NCBI GenBank assembly: GCA_963921275.4
Contig: OZ001293.3
Location: 2,144,001 to 2,208,000 of the forward strand
Direction: 5' to 3'
Origin: an uncultured Hormoscilla sp.
GTDB lineage: Bacteria; Cyanobacteriota; Cyanobacteriia; Cyanobacteriales; Desertifilaceae
Length of the DNA: 64,000 nt
The notes beneath the pieces are model-generated. The model worked only from the letters and a program-made list of their open reading frames with translations, was not told the origin of the DNA and did no database searches. Position numbers and translations under genes: made by a program. Of the stretch, positions 1 through 64,000 are shown in pieces (positions within the stretch are counted from its first letter, which is position 1; the number at the start of each line of letters is the position of its first letter).

Positions 1-165
1 TAGTACCTCCTCTCGCCTAGGGATTTTTTTCTCTACAGGCGGCAAGGAAGAGGCGATCGCCTCTTCTGCCACCTTTTCAATTGATTTCTCCGTCAACTTC
101 GCCTGGGCTGATAATCGCCGAAATACCGATACAGGTATATCTATTGTTAGTCGGCGTGTAGACAT
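1..165 (-). CDS. Small hypothetical protein, antitoxin/RHH-like N-terminus (partial, runs off the window)
   Basis: Manual translation MSTRRLTIDIPVSVFRRLSAQAKLTEKSIEKVAEEAIASSLPP..., open to position 1. Confidence 0.4.
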   Translation of the reverse strand, partial: MSTRRLTIDIPVSVFRRLSAQAKLTEKSIEKVAEEAIASSLPPVEKKIPRREEVL

Positions 166-337
166 CTTTCACCCCTTTGTATAGCTAAAATGATAATGTT
201 TTTAGTCGGTTAAAACAGATTTTAGCTATTAGCCGGGGGTTTTAACGGTCAGCTAACACTTTAGCTATTAGCCGTTCGCGCCAGCGCGGCGCCAGCCGTG
301 GGTTTTAACGGCCGGCTAACACCTACCTCCAAGGTTC

Positions 338-874
338 TTATACTGAAGGAATATAATCCATATCTTGCAGCTTCTGCAACACTTTTGCCACACTTGCTGA
401 CAACTCTTCTTTGTCAGTCCGGCATTCAATCTCCGGGTTTACAGGCGGTTCATAAGGGTCAGAGATTCCCGTAAACGCTTTAATTTCTCCGGCCCGGGCC
501 CGCTTGTAAAGTCCTTTCACATCCCTTTCTTCACACACCGCCAAGGGCGCATTAACATAAACTTCCACAAAATCCTTAACCTTTTCCCGTACTTCTTGGC
601 GGATCTGCCGATAAGGTGAAATCGCTGACACCAAGACTATCACCCCATTGCGAGTCAACAGGTGGGAGACAAAACCAATCCGACGGATGTTCTCATCCCG
701 GTCTTCCTTACTAAACCCCAACCCTTTGGTCAGGTTCTGACGTACAATATCACCATCCAATATTTCCAAAGGATATCCCTTCGATCGCAGTGCTTCTGCT
801 ACTGCCCGACTGATTGTGGTTTTCCCGGCACCACTCAGACCCGTAAACCATAGGGTGACGCCACGTTGCTGCAT
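338..874 (-). CDS. cysC: Adenylyl-sulfate (APS) kinase
   Basis: WFTGLSGAGKTT P-loop, LDGDIVR, FTGISDPYEPP motifs. Confidence 0.95.
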   Translation of the reverse strand: MQQRGVTLWFTGLSGAGKTTISRAVAEALRSKGYPLEILDGDIVRQNLTKGLGFSKEDRDENIRRIGFVSHLLTRNGVIVLVSAISPYRQIRQEVREKVKDFVEVYVNAPLAVCEERDVKGLYKRARAGEIKAFTGISDPYEPPVNPEIECRTDKEELSASVAKVLQKLQDMDYIPSV

Positions 875-885
875 ACTATTGTTCC

Positions 886-1320
886 TTATTCTTCCTCAAT
901 ATACTCTACTATTTCTGGCAAATTGTCAAGCCTTGGGGTCAGGGAGTTTAAGTTTTGTCCTGCAATCACGATCTTTACCGGGTCAAGATTCGCGATCCGC
1001 AGGATATAATCGAACAATGACGGTTCTTCTACCACCCCTTCAATCCTGAGATCGATGCCCTCTGCTTTTTGTTGCACCCGCTTGAGTACGTCATCGGCCA
1101 GCCCCCGGTAACCTGCTAACATGGAATTTTGTAAATTCCGCAGGGAACTATGACCGATAAAGCCCACCTCTGCTAGGTCATGTATCATAGTACCCATTGC
1201 CTGGGTGCTAATAAAGTACACTACAACTAGCTGAGTTTGCCGCTGCTGCGCCTCTGATATCGCTCGCCACATCGCCTTGTCATAAGCATAGGGATTGGCG
1301 ATCGCCAGCCAAACATTCAT
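886..1320 (-). CDS. Universal-stress-protein-like hypothetical protein
   Basis: USP-like pattern (AISEAQQRQTQLVVVYFI). Probable start MNVWL at 1320 overlaps the upstream stop (ATGA coupling). Confidence 0.55.
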   Translation of the reverse strand: MNVWLAIANPYAYDKAMWRAISEAQQRQTQLVVVYFISTQAMGTMIHDLAEVGFIGHSSLRNLQNSMLAGYRGLADDVLKRVQQKAEGIDLRIEGVVEEPSLFDYILRIANLDPVKIVIAGQNLNSLTPRLDNLPEIVEYIEEE

Positions 1321-2789
1321 GTTACACCCCCCAATCCTACTATTGGCCAATAGAACTTAGCCATTGCTAAAAATATCAAAAATCCGATCAATTTCAGCCA
1401 CAAGCCACGATGAAAGGCTTGAAAGGGAGATACGTAGCCACTACCAATCACGATCGCCATCACTGGCGTACTCACGGGTAACAGAAATGCTATCCCCGAG
1501 GGCAGGGTAACCCCCAAAGTCATCACCCTGGGGTCGAGGCCATACTTGGCTGCTAGGGCTAGCCCGATCGGCATCAGCACTGCCACTGCTGCGGCATTAC
1601 TCATGCCTTCGGTCAAAACCAGAATCACGGCGACGATCGCCACAAAAATAACAGTACCAGAATCAATCCAGCCCAACAAATTTTGCGCCAATGCTGCTGC
1701 TGCCCCCGTATCGCCCAACATGGCCGAAAGGGCGATCGCGCTACCATACATGAGGAAAATGCCCCAGTTAACATCTTCTTCTACCTCTTGCCAATCTACC
1801 AAGCCGAAGACGAAGCTCAATAGCACCCCAAAAAAGGCGACAGTATCTAAACCCCAAGCTTCTCCTTGAAATATCCACAGGCCGATGGTCAGCAGGGTCA
1901 CCGCCGCCGTGCCCAGTTCCCGCCTCGAAATTGGTCCCAGGTCCTTCGATCGCCTCAAAAGGAACTTGTGAGCCGTAGATAGAGAAACAACCGTACCTTG
2001 TCCAATTTGCAGCAGTAAACCATAGGCAACCAGTAACAATGCTAACACTAAAGGGATAGACCAGATAAACCACTGCACAAAACTGATAGATTCACCTGTG
2101 GTACTGCGGAGAACCCCCAAGGCTAAGGGAGCTCTAGCGCCCCCCAGCAGGGTAGCCATGCCACCGATGCCCGACCCCCAACCCAAAGCTAAGAATGCCG
2201 CCAGTCCAAAGCGTCCACCTGGCTTTGCCCCTGCTGCTTGTACCACTTCCAAAACTACAGGAAACAGCATGGCCGTGACTGCATAGGAACTGATTACAAA
2301 AGACATCAACGCAGACAGCAGTAAGATAGAAGTGATCAGAACATTCTGTGCATAACCAAACCGGGACACCACAGCTACTGCCAGGCGCGTACTCAGTCCA
2401 GATCGCATGACTGGACTGGCCAGGATAAAGGCCCCCAAGACAAAAAACACCGCCCGGTTGCCAAAATAGGCATAGGTAGCTTCCGAGGACAGAACGCTGC
2501 TGACAGGAATCAGAAATAGCACCACCAGTCCTGTCACCGCTACGGGTAGGGTGTTAGTTCCCCAGAGGAAAGCCGTCACCGCAAATACAGCCAAAGCTCG
2601 TTTCGCTTCCATCTCTAATCCCGGGAAAGGAACAATGAGGACCGCCCCATAAATAGCGGCGGCGGCTAAACACCAAAGCCAACGGTTTTGGGGCTTGCAG
2701 GATAAACGCAACCAACTGCGTAGCTGTGTCAGGATCTGCATCAAAACTAAATCTGTAATATTGGTTCTCGTAGGGTGGGCAGTGCCCAA
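1317..2789 (-). CDS. DASS/SLC13 family Na+:sulfate/dicarboxylate symporter
   Basis: Many TM helices, GIGGMATLLGG, TEGMSNAAA and FLLPVSTP motifs. Next to cysC. True start may be the Met near 2741. Confidence 0.85.
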   Translation of the reverse strand: MGTAHPTRTNITDLVLMQILTQLRSWLRLSCKPQNRWLWCLAAAAIYGAVLIVPFPGLEMEAKRALAVFAVTAFLWGTNTLPVAVTGLVVLFLIPVSSVLSSEATYAYFGNRAVFFVLGAFILASPVMRSGLSTRLAVAVVSRFGYAQNVLITSILLLSALMSFVISSYAVTAMLFPVVLEVVQAAGAKPGGRFGLAAFLALGWGSGIGGMATLLGGARAPLALGVLRSTTGESISFVQWFIWSIPLVLALLLVAYGLLLQIGQGTVVSLSTAHKFLLRRSKDLGPISRRELGTAAVTLLTIGLWIFQGEAWGLDTVAFFGVLLSFVFGLVDWQEVEEDVNWGIFLMYGSAIALSAMLGDTGAAAALAQNLLGWIDSGTVIFVAIVAVILVLTEGMSNAAAVAVLMPIGLALAAKYGLDPRVMTLGVTLPSGIAFLLPVSTPVMAIVIGSGYVSPFQAFHRGLWLKLIGFLIFLAMAKFYWPIVGLGGVT

Positions 2790-2802
2790 CTTACTATAGC
2801 AA

Positions 2803-4266
2803 TTAAAGGCTAAAGATTTCTTTCAGCCGCGATCGCACCCAATCTACTGGATTCTTGTGGGATTCCGTTTCCGATAATAACCCCATTGCTTGCAGTTCCT
2901 GTCGCCGCTGGGATAATTCCTCTTGATGCTTCGCGATCTCTTGGGCGATCAACTCTGACAATTCTGGATGTTCGTGTAATAGTTTTTCCAAGCCATCCTG
3001 GTCCAGGGCGAACAGAATTGTTTCTTCTAAGGCCCGAGCAGATGCCGTGCGGGGAATTCCCAACATTAAAGACAATTCGCCAAAAAATCGTCCCGAACTC
3101 AGGGTTGTCAGATGCTTATCCAGCTTCTCTAAGAAGATTTCTATCGACCCAGAAAGAACCATATAAAATGCATCTCCTGGATCCCCTTCCCGAAAGAGTA
3201 TCTCTGATGCTTGCAGGCGGCGTCGATACCCCAGTTCGATCAATTCCCTCAAGTGTAAATCGTTAAAGGTTTCAAAGTAACACAGTCCCCGCAGTAACGA
3301 GCTCAGAGATAATGTATGTTGTGCGGGTAACTGTTTTTGTAGTAATTTGTCAAGATTGGAGACATCCGACTCTAGTTTCTGGTATACTTGCGATTGCCCG
3401 GTCAAATCTTCGGGATTCCGCAGCCACAAATCCATTTGCGGGAATGCTATAGTGATATTATGTTGGCGGAAATTATAGTCAATGATAAAATGCAAGGAAC
3501 TTTTAATGGCAAGTATGCCATAGATTTTTTTGACGTACACCCAGAGTTGAAAATCTAAAGAACTATTGCCGAAGCCGATAAAAATCACTCGGGGACGAGG
3601 ATTGTCTAATACTGCCGGTTCCCTATAGGCACTATCTAACAGAGTTTCCGTGACTAATACGGTATCGCTACCATAGGCCACTCCCACCGAAATTTTAATC
3701 GGACCGTGGTAGCGTTCGGCACTCATATTAGTCACCTTGTTGTCAACCAGTTTACTGTTAGGAACAACTAGGTCAAACCTATCCCAAGTCTGAATGACCG
3801 TAGAGCGAAGATAGATTTCTTTTATATATCCGATCAACCCATCAAATTCAATATAATCTCCAGACTTGAGTTTACCTTCCACCAGTAAAATCATACCACT
3901 GACAAAGTTTTTCGTAACGTCTTGCAGTCCGAAGCCAATCCCTACTCCTAAGCCACGGGCTATGACCGCAAAAGAAGCGAGATTGAAGCCAATAGTTTGC
4001 AGGACGAGTAAAAAGGTGAAGCTGCCAATGCCATAGCTGATAATTATAGATATCACTTCTCGGTTAGCCTCGTCAATTCCCAGTCTGACAAGCAGCCTCC
4101 TCTTGAGGAAAGTCTTCAAAGCGCGAGTCAGTCCGATGACAACGAGTAACCACCCGATCTTGATTAAGATATCCAGGAAGGAAAGAGACTTATCCCCAAT
4201 GTTAAATATGGGTTCTGTCAACCAGTGGTATGTTATAATTGATAATATCTGTTGCTTGACGTTCAT
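2803..4266 (-). CDS. MscS mechanosensitive channel with C-terminal cNMP-binding domain
   Basis: GIGFGLQD..NFVSG, VGVAYGSD, IAFPQMDL; FREGDPGD...FFGELSL..PRTASARA. Confidence 0.9.
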   Translation of the reverse strand: MNVKQQILSIITYHWLTEPIFNIGDKSLSFLDILIKIGWLLVVIGLTRALKTFLKRRLLVRLGIDEANREVISIIISYGIGSFTFLLVLQTIGFNLASFAVIARGLGVGIGFGLQDVTKNFVSGMILLVEGKLKSGDYIEFDGLIGYIKEIYLRSTVIQTWDRFDLVVPNSKLVDNKVTNMSAERYHGPIKISVGVAYGSDTVLVTETLLDSAYREPAVLDNPRPRVIFIGFGNSSLDFQLWVYVKKIYGILAIKSSLHFIIDYNFRQHNITIAFPQMDLWLRNPEDLTGQSQVYQKLESDVSNLDKLLQKQLPAQHTLSLSSLLRGLCYFETFNDLHLRELIELGYRRRLQASEILFREGDPGDAFYMVLSGSIEIFLEKLDKHLTTLSSGRFFGELSLMLGIPRTASARALEETILFALDQDGLEKLLHEHPELSELIAQEIAKHQEELSQRRQELQAMGLLSETESHKNPVDWVRSRLKEIFSL

Positions 4267-4527
4267 TGCTGTACCTGATGGGAGTAGAATAATGCTATAC
4301 TAACCCTAATTATAATTGGGAATTGTAAATTGTCAATGGAGCTCCTGGAGTTGGGGTGATAAGTAAAGCTGATAATCACGCAAACTCAATGGTTTCAGCC
4401 TTGACGATCTCTAAAAATTGTATAGAACCATTACATTCTGGCGTCCGTCAGTATATCTGCTGGCGGCCAACAGAAAACTGTACTGATATAAAAATACAAA
4501 AGTGACATACTATCTTCCGTTTTCCTT

Positions 4528-4771
4528 GGGTGTGGTCAAAACCAGTTGGTTGTTGTTGGCCACACCCGCGAATGGTGGGTCGATATCTCAGTACGGGACA
4601 AAAATTATATCTGGAGTCTAAAAAAATGCCTCAAACCCTTGTGGGACAAGCATTTTATCTAAAAATGCTATAACCTGCTCTGTATATGGGTTTCAGGATT
4701 TTTGTCCTGTACTTAGGATCGATATATCGAAGGTGCCCACCCTACTAATGCAACTACTTTTGACCGCACCC
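4528..4771. mobile_element. MITE (IS256-like ends) with 9-bp TSD and a nested second MITE
   Basis: TIR GGGTGTGGTCAAAA / TTTTGACCGCACCC; direct repeat GTTTTCCTT at 4519-4527 and 4772-4780. Confidence 0.75.
4587..4716. mobile_element. Nested MITE
   Basis: ~20-bp imperfect TIR CTCAGTACGGGACAAAAAT / ATTTTTGTCCTGTACTTAG. Confidence 0.65.
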
Positions 4772-4936
4772 GTTTTCCTTCGATCGGATAAGTAGCCATC
4801 TCCTCGAATGACTAAGGGACTGCCCTTAGTTCGGTCCTATTCCGTCGCGCTTCAGCTAGTGTTCGGTGTTATCGGAGCTGTTGGCATGATTGGGAGTATA
4901 TGATACTTGAGACGGGAGCACCAGGGAGTCTATATT

Positions 4937-5401
4937 ATGATTGCGGTTGATTTGACGAAAAAGGTTCGCTGTGTAGCACAGCAGTTTAGTGACAGGTTAC
5001 AGCCTAGCACAGAGAAAGCCGAACAGGTGGCTCTCAATACTTTTGCTGTTTATGCCGTGCATTTCTACTTAAAGAGTTTGCAGGTGGAAACTGATTTGCA
5101 AAAGAGTGATAGCTGGAACCCGGAGATCCATGCAATACTGGATGTGGCTGATTTGGTGGTGAAAGGTCGGGGTAAGTTAGAATGCCGTCCAGTTTTGCCA
5201 GGTGCGACAGTTTGTTAGGTGCCTCTGGAAGCTAGAGGCGATCGCATTGGTTATGTAGTGGTACAGGTTGATAAAAGGGCAAGGGAAGCAACTCTCTTGG
5301 GGTATGCTCAAACGGCAGCAGATGGGGCGATCGACCTTGGCAAGTTGCGCCTGATCGCATCTTTAATCCCTTACCTTTTTTGTAACTACCATTACAGTTG
5401 A
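4937..5401 (+). pseudogene. DUF1822-family protein pseudogene
   Basis: NTFAVYAVHFYL, SDSWNP, GKLECRPV, RIGYVVVQ motifs; in-frame TAG at 5216-5218; truncated. Confidence 0.75.
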
Positions 5402-5610
5402 AAGGCATCATTACTCGATATTTATAACACGATTAAACGGATAATGAAAGAACGATCGCAGTTTTTGAGGGTGAATCGCCCTCTGGCTAGAACCGGTGAA
5501 AGTCTGGCCCAGCAAGCTTGCCGGTTAAAACCGGAGCAGTCAGCTGTAGGACTTGTTATAGAGGGCGATCGGGTGTAAGATAAGAGATACTGTCGAATGA
5601 TAACCGATCC

Positions 5611-5808
5611 ATGCCCAAACTAAAAACCCGGAGAGCAGCTGCCAAGCGTTTCAAAGCCACCGGCAGCGGCAAGATTTTCCGCCGCAAGGCCAATAGAAAT
5701 CACCTGCTAGAGCACAAGGATGCCCAAAGGAAGCGCCGTCTGTTTAAGAAGACTCTGGTGCATGAAAGCGATGAAGAAAACGTGCGCTTGATGGTGCCTT
5801 ATTTGTAA
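5611..5808 (+). CDS. rpmI: 50S ribosomal protein L35
   Basis: [21 protein letters not shown]. Confidence 0.97.
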
Positions 5809-5841
5809 ATTGACTGGTGACTGGTGACTGGTGATAACCGG

Positions 5842-6076
5842 AGATCCCCCCAACCCCCCTTAAAAAGGGGGGCTTTTCCAGTTCCCCTCCTTAGCAAGGG
5901 GGGGCTAGGGGGCTTACAGGGGTATGTTTTTAAGGCACCTACGAAAGAATGAGAGTTTCAGCGCTCTCAAGGAAGCACCTCCACAACGTAAAATTCAGGG
6001 TTTCAGCCTGCGCGAGTAGTTGTGAAGGTTGCCAAATCTAAAAAACATACCCTTGAAAGGGGCTAGGGGGGGATCC
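5842..6076. repeat. GATCCCCCC/GGGGGGATC palindromic repeat with nested ~139-bp MITE (5917-6055)
   Basis: Outer inverted ends; inner TIR CAGGGGTATGTTTTTA / TAAAAAACATACCCTTG; lies between rpmI and rplT. Confidence 0.6.
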
Positions 6077-6137
6077 TAGGGAAACATGATGACCCAAACG
6101 GACAAGACAACTGATAACTGACTAAGGACAACTAGCT

Positions 6138-6497
6138 ATGTCAAGAGTAAAACGGGGCAATGTAGCACGCAAGCGCCGCAAAAAAATTCTCAAACTGGCA
6201 AAAGGATTTCGTGGATCTCACTCAAAACTTTTCCGCACCGCAAATCAAAGGGTGATGAAAGCCTTGCGCAATGCTTATCGCGATCGCCGGAAGCGGAAGC
6301 GTGATTTCCGTCGCCTGTGGATCGTGCGGGTAAACGCAGCAGCGCGGAACCATGGCATGAGTTACAGCCAGATGATGGGTAACCTGAAGAAAGCGGATAT
6401 CCAGCTGAACCGCAAGATGCTAGCTCAAATGGCGATTCTGGATCCAGCTAGCTTTGCTAAAGTGGTGGAAGTAGCAGCCCAAGCAAAAGCATCCTAA
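6138..6497 (+). CDS. rplT: 50S ribosomal protein L20
   Basis: [26 protein letters not shown]. Confidence 0.97.
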
Positions 6498-6560
6498 ATG
6501 GTTAACTGGGGTGGTTCGACTGGCGGAGGCGAAGTAAGAGAGGGACAATATCGAGGCTTT

Positions 6561-6615
6561 CGGCGTCTTCCGCGTGCTCTTGTCCTGAAGGACGCGGCAC
6601 ACTCCAGACACCGCC
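6561..6615. repeat. ~55-bp dispersed repeat, also present inside dnaX at 28096-28174
   Basis: Reverse complement matches the dnaX segment except for a 24-nt insert there. Confidence 0.7.
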
Positions 6616-6701
6616 CCGTGATTATTGTATCCCTCATGCTTTGTCCTGCCTCACAGTTGTAGGATCTGAGGCATTGGAAATCAGGAGTTAAAGTGTAAAT
6701 T

Positions 6702-7664
6702 GTGGCTCCAAAATCGCAGATCTCCGATCGGATTACTGGCTTTCTGTGGGCGATAGCCCTGATCCTCTGTCCGGTAGCCATTACAGAGAGGCAGAATATA
6801 GCCATTCCGATGTCTCGGGGTGAGGTGTCTCCTGGGAGCTTGATGTCAAAAGGACGCACGGCGAAACCCGAGGGACATCATATTCGCACTACCCAGGAGA
6901 CACCTCGCACTACTCGTACTACCCTCGAGACATCGTCCGCAGAACTAGAAGCGATCGCCCAGCGGGGATATTTAATAGTAGGGGTAAAGGACAACCTGCG
7001 TCCTCTAGGGTTTCGGGATGCTAGCGGTAATTTACAAGGACTGGAAATTGACATCGCCCGGCGTCTAGCAGCGGAACTGCTAGGGAGTCCTGATGCCGTC
7101 AAATTGCAGCCCCTAGCAAATCAAGACCGGTTAGATGCAGTGCAGTCGGGTACAGTAGATCTGGCGATCGCCCAGGTAACCTCAACAGAACCGCGTTTGC
7201 GGGTAGTCAGCTTCAGCAGGCCCTACTATATAGATGGTACGGCCTTTGTCACCAAGTTAGGGTTCGTCCGACAGCTAGAAGACCTGGCCGGACAGCGGAT
7301 AGTACTGTTGAATGGTGCTAGCACGATCGCCTCCGTGCGGTATTTTCTGCCCAAGGCCCAGCTAGTGGGAGTAGACTCTTATCAAGAAGCCCTGGCACTG
7401 TTAGAATCTGGTGCCGCAGATGTCTTTGCTGCCGATGCTAGCGTGTTAGCAGGATGGGTGCAGGAGTATCCCCAGTACTGGCTGCTACCCTATCTGATTT
7501 CCGCAGAAGCCTTGTCTGTAGTCATGCCCAAAGGATTGCAGTATGATGACTTACGGCGACAGGTAAATCAGGCGATCGCCCGTTGGAAAGAGTCAGGTTG
7601 GCTTGATGATCGGGCCAAACATTGGGGTTTGCCCGTACCCGAGTTGAATGGAAAATCTTATTGA
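6702..7664 (+). CDS. Amino-acid ABC transporter substrate-binding protein (family 3)
   Basis: RGYLIVGVKDNLRPLGF, GLEIDIAR, FSRPYY; start uncertain. Confidence 0.85.
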   Translation: MAPKSQISDRITGFLWAIALILCPVAITERQNIAIPMSRGEVSPGSLMSKGRTAKPEGHHIRTTQETPRTTRTTLETSSAELEAIAQRGYLIVGVKDNLRPLGFRDASGNLQGLEIDIARRLAAELLGSPDAVKLQPLANQDRLDAVQSGTVDLAIAQVTSTEPRLRVVSFSRPYYIDGTAFVTKLGFVRQLEDLAGQRIVLLNGASTIASVRYFLPKAQLVGVDSYQEALALLESGAADVFAADASVLAGWVQEYPQYWLLPYLISAEALSVVMPKGLQYDDLRRQVNQAIARWKESGWLDDRAKHWGLPVPELNGKSY

Positions 7665-8205
7665 ATTATTGCCGCCCATGGATAGTCCATTACCAATTAT
7701 CTATCTCTCCCTATTTCTCAGTTTACTGGGTGTAGCCGCTTGGTTTGTGTTACGGCAGATATTCAAAACTCGCAAAACGGAAAGTTCTCTAGGCAAGCTG
7801 CAAAAGAAGCTGAAAAGCGAGAAAGGCAGTTCAGAAGAATATTATCAACTAGGGTGCATCTATTCAGAGAAGAAAATGTACGCACAGTCTATCAAGCTGT
7901 TTCAACAATCCCTGAAAGTTGAAAAATTGCCCTCCCAAGAGAGCGCTCTCGTATATAATGCCCTCGGATTTGCCTACACGGCTCAAGAACAGTACGATCT
8001 GGCAATTCGCCACTATAAAGAAGCTATTAAGGCAGTGCCAGACTATGTGACGGCGTTAAATAACCTGGGGTATACTTATGAGAAAAAGAAGTTAATCGCT
8101 CAGGCTAGAGAACAGTATGAAGAAGCTTTGAAGATCGAGCCCAATAATGCCACAGCTAAAAAACGGGCAGAATCACTACGCAAACGCTTAGCCCCTTCCA
8201 AGTGA
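7648..8205 (+). CDS. ycf37: TPR protein, Ycf37-like photosystem I assembly factor
   Basis: N-terminal TM helix plus three TPRs (YNALGFAY, ALNNLGYTY). Confidence 0.7.
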   Translation: MENLIELLPPMDSPLPIIYLSLFLSLLGVAAWFVLRQIFKTRKTESSLGKLQKKLKSEKGSSEEYYQLGCIYSEKKMYAQSIKLFQQSLKVEKLPSQESALVYNALGFAYTAQEQYDLAIRHYKEAIKAVPDYVTALNNLGYTYEKKKLIAQAREQYEEALKIEPNNATAKKRAESLRKRLAPSK

Positions 8206-8828
8206 TTAGTTACTTATTTGGCGCAGTAGCCCAAGTCCAGAAAACAACCCCTAATCGTGTTATGCTAATTCTGGAAGTTAACCAGATAGGTTATGAAGTC
8301 CAGATTGGCCAGCGTCTAGCAGCTTCATTGTCAGAGCGATCGGACGCACGGGTGCAAATCTTTACTCATCTGCAAGTGCGATCGGAACAACCAGTGCTGT
8401 ATGGTTTCGCCTCAGGGGCAGAACGGGATCTCTTTCGCCAGTTGGTGAGCGTGAGTGGGATCGGGGCCCAACTGGCGATCGCCCTATTAGACACCCTGGG
8501 ACTGGCAGATTTACTGCAGGCCATTGTCACGGGCAATGTCAAGCAGCTGGCCAAAACCCCAGGGGTCGGTAGCAAAATCGCCGAACGCATTTCCCTCGAA
8601 CTTAGGAATAAGCTGGCAGAGTGGCGTCAGCAGGAGTCGATCCCCATTCCCAGTAGTGCTGCACTGGCACCGGAACTGCAAGAAGATGTGGAAATCACTC
8701 TTCTGGCTTTAGGGTATACTATAGAAGAAGTGGGGCAAGCCTTGCAAGCCCTCAGCCAAGAGCCCCGGTTGCAGAAAAGTCAGGATGCTGAAACTTGGAT
8801 CAAAGAGGCGATCGCCTGGTTGACATAG
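8202..8828 (+). CDS. ruvA: Holliday junction branch migration protein RuvA
   Basis: MISYL, IGYEV, LYGF..ERDLF, SVSGIG, PGVGSKIAERISLEL. Confidence 0.95.
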   Translation: MISYLFGAVAQVQKTTPNRVMLILEVNQIGYEVQIGQRLAASLSERSDARVQIFTHLQVRSEQPVLYGFASGAERDLFRQLVSVSGIGAQLAIALLDTLGLADLLQAIVTGNVKQLAKTPGVGSKIAERISLELRNKLAEWRQQESIPIPSSAALAPELQEDVEITLLALGYTIEEVGQALQALSQEPRLQKSQDAETWIKEAIAWLT

Positions 8829-8871
8829 TACCGAAGTTGGGGATCTTAGAAGTTAAGGGATGAATACAGTC

Positions 8872-10803
8872 ATGAAACTACCTACCTTTCTGATTATCGG
8901 CGTAGAGAAAGCCGGAACTACTTCTGTAAACAATTACCTGAAACAGCATCCTCAAGTTTACATGAGTCCGGTCAAGGAAACCAATTTTTTATAACGAGAT
9001 TGAGAATATGCTGACCTGAGTCAAATTAAACCCAAAGCCAACCGCATCGATACATTTGAAAAATACTGTAATCTATTTCAGGATGTCACAGATTAAAAGG
9101 CGATCGGGGAAGTTTCTCCTAACTATCTTTTTCATTATCAAGAATCAGCTAAACGCATACTCCGTTACGTACCTGAGGCCCAACTGATTGCCATCCTGCG
9201 TAACCCCGCAGAAAGAGCATATTCAGATTACCTGATGCATATCCGGGACGCGATCGGTAATCCCACTAGCTTATCAGAACAGCTCGAATATAAAGCAGAT
9301 AAATCTTACACGCTGCTCAAAGGATTATATTATCAACAATTGCAACATTTTTACGCTCAATTTAATCGGGAGCGAATCAAAATATGTTTGTATGAAGACC
9401 TCTGCGACAAACCTGTAGAATTTATGCAGGCGATGTATAGATTTATCGGGGTAGAGCAAAGCTTTAGCCCGGATATGTCGAAAAAAGATCAAGTAGCGCA
9501 AGTGCCAAAAAATCAATTAGTGAATAAAGTCTTGCGGCAAAAAAATCCGGTCAAAACCTTGGTCGCTACGGGACTGAGAACTATATTACCAGAGTCGGCG
9601 CGGCAGAAATTGCGCTCGACACTAATTAATCTTACAGCTTGTTCAGGAAACAAGTAGAACATTTTTGTGCTAAACTAGAGCTATACTCAATGCAGACCAA
9701 ATTCAGCTATGGGACGTTACTCTCTGGACCTTAGACAAAAAGTAGTCACTGCTTATCAATTGGGCAAAGGCTCGATTCGGCAACTCGCCGAGCAGTTTAT
9801 GCTCAGTCCTGCTACTGTTCATAGTTATATAAAACAAGATCGAGAAACGCAAGATATAACCCCTAAAAAACCCGGTCCCAAACGTCAGGGCAAGCTAGAA
9901 GCCGATCGAGACTTGATCGTGAAGATGGTAAAAGATTACCCAGATTGTCCGGTGAGGCAGTATCGGGAACATCTCCGGCGGGAGCAGGATGTTTATGTCA
10001 GTGTAGGGGGGATGTGTGAGTTCCTAAAAAAAGAAGGCTTAACCCTTAAAAAAAAACTTACCGGGCAGAAAAAGTAGCAACGGAAGCAGGTCAACAGCAG
10101 TGAGTTGATTACCGAGAGCGGGTTCGAGATGTCCCACAGGGAAAATTGATATTTATTGATGAGGCAGCTTTCTGGATAGGGATGAGTCGCGATCTGGCCA
10201 GGAGTGAAAAAGGTAAAAAGGCATTCTATTTAAGACCATTTTATCAGGGGAGTAAAATGACCTTAATCGGAGCAATAAGTCTTGAAGGAGTTGTGGCTAA
10301 AAAAGCAATTAAAGGCTCTATGAAAGGTAAGGATTTTAAGGATTTTATTGAAGATGACCTGGTTCCGAAGCTGAATCCAGGGGATGTGATAGTTATGGAT
10401 AACCTTAATATCCATAAAATGGAAGGGATCGAAGAACTGATAGTCGCTACGGGAGCAAGAGTAGAATATTTACCACCCTACTCACCAGACTTCAACCCTA
10501 TTGAGATGTTGTGGTCAACGGTTAAGTCACTGGTCAGAATGTTCCCAACACGAGCAATGGAGGCGCTAGAACAGTTAATTGAACTTGCTCTGATGCTGAT
10601 TGGAACAAATACGTTTAAGAACTGGTTTACTAAATGCTGTTATTGTACTAATTAAATAGCGAACCTGCTGTAACTCATCAGACAAGAGCCAAACGCCGCT
10701 GTCGCCAGCAGCACGAAAACAACTGGTGGAGTATTATCGTGAAGATATCCTGAAGCTGCAAGATTTGATCGACAGGGATCTGTCATCCTGGCTGATATAT
10801 TAA
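8872..10803 (+). pseudogene. Sulfotransferase pseudogene with internal stops, interrupted by IS630
   Basis: LPTFLIIGVEKAGTTS PAPS loop, ILRNPAERAYS; stops near 8992, 9001 and 9094; C-terminus (YYREDILKLQDLIDRDLSSW) resumes in frame after the IS. Confidence 0.85.
9635..10670 (+). mobile_element. IS630-family element, defective
   Basis: TA duplication at 9633-34 and 10671-72, imperfect TIRs; HTH ORF 9709-10077, A-run frameshift (LKKK), DDE ORF (FIDE, MDN, LPPYSPDFNPIE) with in-frame TGA at 10101. Confidence 0.9.
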
Positions 10804-11108
10804 GCGAGGGGCGCGATCTCAATTTGAGAATTGTTGATTCCCCTCGTTCCCACTGGCGATCCCTGGGAAGATGCAAGAGCCAGCGGTAAGGATAGATAAT
10901 ACAATCTTAAATCACTTGTGTCAAGTGAACTCGGGAGCAGATAGACTTTGTAAATAAGTATTTTGGCTCCTCAACAGAATTGCATCTGAACGGGGACGGT
11001 GTTGACAACTGACAACCAACAACTGACAACTGACAACTGGCATCCCCAGGCAAAAGTGTGATACGATGAGAAATTGCTGAATATGATAAGTAGCCCAAGA
11101 GAGAATCC

Positions 11109-11378
11109 ATGAGTCTACCGCAAGAACAGAAACACCAAATAATGGCTGACTACCAGCTGCATGAAACGGACACGGGTTCGGCAGATCTGCAAGTAGCCGT
11201 ATTGACGGAAAAGATCAACAGGCTGAGTAAACATCTGCAAGCCAACAAAAAAGACCACTCTTCCCGCCGGGGACTGTTGCGGATGATTAGTAACCGCAAG
11301 CGCCTGTTGAGCTACATTAAAAAGCAGGATGCAAACCGCTATCAGGCTTTGATCGGTCGGTTGAAAATTCGCGGCTAA
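11109..11378 (+). CDS. rpsO: 30S ribosomal protein S15
   Basis: DTGSADLQVA..KDHSSRRGLL. Confidence 0.97.
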   Translation: MSLPQEQKHQIMADYQLHETDTGSADLQVAVLTEKINRLSKHLQANKKDHSSRRGLLRMISNRKRLLSYIKKQDANRYQALIGRLKIRG

Positions 11379-11383
11379 AACCC

Positions 11384-11839
11384 ATGTCCTCAGAAAAAGA
11401 GCGAGATCGGCTGCCATTTGAACCCACGAGTAAGCGCCAAAAAACTCGCCCAGCAGCAGGCCCAGCAGCAAGATCGACAGTAAAAAAGGAGCCGAAAAAA
11501 ACGCCGATATCTAAGGAAGACAGGGCCATCCCAGAAGCTGTCAGCAAGCGGATGGTGCGGCGGATGGCTCTATTGTGCGGCATACCGACCGCATTGGGCA
11601 TGTTGACTTTTGGAGTCAGTTATGGTATATATGTCTACACTGAGTTCAAGCTGCCCAATGTGGCGGTGCTTCTGACCAGTATAGGTTGTTTTGGGTTGGG
11701 CATCTTGGGATTGAGCTACGGCGTCCTCTCAGCCTCTTGGGAGGAAAAAGTCTCGGGAAGTCTGCTAGGTTGGGCAGAATTCACTACCAATTTCTCCCGC
11801 ATGACCGCTGCATGGCGGTCTGTCAAAGAAAAAGAATAA
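11384..11839 (+). CDS. PAM68-family photosystem II assembly protein
   Basis: RLPFEP, AIPEAVSKRMVRRM, LSYGVLSASWE; usual position after rpsO. Confidence 0.85.
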   Translation: MSSEKERDRLPFEPTSKRQKTRPAAGPAARSTVKKEPKKTPISKEDRAIPEAVSKRMVRRMALLCGIPTALGMLTFGVSYGIYVYTEFKLPNVAVLLTSIGCFGLGILGLSYGVLSASWEEKVSGSLLGWAEFTTNFSRMTAAWRSVKEKE

Positions 11840-11979
11840 TCCCACCAGTGGGGCGGTCTCTGGTGAAGGGTGTATCTCACTTTTGCTATGCGCTGCGCGC
11901 ACGCTGCGCGATGCGGGCATATTCACCGGTAACCCAGAAACCTGGTTTTTCCAAAAAACCAGGTTTCTTAATTCAAAAT

Positions 11980-12068
11980 AGAGACCACCTAAACTCTGGT
12001 GAAGGCCAAATGGGAAATCGGAAATAATGATTAAACCCATTGGCGCTTTTAGAGTTTAGGTGGTCTCT
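11980..12068. mobile_element. 89-bp MITE
   Basis: Perfect 18-bp TIR AGAGACCACCTAAACTCT / AGAGTTTAGGTGGTCTCT, just upstream of aroF. Confidence 0.65.
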
Positions 12069-12098
12069 TAGAACTAGAAACAACAGCAGGAACTGGAC

Positions 12099-13163
12099 AT
12101 GATTGTAGTAATGAAGAGCGGCACCCCAGATATGGAAATTGGCCGCGTGAGTGAAGAACTGAGTAGCTGGGGACTGTCTCCAGAGAAAATTGTCGGCAAG
12201 CATAAGGTGGTCATCGGTCTAGTTGGGGAGACAGCTCAGCTGAATATCGAGCAGATCCAAGAAATTAGCCCCTGGATCGAGTTAGTGTTACGGGTGGAGC
12301 AGCCCTTTAAGCGGGCGAGTCGGGAGTTTCGCCACGGCGATCCTTCTGAGGTTGTGGTGCAGACCCCTGATGGCCCAGTTACTTTTGGGGAAGAGCAGCC
12401 CGTGGTGGTGGTAGCAGGACCCTGTTCTGTGGAAAATGAGGAGATGATTATCGAGACGGCCCAGTGCGTCAAGGCTGCTGGTGCTAAGTTCCTGCGCGGC
12501 GGTGCCTACAAGCCTCGGACTTCGCCCTATTCTTTCCAAGGTCATGGGGAGAGTGCTTTGGGACTGCTAGCAAAGGCACGGGAAGCTAGCGGTCTGGGCA
12601 TAATCACAGAAGTGATGGATACCGCTGATATCCCTGTTGTGGGAGAAGTGGCAGACGTGCTGCAAGTGGGGGCGAGAAATATGCATAATTTCTCCCTGCT
12701 GAAGAAGGTGGGAGCCCAGGATAAGCCAGTGCTGCTGAAGCGGGGCATGTCTGCGACGATCGAGGAATGGTTGATGGCAGCTGAGTATATCTTGGCAGCT
12801 GGCAATCAGAATGTGATTCTCTGCGAGCGGGGAATTCGCACGTTCGATCGCCAGTATGCTCGGAATACCTTGGACCTGTCAGTGGTGCCAGTGCTGCGCG
12901 GACTCACCCACCTGCCGATCATGATCGACCCCAGTCACGGGACGGGTCGTTCTGAGTATGTACCGGCAATGACTAAGGCGGCGATCGCGGCTGGTACGGA
13001 CTCCCTGATGATTGAAGTCCACCCCAACCCAGCGAAAGCTTTGTCTGACGGACCCCAGTCTCTGACACCAGAAGGGTTCGATCGGCTGATGCAAGAATTG
13101 GCAGTGATTGGCAAAGCTGTAGAACGCTGGCCCGAACCCCAACCCGCTGCTGTGCTGGTTTAA
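12099..13163 (+). CDS. aroF: 3-deoxy-7-phosphoheptulonate (DAHP) synthase, type Ibeta
   Basis: AGPCSVE, RGGAYKPRTSPYSFQG, LCERGIRTF, DPSHGTG. Confidence 0.95.
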   Translation: MIVVMKSGTPDMEIGRVSEELSSWGLSPEKIVGKHKVVIGLVGETAQLNIEQIQEISPWIELVLRVEQPFKRASREFRHGDPSEVVVQTPDGPVTFGEEQPVVVVAGPCSVENEEMIIETAQCVKAAGAKFLRGGAYKPRTSPYSFQGHGESALGLLAKAREASGLGIITEVMDTADIPVVGEVADVLQVGARNMHNFSLLKKVGAQDKPVLLKRGMSATIEEWLMAAEYILAAGNQNVILCERGIRTFDRQYARNTLDLSVVPVLRGLTHLPIMIDPSHGTGRSEYVPAMTKAAIAAGTDSLMIEVHPNPAKALSDGPQSLTPEGFDRLMQELAVIGKAVERWPEPQPAAVLV

Positions 13164-13357
13164 CTCGCCGTTCGCAATAAACCGTTCGTAGTCAGCACTT
13201 TAGTGCTTCCCGGCCGCGCAGGGTAAGGACTTTAGTCCTTACTACGAACCTGAAAATATTTTCAAGTTGTAGGGTGGGTGTTCCCCACCCTACAGTTTTT
13301 GATGAAATCTACTATTATTAATTAATATTCCTTTACATTCGGTGGTAACTGCTAACT

Positions 13358-14332
13358 GTGTTTACAACGGCACTCGTTCAACCAGATGCTATTCAGACAC
13401 CAGCAATTCCTTACGACCTGTTTGAGGCGATCGCCGCCCTGAAACAGGAGTTAAACGCCGTGATTCTGGCCCACTACTACCAAGAACCGGACATTCAGGA
13501 CATTGCTGACTACATCGGAGACTCCCTGGGACTGTCGCGGCAAGCTGCCAGCACCGACGCCGATGCGATCGTGTTTGCGGGGGTCCATTTTATGGCAGAA
13601 ACGGCAAAAATCCTCAACCCAGACAAGCTGGTGCTATTGCCAGACTTAAACGCGGGTTGTTCTCTGGCGGATAGTTGTCCGCCAGACGCCTTTGCTGCTT
13701 TCAAAGCTGCTCATCCCCAGCATGTTGTGGTTTCTTACATCAACTGCTCTGCGGCAATTAAGGCGATGAGCGACATTGTCTGCACCAGTTCCAACGCTGT
13801 GAAGATAGTCAGTCAAATTCGGGAAGATAGACCGATAATTTTTGCGCCCGATCGCAACTTGGGGCGATATGTGATGGAGCAAACGGGACGAGAGATGGTA
13901 TTGTGGGAAGGAAGCTGTATGGTGCATGAAACCTTCTCGGAAAAGAAGATAGTTCAGCTAAAAGTTGAACATCCAGAAGCGGAGATCATTGCTCATCCAG
14001 AGTGCGAACCCCCAGTCCTGCGCCACGCTAGCTATGTCGGCTCGACAACGGCCCTGTTGAAGTACGCTCAAAGGAGTGCTAGCGAAGCATTTATTGTGGC
14101 AACGGAGCCAGGAATCATTCACCAGATGGAAAAACAGACCCCTGGTAAGCAGTTTATTCCCGCACCGCCAACGAACAACTGTGCTTGTAACGAATGTCCT
14201 CACATGCGGTTGAATACTTTGGAGAAGTTGTATTTGGCGATCAAGCATCGCACTCCAGAGATTACCATGGCAGAGGACATTCGGGTAGCCGCTTTGCGAC
14301 CGATTCAGCGGATGTTAGAGATGAGCGCTTAG
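13358..14332 (+). CDS. nadA: Quinolinate synthase
   Basis: [33 protein letters not shown]. Confidence 0.95.
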
Positions 14333-14457
14333 AATTATTCTGGAGACGATCTAGCGGATGAACGGAAAACTATAAACTCATCGTTCATCCTTCATCATTA
14401 ATCTCGATGTTAAGTTTCCCAAAAATAATTATCCGATGGCGCTGCACGCGCTACGCG

Positions 14458-14481
14458 AATGCGCTGCGCGCACGCTACGCG
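14458..14481. repeat. 24-nt short dispersed repeat CGCGTAGCGTGCGCGCAGCGCATT (with a degenerate tandem copy at 14436-14457)
   Basis: Other copies at 11888, 15457, 15632, 28119, 29105, 48425 and 57421. Confidence 0.85.
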
Positions 14482-14528
14482 AATGCAATTTGAGGTAAAC
14501 TCTAGTAAATCCGCGTCCAGTAGCTACT

Positions 14529-15454
14529 ATGGAACCAGAAACAATCAAACACGATCGCCTCTTCAAAGAACTCATCAAAGCATTTTTCGTGGAGTTTTTG
14601 AAGTTATTCTTTCCCTCACTCCTCGCGGAAATAGATACAAGATTACTGGAGTTCTTAGACAAAGAAATATTCACGGAACTGACATCAGGAGATGAATATA
14701 GGGCGGATATCGTGGCCAAAACCAGATTTAAGAATGGTCAGGAAACCTTCTTGCTCATTCATGTGGAAAACCAGGCACAGTATGAAACTTTATTTGAAAA
14801 GCGGATGTTTCGGTACTTTGCCTTAAGTTCACACAATCATGGTTTGCCAGTGTATCCCATAGCACTGCTGTCCTTTGACTCTCCGCGCACTGAACAACCA
14901 CACCGTTATGAAGTCGTTATTGCCAACAAAGTCATCTTGCAGTTCGAGTATGAGGTAATCCAGCTAAATCGGCTGAATTGGCGAGATTTTCTGCGTCATG
15001 AAAATCCAGTGGCCACGGCATCCATGCCTGCCCCAAAATTAGGATCGACAAAAAGGATCGCCCGCGAGTAAAATTAGAATGTCTGCGCTTGCTGACAACA
15101 TTGAAGTTAGATCCAGCGAGGACCAGACTGATTTCGGGCTTTATTGACACCTATCTGAGGTTGAGTACCGAGGAGGAAACCCAGTTCAAATCAGAGATTG
15201 CTATACTGACATCAGAACAGGAACAGGAGGAAATCATGGAAATAGTCACCAGTTGGATGCTCGAAGGAAAAGAACAAGAAGGATTGAAGATTATTCTGCG
15301 CCAACTCACCCGGCGTATTGGTGAAATTGCGGCTGAGTTACAGGACCAGATTCGCCAGTTGTCACTCATCCAGTTAGAAGATTTGGCAAATGCGCTGCTG
15401 GATTTTGAGGCCCAGACAGATTTAGTGACTTGGTTGCAGCGCAGCGTGTGTTGA
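14529..15454 (+). pseudogene. Rpn/DUF4351-family putative nuclease, frameshifted
   Basis: HDRLFKELI, HVENQ, FEKRMFRYF, C-terminal LEDLANALLDF..DLVTWL; frame break near 15030. Confidence 0.8.
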
Positions 15455-15524
15455 AGAATGCGCTGCGCGCACGCTACGCGATCGAGAATAATTGAATTTT
15501 AAATTCCTTAACCGGTTCGGTCAT

Positions 15525-16213
<689 letters not shown>

Positions 16214-16332
16214 ATCACTCCCATGACTTGGTTATGGTATTTGATTTATCCTATCATTCAATCAGCCTCATGTCAAGCCTCTGGGATCTAATCACTTCAG
16301 GCAGCAGAAATGGCGATCGCCCAAGCATGGCT

Positions 16333-18723
16333 CTATACTTTAGATAGAACAACTGCCGCCTGGGGAAACTTTTGCTTCAAAGCTGGCCAAACAGGACAAG
16401 GTATTTTATCCTCCAGGTTACCCGAGCGCAATGAATTAAAATTATTCCAGCTAAATGGCGCTTTCCCACAACTGGACATCCATAGCAGGCGCTTCGCCCT
16501 GGTCATGGCCACGTACAGCAAACGAAATTCTTCTGCGATCTTCAAATATTCCGCCTGTTCCCATGCTTCTCCAATCAAGGGTAGCGGTTGTTGATGCAGG
16601 TAGGCGCGAATTTGGGCCCTGGCCACTTCCGATAAGGTAAAGTCTCCCAAAAACTGCCCTTGCGGTAGCACCCACAAACTCCCGGGAATGGTACTGTCGT
16701 GCAAAAAGGGCAGGAACACATAATCCCAATCTAATCCTTTGGCTTTGTGCATGGTAATGATGGTCAACTGATTTGGCCTGCTGTAGGGAGAATCATCTTC
16801 GGACACTTCCACTGGTTCAAAGCTTTCGGAATTGACTATTTCATTCAGGACGTTTAGCATCCCTGACATCACAGATATGGCACTATTCCCCATTGTCTGC
16901 TGGGCGACTCGTTCTGCTAATTTGTCAGCGGTGGCCAGTTCGCTTTGGTTATAATTTAAGGTCAAGGCGAGGAAAGAAATTAGCTGATAGGGCGGCAGTT
17001 CCAGTCGCGCCCGCAGTAAACTCCGACAGTAGCGGCGAATCTGTTTTACGGGTTCTTTGGGTAGCGGATCCAGGGGACCGGGGTAGAGAAATTCCTCTGG
17101 CAAACTGGCCAGGGCGTTAAAGTCTTGGGAGGTAATCAGTTGTCGTTTGAGTAGCACTTGTAGCGCTGCTTTTAAGGAGTCGGGGGAATGGGGACGCTGC
17201 ATGAATTGTAGCAGGTAAAGCATTTCTCTGGGAACCTGTGATTGCCGATCCTGTTCTGCTACTTCATCTATATTTATCTCTTTGCCATACAAATTTTTCA
17301 GTTCGCTGGCCACAAATCTTCCTTGGTCATTTGTCCGCACTAAGACTGCTGCATTCCGTTCCGGGTGACTGGCGAATAAATCCTTTATCCGCTGACCGAT
17401 CGCTGCGACTGTCTGGTAAATATCCTTGGGCGTCTGTAACTCTAATCCTTCTCCTTCTGGCGGCGGATTGGCATCTGGTTGGGGGTCTCCTGGTGCAACT
17501 AAACGAATCTCTTGTTCGCTAAAGGGCAATTCTGATTCTGGTTTATGGGGATAGTTCTTACTGAGGTATTTATTTACCCATTTGAGCATGTAGTTAGCCG
17601 CATCAATGATGATTTTGGCACTGCGACCTGCTCGATTCATTGTTGCTAGTTGGCCCTGCTGTTGGCAAGCTTCGCAAAATTCCCGAAAATAAATGGGGTC
17701 GGCGGGTGTAAAGGTAGAATTAATTGCTTGATTGGGGTCCCCTACCCGGATCAAATTCAGGGGTTTTTCTTCGTTAGCGTCGGCGGCGAGGATCTCCAAT
17801 AATCTCGTCTGCAAGGGGGTGGAATCTTGTGCTTCGTCTTCAAAGACGGCAAAGACTTGCTTTTGCCAGAGACGCCGCGCCCCGATGTCTTTTAATACTC
17901 TGATTGCTCCCAAGATCATGTCATCGTAGTCGATCAGAAAACGCGATCGTAACAGAGTTTGATAGTTCTTGTACAACCCTGCTGCTACTGCTAATATCTG
18001 ATATTCATCGGGTATATTTTGAGTGGCGACAATTTCTGCTAAATCCTGAGGCAAAAGTCCGGAACTTTTCGCTTCGTGAACTACTGTATAGGCTAAAGCT
18101 GGCAAGACTTCCGTGCGTAAAACTGACTGGCGGCGCAGGCGTTCTGTTTCTTCCCCATCAAATTGATTTCCCTCTAGTAATCGCTGATAATGGAGGGGAT
18201 GGGCTGCTATCCATTGTTCTACACTAGTACGCAGTAATTGGTGCGATCGGTTAGGAGATATGATTGTCGATGTTTCCAGACTTAAAGTGGAAAGTTCCGG
18301 ATGGCGCATGGCTATATTCAGGGCTAAACCATGCAGGGTATAAACGACAACTCCATTTTGTGGTCTGGATAATGCCTTGAGATGTTCGCGAATTTTCGCT
18401 TTGATACTAGCAGCGGCGGAACGGGTAAAGGTAACTACAACCAGTTGGTGGCGGGAGTGCAATTGGTGCCGGGCAACGGCGATCGCGGCGGCCCCGGCCA
18501 TCCCGGTAGATTTTCCCGATCCGGGAACCGCTGAAATTGCTAGCGGTCCTCCTTGCCATAACGCCATGCTTCGCTGTCCCGATCGCAGGCCCTTCGCGAT
18601 CGCTTCTATTGCCCGATCCTGAAGGGACTGCGCAGCAGTATCGCGCAAAGTTGCCGCCAGGGAAGGGTCTGGCGCCGACTGGGAAGTTGTCGGGGTAAGG
18701 TGTGAATCAAAATCGTCTGGCAT
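16333..18723 (-). CDS. UvrD/Rep-family ATP-dependent helicase
   Basis: AVPGSGKS, EDEAQD, VGDPNQAI, TMHKAKGLDW, LLYVAMTRAK. Confidence 0.9.
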   Translation of the reverse strand: MPDDFDSHLTPTTSQSAPDPSLAATLRDTAAQSLQDRAIEAIAKGLRSGQRSMALWQGGPLAISAVPGSGKSTGMAGAAAIAVARHQLHSRHQLVVVTFTRSAAASIKAKIREHLKALSRPQNGVVVYTLHGLALNIAMRHPELSTLSLETSTIISPNRSHQLLRTSVEQWIAAHPLHYQRLLEGNQFDGEETERLRRQSVLRTEVLPALAYTVVHEAKSSGLLPQDLAEIVATQNIPDEYQILAVAAGLYKNYQTLLRSRFLIDYDDMILGAIRVLKDIGARRLWQKQVFAVFEDEAQDSTPLQTRLLEILAADANEEKPLNLIRVGDPNQAINSTFTPADPIYFREFCEACQQQGQLATMNRAGRSAKIIIDAANYMLKWVNKYLSKNYPHKPESELPFSEQEIRLVAPGDPQPDANPPPEGEGLELQTPKDIYQTVAAIGQRIKDLFASHPERNAAVLVRTNDQGRFVASELKNLYGKEINIDEVAEQDRQSQVPREMLYLLQFMQRPHSPDSLKAALQVLLKRQLITSQDFNALASLPEEFLYPGPLDPLPKEPVKQIRRYCRSLLRARLELPPYQLISFLALTLNYNQSELATADKLAERVAQQTMGNSAISVMSGMLNVLNEIVNSESFEPVEVSEDDSPYSRPNQLTIITMHKAKGLDWDYVFLPFLHDSTIPGSLWVLPQGQFLGDFTLSEVARAQIRAYLHQQPLPLIGEAWEQAEYLKIAEEFRLLYVAMTRAKRLLWMSSCGKAPFSWNNFNSLRSGNLEDKIPCPVWPALKQKFPQAAVVLSKV

Positions 18724-18840
18724 GATTAATATTTTACCCGGTGACCCCGGGCAAATGTAAAAATTTTCTTAAGGATTTTTCTAATTATACCAAGCTCGGT
18801 CAAGATTAGTAAGGAATAATTAGCAATTACTAAGAAAGCA

Positions 18841-20010
18841 ATGCTGAAAAAAAGTCTAATCTGGCTCAGCATGATGTTGAGCGTTACCATGGCCTTGTTA
18901 CTGGTAGTCCCGGCGCGGACGCAAAATCCGCCGCAAGTGCGCGAATACTGGATCGCCGCAGAGGAAATTCTCTGGGATTACGCGCCGTCATTTCCGATCG
19001 ATCGGATGACAGGGAAACCCTTTAATGAAGACCAACTGGTGTTCGTAGGGGATGGGCCCGACCGGATCGGACGGATTTACAGAAAAGCCGTTTTTAGATC
19101 TTACACGCCTAATTTTGGCCAAGTGATTGACGGACCGAATGAGGTGCTCGATCCTCGGACAGGAAAAATGAGAATAATTCGCAAGCCTGGGACGAAACAT
19201 CTGGGCATACTCGGTCCGATTATTCGCGCTGAAGTCGGGGATACGGTCTTAATCCATTTTCGGAATCAGACGCGGTTTAACCTCAGCCTGCACCCCCACG
19301 GGTTTTTCTACAGTAAGGATAACGAAGGGACGCCCTATGAGGACGGAACTACCCTGAAGGATAAGAGGGATGACGCCGTGCCTCCAGGCGAGAGCTATAC
19401 TTATACCTGGCTAGTGCCCGATCGGGCAGGTCCGGGTCCTGAAGATCCCAATTCGATCGTCTGGCCCTACCACTCCCATGTTAACGAGGTTGCAGACACG
19501 AATGCAGGTTTGGTGGGGGCGATCGTGGTTCACAAGCGGGGAACACTCGAAAGGAATTCAGGTTTGCCCCTCGGGATTGACCGGGAATTTGTCAATCTGT
19601 TCACGGTATTTGACGAAAATAGCAGTCTATATATCGATGAAAATATCCAGGAGTTTGTCGAGGAGTCGGTAGACCCCTCGGACGAAGATTTCGTCGAGAG
19701 TAATCTGATGCATGGGATCAATGGTTTACTCTATGCTAACTTAAAGGGAATGACGATCGCAGAAGGCGAGCAAGTACGCTGGTATCTGCTGGCGATGGGA
19801 ACTGAGGTAGATATCCACACTCCTCATTGGCACGGCGAGACTCTCTTGTACGCAGGACACCGGACGGACATTACAGAGATATTTCCAGCGAGTGCTAAAA
19901 CACTGGACATGATAGCAGACGATCCGGGGACTTGGATGTACCACTGTCACGTCAACGATCACCTGAATGCCGGGATGATGACGCTGTTCACAGTTGAACC
20001 TATTTACTAG
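18841..20010 (+). CDS. Secreted two-domain multicopper oxidase
   Basis: Signal peptide; HPHG, YHSH, HTPHWHG, YHCHVNDHLNAGM Cu motifs. Confidence 0.9.
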   Translation: MLKKSLIWLSMMLSVTMALLLVVPARTQNPPQVREYWIAAEEILWDYAPSFPIDRMTGKPFNEDQLVFVGDGPDRIGRIYRKAVFRSYTPNFGQVIDGPNEVLDPRTGKMRIIRKPGTKHLGILGPIIRAEVGDTVLIHFRNQTRFNLSLHPHGFFYSKDNEGTPYEDGTTLKDKRDDAVPPGESYTYTWLVPDRAGPGPEDPNSIVWPYHSHVNEVADTNAGLVGAIVVHKRGTLERNSGLPLGIDREFVNLFTVFDENSSLYIDENIQEFVEESVDPSDEDFVESNLMHGINGLLYANLKGMTIAEGEQVRWYLLAMGTEVDIHTPHWHGETLLYAGHRTDITEIFPASAKTLDMIADDPGTWMYHCHVNDHLNAGMMTLFTVEPIY

Positions 20011-20110
20011 TCGGAAGTTTTCAGAAGTTTTCCCTTGTCGGGGAACTTCTTCAGGCTAAACTTGAACTTATAATAGGAAAAAATGTGGTCAACTACTCTC
20101 TGGAGAACCG

Positions 20111-21088
20111 ATGCAAGATAACTTCTCTGAATTACCATACCGTTTTCAACTAACCGATCGCCAAAAAAATGGCTCTGTTAAAGGCTTTGTCCTGCCTGGC
20201 TTCTGGGCCCTGTTAGGGGCGATCGCCTTAACCAGTTGCAGTGCTGCTTATAAATCAGATGTGAGTAGCAGCGCACCAGAGGTAGCAAGAAAGCTTGAGA
20301 GTATGCCAGCACCAGCAGCCCCATATCCAGCCGATCGAGCTGTTGTCGCTGCGGAAGTGCCCAAGGCCGCCCCTCAACTGATAAAAAGGGCCGAACTCAA
20401 CCTGGTAGTCCTATCCATTGAGGAAACTATTGAAACAGTTTCTGGTTTAATTCAACAACAGCAAGGGGATGTATTGGGACTGCAAGAATATCAACCTGCT
20501 AACAAAAATGTCCGTCACCGCGCCTCTATGCAGTTGCGCGTTCCCCAAGCACGACTAGAAACTACTCTAGATGCCCTGACTGAGTTGGGTACGATGCAAA
20601 ATAGAACGATAACTGCTGAGGATGTTTCTAATCAATTGGTGGATTTATCGGCCCGGTTGCGAAATCTGCGCAAGTCTGAAGAAATGGTCTTGAAAATTAT
20701 GGACCGATCGGGTACTGTGGGAGAGGTGCTGAATGCGGCGCGAGAACTGAGCAACATTCGGGAATCAATTGAGCGCCTTGACGCCCAGTTCAAAAATTTG
20801 CGGGATCGAGTAGCTTATTCTACCATCGATCTAAATTTAGAAGCAGCAGTTTCTTCGGAAGCAACGCCCCAGTTGTCTTTAGGTTTGCGGGTACGAGAAA
20901 CCTGGGGACAGGCAACTCAAGCGGTGAATCAATTTACCTTTGGTTTAATTCAACTGGGTTTGTGGTTGCTAGCATTCAGTCCTTATTTGTTGCTCATCTT
21001 TGCTGGTGGGGCCTTGGGCTATATGCGCTTGCAGAAACAAAAATCCCTGCCGCCACAGCAACCGCCACATCCACCTGTATCTAATTAG
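20111..21088 (+). CDS. DUF4349-domain lipoprotein
   Basis: Lipobox LTSC, LRVP, AEDVS..LVDL.ARL, RVAYSTI, C-terminal TM. Confidence 0.85.
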   Translation: MQDNFSELPYRFQLTDRQKNGSVKGFVLPGFWALLGAIALTSCSAAYKSDVSSSAPEVARKLESMPAPAAPYPADRAVVAAEVPKAAPQLIKRAELNLVVLSIEETIETVSGLIQQQQGDVLGLQEYQPANKNVRHRASMQLRVPQARLETTLDALTELGTMQNRTITAEDVSNQLVDLSARLRNLRKSEEMVLKIMDRSGTVGEVLNAARELSNIRESIERLDAQFKNLRDRVAYSTIDLNLEAAVSSEATPQLSLGLRVRETWGQATQAVNQFTFGLIQLGLWLLAFSPYLLLIFAGGALGYMRLQKQKSLPPQQPPHPPVSN

Positions 21089-21483
21089 AAATCGTGTCCG
21101 ACGGGCATCCCGCCTATCGGGAGGTTTTATTTACCAACCTGCCGTTGCTCGATTAACCATTGCTCAATTTTCTATAAGCTGTCTAGTCCCCGTCCCACAA
21201 GTAGGGACCGCATTTTCCCGTTTGGGTTCAGAGGGTAAGACTTGGCCAGGACTATCTGTTTCACACAATTTTATATTATTTTTAACCCTCGGCGGGATGA
21301 CTTAAGCATGATGATGACCCGAACCAAATCAATGTACCTGAATTGCCTCGGCATCACCCTGCATTGCTTCTTTTAAAACGAGTTCTGAGATGTAAAGCCT
21401 GAAAGAGCTGCATCGAAGGGGGGTAGCTGGGAGATATCAGAAAAAGACCTTTTATTTACCAACGGGTTTTGACTACACCCAAA

Positions 21484-21636
21484 CCTGGCCATATCTAGCC
21501 AAATACTTGACCATGTCTAGCCAAATACTCGACATATATGGCAATTCTCGACAATATATGGCAATCCTCGACCATGTCTAGCCAATCCTCGACCATGTCT
21601 AGCCAATCCTGGGCCATGTCTAGCCAATCCTGGGCC
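21484..21636. repeat. Imperfect ~21-bp tandem repeat (~7 units, CCATGTCTAGCCAATCCTCGA)
   Basis: Directly visible periodicity with no unique spacers. Confidence 0.8.
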
Positions 21637-22740
21637 CGGTATTGCCGATCCTGACTCGCGTCAGTTCTACAAGCCAAAAGGTCTGATAGCCTTGCCAGCA
21701 TTGGTTTATAGCATCCGGCGAGCTTCCAGATTTTCTTAATAAGCAATTGTAGTTGATAATCACCATCGATTTTCTCAATTAGAGGTGAATGAGCGCTAAA
21801 ATCAAGAAGAACTCGCGTTGAATCGGGTGCAGAAGCTAGAAATCGGGAATAAGAGCGCAGCTATACTTGGAAAGGGAACGGCTGTGCTCCCGCAAGGGAT
21901 ACGACTTGCGCCCAAATGTTGCTGTTGGTGTCATGGCGAGGGGGGGCTCCCAAAGCAGTAACTGTGGTATGCTTCAACTTATGACCGCCCTAGGAAGAGT
22001 ATCTTTGCGTGCAAGAAACTCTCTATTGGCCCCCTCCACACCCGACTGGCCATCTAGAAACCGGTATGCTTATCTATCTCTTGTGGGGTGCTGTCAGTAT
22101 CGAACTTAGCCAGATCGAGAATCCAGATATCAGCAGGTTAGACGCGCTTTGACGAAATTCGTTCTCCCCGCCGCCTTGCATTCGTAGGTGCAATTCCCAG
22201 AATTTGTGTTAACTTCTCTTGGGGAGGAATTCTTCCTCTCAGTCGTAAAGACATTTGAATAGTACTCACCTATCAGCCTCTGTAACTTCTGTTACAACTA
22301 ATTAATTAAATCCATTATAAACTGAGGAACTCATCAGCTAAATCAAGCAGTTCGCTGTAGGTAAAGTTAACGTCACCACCTCGGTTCTCACTGCGCTTGA
22401 TTTGATCGACCATTTTCCGGTCTCTCCTATTTGCGCCCCTGCCTTGTCACCCTCTTCTGGTGTCGTTCTCGTCGTCTTTCTTCTAGTTGTTCGGACCACT
22501 CTGCTAATTCGTCTTCATCGATCGGTTCAGAATGAAAAACCACCTGAACGAGTGCTTTGATCTTTCTCTGACACCACTTAAGTAAATTTCTGCTGATTTT
22601 ATAGAAAATTTCCTGACTGTAGATAACTACACCTCCTCAAGATGATTATGGTATATTATAGCTAAATTTACCATAGGTGGCAAGAATGATAAATTTCGAT
22701 TATCATTAGATAATAAGCTAAAATCATATTAGCCAACGGA

Positions 22741-22964
22741 CAATACTTCTCGGTTAACAACCTGTCATTAGGAGGGGGGCAACACAAACCAACATTTTAG
22801 GGAGCACCAAGCACCACCAGGATCCCCCCCGAAGCAATCTCATACGACGCGGGGATTGCTTCGGGGGGGGTTAACTCAAGTTCCCATAAGTTAATCGCTA
22901 CGTACTGTGTTCCCCCTCGCAATGACATCCTAATCCTTACTATATCCTTAACCGAGAAGTATTG
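22741..22964. mobile_element. 224-bp MITE (IS4-like ends) carrying a GTCATT...GAAGCAATC palindromic repeat
   Basis: Perfect 17-bp TIR CAATACTTCTCGGTTAA; 10-bp TSD AGCCAACGGA at 22731-40 and 22965-74. Confidence 0.85.
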
Positions 22965-23159
22965 AGCCAACGGATTAATTGGGATTAATCATCTTAAATA
23001 GCGCAGATATGCCACCAACTCTTGCGGTGGGTGCCGCGAAATGGAGGAGATCGACCTGTCTGTTGCGCTTTGGTGGGCGGTGCCCACCCTTGTTCGCCTT
23101 CCTTAATTGCTTTAGTTGAGGTACGATCGTTTTAACCCAACTTTTTTTCTAAGCGATCG

Positions 23160-23609
23160 TTATAGAGATTCAAGAAACGATCTCTCAGGGTGGTATCGAT
23201 CGAATCTGTATGATTTAATTTTATCGGATAGCAAGGGAAACACTGTCCAACCCAGGCCAGACTGAAAATCAGATTTATTTTCGATCGCCAGCTCCACGAT
23301 CGTAGTTAAAATGTAGCGATCGCCTTCTCCTGTTACTGCTTGCTTTATATAGTTAAGCCCCCGCATTTTATCAATTCCAAACAGAGTCTCGATCGCCGCC
23401 GCTTGGAGATAGCGATCGCCCCTTAAGAGGGACAAAATATCCGCCGCCACAGCAGCTGCCAGAGAGCTATTTATAGTTGCCAATTGGGCCAAAGCCGAAG
23501 TGGCGATAAATAACTCTTCTCCCAATGCTAATTACTTGAGAGTATCTTCCGATAAACTGCTATAATCTATCAGATCGTCTGTGAGAATAGAGAATTCATC
23601 AATTTCCAT
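23160..23609 (-). pseudogene. Hypothetical protein with internal stop
   Basis: RBS GGAGG and ATG at ~23609, in-frame TAA before the 121-aa ORF. Confidence 0.45.
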
Positions 23610-23662
23610 TGCTTACCCTCCTACGTTCCCTGAAAACCAGTTGACTGATTAATCAATACCAG

Positions 23663-23938
23663 TCACCTTAAATAGCGCAGATATGTTACCAACAAACCCA
23701 CCATCGAGACCACACAGGCAGCATTCCAGAGAAACAGCCACTAGGGACGCCACCAACCACCCGTGAACACTTCCACAATGTCCGATAGCCCGAAGAAAAA
23801 GAAAGTTAATGCAGCGACAATAGACCAGGTCCGACCAAGACCAGATTGTTTTATAGATCTCACAGCGAATACTGCCGCAAAGATACTCCAGATCGCCGCT
23901 TCAATATAATTACCATGTTCGTAGATTGCCTGCAACAT
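23663..23938 (-). pseudogene. Small membrane protein with internal TAG
   Basis: GNYIEAAIW..FGLSDIVEV.TGGWWRP*WLFLWNAACV; stop at a Trp position. Confidence 0.6.
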
Positions 23939-24191
23939 ATTTGCCAGATCGGCTGCTTGTTATGGGGACTCCGAATGAGCAAAGGTCCACCAGGACCAGA
24001 TCCCTTCACAGGTAAGGAGAAAGAAAAGCACAGTTAGTCTGATCCAAGCAGCGGGCGTCATCGCCCAAACTCGTCTTTTGTTCCCAGGTTCCATTTCTGC
24101 TCAATTCCCTTGGCCTACTTTCAGATATAATATATCTTAACATCCATTATTCTACCTGCTCCCAGGCAAGACAAGTCCTGCAAACTGACAA

Positions 24192-24905
24192 ATGAACAAC
24201 ATGCTACAAATTTCTGGGTTAAATGTATACTATGGTGAGAGCCACATTCTCCGAGAAGTGGATTTGCACCTCCCTGCTGGACAAATGGTTTGCCTAATTG
24301 GACGTAATGGTGTGGGCAAAACTACTCTCCTGAAGACAATTATGGGATTGCTCAAACCCCGCACGGGTACAATAACATTAACGGGAGAGTCGATCGCCTC
24401 TTTATCACCCGATCGACGGGCGCGTCGGGGGATAGGTTACGTTCCCCAAGGACGGGAAATAATCCCTCGGTTAACAGTGAAGGAAAACTTGTTGCTGGGT
24501 TTAGAGGCCCGTCCAGGTGGGATAAAAAAGGCCGATCAGGCAATTCCCCAGGAGATATTGGAGTTATTTCCAGTCTTAGAAACAATGCTGTCGCGCCTGG
24601 GGGGGGATCTGAGTGGCGGACAACAGCAACAATTGGCGATCGCCCGGGCCTTAATGGGGCGTCCGCAGCTACTCTTATTAGACGAACCCACAGAAGGCAT
24701 ACAACCTTCAATCATATTAGAAATAGAGGCAGCAGTGAGCCGCATCATTGCTGCCACAGGCATTTCCGTCTTATTAGTAGAACAACACCTGCACTTTGTC
24801 CGGCAAGCAGATTGGTACTATGCTATGCAAAAGGGAGGTATTGTCGCTTCTGGCTCGACCGATGAACTCAGCAACAATGTGATTCAAAGATTTCTCGCAG
24901 TGTAA
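24192..24905 (+). CDS. urtE: Urea ABC transporter ATP-binding subunit
   Basis: GRNGVGKTT, YVPQGREI, LSGGQQQQLAIARAL, DEPTEGIQPSII. Confidence 0.9.
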   Translation: MNNMLQISGLNVYYGESHILREVDLHLPAGQMVCLIGRNGVGKTTLLKTIMGLLKPRTGTITLTGESIASLSPDRRARRGIGYVPQGREIIPRLTVKENLLLGLEARPGGIKKADQAIPQEILELFPVLETMLSRLGGDLSGGQQQQLAIARALMGRPQLLLLDEPTEGIQPSIILEIEAAVSRIIAATGISVLLVEQHLHFVRQADWYYAMQKGGIVASGSTDELSNNVIQRFLAV

Positions 24906-24995
24906 TAGAAAATTGTGAATGGAAAATTGTGAATCGAGAATTGTGAATAGCAAATTGAGCAACTGTAGGTTGGGTTTCGTGCCTCAACCAAACAG

Positions 24996-25251
24996 CAACC
25001 ACCGATGAATAACGGCACAAAACCTAACAGCAACCATAGTAGGGTGGGCAGTGCCCACTTTACGTTTGATTGAGCAATTAGCAATGAACCATTAGCAATG
25101 AACTATTAGTTGAGGCACGAAACCCAACAGCAACTACCGATGAATAACGGCACAAAACCTAACAGCAACCACAGTAGGGTGGGCAGTGCCCACTTTACGT
25201 TTGATTGAGCAATTAGCAATTAGCAATGAACCATTAGCAATGAACTATTAG
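24996..25251. repeat. Tandem duplication of a ~115-bp block with a GTAGGGTGGGCA..GCCCAC palindrome and TTAGCAA heptamers
   Basis: 24996-25109 is nearly identical to 25131-25251. Confidence 0.75.
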
Positions 25252-25907
25252 CTACGATCGGCTTCGGCGCTCAACTTCACCAGGGATTTATTTCGGTGAA
25301 ACAGGGCCTCTCGATCGTCTGGTTGGAGTTTGAGGGCTTCGTCGCAGGAGGCGATCGCCTCTTGATAGCGACCGAGGTGAAAGAGGGCGATGGCCTGCTG
25401 AGTCCAGGCGCTAGGCAGGTTAGGTTGGAGTTTCAACACCTGATGCCAATTGCCGATCGCATCATTGTAGCGCTCCGTTACCATCAGCATATTGCCCCTC
25501 CATAACCAAGCTTCATGTCGAAGGGGTTCAATTGCCACAGCCTTTTCATAGCTGGCGATCGCCTCATCATAGCGCTTTAAAGCACCCAGCAGAGTGCCCC
25601 GGTTTAACCAGGGGTCATAGGAATGTGGTTGAATCTCTAAAGCCCGATCGTAGCAAGCGAGGGCTTCTTCATAGGGATTTAAGTTCTTCAAGGCCACGCC
25701 CCGATTACTCCAAGCAATGTCGTATTCTGGTTGAATCTCTAAAGCCCGATCGTAGCTAGCAACGGCCTCTTCATAGCGGCCCAAGTTACTCAGGGCCAAA
25801 GCGCGATTCGCCCAAGCTTCATAGAGGTCGGGTTTGAGGCTCAGGGCCTGGTCCCAACAGCCGATCACCCCTTGATAATTCTGCGCGTCAAATTGCTCAT
25901 TACCCTG
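25248..25907 (-). pseudogene. TPR-repeat protein, 5' end cut by an IS200/IS605 remnant
   Basis: Repeated YEEAxASYDRALEIQP TPRs; frame runs up to the element right end. Confidence 0.7.
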
Positions 25908-26430
25908 TTGACACTCCCTGCGTTCTTTACGACGGGGATTCTCTGTTCAGCGAGTCTCCGTTAGCCAGCAGGGCGGACCCAACCAGCCAAGAGGGAGTCT
26001 CTTCGGGAGCGTATATTTTCGTGTGCCCCACGATATTTAGGGTACGAATGGCCTCGTCAATGGCTTCGTACTGATGGGGTTTAGCTTTAATCTTGAACTC
26101 TTGTACTATCATGACCTTATACTAGCACGCTTGGCATAAGACAGGGACTAAAGTCCCCCTCACAGGGGTAGGTTTTTACCATTAGGTTTGTTTGAGGGGG
26201 TAAAAGGGTGAAGGAGTGAGGGGGTGAAGAGGATATTTTCTTAAATATACTTAAATATATATAGACGATTGTGAGATGAGACAGCTTCGGAGTCCCCCAC
26301 TCTCCCACTCTCCCCCTCACAAGGATCTCTCAAAATGAAAAACCTGCCCTTGTAAGCTAAAGTCCCCTGGGTCGCTTTTCATCCCTGCTCTAAAGAGACA
26401 GGGCTTTCAAGCGACCACCAAACTTTCGTA
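25908..26430 (-). mobile_element. tnpB: Internally deleted IS200/IS605 (TnpB) element
   Basis: TnpB-like N-terminus (MIVQEFKIKAKPHQYEAIDEAIRT) fused to its C-terminus (VGHT..NRESP); right end ...GGGAGTGTCAA; hairpinned left end; left boundary approximate. Confidence 0.7.
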
Positions 26431-26467
26431 AAGCGAGTAAAAAATATTTCGTCAGGCCAGCATCGAC

Positions 26468-28426
26468 ATGAATTACGAACCCCTGCACCAGAAGTATCGC
26501 CCCCAGACTTTCGCCCAACTGGTGGGACAAGAGGCGATCGCCACCACCTTAAGCAACGCCCTGCGCACCAACCGGATCGCCCCCGCCTACCTATTTGCCG
26601 GTCCCCGAGGCACTGGCAAAACCTCCAGCGCCCGCATTCTCGCGAAATCTCTCAACTGTTTGAGCAGCAATGGACCTACCGATACCCCTTGCGGCGAATG
26701 TCAGATGTGCCAATCAATTATCAAAGGCACATCTCTAGACGTAATCGAAATTGACGCCGCTAGCAACACTGGGGTTGATAATATCCGAGAACTGATCGAA
26801 AAAGCACAATTCGCCCCAGTCCAAGGTCGCTACAAAGTATACACAATAGACGAAACCCATATGCTTAGCGTATCCGCATTCAACGCGATGCTCAAGACAT
26901 TAGAAGAACCCCCAGAACGAGTAGTCTTTGTGCTAGCAACAACTGACCCTCAAAGAGTTTTGCCTACCATCATCTCTCGCTGTCAGCGATTTTATTTTCG
27001 TCGCATTCCTTTAGCAGCAATGGTAAAGCATTTGAGGCACATTGCCGAGGGAGAAAACATCGCCATTACTGATGAAGCTATTACCCTAGCTGCCCAAATT
27101 TCCCAAGGGGGACTGCGGGATGCCGAAAGTTTACTCGATCAACTCAGCTTACAGCCCGGTGAGGTGAGGCCAGAACATGTCTGGGATTTGGTGGGTTCGG
27201 TGCCAGAACGGGATTTGCTTGCCCTGATAAGCGCGATCGCATCTGACGATAACCTGAGTTTACTCGCACAATGCCGATCGATCGTCGAGCGCGGCAAGGA
27301 ACCGGCGATCGTCCTGCAAAACATCGCCAGTTTCTACCGAGATTTACTAATTGCCAAAACTGCACCCCAGCGGAGTGATTTAGTGGCGATGACTCCCCCC
27401 ACTTGGGAGGCATTATGTAAGTTAGCTGACAAGTTTTCCCCATCAATTATTTTAGCAGGACAAAAGCACCTCAAAGATAGTGAATATCAAATCAAACACA
27501 CTACCCAACCCAGTTTATGGTTAGAAGTGACCCTGTTGGGTTTGTTGCCATCAGCCCTCACTCAACAGCCTGATCGCAATAGCAAAAAGGTTTCTCAGGC
27601 TGCAAATAAAACTATAACATCTTCACAGCCAGAAAAAACAGATCGCAGTTCTCCACCCGTAGGAAAACCTCCCCAAAGTGTGATCGCCTCTGCAGCTTCT
27701 GAGAACAAATCTCCTGCTGCACCAACAGCAAATCCGGTGGCGGAACCTAGGGCTAAAGTTGAACCGATGGAGATGCCTGAGTCAGTTGAATACGAGCAAA
27801 TTTGGCAACAGGCAATTAAGGAGATCGAAGTGAACAGCACTCGCACGATGCTAATTCAACACGGACAGCTACTGGCAATTGAGAGTTCTACTGTTATAGT
27901 TAGCATCAGATCAAAGCCCTTGCTGGATATGGTTAAGAATTCTTTACCCAAAGTGGAAACTGCCTTTTCCACAGTTCTCCAGCGCCCCGTCAAGGTAAAT
28001 TTAGTAGTAGCATCAGCCCAGCAGTCTCAACCTGCTGCTGTTAAACAGCCGCCATCCCCCACAAACACCCGTCCGACAACAGAAACAAACCAGCCGGCGG
28101 TGTCCGGAGCGTGCCGATCGCGTAGCGTGCGCGCAGCGCATGTCCTTCAGGACAAGAGCACGCTCCAGACGCCGGACGCAGCCAACTCGGAAAAGGCGAT
28201 CATTACCAAAGAATCTGCCAGGATGCAAGCCCTCCGCCAGGAGAAAAAGGCTGTGACGGAAGCTGCTGAAAGCTTGGCTACATCTTTCGGCGGAGAGTTG
28301 ATATCCTTGTCCTCAGAGTTCCTCAACCAAACCCCCGTCGAGAGAACCCATCCCAAAGCTACCGACCAGCAGCAACCCGATCGGGTTGCAGAAGAGGATG
28401 ATGAAGAAGATGAGATCCCCTTCTAA
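26468..28426 (+). CDS. dnaX: DNA polymerase III subunit gamma/tau
   Basis: KYRPQTF, GPRGTGKTSSAR, EIDAASN, SRCQRF, acidic DEIPF tail. Confidence 0.95.
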   Translation: MNYEPLHQKYRPQTFAQLVGQEAIATTLSNALRTNRIAPAYLFAGPRGTGKTSSARILAKSLNCLSSNGPTDTPCGECQMCQSIIKGTSLDVIEIDAASNTGVDNIRELIEKAQFAPVQGRYKVYTIDETHMLSVSAFNAMLKTLEEPPERVVFVLATTDPQRVLPTIISRCQRFYFRRIPLAAMVKHLRHIAEGENIAITDEAITLAAQISQGGLRDAESLLDQLSLQPGEVRPEHVWDLVGSVPERDLLALISAIASDDNLSLLAQCRSIVERGKEPAIVLQNIASFYRDLLIAKTAPQRSDLVAMTPPTWEALCKLADKFSPSIILAGQKHLKDSEYQIKHTTQPSLWLEVTLLGLLPSALTQQPDRNSKKVSQAANKTITSSQPEKTDRSSPPVGKPPQSVIASAASENKSPAAPTANPVAEPRAKVEPMEMPESVEYEQIWQQAIKEIEVNSTRTMLIQHGQLLAIESSTVIVSIRSKPLLDMVKNSLPKVETAFSTVLQRPVKVNLVVASAQQSQPAAVKQPPSPTNTRPTTETNQPAVSGACRSRSVRAAHVLQDKSTLQTPDAANSEKAIITKESARMQALRQEKKAVTEAAESLATSFGGELISLSSEFLNQTPVERTHPKATDQQQPDRVAEEDDEEDEIPF

Positions 28427-28487
28427 TGGAAAATTGTGAATTTGGGCAGGCATGGAGCATTAACCATTTTCCGTTAAGTATTCGCAA

Positions 28488-29010
28488 TCATTCATAAAGA
28501 TAGCGTACCCCCAAATGATGAGCTATCTTATCTAGAAGCAGCTCTTCTGGGAAAGGCTTACTGATAAAATTATCCCAAGTATTGGGAAAGGCAATTACCT
28601 GGTCTGACTCCCAAGCATTAGCAGTCATAGCAACGATAGCTGTTGCCTGACCTTTGAGCTTAGATATAATATGGTTAGTAGCCTCATAGCCATCCATCAC
28701 GGGCATCCGCAGATCCATCAAGATTAGGTAGGATGACCTAGTTGACCAGACATTAATTGCTTCTTCACCATTGGCCGCTTCTAGCACTTCAAAGCCTAGG
28801 GATGTCAGCAGCTTTACTAGCCTTTTGCGGTCGGACCAGCAGTGGGAAGCTACGAGCAGGCGATATCTAGGTTGTTCCGTTCAAGAGCGATCGCCCGCCT
28901 TTTTGGCATTTGCATCTGCACCTCAGGCGCAGATGCCAGATCGACTTGGATATCAAAAGTAAAAGTACTGCCCATACCACCTCTACTGTTAACAGTAATA
29001 TCTCCGCATC
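28488..29010 (-). pseudogene. Hybrid histidine kinase/response regulator remnant
   Basis: GEITVNS..GMGSTFTF followed by a broken receiver domain (EAANGEEA, LMDLRMPVMDGYEAT, FISKPF). Confidence 0.7.
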
Positions 29011-29222
29011 TAGGCTGCACCACCACAACAGGCCCAAGGCCAAAAAGTAAAAAACTGCCAGTCCGATAGAGTTAACCCCTTTTCTTCCTATTCTCAACCC
29101 CGATCGCGTAGCGTGCGCGCAGCGCATTCGATGGAAATTACCTGAATTTTTGGTTGTTGCTTTTTAACAACTCACCCGCTCTAGGCGATCCGGGAGGCGC
29201 GCTCTTCGCTGTTAATGCTGCT

Positions 29223-29665
29223 TTAACCTGGGCAAACACACTCAGCCAGTCTCCCAGTTTTGTTTGACGATCGGGGCCGCATTGTCGGATACCAAGGGCT
29301 ATTTGATCGATCTAGGAACCAGCGCCAGTCAGGAGAAAAAGGTAGCAGCACCCAGACAGGTTTTCCTAAAGCACCTGCTAGATGGGCAACTGCTGTATCT
29401 ACAGAAATTACTAAGTCTAATTGTGAGATAACAGCAGCAGTATCAGCGAAGTCATTCAACAGCTCTCTTAAATCCTGTATAGGTGCCCCATCCAGGATAT
29501 CTGTATATTCCTTTTGCAAACTATAAAGAGAAATCCCTGGTATCTGCGACAGTTCCAGAAACAGGGAAACCGGACAAGACCGCTTGCTAGCTGTAAGACT
29601 TTTAGCATTAACAGCCCACACAATGCCGACTTTTACCTCTCCTTCCCTTCGTAGTAAGATACACT
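29223..29665 (-). pseudogene. TPR-glycosyltransferase (GT9-like) C-terminal fragment
   Basis: KVGIVWA, YSLQK, DFADTAA, VDTAVAHLAGALG, SPWYPTMR. Confidence 0.75.
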
Positions 29666-29667
29666 TT

Positions 29668-29970
29668 ATGGCGTCCTTCTCTTCAGCGTACAAATTGCTG
29701 GGAATTATTGCTTATCGGACGAGGGAATACGATCGGGCGATCAACTATTTCCAACAGGTGATGTCTATAAAGCCAAATTGGCATGAGACTTATAATAATC
29801 TGGGGGCTTGCTTCTGGGAACAGGGAAAAATAGAACAGGCGATCGCTGCCTACAAACAGGCGATCGCAGTGAAGCCTGATTATCTTGATGCTTATGATAA
29901 CCTGGCTTTTGCCCTGGAAAAACAGGGCAAAAGATTAGATATGCGCGAGACGCACCCCAAAATGGCCTAG
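29668..29970 (+). pseudogene. TPR fragment
   Basis: AYKLLGII..YNNLG..AYDNLAFAL TPRs with no proper N-terminus. Confidence 0.6.
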
Positions 29971-30089
29971 TTTAGCCCTCCCATGGCCCAGGAACAGCCC
30001 GGCCTGCTTTAGTCAAAAATGAGCCTAAGCTAGCCAGGTTAAGACAGAACCAGAAAAAGATATATTACCATGACCGGGTGCTACCTCAG

Positions 30090-30300
30090 AATACGTCCAG
30101 CTAACAATTTCAGGAAACAGTAACATTATTAGTAGTAACGACCAACACCGGCTGTTCTTTGTCAGAAGCAGTACCGTCAATTTCGATAACCTGACCTTTA
30201 GCAACGGGGGCCCAGGGAGACAATAGCGGCGGGGCGGCAGGCATAAGCGGTGCCCTGTTTGTCTTTAAAGGGACCGTCAGAATGACCAACTCTCAGTATA
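30090..30300 (+). pseudogene. Fragment of a surface beta-helix/adhesin-type protein
   Basis: TISGNSNIISSNDQHRLFFVRS..NLTFSNG..GGAAGISGALFV. Confidence 0.45.
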
Positions 30301-30754
30301 GCATAAAAAAGTAATTTTATGTATCAGAGACGAAAAAAACCTAAATATCCGTAAAGTCTAAGTAAGTAGGTAATTTATATTTGTTAAGATTTGTTAAATA
30401 GGTCGCAACTTGAGTTATGATAGACTTCGGTGCGACTCGTTCCGGCGTAAGTCAGAAATATGACGATAGTCGGGCTAGTATTACACCAGCACCTCAAAAT
30501 CAATTCAGCAACCAAAAAATGAAGCATAAATCTTTTACCAACACCATCGTAGTAGTGGATGCCTCCCTAGAAAACTACCAGCAGCTTATAGACGGCATCC
30601 GGCCTGGGGCCAAATCTTTCCTCTTAGATCTTCGGTCCGATGGCATCAAACAGATCGGCGAACTTCTCCGACAGCATAAAGAAACAGAGGTTCTGCACCT
30701 ACTTTCCCACGGCAGCCCTGGCTGTCTGTATCTGGGAAACTCCCAACTGAGTTT

Positions 30755-31625
30755 GGATGGGGTCGAGCCGGGAATCGCTTCCCGACCCTCCCTTGAGGAA
30801 CCGGACTTGCGATTTTCACCGCATCCGGCTACTGGGTACTAGGCCCTTTTCATAGGTAGACTTAATAGGAATTACTTCCGTTAGCCCTTGCCGCCTGTCT
30901 TTTCTTCCCTTTCCTGGTTTAGCGAGTGGTTGTTCTGATAACCGTTAGTATCACCATTTTCAAGTCAGTTTTACCAGTTATCCATACCTTATCCTCCACT
31001 TGCGTTTCGGATTAGTTCCGTGGCTTTTTAGGATTACTCATTCCAGCAGCTTCCTAGTATCACCGACCCACGTCAGCGCTGGCTACCCAGCATCATCTAC
31101 ATTACTGTAGATGTTATCCCAGGAATTACCCCGGGCATTCGCTTCTTGGGCCATCCCTCCCCCCGTGGCTTGCGCTTAACATCTAACTTGTCCTGATGGA
31201 CAGCACACGAGAGGTTACTTCGTTCCCTAACAACATTTCGCGATACCTTTAGGTCCACACTATACCCCGGGAGCTATTTGAGTACTATATTAGCCAGAGT
31301 CTAAAACTAATACTAGCTACCATTTCCTTTTTAGGCCAGCGCATATAGCCTTATTTCGCTGGTTCCTTATAACGAGGCTTGCACATGTTTGCCTGCTCTA
31401 ACCTTGGATATCTTTCCTAGCGGCGTCACCGGCTTAGGCTGCCAGTTATCCTACATTTGAGTCCTCGCTTAGCACCACGATGATGTCGCTTCGTAGCACC
31501 GAGGACCGGTGTCACCCCCGTACCTGGGGGGAGGGGAATTTAACCCCCATGCGGTCAGAGTTCCCGGCTAATGAAACCGGGCTAGCGTTCCGTGTTTGAC
31601 CACGTTAGGCTAGAACGAATCGCAC
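30755..31625 (-). mobile_element. ORF-less group II intron, copy 1 (antisense to host)
   Basis: 5' GTGCGATTCGTT, domain V AGCCGGATGCGGTGAAAATCGCAAGTCCGGTTC, domain VI hairpin with bulged A, no RT ORF. Confidence 0.93.
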
Positions 31626-32091
31626 AGATCCTCTAGGAGATTACGCCTCTACCCTGCAGAAGTGGAAGGTAAAACAACTCCTACTCTACGGCTGTAACGT
31701 CGCCGCCGGAGATGCAGGAGAGGAGTTGATGACTAAGCTACAGGCCCTGACCGGGGCATCCCTCGCCGCCTCTACTACCCGGACAGGGGCAGCAGCCCGG
31801 GGCGGAAATTGGAAGTTGGAGTGGCGAACTCCGGGGATGAAAACTCCCTTAGCATTGTCCGCAGAAGCTCAGATGGCCTATGGGGGCATATTGATCTCCC
31901 AGCAGGAGTATCAGGCCTTAAGGGCTCTCTATCAAAGCACCAATGGGGCTTCTTGGATTAACAATACAGGCTGGCGGGACTGGAATTTCAACAGCCTAAC
32001 TCCCCCCGATGCTTCTGTTGTTCATGCTCGTTGGCATGGGGTGACGGTAGCTAACGACAAGGTGATTAACCTCCGGCAGAGCTCCAACGGA

Positions 32092-32612
32092 CTGACTGGC
32101 AGCATCCCGACGGAGTTAGAGAATCTTTCCAATTTAAAGATTCTCCGGCTGTTCTCCAACCAACTGACTGGCAGCATCCCGACGGAGTTAGGGAATCTTT
32201 CCAATTTGGAGGATCTCCGGCTGCACAACAACCTCCTGACTGGCAGCATCCCGACGGAGTTAGGGAATCTTTCCAATTTGGATGTGCTCGACCTGTTCTC
32301 CAACCAACTGACTGGCAGCATCCCGACGGAGTTAGGGAATCTTTCCAATTTGGATGTGCTCCGGCTGTACGGAAACCTCCTGACTGGCAGCATCCCGACG
32401 GAGTTAGGGAATCTTTCCAATTTGGAAAATCTCTTGCTGTTCAACAACCAACTGACTGGCAGCATCCCGACGGAGTTAGGGAATCTTTCCAATTTGGACG
32501 CTCTCTTTCTGAACAACAACCTCCTGACTGGCAGCATCCCGACGGAGTTAGGGAATCTTTCCAATTTGTCATTTCTCTGGCTGAACTCCAACCAACTGAC
32601 TGGCACCATCCC
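32092..32612 (+). repeat. 72-bp tandem repeats encoding 24-aa plant-type LRRs (7 plus a partial)
   Basis: LTGSIPTELGNLSNLxxLxLxxNx. Confidence 0.9.
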
Positions 32613-32916
32613 CCAAGGGGTCATAAATTTGAGGGCTGACAAGCGATTGGAAAACCCCCCTTATGTTTTAACCGAGATTCCCGACGTCCAACTCTTGCTA
32701 GGTAATAACCTCAACATAGACATTAGCGACAACTTCTCCGACATCAATGATAACATCAACAACTACACAGCTACCGGTTTACCAGGGGGCGTAACCATCA
32801 ACTCTCAGGGAGTTATCAGCGGTACCCCTACTACCGCAGACACCTTTACCGTAACGGTAACCGCCATCGACGCAGTGAGCAATCAAGGGACAGATATCTT
32901 TAACATTGTTATAAGG

Positions 32917-35900
32917 AACTCCCCTCCTACCGATCTAGAACTCAGCAACAGCAGCATTGATTCTAACTCCCCTGATGGTACAGTTGTAGGGACTTTCTCA
33001 ACTACCGATCCTGACATTGGAATTGGAGATACCTTTACCTACCAGTTAGTCACAGGCGAGGGTGCCGATGATAACGCCGCCTTCACCATAGAAGGGAACT
33101 CACTGCAAATTAACAGTTCCCCTGACTTTGAGACCCAGTCCAGTTACAGCATCCGCGTCCAGACTACTGACTCGACCGGGAACAGTTACTCAGAAGCCTT
33201 GACTATTAGCGTCAACAATGTCAACGAGTCTCCTACCGATCTAGTCCTTAGCAACAGCAGCATTGATTCTAACTCCACATCGGGTGCAGTCGTAGGGACT
33301 TTCTCAACTACCGATCCTGACTCTTCCGATCCCTTTACCTACCAGTTAGTCACAGGCGAGGGTGCCGATGATAACGCCGCCTTCACCATAGAAGGGAACT
33401 CATTGCAAATTAACAGTTCTCCTGACTTTGAGACTCAGTCCAGTTACAGCATCCGCGTCCAGGCTACTGACTCTACTGGGAACAGTTACTCGGAAGCCTT
33501 GACTATTAATGTCAACAATGTCAACTCCTCTCCTACCGACCTAGTCCTTAGCAACAGCAGCATTGATTCTAACTCCCCTGATAATGCAGTCGTAGGGACT
33601 TTCTCAACTACCGATCCTGACATTGGAGATACCTTTACCTACCAGTTAGTCTCCGGCGCTGGTGACGATAATAACGCCGCCTTCACCATAGAAGGGAACT
33701 CATTGCAAATTAACAGTTCTCCTGACTTTGAGACCCAGTCCAGTTACAGCATCCGCGTCCAGACTACTGATGCTGGTGGGCTTAGTTACTCAGAAGCCTT
33801 GACTATTAGCGTCAACAATGTCAACGAGTCTCCGACCGACCTAGTCCTTAGCAACAGCAGCATTGATTCTAACTCCCCTGATAATGCAGTCGTAGGGACT
33901 TTTTCAACTACCGATCCTGACATTGGAGATACCTTTACCTACCAGTTAGTCTCCGGCGCTGGTGACGATAATAACGACGCCTTCACCATAGAAGGGAACT
34001 CATTGCAAATTAACAGTTCCCCTGACTTTGAGACTCAGTCCAGTTACAGCATCCGCGTCCAGACTACTGATGCTGGTGGGCTTAGTTACTCAGAAGCCTT
34101 GACTATTAGCGTCAACAATGTCAACGAGTCTCCGACCGACCTAGTCCTTAGCAACAGCAGCATTGATTCTAACTCCCCTGATAATGCAGTCGTAGGGACT
34201 TTCTCAACTACCGATCCTGACATTGGAGATACCTTTACCTACCAGTTAGTCTCCGGCGCTGGTGACGATAATAACGCCGCCTCACCATAGAAGGGAACTC
34301 ATTGCAAATTAACAGTTCCCCTGACTTTGAGACTCAGTCCAGTTACAGCATCCGCGTCCAGACTACTGATGCTGGTGGGCTTAGTTACTCAGAAGCCTTG
34401 ACTATTAGCGTCAACAATGTCAACGAGTCTCCGACCGACCTAGTCCTTAGCAACAGCAGCATTGATTCTAACTCCCCTGATAATGCAGTCGTAGGGACTT
34501 TCTCAACTACCGATCCTGACGCTGACGATACCTTTACCTACCAGTTAGTCACAGGCGACGGTGCCGATGATAACGCCGCCTTCACCATAGAAGGGAACTC
34601 ACTGCAAATTAACAGTTCCCCTGACTTTGAGACCCAGTCCAGTTACAGCATCCGCGTCCAGACTACTGATGCTGGTGGGCTTAGTTACTCAGAAGCCTTG
34701 ACTATTAGCGTCAACAATGTCAACGAACCTCCGACCTTTATAGTCCTTAGCAGCAGCAGCATTGATTCTAACTCCCCTGATAATGCAGTCGTAGGGACTT
34801 TCTCAACTACCGATCCTGACGCTGACGATACCTTTACCTACCAGTTAGTCACAGGCGAGGGTGCCGATGATAACGCCGCCTTCACCATAGAAGGGAACTC
34901 ACTGCAAATTAACAGTTCCCCTGACTTTGAGACCCAGTCCAGTTACAGCATCCGCGTCCAGACTACTGATGCTGGTGGGCTTAGTTACTCAGAAGCCTTG
35001 ACTATTAGCGTCAACAATGTCAACGAACCTCCGACCTTTATAGTCCTTAGCAGCAGCAGCATTGATTCTAACTCCCCTGATAATGCAGTCGTAGGGACTT
35101 TCTCAACTACCGATCCTGACTCTTCCGATCCCTTTACCTACCAGTTAGTCACAGGCGACGGTGCCGATGATAACGCCGCCTTCACCATAGAAGGGAACTC
35201 ACTGCAAATTAACAGTTCCCCTGACTTTGAGACCCAGTCCAGTTACAGCATCCGCGTCCAGACTACTGACTCGACCGGGAACAGTTACTCAGAGGCCTTG
35301 ACTATTAGCGTCAACGATATTCCCGAACCTTCGACCTCCATAGTCCTTAGCAGCAGCAACATTGATTCTAACTCCCCTGATAATGCAGTCGTAGGGACTT
35401 TCTCAACTACCGATCCTGACTCTTCCGATCCCTTTACTTACCAGTTAGTCACAGGCGACGGTGCCGATGATAACGACGCCTTCACCATAGAAGGGAACTC
35501 ACTGCAAATTAACAGTTCCCCTGACTTTGAGACCCAGTCCAGTTACAGCATCCGCGTCCAGACTACTGACTCGACCGGGAACAGTTACTCAGAGGCCTTG
35601 ACTATTAGCGTCAACGATGTTCCCTCACCTCCGACCTCCATAGTCCTTAGCAACAGCAGCATTGATTCTAACTCCGCATCGGGTGCAGTCGTAGGGACTT
35701 TCTCAACTACCGATCCTGACATTGGAGATACCTTTACCTACCAGTTAGTCACAGGCGACGGTGCCGATGATAACGCCGCCTTCACCATAGAAGGGAACTC
35801 ACTGCAAATTAACAGTTCCCCTGACTTTGAGACCCAGTCCAGTTACAGCATCCGCGTCCAGACTACTGACTCGACCGGGAACAGTTACTCAGAGGCCTTG

Positions 35901-38040
35901 ACTATTAGCGTCAACGATGTTCCCTCACCTCCGACCTCCATAGTCCTTAGCAACAGCAGCATTGATTCTAACTCCGCATCGGGTGCAGTCGTAGGGACTT
36001 TCTCAACTACCGATCCTGACATTGGAGATACCTTTACCTACCAGTTAGTCACAGGCGACGGTGCCGATGATAACGCCGCCTTCACCATAGAAGGGAACTC
36101 ACTGCAAATTAACAGTTCCCCTGACTTTGAGACCCAGTCCAGTTACAGCATCCGCGTCCAGACTACTGACTCGACCGGGAACAGTTACTCAGAGGCCTTG
36201 ACTATTAGCGTCAACGATGTTCCCTCACCTCCGACCTCCATAGTCCTTAGCAACAGCAGCATTGATTCTAACTCCGCATCGGGTGCAGTCGTAGGGACTT
36301 TCTCAACTACCGATCCTGACATTGGAGATACCTTTACCTACCAGTTAGTCACAGGCGACGGTGCCGATGATAACGCCGCCTTCACCATAGAAGGGAACTC
36401 ACTGCAAATTAACAGTTCCCCTGACTTTGAGACCCAGTCCAGTTACAGCATCCGCGTCCAGACTACTGACTCGACCGGGAACAGTTACTCAGAGGCCTTG
36501 ACTATTAGCGTCAACGATATTCCCGAACCTTCGACCTCCATAGTCCTTAGCAGCAGCAGCATTGATAAAAACTCCCCTGATAATGCAGTCGTAGGGACTT
36601 TCTCAACTATCGATCCTGACTCTTCCGATACCTTTACCTACCAGTTAGTCACAGGCGACGGTGCCGATGATAACGCCGCCTTCACCATAGAATGGAACTC
36701 ACTGCAAATTAACAGTTCCCCTGACTTTGAGACCCAGTCCAGTTACAGCATCCGCGTCCAGACTACTGACTCTGCTAGTAATAGTTTTGAGGAGGTCTTG
36801 ACTATTAATGTTATTGATGAAGCAGAGAATTCTTCTCCTACCTCCATAGTCCTTAGCAACAATAGCATCAACGAAAACTCTCCATTGGGTGCAGTCGTAG
36901 GGACTTTGTCTACTAGCGATCCCGACGAGGGAGATAGCTTTATCTACATGCTTGTCTCCGGCAACAATGCCTTTACTATAGTAGGGGACCAACTGCTAAC
37001 TAACAGTTCTTTGGACTTTGAGACTCAGTCCAGTTACAGCCTCCGCGTCCAGACTACTGACTCTGCTAGTAATAGTTTTGAGGAGGTCTTGACTATTAAT
37101 GTTATTGATGAAGCAGAGAATTATTCTCCTACTGATATAATTCTTAGCAGCAGCATCAATATCAACGAAAACTCCCCAGCCAATACTGTCGTGGGGACTT
37201 TCGGAACTACTGACCCCGATAATGGAGATACCTTTACCTACCAGTTAATCTCCGGCTTTGGTGCCGATGATAACGCTGCCTTCACCATAGTAGGGAACCA
37301 ACTGCGAATTAACAGTTCCCCTGACTTTGAGACTCAGTCGAGTTACAGCCTCCGCGTCCAGACTACTGACTCGACTGGGAACAGTTACTCGGAGGTCTTG
37401 ATTATTAACGTCAACGATGTCGGCGAGTCTCCTACCGACCTAGTCCTTAGTAGCAGCAGCATCAATGAAGATTCCCTATTGGGTGCAGTTGTAGGGACTT
37501 TCGGAACTACTGACCCCGATAATGGAGATACCTTTACTTACCAGTTAATCTCGGGCTTTGGTGATGATGATAACGCTGCTTTCATCATAGTGGGGGACCA
37601 ACTGCGAATTAACAGTTCTCCGGATTTTGAGACTCAGGAGATTTACAGGATATTCGTTCGGACTACCGACTCGACTGGGAACAGTTACTCGGAGGCTTTG
37701 ATTATTAATGTGAACAATGTTGCTGAGTCTCCTACTGATATAGTTCTTAGTAATGGCAGCATTAATTCTAATTCCCGTGTGGGTGCGATCGTGGGGACTT
37801 TCGGAACTAGCGATCCGGACGGGGGAAATACTTTTACCTACGGGTTAATCTCGGGTTTTGGTGACGATGATAACGCTGCTTTCACTATAGTAGGGGACCA
37901 ACTGCTAATTAATAGTTCTCCGGCTTTGGAGATGAGGTCGAGTTACAGTATCCGCGTTCAGACTATTGACGTTACTGGGGCCAGTTACTCGGAGGCTTTG
38001 ATTATTAATGTGAACAATGTTGCCGAGTCTCCTACTGACC
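32917..38040 (+). repeat. ~300-bp tandem repeats encoding cadherin-like domains (~17 units)
   Basis: 300-bp periodicity, several units nearly identical. Confidence 0.9.
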
Positions 38041-38449
38041 TTAACTTCAGCAATACTCGTCAACCCCTAACTTTCAACCCCCAACCCCTAACTTTATCAC
38101 TCTTTGAGAAGGAGGAGGAGGACACTCTGATCGGCGGGGAGGGAAGAGATCGCGTCTACGGAAACCATGGAAGCGATCGTCTCTACGAAGGATCAGAGGC
38201 CAATATTTTTGTTCTGGAGTCGGACATGATGGGTACTATCATAGACTTTGAAGATTATACGGACGGGGCTGAACGCGATCGGGCTGGACGCGATTTTTCC
38301 GGAACGGTAGATTTGGCGATCGTCTCTCAGGGCCTAGATACCTTGATTAACTTTGAAAGGGACACCCTGGTCACCCTACAGGGGATTTCAAAGATTTACG
38401 TGAGCGATCAGAATAGCACTCCTCTCCTACCGACCTAGAGCTCAGCACC

Positions 38450-38950
38450 GCAGCATTGCAGGGGACGAATTGTGGCCGTCAAATCTTGCGGTTCCCGCAG
38501 CTCGGTTCCCCTAATTTACTACCTGGGCCGCCTCTTCTCGTAAAATAATTGCTACATAGGTATCCGAGATAATCTCACCATCTCGGAAAGCCGTATCCCC
38601 CCGATACACGGGGTTAGTCAGCCACCGCCGTCCTGTAGAAACCGATATCTTCTTGCCATATCTCTTCTCCAAATAGCGCACCGCACCTCGCAAAGAACCA
38701 TACAGCAGAAATTGTGCAAAAAAATCCTTCACTACTGGCGCCGCCGCCCGATCGATCGCATAGCTATTTTTACCCCGCTTGTATCCGTAGGGTACTTTAC
38801 CCGGTGGCGGTTTACCTTGCAGGCGGTTGCGGGCATGTCCTTGACGAATGCGGCGACTGCGCTGGTAATATTGTATTTCCCGTAGCAGTTGCAGAACATC
38901 TTTGCGGTTAACTTCTGACTCTGTGGTAATAATATTAATGCCGAGGAATT
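38450..38950 (-). pseudogene. Recombinase-family (serine recombinase-like) protein fragment
   Basis: PPGKVPYGYKRG, FLLYGSLRGAVRYL, WLTNPVYRGD; cut at the IS5 end. Confidence 0.65.
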
Positions 38951-38952
38951 CT

Positions 38953-39648
38953 AGGGCGTGTCATCAGTTAGATTAACGATATGGGTCCCCACCAAAAATA
39001 TATAACAAGATGATTGAGTTGACAACCAGGATATATTGGTGTGATCTAAGAGGGTAAAGGTTAGAGCAGGAGAATTTGAGAAATGCGTCGCTATGCTTTA
39101 AGAGATGACCAGTGGGAGAGAATCAGGGACCTATTGCCAGGTCGGGAGGGTTATGTGGGGGGGACAGCTAAGGATAACCGCTTATTTGTCTATGCTGTCT
39201 TGTATCGATATAGAGCTGGGATACCTTGGCGGGACTTACCCGAGCGATTTGGGGACTTGAGGGTAATTCATACGCGCCATAGTAGGTGGTCAAAATCCGG
39301 GGTATGGGAAAGAGTATTCAAGGTACTTGCGTCCGATGCCGATAACGAATATGCGATGATTGATGCCACGATATAAAGGGCTCATCAACATAGTGCAGGT
39401 GCTCAAAAAAAAGATTGCGACCAAGCCATCGGACGCCGTAAAGGGGGTTTGAGTACCAAAATTCACGCGACCTGTGACGCATTGGGGAACCCAACGGGTT
39501 TTCATTTAACAGCTGGTCAAGCTCACGATTTGGAAGGGGCTGATGTGTTACTTGATAATATTAAGGCTGATGCGTTACTCGCAGACAAAGCTTCTGATGC
39601 TGACGAACGGGTTTTGAAACGTCTTGAAGCCCAGCAATGCGAACCCCA
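38953..39648 (+). mobile_element. IS5-family element, truncated and defective
   Basis: End AGGGCGTGTCATCA; MRRYALRDDQWERI, WRDLPERFG, IDAT, GGLSTKIHA, ADKA; internal TAA at 39374; 3' part lost. Confidence 0.85.
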
Positions 39649-39649
39649 C

Positions 39650-40491
39650 CCTGAGCTGCTGGGCAGTAGTTTCCTACTGGTTCTCGACCCAGTAGATGCT
39701 AACCAAGCCCGAGTCATAGTCCAAACAGCTAAACAGCAGGAAGTACCAGTTATTGCCTACGATCGGGCGATTTCCGATGACGATACGATGTATTACGTAT
39801 CCTTTAACAACGAGGAAGTGGGAGAACTGCAAGGAAAGTACAGAGTGGAGCAATAGGAGCAAGGAGAATACGGGCTGAAAAAAGGAGCCAAACTGGTAAT
39901 GATACATGGCTCCCCCACGGATAATAATGCCCGGCTATTCTCCGCCAAGGAGTGCTGAAAAAATTACAGCCACTGATAGATAGGGGAGACCTGCAGCTCG
40001 TTTTCGACGAATATACTCCATACTAGGACAGGAAGATAGCGGGTGATCGGATGGCCAAGATGCTGGCCAAAGAGGGGAGAAAGATAAAGATAGCTTATGT
40101 AGCGAATGATAACATGGCTAACAGCGCGATCGAAGTATTGCGGAGTCAAAAATTAAATGGTAAAGTATTAGTAACAGGACAAGATGCGGAACTATTCGCC
40201 CTGTAGAACATCCTGAAAGGGGACCAAGCAATGACCGTTTACAAACCAATTAGTCAGGAAGTAGCAGCAGCAGCCAAATTGGTAGCGGCCTTGAGCGAGG
40301 GCAGGGATCCAGGGGAGATAATTAACAGTACAACCGAAACCGCTACAGGTGGTAAAATTCCCTCAGTCCTAGTAGATGCGATCGCAGTAGACAAGGATAA
40401 CATTACAGACAGCGTAATAGCGGATAAATTCCTGTTGCTGGGGGAAATTTGTCAGGGAATAACAGTCGATCCTGGGGGAATTTGCAAGTAA
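39650..40491 (+). pseudogene. XylF-like sugar ABC substrate-binding protein remnant
   Basis: PVIAYDR, YVSFNNEEVGELQG, GSPTDNNA, VTGQDA, MTVYKP in broken frames. Confidence 0.75.
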
Positions 40492-40539
40492 TATATACTC
40501 CGAACCGTCGGGAACTGCGCTTTTCTCAACTCCCATGGG

Positions 40540-41420
40540 ATCGGGGGCGATCGCGTGAAGACCAGAAACCGGGTTTCTGCGGAAATTTTCCCATCCTCAC
40601 CGAGATAGTAAAAGAAACCCGGTTTCTCAACTCTCACTCCTTAGTCCCCCGATCGCGGTCAGACCAGAAAAAAGCGCAAGCCGATCTCGTTCCGGGTATA
40701 GTTACAAGTAGATCATAGGGGCGATCGCACTTTTATATTATAGCAGTTCTCAGATTAGTGTGATCTGCTGTCGGAGATGGATGCATCTCACTTCTAGCCC
40801 GCGCAGGCGGGCTTTGTTCCTGTAGCCGGACCCTTTAGGGTTCGGGCGGCTGTATCACATCAATTTGAGAAACGCTATATACCATGTGATTAAACATATT
40901 CGGGACTTTATGCTGCACGGATGCGAGCGGAGGCGGGAGCCTCATCAGACTGTTCCCAGGTAGAACCTGGGAACGAGAGGGTATCGGGGCGATCGCACTT
41001 TGCGGTTAAGCACCCAAATTATATCAGGTCTGATTAAATACCCATCCATAAAATTTTATCACCCGTAGGTTGGGTTGAGGCACGAAACCCAACCTACGAA
41101 AAGATCTTTTATTATGGTTAATCATCCCGACATGATATTAAATCATAATGCTATTAGTCGGTTTCAACCGACTTTAGCCTCTAGCCTTTGGGTTTGAACC
41201 CTCCGTGTATCGTGGGTAGTGCTCAACCGCGCTCCCACGATACACGGAAGACGGGCTAACAGCGAAGAAATCATCTTGGCGATCGCACTTTTATGTTATA
41301 CCATGTGATTAAACATATTCGGTACCTTATGCTGCACGGATGCCACGCTCGGAGGCGGGAGCCTCAGAAGACCGTTCCCAGGTTCTACCTGGGAACGAGA
41401 AGGTGGGCGATCGCACTTGG
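40540..41420. repeat. Mosaic of dispersed repeats and MITEs (HIP1-anchored blocks; ~100-bp direct repeat 40878-40980 / 41298-41402)
   Basis: Multiple palindromes and duplicated segments; no credible ORF. Confidence 0.7.
40741..40877. mobile_element. IS630-like MITE with TA duplication
   Basis: TAGCAGTTCTCAGATT / AATTTGAGAAACGCTA ends; matching empty site near 41290-41305. Confidence 0.7.
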
Positions 41421-41643
41421 TGCATAGGACGGTTATGGTAGAGTTACAAACATATCATCGAGGCGATTGCACCGGTTCTTCAGCTTCCGGATCGCGGGTT
41501 AGACAAGCACAGACTCTGCTGATAGAATCTTATATAATAGCCACCCAGCGCCGTAAGCACGCTTCGTGCTTACTACGAAGGAAGGGCCGCAAGCACGCTT
41601 CGTGCTTACTACGAACGGCAGACTACGAAGGAATAACATAGCC

Positions 41644-46140
<4,497 letters not shown>

Positions 46141-46351
46141 TTTGCTTGCCAATTATCAAAAATATACCATTTAAAAATAAATCCGACCGTAACGCTGCTC
46201 TTATCCGGACTTCCGCTTATTTGTAGCAGCTAAATTACCAAATGCTATTAGTCGGTTTTAACCGACTTTAGCTATTAGTTTTAACCCCCGGCGGGATGAC
46301 AGCGTAGTCAAGGAGTTTGAACTTCCCATTTCAAATACCTCAATTTTCATT

Positions 46352-48757
46352 TCAATTTTCAATTCTCCAAAGTCTAATCATACCATCAGCGCTGCTACTA
46401 GCAAGTATTTCTCCATCGGGACTAAAGGCGATCGCCTTCACCTCGCTTTCATGATTATTGAGAGTCGCCAGCAGTTGGCTAGTACGCAGGTCCCAAATTT
46501 TGATACTCTTGTCCGCACTGCCACTGGCGATCATCTTACCATCGGGACTGATGGCGATCGCCTTAATTTCGCCAATATGTCCAGTCATAGTGTTTTTTCG
46601 TTGTCCCGTCGCCATATTCCAGAGATTAATCTCGCGACCGTGACTGCTAACCATGGTTTTGCCATCGGGAGTAAAAGCGACACATTCAACTGGCAGAGAA
46701 CTATTTTTTAGAGATTGTTTTTCTTTCAGGGCATTGAGGTCAACTAGATGAATATTACCAGATTCAGTCCCTGCGACCAAAGTTTGTCGATCTGGACTGA
46801 TAGCTACAGCATTCACCCACCCCGAATTCCACTTAAAAGTTAGCTTGCGAGTGCCATTAGAAAGATTCCAGAATTTAACAGTTGTGTCTCTGCTACCCGT
46901 TACTAGAATTTTGCGTTCGAGACCGATCGCTAGAGATACTATACCTTCGTTCGCTGCGATCGCGCCTAGTAACTTACCCGTACTCAGTTGCCACAGCTTA
47001 ATTTTGTCATCACTCCGACTAGCACTAGCTAATATCTGACCATCTCTGCTAATGGCGATCGCGCTGACCGCCGATTTTCCGGGTAAAGCACCAATTGGCT
47101 TAATTTGGGGCATCCCCTCCAGCCCCCACAGCAAGATCGTACCATCCTCTCTATCGCTCACTAAAATCTTACCATCTTTGCTGAAGGCGATCGCCTGCAC
47201 TGCTGTCGCTTGGTACTGGATACTGTGGGTAACCTTAATATTGATACCAGTAGATGCCGTTGGAGAGTTATTTCCTGCTGGCATCGATTTCAGCAAAGGT
47301 GCGATCGAGAAAATAGGAAGACCGCCATTTCTGCCATACCAAACCCCTGCACCTGCCAATGCGAGGATAAACAAACCTGCAACCAAAGGGTTAACTGACG
47401 GCAATTTTAGCTCCATCCTTCTGGGTCTGCCCAGTTGCGTGGGAGTATATGCTATTGGTGGTGGTTGCGGTAGTTTATAGGAATTCTGTCCATATCCAAC
47501 AGGTGCCTGCACCCGGGGATAGGCAGGCAAATGCTGTAATGGCGCTGGCACGATCGGGATTTTTTTCGGTTTTAGCGGTTGCAGATGCTGCCCGCTTTGC
47601 ACTGCCGCTACTGAAGGAAAAGGGTCCCGTCCTTTTAAAATCCGAGTCCTTTCGCACCAAGGACAGCTGCGCAGATGATTGCCATAGCGATGCTGTTCAT
47701 TTTTAGCGCAGGTTACCAAACTATCTTCCGCCTCCTTGAGTGCGATTTGCCAAGTCTTAGCATTGGGGCGAACGCTAGGGTGAGAATGTCCGTCTTCAAA
47801 GCAGTGCATAAATAGTTGCCGCAATGTCGGATGCAGTAACTCTATCGGCGGTGCTGCTGGCATCGGATTGAACGGCACCTTCCGACTGCCATAGGGAAAG
47901 TGATTAGCTGCAATGCGCTTCTCGATCGGGGGCGGTTCGCCCGGCAACCTGTAGACACCAGCAAAAGGATGAGTACCTTCCATTAACAGTTGGAAAATCA
48001 GCACCGCCAACCCAAACATATCCTGTTCTGGCCTTCTGTCGAAATCAGCAAAAGACTTACCACCCTGCAACTCTGGTGGTGTAAACTCTGGCTTGCCTAC
48101 TCTACAGCGATAAACCGCCCCAGTCGAGCGATCGCTCACCTGCAAAGAATCCATATCCACGAAAGTACAAAGGGCCGTCTCTGTCAAGAGAATATTCGAC
48201 TCATTCACATCACCTATACAATAGCCCCTAGCATGGAGGGCACCAACAGCCCCTGCCAAATTGCGGGCCGTGCGATGGAGATAAAGATAATTGAACAACG
48301 GACATTTCTCGCGGCGACTTTTAGGGTTATAAAAATCAATCAACGGGCGCATCTGAGTCACTCGCGGCATCAGAAAACCCGCCACTTGTTGCGGATTCGA
48401 TATCTGAGGGGTTTTTGCGATTTTATGCGCTGCGCGCACACTACGCGGACGCGCAGCGTAGCATAAAGAAGACATCGAAGTAGTTAACAGCAAGTCAACA
48501 GGCCAAGCGAAAGACATATGTCCGAGTGATGCCGTCGGATTATCCGGCGGGTTTGCCAGCATCGCCGCCAATTTGTGGCCATGCATCGGTTTTGGCTGGC
48601 GATAAACCTTTGCTACTAAACTGGGTTCTCCCGGGACAGCGAATACCCGCGCTTCACCGCCTGCCCCCAGTTCCGATCCATTATCTAGAGTAATTAATTG
48701 TCGATTAGATTGTCGTTGTAGCCCCATAGCTTTGTTTTTTCTAGATGATGCAAGCAA
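46352..48757 (-). CDS. YegI/TerY-P-type Ser/Thr kinase with C-terminal WD40 propeller
   Basis: GAGGEARV, VAKVY, GDVNESNIL, VGKPEFTPPELQ, HPFAG, C..CPWC, TM segment, ~7 WD40 repeats. Confidence 0.85.
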   Translation of the reverse strand: MLASSRKNKAMGLQRQSNRQLITLDNGSELGAGGEARVFAVPGEPSLVAKVYRQPKPMHGHKLAAMLANPPDNPTASLGHMSFAWPVDLLLTTSMSSLCYAARPRSVRAAHKIAKTPQISNPQQVAGFLMPRVTQMRPLIDFYNPKSRREKCPLFNYLYLHRTARNLAGAVGALHARGYCIGDVNESNILLTETALCTFVDMDSLQVSDRSTGAVYRCRVGKPEFTPPELQGGKSFADFDRRPEQDMFGLAVLIFQLLMEGTHPFAGVYRLPGEPPPIEKRIAANHFPYGSRKVPFNPMPAAPPIELLHPTLRQLFMHCFEDGHSHPSVRPNAKTWQIALKEAEDSLVTCAKNEQHRYGNHLRSCPWCERTRILKGRDPFPSVAAVQSGQHLQPLKPKKIPIVPAPLQHLPAYPRVQAPVGYGQNSYKLPQPPPIAYTPTQLGRPRRMELKLPSVNPLVAGLFILALAGAGVWYGRNGGLPIFSIAPLLKSMPAGNNSPTASTGINIKVTHSIQYQATAVQAIAFSKDGKILVSDREDGTILLWGLEGMPQIKPIGALPGKSAVSAIAISRDGQILASASRSDDKIKLWQLSTGKLLGAIAANEGIVSLAIGLERKILVTGSRDTTVKFWNLSNGTRKLTFKWNSGWVNAVAISPDRQTLVAGTESGNIHLVDLNALKEKQSLKNSSLPVECVAFTPDGKTMVSSHGREINLWNMATGQRKNTMTGHIGEIKAIAISPDGKMIASGSADKSIKIWDLRTSQLLATLNNHESEVKAIAFSPDGEILASSSADGMIRLWRIEN

Positions 48758-48772
48758 AGCCGCTTTCCCCCT

Positions 48773-49582
48773 TTAGTCATCAGCCATCTTTGGATTCAGA
48801 GTTGCTAATAATATTGTTAAATCATCATCCGTGCGTTCTGTAATCCGGGGGTGACGTAAGAATTCCATCAATTGCACCTTGGCTGAATCTTCATCTGTTG
48901 CCTCTGCTACAAACCGGAACAGAGGCGAGAAAAACGGTGGGTGGGGCGTTCCTTCGGGAAGTTTCAAAGCCAGTCGCTGTAATCCATCGGAGAAGATCGC
49001 CAGATGAGAGACTTCCCCCCGCCATACTTTGATTTGGGCCGTTTCTACCGCTTCTGGTGAGAGCAAGAATACAGTTTCATTCGCATATTCACCAGTTTCT
49101 GGAGTAGTGAGGCCGCTGAGATTGCCTTCATTATCCAGCACCACTGCCGCCCCGTCACCCACTTGGGCCGCAGCAACCACTCCTGGCGCGGCTACTACGA
49201 TAATTAAAGTTGTCGCTAAGTCCCGCAGTTCTACATCCCGCACTACAGCTTCTGCCGCGATCGCCTGTTGGGCGGCTGCCAGGGCCTCACTCAAGAACGA
49301 CTGCCAAGCCCGATCCTCCCTTTGCAATTGTAACGTTGCAGTATTGTTACCCAGGGTAGCTACAGCGGTTTGAGTCGCTATAGCAGACCCCACCTCTGAG
49401 AGAGCTGCCGAACCTGCACCATCAGCCACCGCTGATACCAGGATCCCTTTTGGCAATCTAGTCCAATCATAGGCATCTTGACAAGGCTGTCCCCGTTTTT
49501 CATGGCCCGTGCCCGGCACTGATGCTGGCACCACCCGCCAGTAATCTATTCCCTGTAAATTTTCAGCTTTACTTTTACTCAT
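48773..49582 (-). CDS. PP2C-family phosphatase (YegK-like)
   Basis: SVPGTGHEKRGQPCQD, AVADGAGSA, QVGDG, GEYANET, FSDGL, TDDDLT; ATG overlaps the upstream stop. Confidence 0.88.
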   Translation of the reverse strand: MSKSKAENLQGIDYWRVVPASVPGTGHEKRGQPCQDAYDWTRLPKGILVSAVADGAGSAALSEVGSAIATQTAVATLGNNTATLQLQREDRAWQSFLSEALAAAQQAIAAEAVVRDVELRDLATTLIIVVAAPGVVAAAQVGDGAAVVLDNEGNLSGLTTPETGEYANETVFLLSPEAVETAQIKVWRGEVSHLAIFSDGLQRLALKLPEGTPHPPFFSPLFRFVAEATDEDSAKVQLMEFLRHPRITERTDDDLTILLATLNPKMADD

Positions 49583-50256
49583 CAGACAGTTCCCCAACCG
49601 GGCGGCGGCAAGGCCACCTGATCGTCTAGCTTAGAATGAGACACTGCTGACATACTAGCTGAAAGCCAGAGGAACATCTCAACAAAGTTTAGTCCTTTGA
49701 GCTTCACAGGCGTGCGGGTCACGATTTCCGCCAGACGTTCCATGTCCGCATTTTCCACCCCCACGGCAAAGAAGGCCACGTGCTTCTGAACTTCTTCATC
49801 TCTAATGCGCTGGGCGGCCTTGCTAACTACATCTTCCCCTTCTCCCTGGGGCGACCCATCGGTAATCATAAATACCCAGGGGCGATAGTAAGCAATGCCA
49901 TTGGCCCGATATTCGGCTTTGCGGGCTTGGATCCTGTCCAGGGCTTTGTGAATGGCGCTACCCATGAAAGTCTGGCCTTGGGCTGTCAGAATTGGCGACT
50001 CGAACTGGTCGCAGGTAACGAAGTCTTGCTCGATCCTGATATCGTTATTAAAGGTGACGATCGCCACTTCCACCCGGCGGGCTGCGAGGGAATCTTTGAT
50101 CAATTCTGCTCTAAAAGTTTGCAGTCCTTGATTTAAGGCATCAAGAGCCGGTCCCTGCATGGAGCCTGAGGTATCCAGCAGGAGAACGCAGGGACAACGA
50201 GGCTCTGGGTTTTCAGCAAATTCTACTGCTTCGTCTAGTCTTAAGCTATCGGGCAT
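49582..50256 (-). CDS. vWA-domain protein (TerY/YegL-like)
   Basis: NPEPRCPCVLLLDTSGSM, YYRPWVFMITDG, WLSASM. Confidence 0.9.
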   Translation of the reverse strand: MPDSLRLDEAVEFAENPEPRCPCVLLLDTSGSMQGPALDALNQGLQTFRAELIKDSLAARRVEVAIVTFNNDIRIEQDFVTCDQFESPILTAQGQTFMGSAIHKALDRIQARKAEYRANGIAYYRPWVFMITDGSPQGEGEDVVSKAAQRIRDEEVQKHVAFFAVGVENADMERLAEIVTRTPVKLKGLNFVEMFLWLSASMSAVSHSKLDDQVALPPPGWGTV

Positions 50257-53200
50257 GGCTATGGAGTTAATCGGTTGTTCTGTTTCATGTTCTTCTAATT
50301 TGTAGCAAGTCAGCAGTAATTTCTGTAGATCTTTCCCGTCGCATTTGCACCAGGGGCCACGATGGTAAACTCATCAGAGGGGCCCAGACATCAAAATCCG
50401 GCAGTGTATAGACAAACAGTTGTTCGATATCGGGAATAGACCTAAATAATCGTAGCAAAAGTTCTGGGCAGGCGAACAGCACCCGACCACCCCGTTCCCG
50501 CACAACTGTAGCGTAACGAATAAACTGAATCACATCGCCAAAACCTTGTTCGGCATACAGGAGTATCCGGCGTCCTTGCAGATCGGCACCATCCCAACGA
50601 GGGCGTGAGAAAGCTATTTGGTGTTCTTTCTGAAAGTCCGGACATTGCCAGCGCCACTCATACTCGGCCCACCCCTGTTTTAAATCTCCTGAGAGTAGCA
50701 GTACCATGCCCAAGTTTTTGCGTGCTTTTCCGTAGTCTGCTGGCCGCAAGCCGATCGCCTCCCGATAACTGGCGATCGCCTCTTTAAGATTTCCCTTGAG
50801 ACATCCATAATTGTAGCGCCTCGCGGACTGAGACAAACACCTCTGACCAATCTTTTGCCTGGGACTGGCGAAACAAGCGCATAGTCGGATACCAGGGACT
50901 ATCCTCTCGATCTAACATCCAACGCCAGTCCGGGACGAACGGTAGCAACACCCAGACTGGTTTTCCTAGGGCCCCTGCCAGATGGGCCACTGCTGTATCT
51001 ACTGTGATGATTAAGTCTAGTTGTTGCATTGCAGCGGCCGTATCGGCAAAATCTTGCAATTCGGCATCTAAATCGATGAGATTATCTCGGCCCAATTGGG
51101 CGATTTCTGCCACCTGTTCTCCTTTCTGGAGACTATAGAAGGCAATGTCGCCGATCTCTAGGATCGGTAAAAAGTCAGATAACTTACAGGAACGGTCTTT
51201 TGCTGAGCCACTAGCCTGGTTTGTTCCCCAGACTATTCCTACTTTCTGTATCTCTTCTTTTGTTCCCTGGCGGGAGTTAGGGAACGAGAGTAAGCGCTAA
51301 AGCGCTTCTGACGGTGAATCACTCCGCAAATAAGGAATTTGGGCCGGTATGGTATCGAGGGTAGTTCCCAGAATATGAGGTAAAGTCATTAAACTTGCTT
51401 GCACGTCAAATTCTGGCCGGGGAGTTCCTTTTTCCACCAGCCTATCGAGCCCTGGGACCGTGCTAAATAACCGCAGTAATGGTTTTAGGCATTCTACTAT
51501 GACTTTCCCGCCCCGCTGCTCGACTAAAGGAACGTAGCGAATGAACTGAATGGCGTCACCCATACCTTGTTCGCAATAAAGTAGGATAGTACGTCCTTCT
51601 AGGAGCGAACCATCCCAGAGGGGTTGCTTGAATGCATAGATTGATTTTTTTTCCTGGGCATAGGTACCGCATTGCCAACGCCATTCACACTCAGCAAAAC
51701 CCTGTTTCATCTCTCCTAATAGCAACAGCAACATCCCCAGGTTATTGTGGACCAAGGCATCATCTGGACACTGGCCGAGCGCCTGCTGGAAATGCCCGAG
51801 AGCCTCCGAAAATTTTCCCAGCTTTTTCAGGGTATAAGCTAGATTATTATGGGCTTCTGGGTAGTCCGGCTTGAGGACGAGCGCCTGCTGGTACGCATCG
51901 ACTGCCTCTTCTAACTTTCCCATGAGATTGAGAATATTCCCCAGATTATGATAGGCTTCTACATAATCTGGCTGCAGGGCGATCGCCTGCCTGATATAGG
52001 TCAGGGACAATTCTAATTTTCCCTGTGTTTGCAGGGCTATTGCTAGGTTCTTATAGACCAAGGGAATGTGAGCTTGCAGGGCGAGCGCCTGTTGGTAGTG
52101 AGTAATGGCAGCATCTAACTTCCCTTGTTCATACAGGACTATTCCCAGTCCGATATGATTTTTCGGCTGGTTTGGTTCCAGAGCCAACGCTTGCTGGAAA
52201 TGCCCGCTCGCCTCTGTTAATTTTCCTTGTTCCCTGAAGACCACGCCCAAGTGACTATGGGCTTCCACGTGGTCTGGCTGCAATTGCAATACTTGACTGA
52301 AGTAGTCTGCACTTTCCTCTAGTTTACCATTCCCATGGGCGATCGCCCCCATTAAATTCAATGCTTCCGTGTTTTCAGGAGCTTGCCGAATAATTTCTTG
52401 GCACAGCTGTGCTGCTGCTGTCAACCTGCCTTCCTTGTATGCTACTAGCGCCCTGTTCGTCAACTCGCGCTCGTCAACATTATGGTTTGGGTTCAGGGCC
52501 GTGCGTCCGGGGACATCAAGCTCCCGAGAGGCGATGAAGGATACTAACGCTGCTTTCACCTCTACAAATACTCCCGTCCAATCTCCAGGCTGGGACTGAC
52601 GGAACAAACGCATGGTAGGATACCAGGGAGAGTCCTCTCGATCTAACATCCAGCGCCAGTCGTGGCTATAGGCTAGCAGGGTCCAGACTGGTTTGGCGAG
52701 GGCACCGGCTAGATGGGCTACTGAGGTGTCTACTGTTATTACTAGGTCTAGTTCTTGGATGATCGCTGCGGTGTCGGCAAGGTCATTCAGCTTGTCTCCG
52801 AGGAAGATTAGATTTTTGGCGTTGGCTTGGGGGGGTTGGGAGACTCCCTTTTGGAGGCTATAGAGGGTGATGTCTGGCAGGGACAGCAGTTGTATGAAGT
52901 ACTGGATGTCGCAGCCGCGACTGGCGTAGTCGAGTGCCTGTGGCCTCGGAGCACAGACTATGCCTACTTTGAGTTTGTCTGATGTTTGTGGGAGGAGGCT
53001 CTTTATGGCTTCGTTCTCTTCTCTTGCGTGTAGATAGGGTACTTGGGCCGGAATCTTCTCTTCGGTGGTGGTCCCTAGCAGGTAGGGCAAGCTCATGATG
53101 CGGGCACGAAGGTGATGTTCTGGCATCGATGAGGGGGGATCTTCGATGAAATCTTCGATCTCTGGTATAGTAGAGAACAATCGCTTTAATGCTGGAGAGC

Positions 53201-53987
53201 AAGCAACAATCACTTTATCACCCAACTGCTTTACCAAGGGGGCGTAGCGAATAAACTGGATGGCGTCGCCTAAGCCCGATTCTGAATAAAGCAAGATGGT
53301 CTGCCCTGGAAATGGCGAACCATCCCAAAGGGGTGCAGGCGAAAAGTGATAGATAGGCCTAGCAAATCCCGGGAATTGCCAACGCCATTCATGCTCAGCA
53401 AAACCCTGTTGCAAGTCTCCAGATAGCAGCAATGCTGTTCCTAGACAAAAATGGCCGTAGACGGAATTGGGGGCTAGGGCTATCGCTTGCCGAAAATACC
53501 CGAGCGCCTCTGTTAATTTTCTTTGTTGCCCGAGGACCAAGCCCAACTGAATATAGGCTTTCACGTCGTTAACATTATAGTTTGGGTTCAGGGCCAATGC
53601 TTGCTCTCTATGCTGCAACTTTCCCTCGTTATCAGGCCCGGCCTGGTAACGTTGGGCCAGGGTGAACCGCAATACTGCTTCCATCTCTACAAATACTCCC
53701 GTCCAATCTCCAGGTTGGGACTGACGAAAGAGGCGCATAGTCGGATACCAAGGAGAATCTGGGCGATCGCGCATCCAGCGCCAGTCAGGGGAAAAAGGCA
53801 AGAGAGTCCAAACCGGTTTTCCCAAAGCCCCGGCCAGATGGGCCGCTGCGGTATCTATAGTAATCACCAAATCCAAGAATTGGATAATCACAGCAGTATC
53901 AGCAAAGTCATTCAACTTATCTGAGAGGAAAATAATATTTTTGTTGTCTTGCAGTTCCAGGGGTTGGGGGAAATCCTTTTGGAGACT

Positions 53988-54858
53988 GTGCGATTCGTTC
54001 TAGCCTAACGTGGTCAAACACGGAACGCTAGCCCGGTTTCATTAGCCGGGAACTCTGACCGCATGGGGGTTAAATTCCCCTCCCCCCAGGTACGGGGGTG
54101 ACACCGGTCCTCGGTGCTACGAAGCGACATCATCGTGGTGCTAAGCGAGGACTCAAATGTAGGATAACTGGCAGCCTAAGCCGGTGACGCCGCTAGGAAA
54201 GATATCCAAGGTTAGAGCAGGCAAACATGTGCAAGCCTCGTTATAAGGAACCAGCGAAATAAGGCTATATGCGCTGGCCTAAAAAGGAAATGGTAGCTAG
54301 TATTAGTTTTAGACTCTGGCTAATATAGTACTCAAATAGCTCCCGGGGTATAGTGTGGACCTAAAGGTATCGCGAAATGTTGTTAGGGAACGAAGTAACC
54401 TCTCGTGTGCTGTCCATCAGGACAAGTTAGATGTTAAGCGCAAGCCACGGGGGGAGGGATGGCCCAAGAAGCGAATGCCCGGGGTAATTCCTGGGATAAC
54501 ATCTACAGTAATGTAGATGATGCTGGGTAGCCAGCGCTGACGTGGGTCGGTGATACTAGGAAGCTGCTGGAATGAGTAATCCTAAAAAGCCACGGAACTA
54601 ATCCGAAACGCAAGTGGAGGATAAGGTATGGATAACTGGTAAAACTGACTTGAAAATGGTGATACTAACGGTTATCAGAACAACCACTCGCTAAACCAGG
54701 AAAGGGAAGAAAAGACAGGCGGCAAGGGCTAACGGAAGTAATTCCTATTAAGTCTACCTATGAAAAGGGCCTAGTACCCAGTAGCCGGATGCGGTGAAAA
54801 TCGCAAGTCCGGTTCCTCAAGGGAGGGTCGGGAAGCGATTCCCGGCTCGACCCCATCC
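53988..54858 (+). mobile_element. ORF-less group II intron, copy 2 (antisense to host)
   Basis: Same sequence as copy 1; EBS1 loop AGACTC at 54311-54316. Confidence 0.93.
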
Positions 54859-56095
54859 ATAGAGAGTCATGCCAGGCAGAGAAAGCAGCAGTTTTAAAAA
54901 GTGCTTGAGATCGCAGGAACGCTTGCCGGATGTAGGATCGTTTAGTTTTGAGGCCCAAACAATACCCACTTTAAACTTATCTGACGTTTGTAGTGATCCA
55001 CTGTACTTTACGGCCTCCTCTTCTTTTGCGTATAAATAAGGAACTTGGGCCGGAATATTTTCCATAGTAGTACCCAGCAGATGAGGCAAACTCATGAGGG
55101 GGGCGCGAAAGTTAATTTCTGGCAGGGGGTCTCCATCTACGATCAAGCGATCGAGCTCTGGTATAGTAGAGAATAATCGCTTTAATGCTTGAGAGCAAGC
55201 AACAATTACCTTACCACCCTGCTGCTTTACTAAGGGGGCGTAGCGAATAAACTGGATCGAATCACCCAAACCCTGTTCTTCATAAAGTAAAATAGTCTGT
55301 CCAGCCAATGGCTTTCCATCCCAAAGGGGTACAGATAAGGAGTAATAGGGACGCTGAGCAACTTCCGACAATTGCCAACGCCATTCATACTCAGCAAAAC
55401 CCTGTTGCAAGTCTCCAGATAGCAGCAATGCCATTGCTAGACCCCAATGGCCGTAGACGTAATTGGGGTCTAGGGCTAAGGCTTGCCGAAAATGCCCGAT
55501 CGCCTCATCTATCTTGTTCTGTCCTGTCAGGGTATCACCATAGATGCAGAGCAATTGCGGGCTATTGGGTTTCAGGGACAGGGCCTGACGATAATAACCG
55601 CTCGCCCGTTCTAGTTGACCAGTTCGATAATATAGCTGGCCTAGCAGCTGCATAACATTAACATTATACGGTTCTTGCTGGAGAATTTGGTGGTAACTCC
55701 GTTCGGCATCCTCCAACTTTCCCGCTTGGTAATGGGCCAGGGCGATCTGCAATTGGGAATTTGTATCGTAGGTTTTTTCGGGTGTCAACGGGACTGGGGA
55801 AATAGTTATTGAATCCCTCTGCTGTGGGGACAGGTTTGACATTAGCAGTGCCAGGTTATTACGAGCTTCTAGGTAATCTGGGCGCAGGCTGAGTGCTTGC
55901 TGCAAGTGCCCGATCGCCTCATTTATCTTACCTGTTTCTACTAAGGCTATGGCCATGTTATTATGCAATTCAGGATTGGCCGAGTTTAAGGCTAGGGACT
56001 GTTGGTATAATTGAATCGCCCGTTCGTACTGGCCCTGAGAATAGGCTCCCCACCCTAGGATGCGCAGGACATCTGCATCATTGGGGTGCTGCTGT

Positions 56096-56966
56096 GAATG
56101 GGGTCGAGCCGGGAATCGCTTCCCGACCCTCCCTTGAGGAACCGGACTTGCGATTTTCACCGCATCCGGCTACTGGGTACTAGGCCCTTTTCATAGGTAG
56201 ACTTAATAGGAATTACTTCCGTTAGCCCTTGCCGCCTGTCTTTTCTTCCCTTTCCTGGTTTAGCGAGTGGTTGTTCTGATAACCGTTAGTATCACCATTT
56301 TCAAGTCAGTTTTACCAGTTATCCATACCTTATCCTCCACTTGCGTTTCGGATTAGTTCCGTGGCTTTTTAGGATTACTCATTCCAGCAGCTTCCTAGTA
56401 TCACCGACCCACGTCAGCGCTGGCTACCCAGCATCATCTACATTACTGTAGATGTTATCCCAGGAATTACCCCGGGCATTCGCTTCTTGGGCCATCCCTC
56501 CCCCCGTGGCTTGCGCTTAACATCTAACTTGTCCTGATGGACAGCACACGAGAGGTTACTTCGTTCCCTAACAACATTTCGCGATACCTTTAGGTCCACA
56601 CTATACCCCGGGAGCTATTTGAGTACTATATTAGCCAGAGTCTAAAACTAATACTAGCTACCATTTCCTTTTTAGGCCAGCGCATATAGCCTTATTTCGC
56701 TGGTTCCTTATAACGAGGCTTGCACATGTTTGCCTGCTCTAACCTTGGATATCTTTCCTAGCGGCGTCACCGGCTTAGGCTGCCAGTTATCCTACATTTG
56801 AGTCCTCGCTTAGCACCACGATGATGTCGCTTCGTAGCACCGAGGACCGGTGTCACCCCCGTACCTGGGGGGAGGGGAATTTAACCCCCATGCGGTCAGA
56901 GTTCCCGGCTAATGAAACCGGGCTAGCGTTCCGTGTTTGAGCACGTTAGGCTAGAACGAATCGCAC
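56096..56966 (-). mobile_element. ORF-less group II intron, copy 3 (sense to host)
   Basis: Near-identical to copy 1, with differences seen at ~56941 and in the 3'-terminal TC. Confidence 0.93.
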
Positions 56967-57455
56967 AGAATCCTCAAGTATATCTGTTCTGCTTCCCTTA
57001 CTTGTCCTCTTTGGTAATGGACTGCTGCTTGGGAAATTAATTGAGAATATTCTCTCGGAGAGTTAACTTGCTTCGATTTTTCGCGTAGCGTTCTCCTGCC
57101 AACTTTGAGTTTTTTCCTTTTGCCGCGCTTTGCCATCCTGTTTTCCCTTCTCCTGCCATTGTAATCTAACTTGTAAGGGGCACAAAATCGCTGAAGCCCT
57201 TATCATGCAAGGCTTATACCTCTATTCAGCAAGCCCTAGTTAGCATAAGCATAACCAATTCTCCCTCCAGAAAGCGCCAAGTTTAACAATACTTTACAAA
57301 ATCTTAATAATAAACCGCTATGGAGCCTTGGCACCGGCGATTTCAACAGGGGGGCCTTAGACTGGCAACTGCTGCTAATGTCGTCAGGGCGCCGGTCTTG
57401 GCCTCTGGCCCCAATGCGATCGCGTAGCGTGCGCGCAGCGCATTCGCCCCTAAAA

Positions 57456-58322
57456 TCAAGCAAGGCCAGCGCCTTTATTTTTGGTGCGAACGCGCTGATA
57501 CAATTCCTCCATCACTTCAATGAAAGAATTATCCTGGCGCCAAAAAGAGGGGAAATCTCCAGCTTTTTTAACCGCGATCGCGGGAATGCTAGCTACCGAA
57601 GCTGTTTCCACCTGTTGAGGTAAGCGCTTGGCCCCGTGCCAAAAATTTTTGGGAGGCAATACATCTGGTAACTCTAGCTTTTCTGGGGTGGTATAGTAAG
57701 ACTCAAGGGGTTCAATTTTTCGCGCAGCGTTCGGGCTTTCTGGGGTAGCGATCGCCTCAGAGAGAACCTTTCCCAGAGGAGTTTGGGCCAGTTCTGCTTG
57801 CAACGTTGACCTTTCAACGCCCCGCAGTTCAAAGAGTAAAAAGGGGTCTTGGTCCAACTCCGAGGCCACTAAATAATAAACCCCAGCAATATGTTTACAG
57901 GGGTTTGACAAGTCCGGACAGGAACAACTGGTATGAAATTCATCGCTGCGGTAAGGTAATAAATGCAAATTCAGGTGACGAAAAACATCATCAATATTGT
58001 CGGGCACCTCATTCATCAACAGTTTAGAGACCAAGCTAGCTTTCGACCCCAGGTAGGAGATGGCCTTAGACCAATCGGCAGAGGAAATCTTTTTAATTTC
58101 AATCTTTGTCTTATATAAATGTTCCTTGTAAACCCCCAAATGACGATTAATCGATCCCCTCACCCGGGCCTTAATTCTGCCATTAACAATCTGGAATTCT
58201 TTGACCTTGCCATTGCGGGCATAGCTGCGGCCTCGCCCCAGTCTAGCAGAGTCGGAAAACCTTTCTAGGGCCGCAATGAATCGTTTTCCCCACCAAGTTT
58301 TGCTAAATTGTTGTTTTACCAT
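57456..58322 (-). CDS. SWIM zinc-finger protein
   Basis: WWGKRFI, RLGRGRSYAR, CSCPD..PCKHIAGVYY, DPFLLFELRG. Confidence 0.9.
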   Translation of the reverse strand: MVKQQFSKTWWGKRFIAALERFSDSARLGRGRSYARNGKVKEFQIVNGRIKARVRGSINRHLGVYKEHLYKTKIEIKKISSADWSKAISYLGSKASLVSKLLMNEVPDNIDDVFRHLNLHLLPYRSDEFHTSCSCPDLSNPCKHIAGVYYLVASELDQDPFLLFELRGVERSTLQAELAQTPLGKVLSEAIATPESPNAARKIEPLESYYTTPEKLELPDVLPPKNFWHGAKRLPQQVETASVASIPAIAVKKAGDFPSFWRQDNSFIEVMEELYQRVRTKNKGAGLA

Positions 58323-58351
58323 TCTGAGATTTCTCCTTACCTACAACATCA

Positions 58352-61300
58352 CTAGAGAATAGCTTGACGGTTTAAGGCAATTAACTGCTTAAAGCTTTCA
58401 TTATCAAGTTCGGTCAACCAAGATTCATCAGAACCGACGATCGCACTAGCGACCTTCTTCTTATCTTCGATCATCTGGTCAATGCGTTCCTCCAATGTAC
58501 CTAGGGTAACAAATTTATGGACGAAAACATTTTTTTCTTGACCAATTCTAAAGGCCCGATCGGTCGCTTGGTCTTCCACAGCGGGATTCCACCAGCGGTC
58601 AAAATGGAAAACATGATTGGCCTTAGTGAGGGTAATTCCTACCCCGCCTGCTTTTAAGGAGAGGATAAAAGCTGTCGGGTCAGTTTCCGGGTCTTGAAAC
58701 TCTGCAATCATTTGTTCCCGTTTTGTCCGACTCGTACCTCCATGCAGGTAATAAGTATTGTAACGCATGGTCAGCTTCAAGTATTTTTGCAGGGCCTCGC
58801 CAATCTCGGTAAACTGGGTAAAGATTAACAAGCTTTCTCCTTCTGAGATTACTTCTTCTGTCATTTCCCCCAAGCGTGCAAATTTGTGCGATCGATCGGG
58901 AGAGAATTCACTGCCATCTTGGAGGTACTGGCGGGGATGATTGCAAATTTGCTTTAGCTTTATGAGGGTAGATATGGTCAATTCCTTGCGCTGAATACCT
59001 TCGACTTCTTGTAACTGTTTTTCGACATCCTTGACAACGGCCTCATATAAGGAGGCTTGTTCCTGAGTCAGGTTGCAATATTGCTTGAGTTCGACTTTAT
59101 CGGGCAAGTCTTTAATAATCTGCTTGTCGGTCTTCACCCGCCGCAGGATAAATGGTTCGACCAATTTCTTTAGGACTCTGGCCTGGATTTTATTGTTCTC
59201 CTTTTGAATGGGCTGTTCAAAGTTCTTTCTAAATTGGGCTTCTTTGCCTAAATATCCGGGATTGAGAAAGTTAAATATCGACCACAAGTCTAATGGGCGA
59301 TTTTCTACTGGGGTCCCTGTTAAGGCTAGACGATGGTGGGCGGTAAGTTTTAAGATTGCTTGGGTTTGGGCTGTTTTATGGTTCTTGATGTTGTGGGCTT
59401 CGTCCAGGACGATCCGCTGCCAGGTGACTTTTTGTAGTAGTTTAATGTCTTTGCGGGCTAGGGTAAAGGTGGTTATTACGATGTCCTGCTTTAAGCTAGC
59501 TGCCTGGAATATTGTTTCATCTTCGATCCGATTGCGACCATGATGGATCATGCTTTGCAGGTGTGGGGCAAATTTTTCGATTTCCTTTTGCCAGTTTCCT
59601 ACTACGGAGGTAGGGGCAATTAACAGGGTTGGTGGGATGCGATCGCCTGTATTTTCTAGATCCCGTTCGGTGACCAAGCGGCCAATTACTTGTAAAGATT
59701 TACCCAACCCCATGTCATCGGCCAGACAACCATTTAATCCTAACTGTTCGAGATATTGAATCCAGGAAACACCTCGTTTCTGATATTCTCGGAGAGTACC
59801 TTGCAACTGTGGGGGATTGGCAATTGGTTCCAGCTTGCTGGGGTCGTGTAATCCGGCCATCATTTCCCCTAATGTAGCGTCTGGTTCCAGTTCCCATTCT
59901 TTCATATCTTCTGCCGTTTTTTTCCACAAATCTAACAGAGTCATTTCCGGCTGTTCTTCACTGTGCGTAGCCCAAAAATCCAGCATTTGCTGCATCTGAT
60001 TTTGGTCCAACTCCATCCACTGGCCCCGGAATTTGACTAAGGGAGTTTTGACATTAACTAACTGCTGCCATTCTTCGGCGCTAACTGCTTGGCCCCCGAT
60101 CGCCAGTTCGTATTCATATTGGACGATCGTCTGCAGATTAAAATAGCCTTTCCCCGCCGAGGATACAGCTTTCTTAGAGGAAGAAGCCCTCAGACGAATT
60201 TTCGCCCGCTGGCGGCCCGCCGGCGTCCACCAGGCGGGAACCATGACCTTATAACCAGCATCTTCCAATACCCAAGCACTTTCCTTGAGAAAGGCAAAAG
60301 CTTCGGTTATCGTTAAGAGAAAACCCACTGGCCGATCGGTTTCCAATCCCGTCCAGATTTTAGGATACATCCGGGCGGCATAGCCCAAGTTTAACAGCAA
60401 GTCTTTCTCAAAATCTCGACCAAATTGCTTTTGCATCGCCTTTTTGGCTGCCGGTGCCAGATGCCAATAATCCACCAAGTCCAATTTCAGGGACGGGTCT
60501 TTTTTTAAGGAAGCCAGAAATTTAATCTGCCAATCATCATCAACGTTTTCGGACTGCGGTGACTCTAACTGAAAAACCAGGTGAAAAGCTGCCGCTGTTT
60601 GGGCCCCAATCAGCTTTTCCTTCCAACCTTGCCATTGTTGATACTCTGCCAGCACCTCGGGACTATTCTGTTGGCTGACTGGGCAATGAATAGATCTCGA
60701 GAGTAATTGAGAACCGCTAATTTTCTTGTCAAAGGCTGCCGTCCAGGGAGTATTGACAACGATATTCTGCAACAAGCATTCGGAAAAATGGCGCAGTAAG
60801 GTAGGGCGATCGTAAAATTCCCGTTCGGGACTGGCCTTTCCCGAAACGCAGGCCAAGGGCATATAATCGATATATGCTGCGATCTGGGACTCATACTGTT
60901 CGGAAATAATTTCCCAACCAGTATAGATTTCCCAAGCGGGGGGTTTCTTTTTGCCCTTGCCCTTCGTCGCCGGCAATTCCCGATACTTAAAAGCCGGGAT
61001 ATATTGGTCCTTGAGGATAACTTGCTTGAAGGACTGGGTGTAGTGATACCAGAAGAGAAGATCGGCACCCAACCCGATTTCTGAGGAGTTATGGAGGGCC
61101 AGGAAATACAAGTCACTGAGCGCTTTAATCACTGCTTTAACTTGATAGCAGTCAATTTCCCAAGCTTGCCATTGGGAAGGTTCCTCCGGTTCCACTTCCA
61201 GATAGCGAATCAATTCTACAGAAGGTAGGGGTGCCCCTTCAGTGCTGGGCAGAATAAAATATTTAGGAGAAATCTGCTCGCTAAGGTCGGGGGATTTGGC

Positions 61301-61534
61301 AATTCCCAAGTCATCGACCAGGAAGGCGGAAAACTCATCTCTTGTTAACTGTCCCGGATGGCGATTTGCGGACGGTGTCCCCGGAGTAGTGCGAGTAGCG
61401 CTCTCCGGGGACACCGGCTGTCTTTTACGGCTTTTTGGGGGGGGATCCGAAGTTTCCACCCACAGATAAAAACCACCATTTTGGATAAAATCATCTTCCC
61501 CTTGGGGTATCCAGGTGCCGTGCAGAATTTTCAT
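58352..61534 (-). CDS. SNF2-family helicase
   Basis: MKILHGTW, LREYQ.RGV.W, LADDMGLGKS, DEAH, LTGTPVEN, LKAGGVG, DRWWNPAVE.QATDRA. Confidence 0.92.
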   Translation of the reverse strand: MKILHGTWIPQGEDDFIQNGGFYLWVETSDPPPKSRKRQPVSPESATRTTPGTPSANRHPGQLTRDEFSAFLVDDLGIAKSPDLSEQISPKYFILPSTEGAPLPSVELIRYLEVEPEEPSQWQAWEIDCYQVKAVIKALSDLYFLALHNSSEIGLGADLLFWYHYTQSFKQVILKDQYIPAFKYRELPATKGKGKKKPPAWEIYTGWEIISEQYESQIAAYIDYMPLACVSGKASPEREFYDRPTLLRHFSECLLQNIVVNTPWTAAFDKKISGSQLLSRSIHCPVSQQNSPEVLAEYQQWQGWKEKLIGAQTAAAFHLVFQLESPQSENVDDDWQIKFLASLKKDPSLKLDLVDYWHLAPAAKKAMQKQFGRDFEKDLLLNLGYAARMYPKIWTGLETDRPVGFLLTITEAFAFLKESAWVLEDAGYKVMVPAWWTPAGRQRAKIRLRASSSKKAVSSAGKGYFNLQTIVQYEYELAIGGQAVSAEEWQQLVNVKTPLVKFRGQWMELDQNQMQQMLDFWATHSEEQPEMTLLDLWKKTAEDMKEWELEPDATLGEMMAGLHDPSKLEPIANPPQLQGTLREYQKRGVSWIQYLEQLGLNGCLADDMGLGKSLQVIGRLVTERDLENTGDRIPPTLLIAPTSVVGNWQKEIEKFAPHLQSMIHHGRNRIEDETIFQAASLKQDIVITTFTLARKDIKLLQKVTWQRIVLDEAHNIKNHKTAQTQAILKLTAHHRLALTGTPVENRPLDLWSIFNFLNPGYLGKEAQFRKNFEQPIQKENNKIQARVLKKLVEPFILRRVKTDKQIIKDLPDKVELKQYCNLTQEQASLYEAVVKDVEKQLQEVEGIQRKELTISTLIKLKQICNHPRQYLQDGSEFSPDRSHKFARLGEMTEEVISEGESLLIFTQFTEIGEALQKYLKLTMRYNTYYLHGGTSRTKREQMIAEFQDPETDPTAFILSLKAGGVGITLTKANHVFHFDRWWNPAVEDQATDRAFRIGQEKNVFVHKFVTLGTLEERIDQMIEDKKKVASAIVGSDESWLTELDNESFKQLIALNRQAIL

Positions 61535-61685
61535 GGCATAATGAGGTCCGAATCGGTCTAGCTTACAATGCCAGTTCGCGAAAGTCAAGCAGTGTCGTAG
61601 CCATTGTCTGTCACTCCCTCTAACTCCACAGGCGCGGCCTGCCGTGCCGTAGTCATAGCCTCCCAGAAGTGCGAGGATCCTTTAC

Positions 61686-63614
61686 CTCTATCCATCCTGG
61701 TGTGAGTCTGTGCGATTCGTTCTAGCCTAACGTGGTCAAACACGAAACGCTAGCCCGGTTTCATTAGCCGGGAACTCTGACCGCATGGGGGTTAAATTCC
61801 CCTCCCCCCAGGTACGGGGGTGACACCGGTCCTCGGTGCTACGAAGCGACATCATCGTGGTGCTAAGCGAGGACTCAAATGTAGGATAACTGGCAGCCTA
61901 AGCCGGTGACGCCGCTAGGAAAGATATCCAAGGTTAGAGCAGGCAAACATGTGCAAGCCTCGTTATAAGGAACCAGCGAAATAAGGCTATATGCGCTGGC
62001 CTAAAAAGGAAATGGTAGCTAGTATTAGTTTTAGACTCTGGCTAATATAGTACTCAAATAGCTCCCGGGGTATAGTGTGGACCTAAAGGTATCGCGAAAT
62101 GTTGTTAGGGAACGAAGTAACCTCTCGTGTGCTGTCCATCAGGACAAGTTAGATGTTAAGCGCAAGCCACGGGGGGAGGGATGGCCCAAGAAGCGAATGC
62201 CCGGGGTAATTCCTGGGATAACATCTACAGTAATGTAGATGATGCTGGGTAGCCAGCGCTGACGTGGGTCGGTGATACTAGGAAGCTGCTGGAATGAGTA
62301 ATCCTAAAAAGCCACGGAACTAATCCGAAACGCAAGTGGAGGATAAGGTATGGATAACTGGTAAAACTGACTTGAAAATGGTGATACTAACGGTTATCAG
62401 AACAACCACTCGCTAAACCAGGAAAGGGAAGAAAAGACAGGCGGCAAGGGCTAACGGAAGTAATTCCTATTAAGTCTACCTATGAAAAGGGCCTAGTACC
62501 CAGTAGCCGGATGCGGTGAAAATCGCAAGTCCGGTTCCTCAAGGGAGGGTCGGGAAGCGATTCCCGGCTCGACCCCATCCACCTCCGACAGCCAATTCAA
62601 CAAATCTGACTGATTGGTAATCTCAAAAATTCTATCTGTTAACTCTTCTAAATCCGACAGCGACAAACTTTCAATTTTGCTGTTGATTTCCGCTGTCATT
62701 TCACCAAATTTATTTTTGAGCAGGCGCATTGCTAAAGCGCTTGCTTCAGCAATGCGTCCTCGTTCAATCCCTTGTTCAATCCCTTGTTCAATCCCTTGTT
62801 CAATCCCTTGTTCAATCCCTTGTTCAATCCCTTGTTCAATCCCTTGTTCAATCCCTTGTTCAATCCCTCGTTTAAGTCCTTGTTCCCAGGCTTCTTCACT
62901 GGCATATTTCATCCGTCCTATCTCATCTTGCAAATAAATCGAGCGACGAATTACTTCATCTGCTTCCTCCGGTTCCATATTGGCTAGTTTGGCTATCTTT
63001 AAGGCTTTTTCGATTTCGGCAATCTCTCCCAATGTCGGCGGGATTTCTTCTAACTCATTTGCCAGCTTAATGAAGTAAATCCATTTCTCTGCTAAGGTCG
63101 TCAAGTCTTTCAACTCTTTTTTGAATCTGGGTAATTCCACAAAAAATAGCTGTAGTTCTCGCTGGGGATATTCATAATTTCCCTGGGCTTCTTTGAACAC
63201 AAAATGATGAATCACTTGCGGGTTTTGGTGGAAGAGAACAAAGTTGGTTATTGTTACCGCAATTACTGGCGATATCTTCAGGTAATCTTCTCCTGATTCC
63301 AACTGGTTGGCATAGGACTTACAGAGATTATAAGCCACCCGCTTATCGAATGCCGCTACCCGTGCTAATTGCATTTCGATCAGGACGATTTCCCCATTCT
63401 GTAGTACCGCCCTCACATCCAAGTAACTGTCCTTTAATGTCTCTACATGACCTTGGTTGTAAGGATTGACAATGGTTAAGGTAGAAATGACCTTTTCGCC
63501 ATTATAGATGATGGCATTCAGAAAACTAATCAAAATATCTTCACTTCGGTCCGAGCCAAAGATTTTTTTGAAGGCATAATCGATTGTGGGACTGATAAAT
63601 ATTTGCTTGGCCAT
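61686..63614 (-). CDS. Rpn-family PD-(D/E)xK putative nuclease with DUF4351 tail; last codons separated by antisense intron copy 4
   Basis: FISPTIDYAFKKIFG, LDVRA, IEMQ, FVELPRF; removing 871 nt gives ...WLSEVDSHQDG*. Confidence 0.8.
61710..62580 (+). mobile_element. ORF-less group II intron, copy 4 (antisense to host)
   Basis: Near-identical to copy 2 (one visible SNP near 61745); 5' exon ends GAGTCT, a perfect match to EBS1. Confidence 0.93.
62762..62868 (-). repeat. 12-bp tandem repeat encoding (EQGI)n
   Basis: GTTCAATCCCTT x ~9. Confidence 0.9.
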
Positions 63615-63804
63615 AACAAACATCTCCTTCTTTTCTAAGTTCACAATTACCTGGGTACGTTCTGGGAGCCCATGGCTGAGACTACCAGTCGCAGTAGCAT
63701 AAGACTGCCATGAGAATTATTATATCACGTCAGTCAGGGTTTGTGGTTGCGATCAAATGATTGTAGGGCATTTTTAACAGCGGCAAAAACCCCCGATCAG
63801 TCTC

Positions 63805-63887
63805 CGATGCCTCTCGGGTAGTGCTCAGATGATGTCAATAGGGTTTCGCCGTGCGTCCGGGGGACATCAAGCTCCCGAGAGGCATCG
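63805..63887. repeat. 83-bp inverted-repeat element; partial copy at 52498-52533
   Basis: 14-bp TIR CGATGCCTCTCGGG / CCCGAGAGGCATCG. Confidence 0.6.
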
Positions 63888-63960
63888 AAAGGAGTTGGCT
63901 GTCTCAACAGGCTCATAGTGGGATACCAAGGAGAATCTTGACGATGCAGCATCCAGCTCC
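63888..63960 (-). pseudogene. GT9-like fragment
   Basis: SWMLHRQDSPWYPTMSLLRQ. Confidence 0.6.
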
Positions 63961-64000
63961 TGTTAGGGAACGAAGTAACCTCTCGTGTGCTGTCCATCAG
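63961..64000 (+). mobile_element. 5'-truncated group II intron copy, runs off the window
   Basis: 40/40 match to intron-internal TGTTAGGGAACGAAGTAACCTCTCGTGTGCTGTCCATCAG; upstream sequence is not intron. Confidence 0.8.

Follow-up and report, generated by a model that had tools for sequence, protein, structure and literature searches.

Four copies of an 871-nt unit lie inside genes of the window, by which we mean the whole 64,000-nt stretch of DNA analysed here, and their arrangement raises the question of what this unit is, how recently it spread and which enzyme moved it. The coordinates of all features are collected in Table 1.

Four near-identical copies of an ORF-less group II intron

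The four copies named in the original prediction (here family A) are found exactly where it placed them, and the near-identity that it claimed holds. Copies 1 and 2 are the same in sequence (0 differences over 871 nt), copy 4 departs from them by a single change (36 G>A) and copy 3 by two (26 G>C and 870 C>T); the maximum pairwise divergence is 3/871 and identity is 99.7–100%. The proposed group II ends are also present, as GTGCG opens 4/4 copies and the Rfam model of domains V/VI (RF00029) scores 44.4 bits in 4/4, its gathering score of 40 bits being exceeded in 5/5 elements when the more distant copy 5 is counted. At 4/4 sites a long reading frame reappears once exactly 871 nt are excised (1001, 1333, 503 and 385 aa for copies 1–4, in order), and the stated absence of target duplications holds.

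The unit could alternatively have spread at the DNA level, whether as an insertion sequence, as something resembling a MITE or through the Rpn/PDDEXK nuclease next to it, or it could be an artefact of assembly. One copy does adjoin a PDDEXK_2 'putative transposase' gene and IS630-type genes occur in the window; however, no target-site duplication was found at 4/4 family A sites and no terminal inverted repeats on the copies, the element ends are those of a group II intron (GUGCG and domain VI), and target choice tracks an RNA pairing that covaries with EBS1. The flanks of each copy are furthermore unique and join up again to encode conserved proteins, on a contig of 6.88 Mb, and we give these explanations almost no credence.

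Table 1. Positions of introns, intron parts and genes in the window
Feature	Position	Strand	Description
pam68 (DUF3464) gene	11384-11839	+	Intact in window
DUF4347/LRR/cadherin-repeat surface protein gene, 5′ part	30417-34290	+	Host of copy 1
Family A copy 1	30755-31625	-	871 nt; antisense in DUF4347/LRR/cadherin gene
Family C copy 5	43962-44796	+	835 nt; diverged ORF-less relative; RF00029 47 bits
TPR + glycosyltransferase-9 (GT9) protein gene	51297-57136	-	Host of copies 2 and 3; 1365 codons without both introns
Family A copy 2	53988-54858	+	871 nt; antisense, ~codon 469 of TPR/GT9 gene
Candidate EBS2 (AUAAGG) of copy 2	54243-54248	+	Hypervariable 6-mer, unpaired stretch of domain I
EBS1 (AGACUC) of copy 2	54311-54316	+	Terminal loop, covarying hairpin, domain I
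Domain IV of copy 2	54549-54779	+	231 nt, without ORF; basal helices (29-31) covary
Domain V of copy 2	54784-54813	+	Preceding A completes AGC triad
Domain V, domain VI and 3′ end of copy 2	54784-54858	+	...CGACCCCAUCC
Family A copy 3	56096-56966	-	871 nt; sense, ~codon 56 of TPR/GT9 gene
PDDEXK_2 + DUF4351 gene (Rpn-family nuclease / putative transposase)	61688-63644	-	Host of copy 4
Family A copy 4	61710-62580	+	871 nt; antisense, replaces last ~6 codons of PDDEXK_2/DUF4351 (Rpn-type) gene
5′-truncated family A fragment (intron positions 394-433)	63961-64000	+	Runs off window; 40/40 nt identical

Domains I–VI are recovered on folding, in a consensus of 222 pairs with 97.6% of its cells paired. 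Changes on both sides leave 81 of these pairs intact, as against 39.3 ± 3.5 in shuffled controls (0/500 reach 81) and 3–12 two-sided covarying pairs in sliding-partner controls. The six-domain ribozyme architecture is under selection across at least five subfamilies, and the unit is of the cyanobacterial, chloroplast-like/IIB type. Domain IV had been put at ~100 nt and is in fact ~231 nt long. No open frame in the unit exceeds 58 aa, and a tblastn search with a 608-aa related intron-encoded protein (IEP) as query detected no RT in the window (best E 0.65). The element therefore has no protein-coding capacity, and its description as a group II intron lacking an ORF is upheld. No clear ORF remnant marks it as a deletion derivative, there being just a doubtful 4-codon stub. 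Group II introns usually end in AY, from which the …AUCC of family A departs, and the position of its putative branch A, 9 nt from the 3′ end, is also off the usual norm.

Target pairing and host genes

In family A, EBS1 occupies intron positions 324–329, in a hairpin loop. The 5′ exons of copies 1–4 end, in order, in GGATCT, GAGACT, GATTCT and GAGTCT and pair with it at 4.5, 5, 5 and 6 of 6 positions (G-U counted as 0.5), so that only copy 4 has a perfect IBS1, and the 3′ exon begins with A at 4/4 sites, as the original prediction had it on both counts. Only ~0.5% of random window sites score ≥5/6 with this loop, and over 10 elements with 5 EBS1 variants the mean EBS1/IBS1 pairing is 5.25/6 within the element's own family versus 2.03 across families. 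Each insertion site thus pairs with the EBS1 loop of the intron, allowing 0–1 mismatch or wobble, and EBS1 covaries with the 5′ exon across five subfamilies. The assignment of EBS2, a candidate 6-mer that is different in every subfamily, is weak because its pairing with IBS2 averages 4.3/6 in its own family versus 3.09 in other families; the spacing is variable. A search for EBS3 gave no candidate. The boundary rule used here (GTGCG...CCCCxxCY, then the 3′ exon) is confirmed by the window's empty sites of two introns present in Hormoscilla GUM202.

The hosts had been described as unrelated genes, but copies 2 and 3 share one 1365-codon TPR/GT9 gene, leaving three genes for four copies. Copy 1 splits the Pfam DUF4347 profile (positions 1–73 before it and 110–164 after it, + strand), and the 1001-aa frame regained on its excision is on + (113 + 888 aa), compared with at most 64 aa on −; the same gene resumes out of frame at 34302–38438 (frameshift 34290/34302). 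The frame regained from copy 2 is on −, with homologue P0001 aligning gap-free over the junction, and excising copies 2 and 3 together gives a 1386-aa frame on −, the copy 3 junction EQIYLRILQQ/HPNDADV being the same in P0001. Without copy 4 its host ends in ...LLNWLSEVDSHQDG, and the GUM202 orthologue P0241 has precisely this C-terminus; at the junctions of copies 3 and 4, too, the homologues align gap-free. Copies 1, 2 and 4, three of the four, are antisense to the host gene and therefore not removable from its mRNA by splicing, copy 3 being sense. Copy 1 thus disrupts the DUF4347/cadherin gene and copy 2 interrupts the TPR gene midway, copy 4 alters just a few codons at the end of its host gene, and among the four splicing matters for the host of copy 3 only.

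Age of the insertions and related elements

The original prediction was correct on its four copies and overlooked two further pieces, the diverged copy 5 and the 40-nt fragment. Copy 5 is inserted in the sense orientation 4 codons upstream of the stop in a UvrD/PcrA-type helicase gene, where two convergent genes overlap at their 3′ ends, and its excision regains an 805-aa frame on +. Over its first 560 nt it shares 82% identity with family A; it has its own deletions and carries the EBS1 UGCACU against an exon end of ...GTTGCA. The sequence upstream of the fragment is not intron. Six related pieces thus lie in 34 kb, in both orientations.

The closest relatives are Hormoscilla MAGs, in which sister subfamilies without an ORF occur alongside RT-bearing introns and twintrons. 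At locus L007 an ORF-less intron lies antisense within the EBS1 stem of another ORF-less intron, and at L009 an RT-bearing intron lies within domain IV of an ORF-less-type intron. None of the 9 sister-genome loci listed belongs to family A (best match 91–93%). The empty sites in the window's pam68 gene (11521/11522 and 11781/11782) are the positions of one ORF-less and one RT-bearing intron in GUM202, and the presence of both in the sense orientation in this conserved gene points indirectly to splicing of such introns in vivo. The copy 4 site is unoccupied in P0241, which supports recent insertion.

Near-identity might also arise if the insertions were old and neighbouring copies had been kept alike by gene conversion (concerted evolution), with no recent burst. 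The six pieces in both orientations would provide ample substrate for recombination, and the differences of copy 3 sit at its extreme ends (26 and 870), as if the interior had been homogenised by tracts; however, besides the empty copy 4 site in GUM202 and the absence of family A from the sister loci listed, copy 5 lies 10 kb from copy 2 and is still ~82% identical, and so has not been homogenised, and the segment between copies 2 and 3, which are inverted relative to each other, has not itself been inverted, as the three exons are all collinear on −. We regard old insertions kept alike by conversion as very unlikely, although conversion may account for part of the near-identity; the burst is real and recent, and its element is a non-autonomous group II intron.

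Probable mobilisation in trans and known parallels

Family A was most likely mobilised in trans. The IEP of one RT-bearing intron of GUM202 has RVT_N, RVT_1, GIIM and HNH domains, scores 350.8 bits on TIGR04416 (cut-off 300) and has 6ME0 chain C as its best solved relative (E 1.6e-114), which we take to be the T. elongatus TeI4h particle. For 8 RT/maturase clusters among the best 120 matches the longest contig measures 6,879,066 bp, and the contig of window protein P0111 is likewise 6,879,066 bp; this equal size suggests that the eight are on the window's chromosome. P0124 and P0140 look intact over their full length and retain the HNH histidines, and YADD is invariant in 9/9 aligned IEPs. The idea that an RT elsewhere drives retrotransposition is supported by the lack of an RT in the window, the EBS1-matched sites, the RT-bearing introns of GUM202 and the eight RT clusters.

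In such a model, family A RNA would be bound and spliced by the RT/maturase of RT-bearing relatives elsewhere on the chromosome, the lariat–protein particle would reverse-splice into DNA, with EBS1/IBS1 as the main and EBS2/IBS2 as a weak determinant of the site, and the RT would then copy the inserted RNA into DNA. The use of imperfect ectopic targets on either strand would explain why 3/4 new copies are antisense to the host. The whole reading, of an ORF-less group II intron with recent copies, an RT acting in trans and EBS1-guided insertion, is one that we consider probable. In SINE/LINE pairs a short non-coding retroelement relies on the RT of a longer relative that is autonomous, and can become more numerous than that relative. 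This is an analogy, and the mechanism differs, as family A RNA would be a ribozyme choosing and entering the DNA target itself.

It is also conceivable that the burst is over and the copies are inert, the helper RT having been lost or no longer recognising them, with the host gene of copy 3 broken as well. The RT-bearing introns known so far form a lineage of their own (over the alignable 5′ 500–600 nt the two from GUM202 share ~70–77% identity with any ORF-less subfamily, versus 86% with each other), several of the RT clusters with the 6.88-Mb contig are shortened (501–558 aa) or have EVDQ replacing EVDH in the HNH motif, copy 3 has an IBS1 of 5/6 and an IBS2 with 3 Watson-Crick pairs and 1 G-U of 6, and the host genes seem dispensable or already damaged, as by the frameshift in the copy 1 host. 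Against this, the copies are only 0–3 positions apart, so that any helper loss must have happened very recently, two or more IEPs look intact, and compensatory changes maintain the ribozyme structure across subfamilies. We therefore think it unlikely that the copies are inert, and favour mobilisation in trans.

Intron-rich genomes are known among filamentous cyanobacteria, with 101 group II introns in Arthrospira platensis and 24 in Trichodesmium (Miura et al. 2022, PMC8919778); a twintron is also described from Trichodesmium (PMC4649490). As described, they share with the present case cyanobacterial hosts, many introns, CL-type IEPs, some ORF-less members and twintrons; the surveys give per-genome counts, in which host-gene orientation or a near-identical ORF-less burst is not described (PMC8919778). 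No paper among those searched links Hormoscilla with group II introns. Group II introns have also proliferated in host-restricted Wolbachia and Orientia (cited in PMC8919778), and Hormoscilla is uncultured and presumed to be an obligate sponge symbiont (PMC6520454); the likeness, across phyla, would lie in the build-up of mobile elements in assumed obligate symbionts. Given its similarity to Hormoscilla MAGs, the window organism may be a symbiont too.

The closest parallel in described features is Thermosynechococcus elongatus, whose ORF-less TeI3 introns move with the help of TeI4 IEPs acting in trans (Mohr, Ghanem & Lambowitz 2010, PMC2882425). According to that account, ORF-less introns there outnumber RT-bearing ones and fall into families by EBS sequence, one of these families is made up of identical copies, there are twintrons as well as an intron interrupted by an IS, and a few insertions with poorer IBS matches are read as retrotransposition. 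These features are shared with the present case. In contrast, few introns are reported in genes there, whereas 5/5 full-length copies in the window are in coding sequence, 3 of them antisense; the ORF-less introns of T. elongatus keep clear N- and C-terminal ORF remnants of one deletion, unlike the doubtful stub seen here; and its twintrons have ORF-less introns in RT ORFs, unlike L007 and L009. On the features described there, the behaviour that we propose for family A has already been documented for the ORF-less introns of T. elongatus (PMC2882425).

Sequence identity and predicted ribozyme architecture

Each of the four family A copies (copies 1–4, table below) is exactly 871 nt long, and alignment of the four intervals with 50-nt flanks gave identical cores and unrelated flanks. 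Relative to copies 1 and 2, which are the same, copy 4 carries a single difference and copy 3 carries two, so that no pair differs at more than three positions. The original prediction of four near-identical copies at these coordinates, with a GUGCG 5′ end and no target duplication, is thus borne out by 0–3 differences over 871 nt, by GTGCG read in all four (as in 5/5 window elements and all locus elements examined) and by the lack of a duplication at any insertion site. The intron boundary was set by empty sites in the pam68 gene, described below. Copy 5, a family C element recovered by repeat finding and pairwise alignment, is ∼82% identical to family A over the first 560 nt. A sensitive blastn sweep of the window with nine queries (five ORF-less subfamilies, two pieces of RT-bearing introns and two family D pieces) returned, besides the known elements, only a 40-nt fragment at the right edge, and the 871-nt unit had no match among 72,556 plasmid records in blastn distant mode. 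We reject an assembly artefact, as each copy has unique flanks that join up again to give conserved proteins, on a contig of 6.88 Mb. The window also holds an intergenic pair of 77-nt inverted repeats (79% complementarity), possibly a small dispersed repeat, one arm of which lies just upstream of the truncated intron fragment.

Features of the window and of related Hormoscilla loci (L-numbers: loci from the MAGs GUM202 and SP12CHS1)
Feature	Location	Strand	Restored frame (aa)	Frame strand	Description
Copy 1, family A	30755–31625	-	1001	+	
Copy 2, family A	53988–54858	+	1333	-	
Copy 3, family A	56096–56966	-	503	-	
Copy 4, family A	61710–62580	+	385	-	
Copy 5, family C	43962–44796	+			diverged ORF-less relative with its own deletions
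RF00029 match of copy 5	44718–44795	+			
Sixth piece	63961–64000				5′-truncated; identical to intron positions 394–433; runs off the window edge; upstream sequence non-intron
pam68, intact	11384–11839				Pfam E 7.6e-55; empty sites 11521/11522 and 11781/11782
Subfamily A2	L006, L007 outer intron				91–93% identical to A
Subfamily B	L008, L007 inner intron				
Subfamily E	L003				
Family D	among listed loci				partial copies
Twintron	L007:2280–4078	+ (outer)			inner intron 2593–3517 (-)
Nested introns, 3′ side	L009:1–180				domain V/VI of RT-bearing intron at 1–75
Interrupted intron	L004:3959–6380				transposase gene at 4654–5667
RT-bearing intron, 5′ part	L004:1–759				at locus edge
pam68 with two introns	L008:1294–4883				in GUM202
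IEP frame	L008:1303–3126				
CRISPR-DR28 match	40795–40818				
CRISPR-DR28 match	L002:1345–1368				
Inverted repeat arms	6826–6902; 63808–63884				
Cadherin-repeat gene	31726–38438				ORFs 31726–34290 and 34302–38438
12-nt tandem repeat	62734–62925				
TPR and glycosyltransferase-9 ORF fragments and 183-nt repeat family	29223–29970; 50285–51113; 52609–52791; 53734–53916				repeat 70–77% identical
IS630-type transposase	9709–10655				two ORFs, HTH_Tnp_IS630 then DDE_3
135-aa ORF	39449–39856				

Domain V with its AGC triad and domain VI had both been claimed, and the Rfam model RF00029, which covers these two domains, matches the four family A copies at 44.4 bits and copy 5 at 47.0 bits against a gathering score of 40, with AGCCGG at the domain V base. 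The fold of copy 2 divides into domains I (401 nt), II (56 nt), III (88 nt), IV (231 nt) and V (30 nt) followed by domain VI, so that domain IV, previously put at ∼100 nt, measures ∼231 nt. The single-sequence fold (–302.6 kcal/mol) is more stable than shuffled sequences (z = –2.9, 20 shuffles). The six-domain folding, failure of which had been named as a refutation, was obtained as a 222-pair consensus running from DI to DVI, with 97.6% of cells paired, from eight full-length ORF-less elements of the window and related loci that represent ∼5 independent lineages. Both sides have changed with pairing kept in 81 of the 222 pairs, against 39.3 ± 3.5 in column shuffles (0/500 reach 81), a comparison that is somewhat favoured because the structure was predicted from the same eight-row alignment on which it is scored; sliding the partners by 1–3 columns leaves 3–12 such pairs. 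This comparative pairing is stronger evidence for the predicted ribozyme than the single-sequence fold. Group II introns typically, if not strictly by definition, have, close to the 3′ end, a branch-point A that bulges from domain VI, and terminate in AY. The 3′ strand of domain VI has a GA left unpaired in the Rfam alignment, the A of which is 9 nt from the verified 3′ end; family A ends in …AUCC (copy 3: UUCC), not AY, and another subfamily ends in …UAAC.

The description of the copies as ORF-less holds, the longest open frame in the 871-nt unit being 58 aa. A tblastn search of the window with a related 608-aa intron RT found nothing (best E 0.65), and Pfam found no RVT domain in the 44 window ORFs. 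Among the Rfam D1–D4 class models the only match is group-II-D1D4-2, sub-threshold at 22 bits (gathering score 36), and domain V matches plastid D5 models below threshold. The unit is a putative member of the chloroplast-like (CL)/IIB class, an assignment for which the class models are sub-threshold and the structure closest to the related intron-encoded RT/maturase (IEP) is 6ME0 chain C.

Target recognition and effects on host genes

The targeting loop EBS1 of family A (AGACUC, intron positions 324–329) forms the terminal loop of a covarying hairpin, and its counterparts read UCUAGA in A2, GUCUUC in B, UGCACU in C and GUCAUC in E, each fitting its own 5′ exons. Across ten elements with five EBS1 variants, pairing with the exon site IBS1 averages 5.25 of 6 positions within a family and 2.03 between families, and ∼0.5% of random window sites reach 5 of 6, which upholds the proposed match between EBS1 and the 5′ exons. 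Family A sites pair at 4.5–6 of 6 positions: only copy 4 has a perfect IBS1, and the other three carry one mismatch, or one mismatch and a wobble, which fits ectopic retrotransposition. A candidate EBS2 is a hypervariable 6-mer that precedes EBS1 by 63–68 nt and reads AUAAGG in family A; it is unpaired, varies among subfamilies and pairs modestly better with its own exons (4.3) than with others (3.09), at a variable spacing of 0–2 nt from IBS1. The 3′ exon begins with A at all four family A sites, as had been noted; this +1 base is not constant within subfamilies A2 and B.

Excision of exactly 871 nt restores a long frame at 4/4 family A sites. All five full-length window copies lie within coding sequence. 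Three of them (copies 1, 2 and 4) run antisense to the host gene, which bars their splicing from its mRNA; copy 3 is the only sense insertion of family A. Copy 1 splits a Pfam DUF4347 domain, with profile positions 1–73 before the intron and 110–164 after it. The hosts had been taken for unrelated genes, which fails for copies 2 and 3: they share one TPR and glycosyltransferase-9 (TPR/GT9) gene, and removal of both yields a frame of 1386 aa, or 1365 codons from the ATG at 57136. Its 1980-aa homologue P0001 aligns without gaps over both junctions, and the junction EQIYLRILQQ|HPNDADV is identical in the two proteins. In a PDDEXK_2/DUF4351 gene, copy 4 takes the place of no more than the final ∼6 codons, and once it is excised the protein ends in ...LLNWLSEVDSHQDG, exactly as in the orthologue P0241 (84% identical) of the sister strain GUM202, so that the site is empty there. 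The predicted outcome is a disrupted DUF4347 domain for copy 1, a truncated TPR protein for copy 2 and, for copy 4, a change to the tail only. A multi-copy homing site in PDDEXK_2 paralogues is unsupported, as seven relatives listed have other C-termini and none of the proteins examined has an intron-derived tail. Copy 5 lies in sense orientation four codons ahead of the stop of a UvrD/PcrA-type helicase gene, in the stretch that this gene shares with the 3′ end of a converging FGGY-kinase gene. With three window genes split or altered by introns, gene callers will read truncated or extended ORFs, and annotation should be treated with caution.

The main rival explanation is that these are old insertions that gene conversion has kept alike. 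The copy 4 site is empty in the GUM202 orthologue, however, copy 5 remains unconverted nearby, and the exons are collinear between the inverted copies 2 and 3, all of which speak against conversion. We show for family A, at the level of sequence, a ribozyme architecture, the lack of an ORF, near-identity, exact and duplication-free insertion, RNA-guided site choice and one empty orthologous site. As for retrotransposition itself, a chromosome-encoded IEP would bind and splice the intron RNA, and the resulting RNA–IEP particle would reverse-splice into DNA and be copied by target-primed reverse transcription. Orientation with respect to the host genes looks unconstrained (family A: three antisense, one sense), since base pairing would guide insertion on either DNA strand.

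Other repeats and damaged genes occur in the window. A giant cadherin-repeat gene consists of ∼17 tandem 300-nt units (63–100% identity), with one unit spacing of 299 nt (33922 to 34221); its frame breaks between two ORFs, reflecting either an existing pseudogene or a repeat-length error. The PDDEXK_2 gene contains a 12-nt tandem repeat encoding (GIEQ)n, its protein is expanded by 32 aa relative to the GUM202 orthologue, and the TPR and glycosyltransferase-9 fragments around the intron-hit gene look like pieces or paralogous segments of that gene family. The split IS630-type transposase, and the 135-aa ORF in which a DDE_Tnp_1 fragment is joined to a periplasmic-binding-protein fragment, are more signs of mobile-element damage.

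Relatives in Hormoscilla genomes and a candidate helper

A scan of the genome collection with a domain V pattern covering both window variants found at least nine loci, and the nine listed all come from two Hormoscilla MAGs, GUM202 and SP12CHS1. Neither MAG contains the window itself, but one of the loci (L008, from GUM202) is syntenic with window positions 7–13 kb at ∼94% identity. The cyanobacterial HIP1 palindrome GCGATCGC occurs 55 times in the whole window, against ∼1 expected from base composition. The window thus derives from a cyanobacterium related to these two. A CRISPR locus in the window was considered and rejected: the CRISPR-DR28 model scores 36.6 bits (gathering score 35), but the match is a lone GC-rich hairpin with no array, and TRF gave 0 rows for 38400–41600; the same element type occurs at L002.

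The listed loci include RT-bearing introns and nested introns (at L007, L009 and probably L001). At L007, a family B ORF-less intron lies antisense within the EBS1 hairpin of an A2 intron, which it should disable; in this inner copy, two domain V pairs are lost to two substitutions. L009 begins with the 3′ end of an RT-bearing intron that passes directly into the final ∼100 nt of an ORF-less-type intron, starting a little ahead of domain V. The former is thus nested in sense orientation in domain IV of the latter, as seen from the 3′ side at which the contig starts. At L004, an IS630-family transposase gene (DDE_3 and HTH) splits domain I of an ORF-less-type intron, and the locus also has part of another RT-bearing intron. 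At L008, the conserved gene pam68 (DUF3464, photosystem II assembly) contains two sense group II introns 260 bp apart, a 925-nt ORF-less B copy and a 2405-nt intron encoding RVT_N, RVT_1, GIIM and HNH. The intact pam68 of the window preserves both sites empty, which confirms the boundary rule. As pam68 is presumably needed, its bearing two introns argues for splicing of both in vivo.

RT-bearing introns are thus present in the sister genome, and the GUM202 IEP scores 350.8 bits on the NCBIfam group II RT/maturase equivalog, above the cut-off of 300. Among solved structures its closest match is 6ME0 chain C (E 1.6e-114, residues 4–558), an entry for the TeI4h particle of T. elongatus. The two RT-bearing introns compared are, over the 5′ 600 nt, 86% identical to each other and ∼70–77% to any ORF-less subfamily, and the ORF-less subfamilies are 78–82% identical among themselves; the latter are thus closer to one another than to the RT-bearing introns, suggesting an old and separate ORF-less lineage. 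A recent origin by deletion from the GUM202 RT-bearing introns is unsupported at ∼70–77% identity, and the one trace of an ORF is a doubtful four-codon stub (ATG GAT AAC TGG TAA) aligned near the RT start region, with no similarity at the protein level. Indirectly, we infer that the window's own genome also encodes RT/maturases, since for eight RT/maturase clusters among the best 120 listed the longest contig measures 6,879,066 bp, as it does for the window's own protein P0111. The RYADDFVV motif is invariant in 9/9 aligned sequences (these clusters and the GUM202 IEP). P0124 and P0140 extend over the full length and retain the HNH histidines, EVDQ replaces EVDH in P0130 and P0135, the N-terminus is absent from P0135, P0157, P0149 and P0153, and the C-terminus is cut short in P0142 and P0153. 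The IEP frame at L008 continues across domains V and VI to a stop 9 nt short of the intron 3′ end, and the C-terminal tail encoded in this part, EEPDEVKVSxPVLKTSRxGDxLA, is conserved in the IEPs apart from the shortened ones (alignment A4).

Relation to known systems and implications

Few bacteria, to our knowledge, have many group II introns. The best-studied proliferation, that of T. elongatus, is high-temperature dependent. The report on that genome describes 28 introns, 17 of them ORF-less from a single deletion and grouped by their EBS into families, one of which has seven identical copies; 'driver' IEPs mobilise these introns in trans. It also describes twintrons and an IS-interrupted intron, and places only a small number of introns within genes (PMC2882425). 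A prokaryote-wide survey counts as many as 101 group II introns in Arthrospira and finds that CL-type IEPs dominate in cyanobacteria (PMC8919778). Trans-mobilised ORF-less group II introns are therefore already known, and Hormoscilla adds a probable further instance. The Hormoscilla case resembles the TeI3 type of T. elongatus in that ORF-less, near-identical copies occupy different EBS-matched sites; relative to what that report describes, it differs in host lineage, in having all five full-length window copies in coding sequence (three antisense) and in its kinds of nesting. Our literature search found no paper linking Hormoscilla with group II introns, and the words intron, transposase, pseudogene, mobile and reverse transcriptase are all absent from the main texts of two Hormoscilla genome papers.

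Group II introns are considered ancestral to spliceosomal introns and non-LTR retroelements. Tentatively, and with more doubt than confidence, we propose that Hormoscilla-type cyanobacteria hold an old, self-sustaining RT-less group II lineage whose targeting loops (at least five EBS1 variants) have diversified apart from the RT-bearing lineage on which it relies, and which is still jumping at ordinary temperatures, into genes on either strand, and so contributes to genome erosion in a host-restricted symbiont. If true, this would parallel in bacteria the SINE/LINE relationship and offer a natural model of introns overrunning a genome under relaxed selection. What we describe looks like a second, independent cyanobacterial system, with several RT-less subfamilies, nested introns and a very young subfamily inside genes, mostly in an unspliceable orientation. 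If activity were confirmed, it would allow trans-mobilisation, the divergence of target loops and the cost of intron spread to be studied in a lineage with no known thermophily that is possibly host-restricted.
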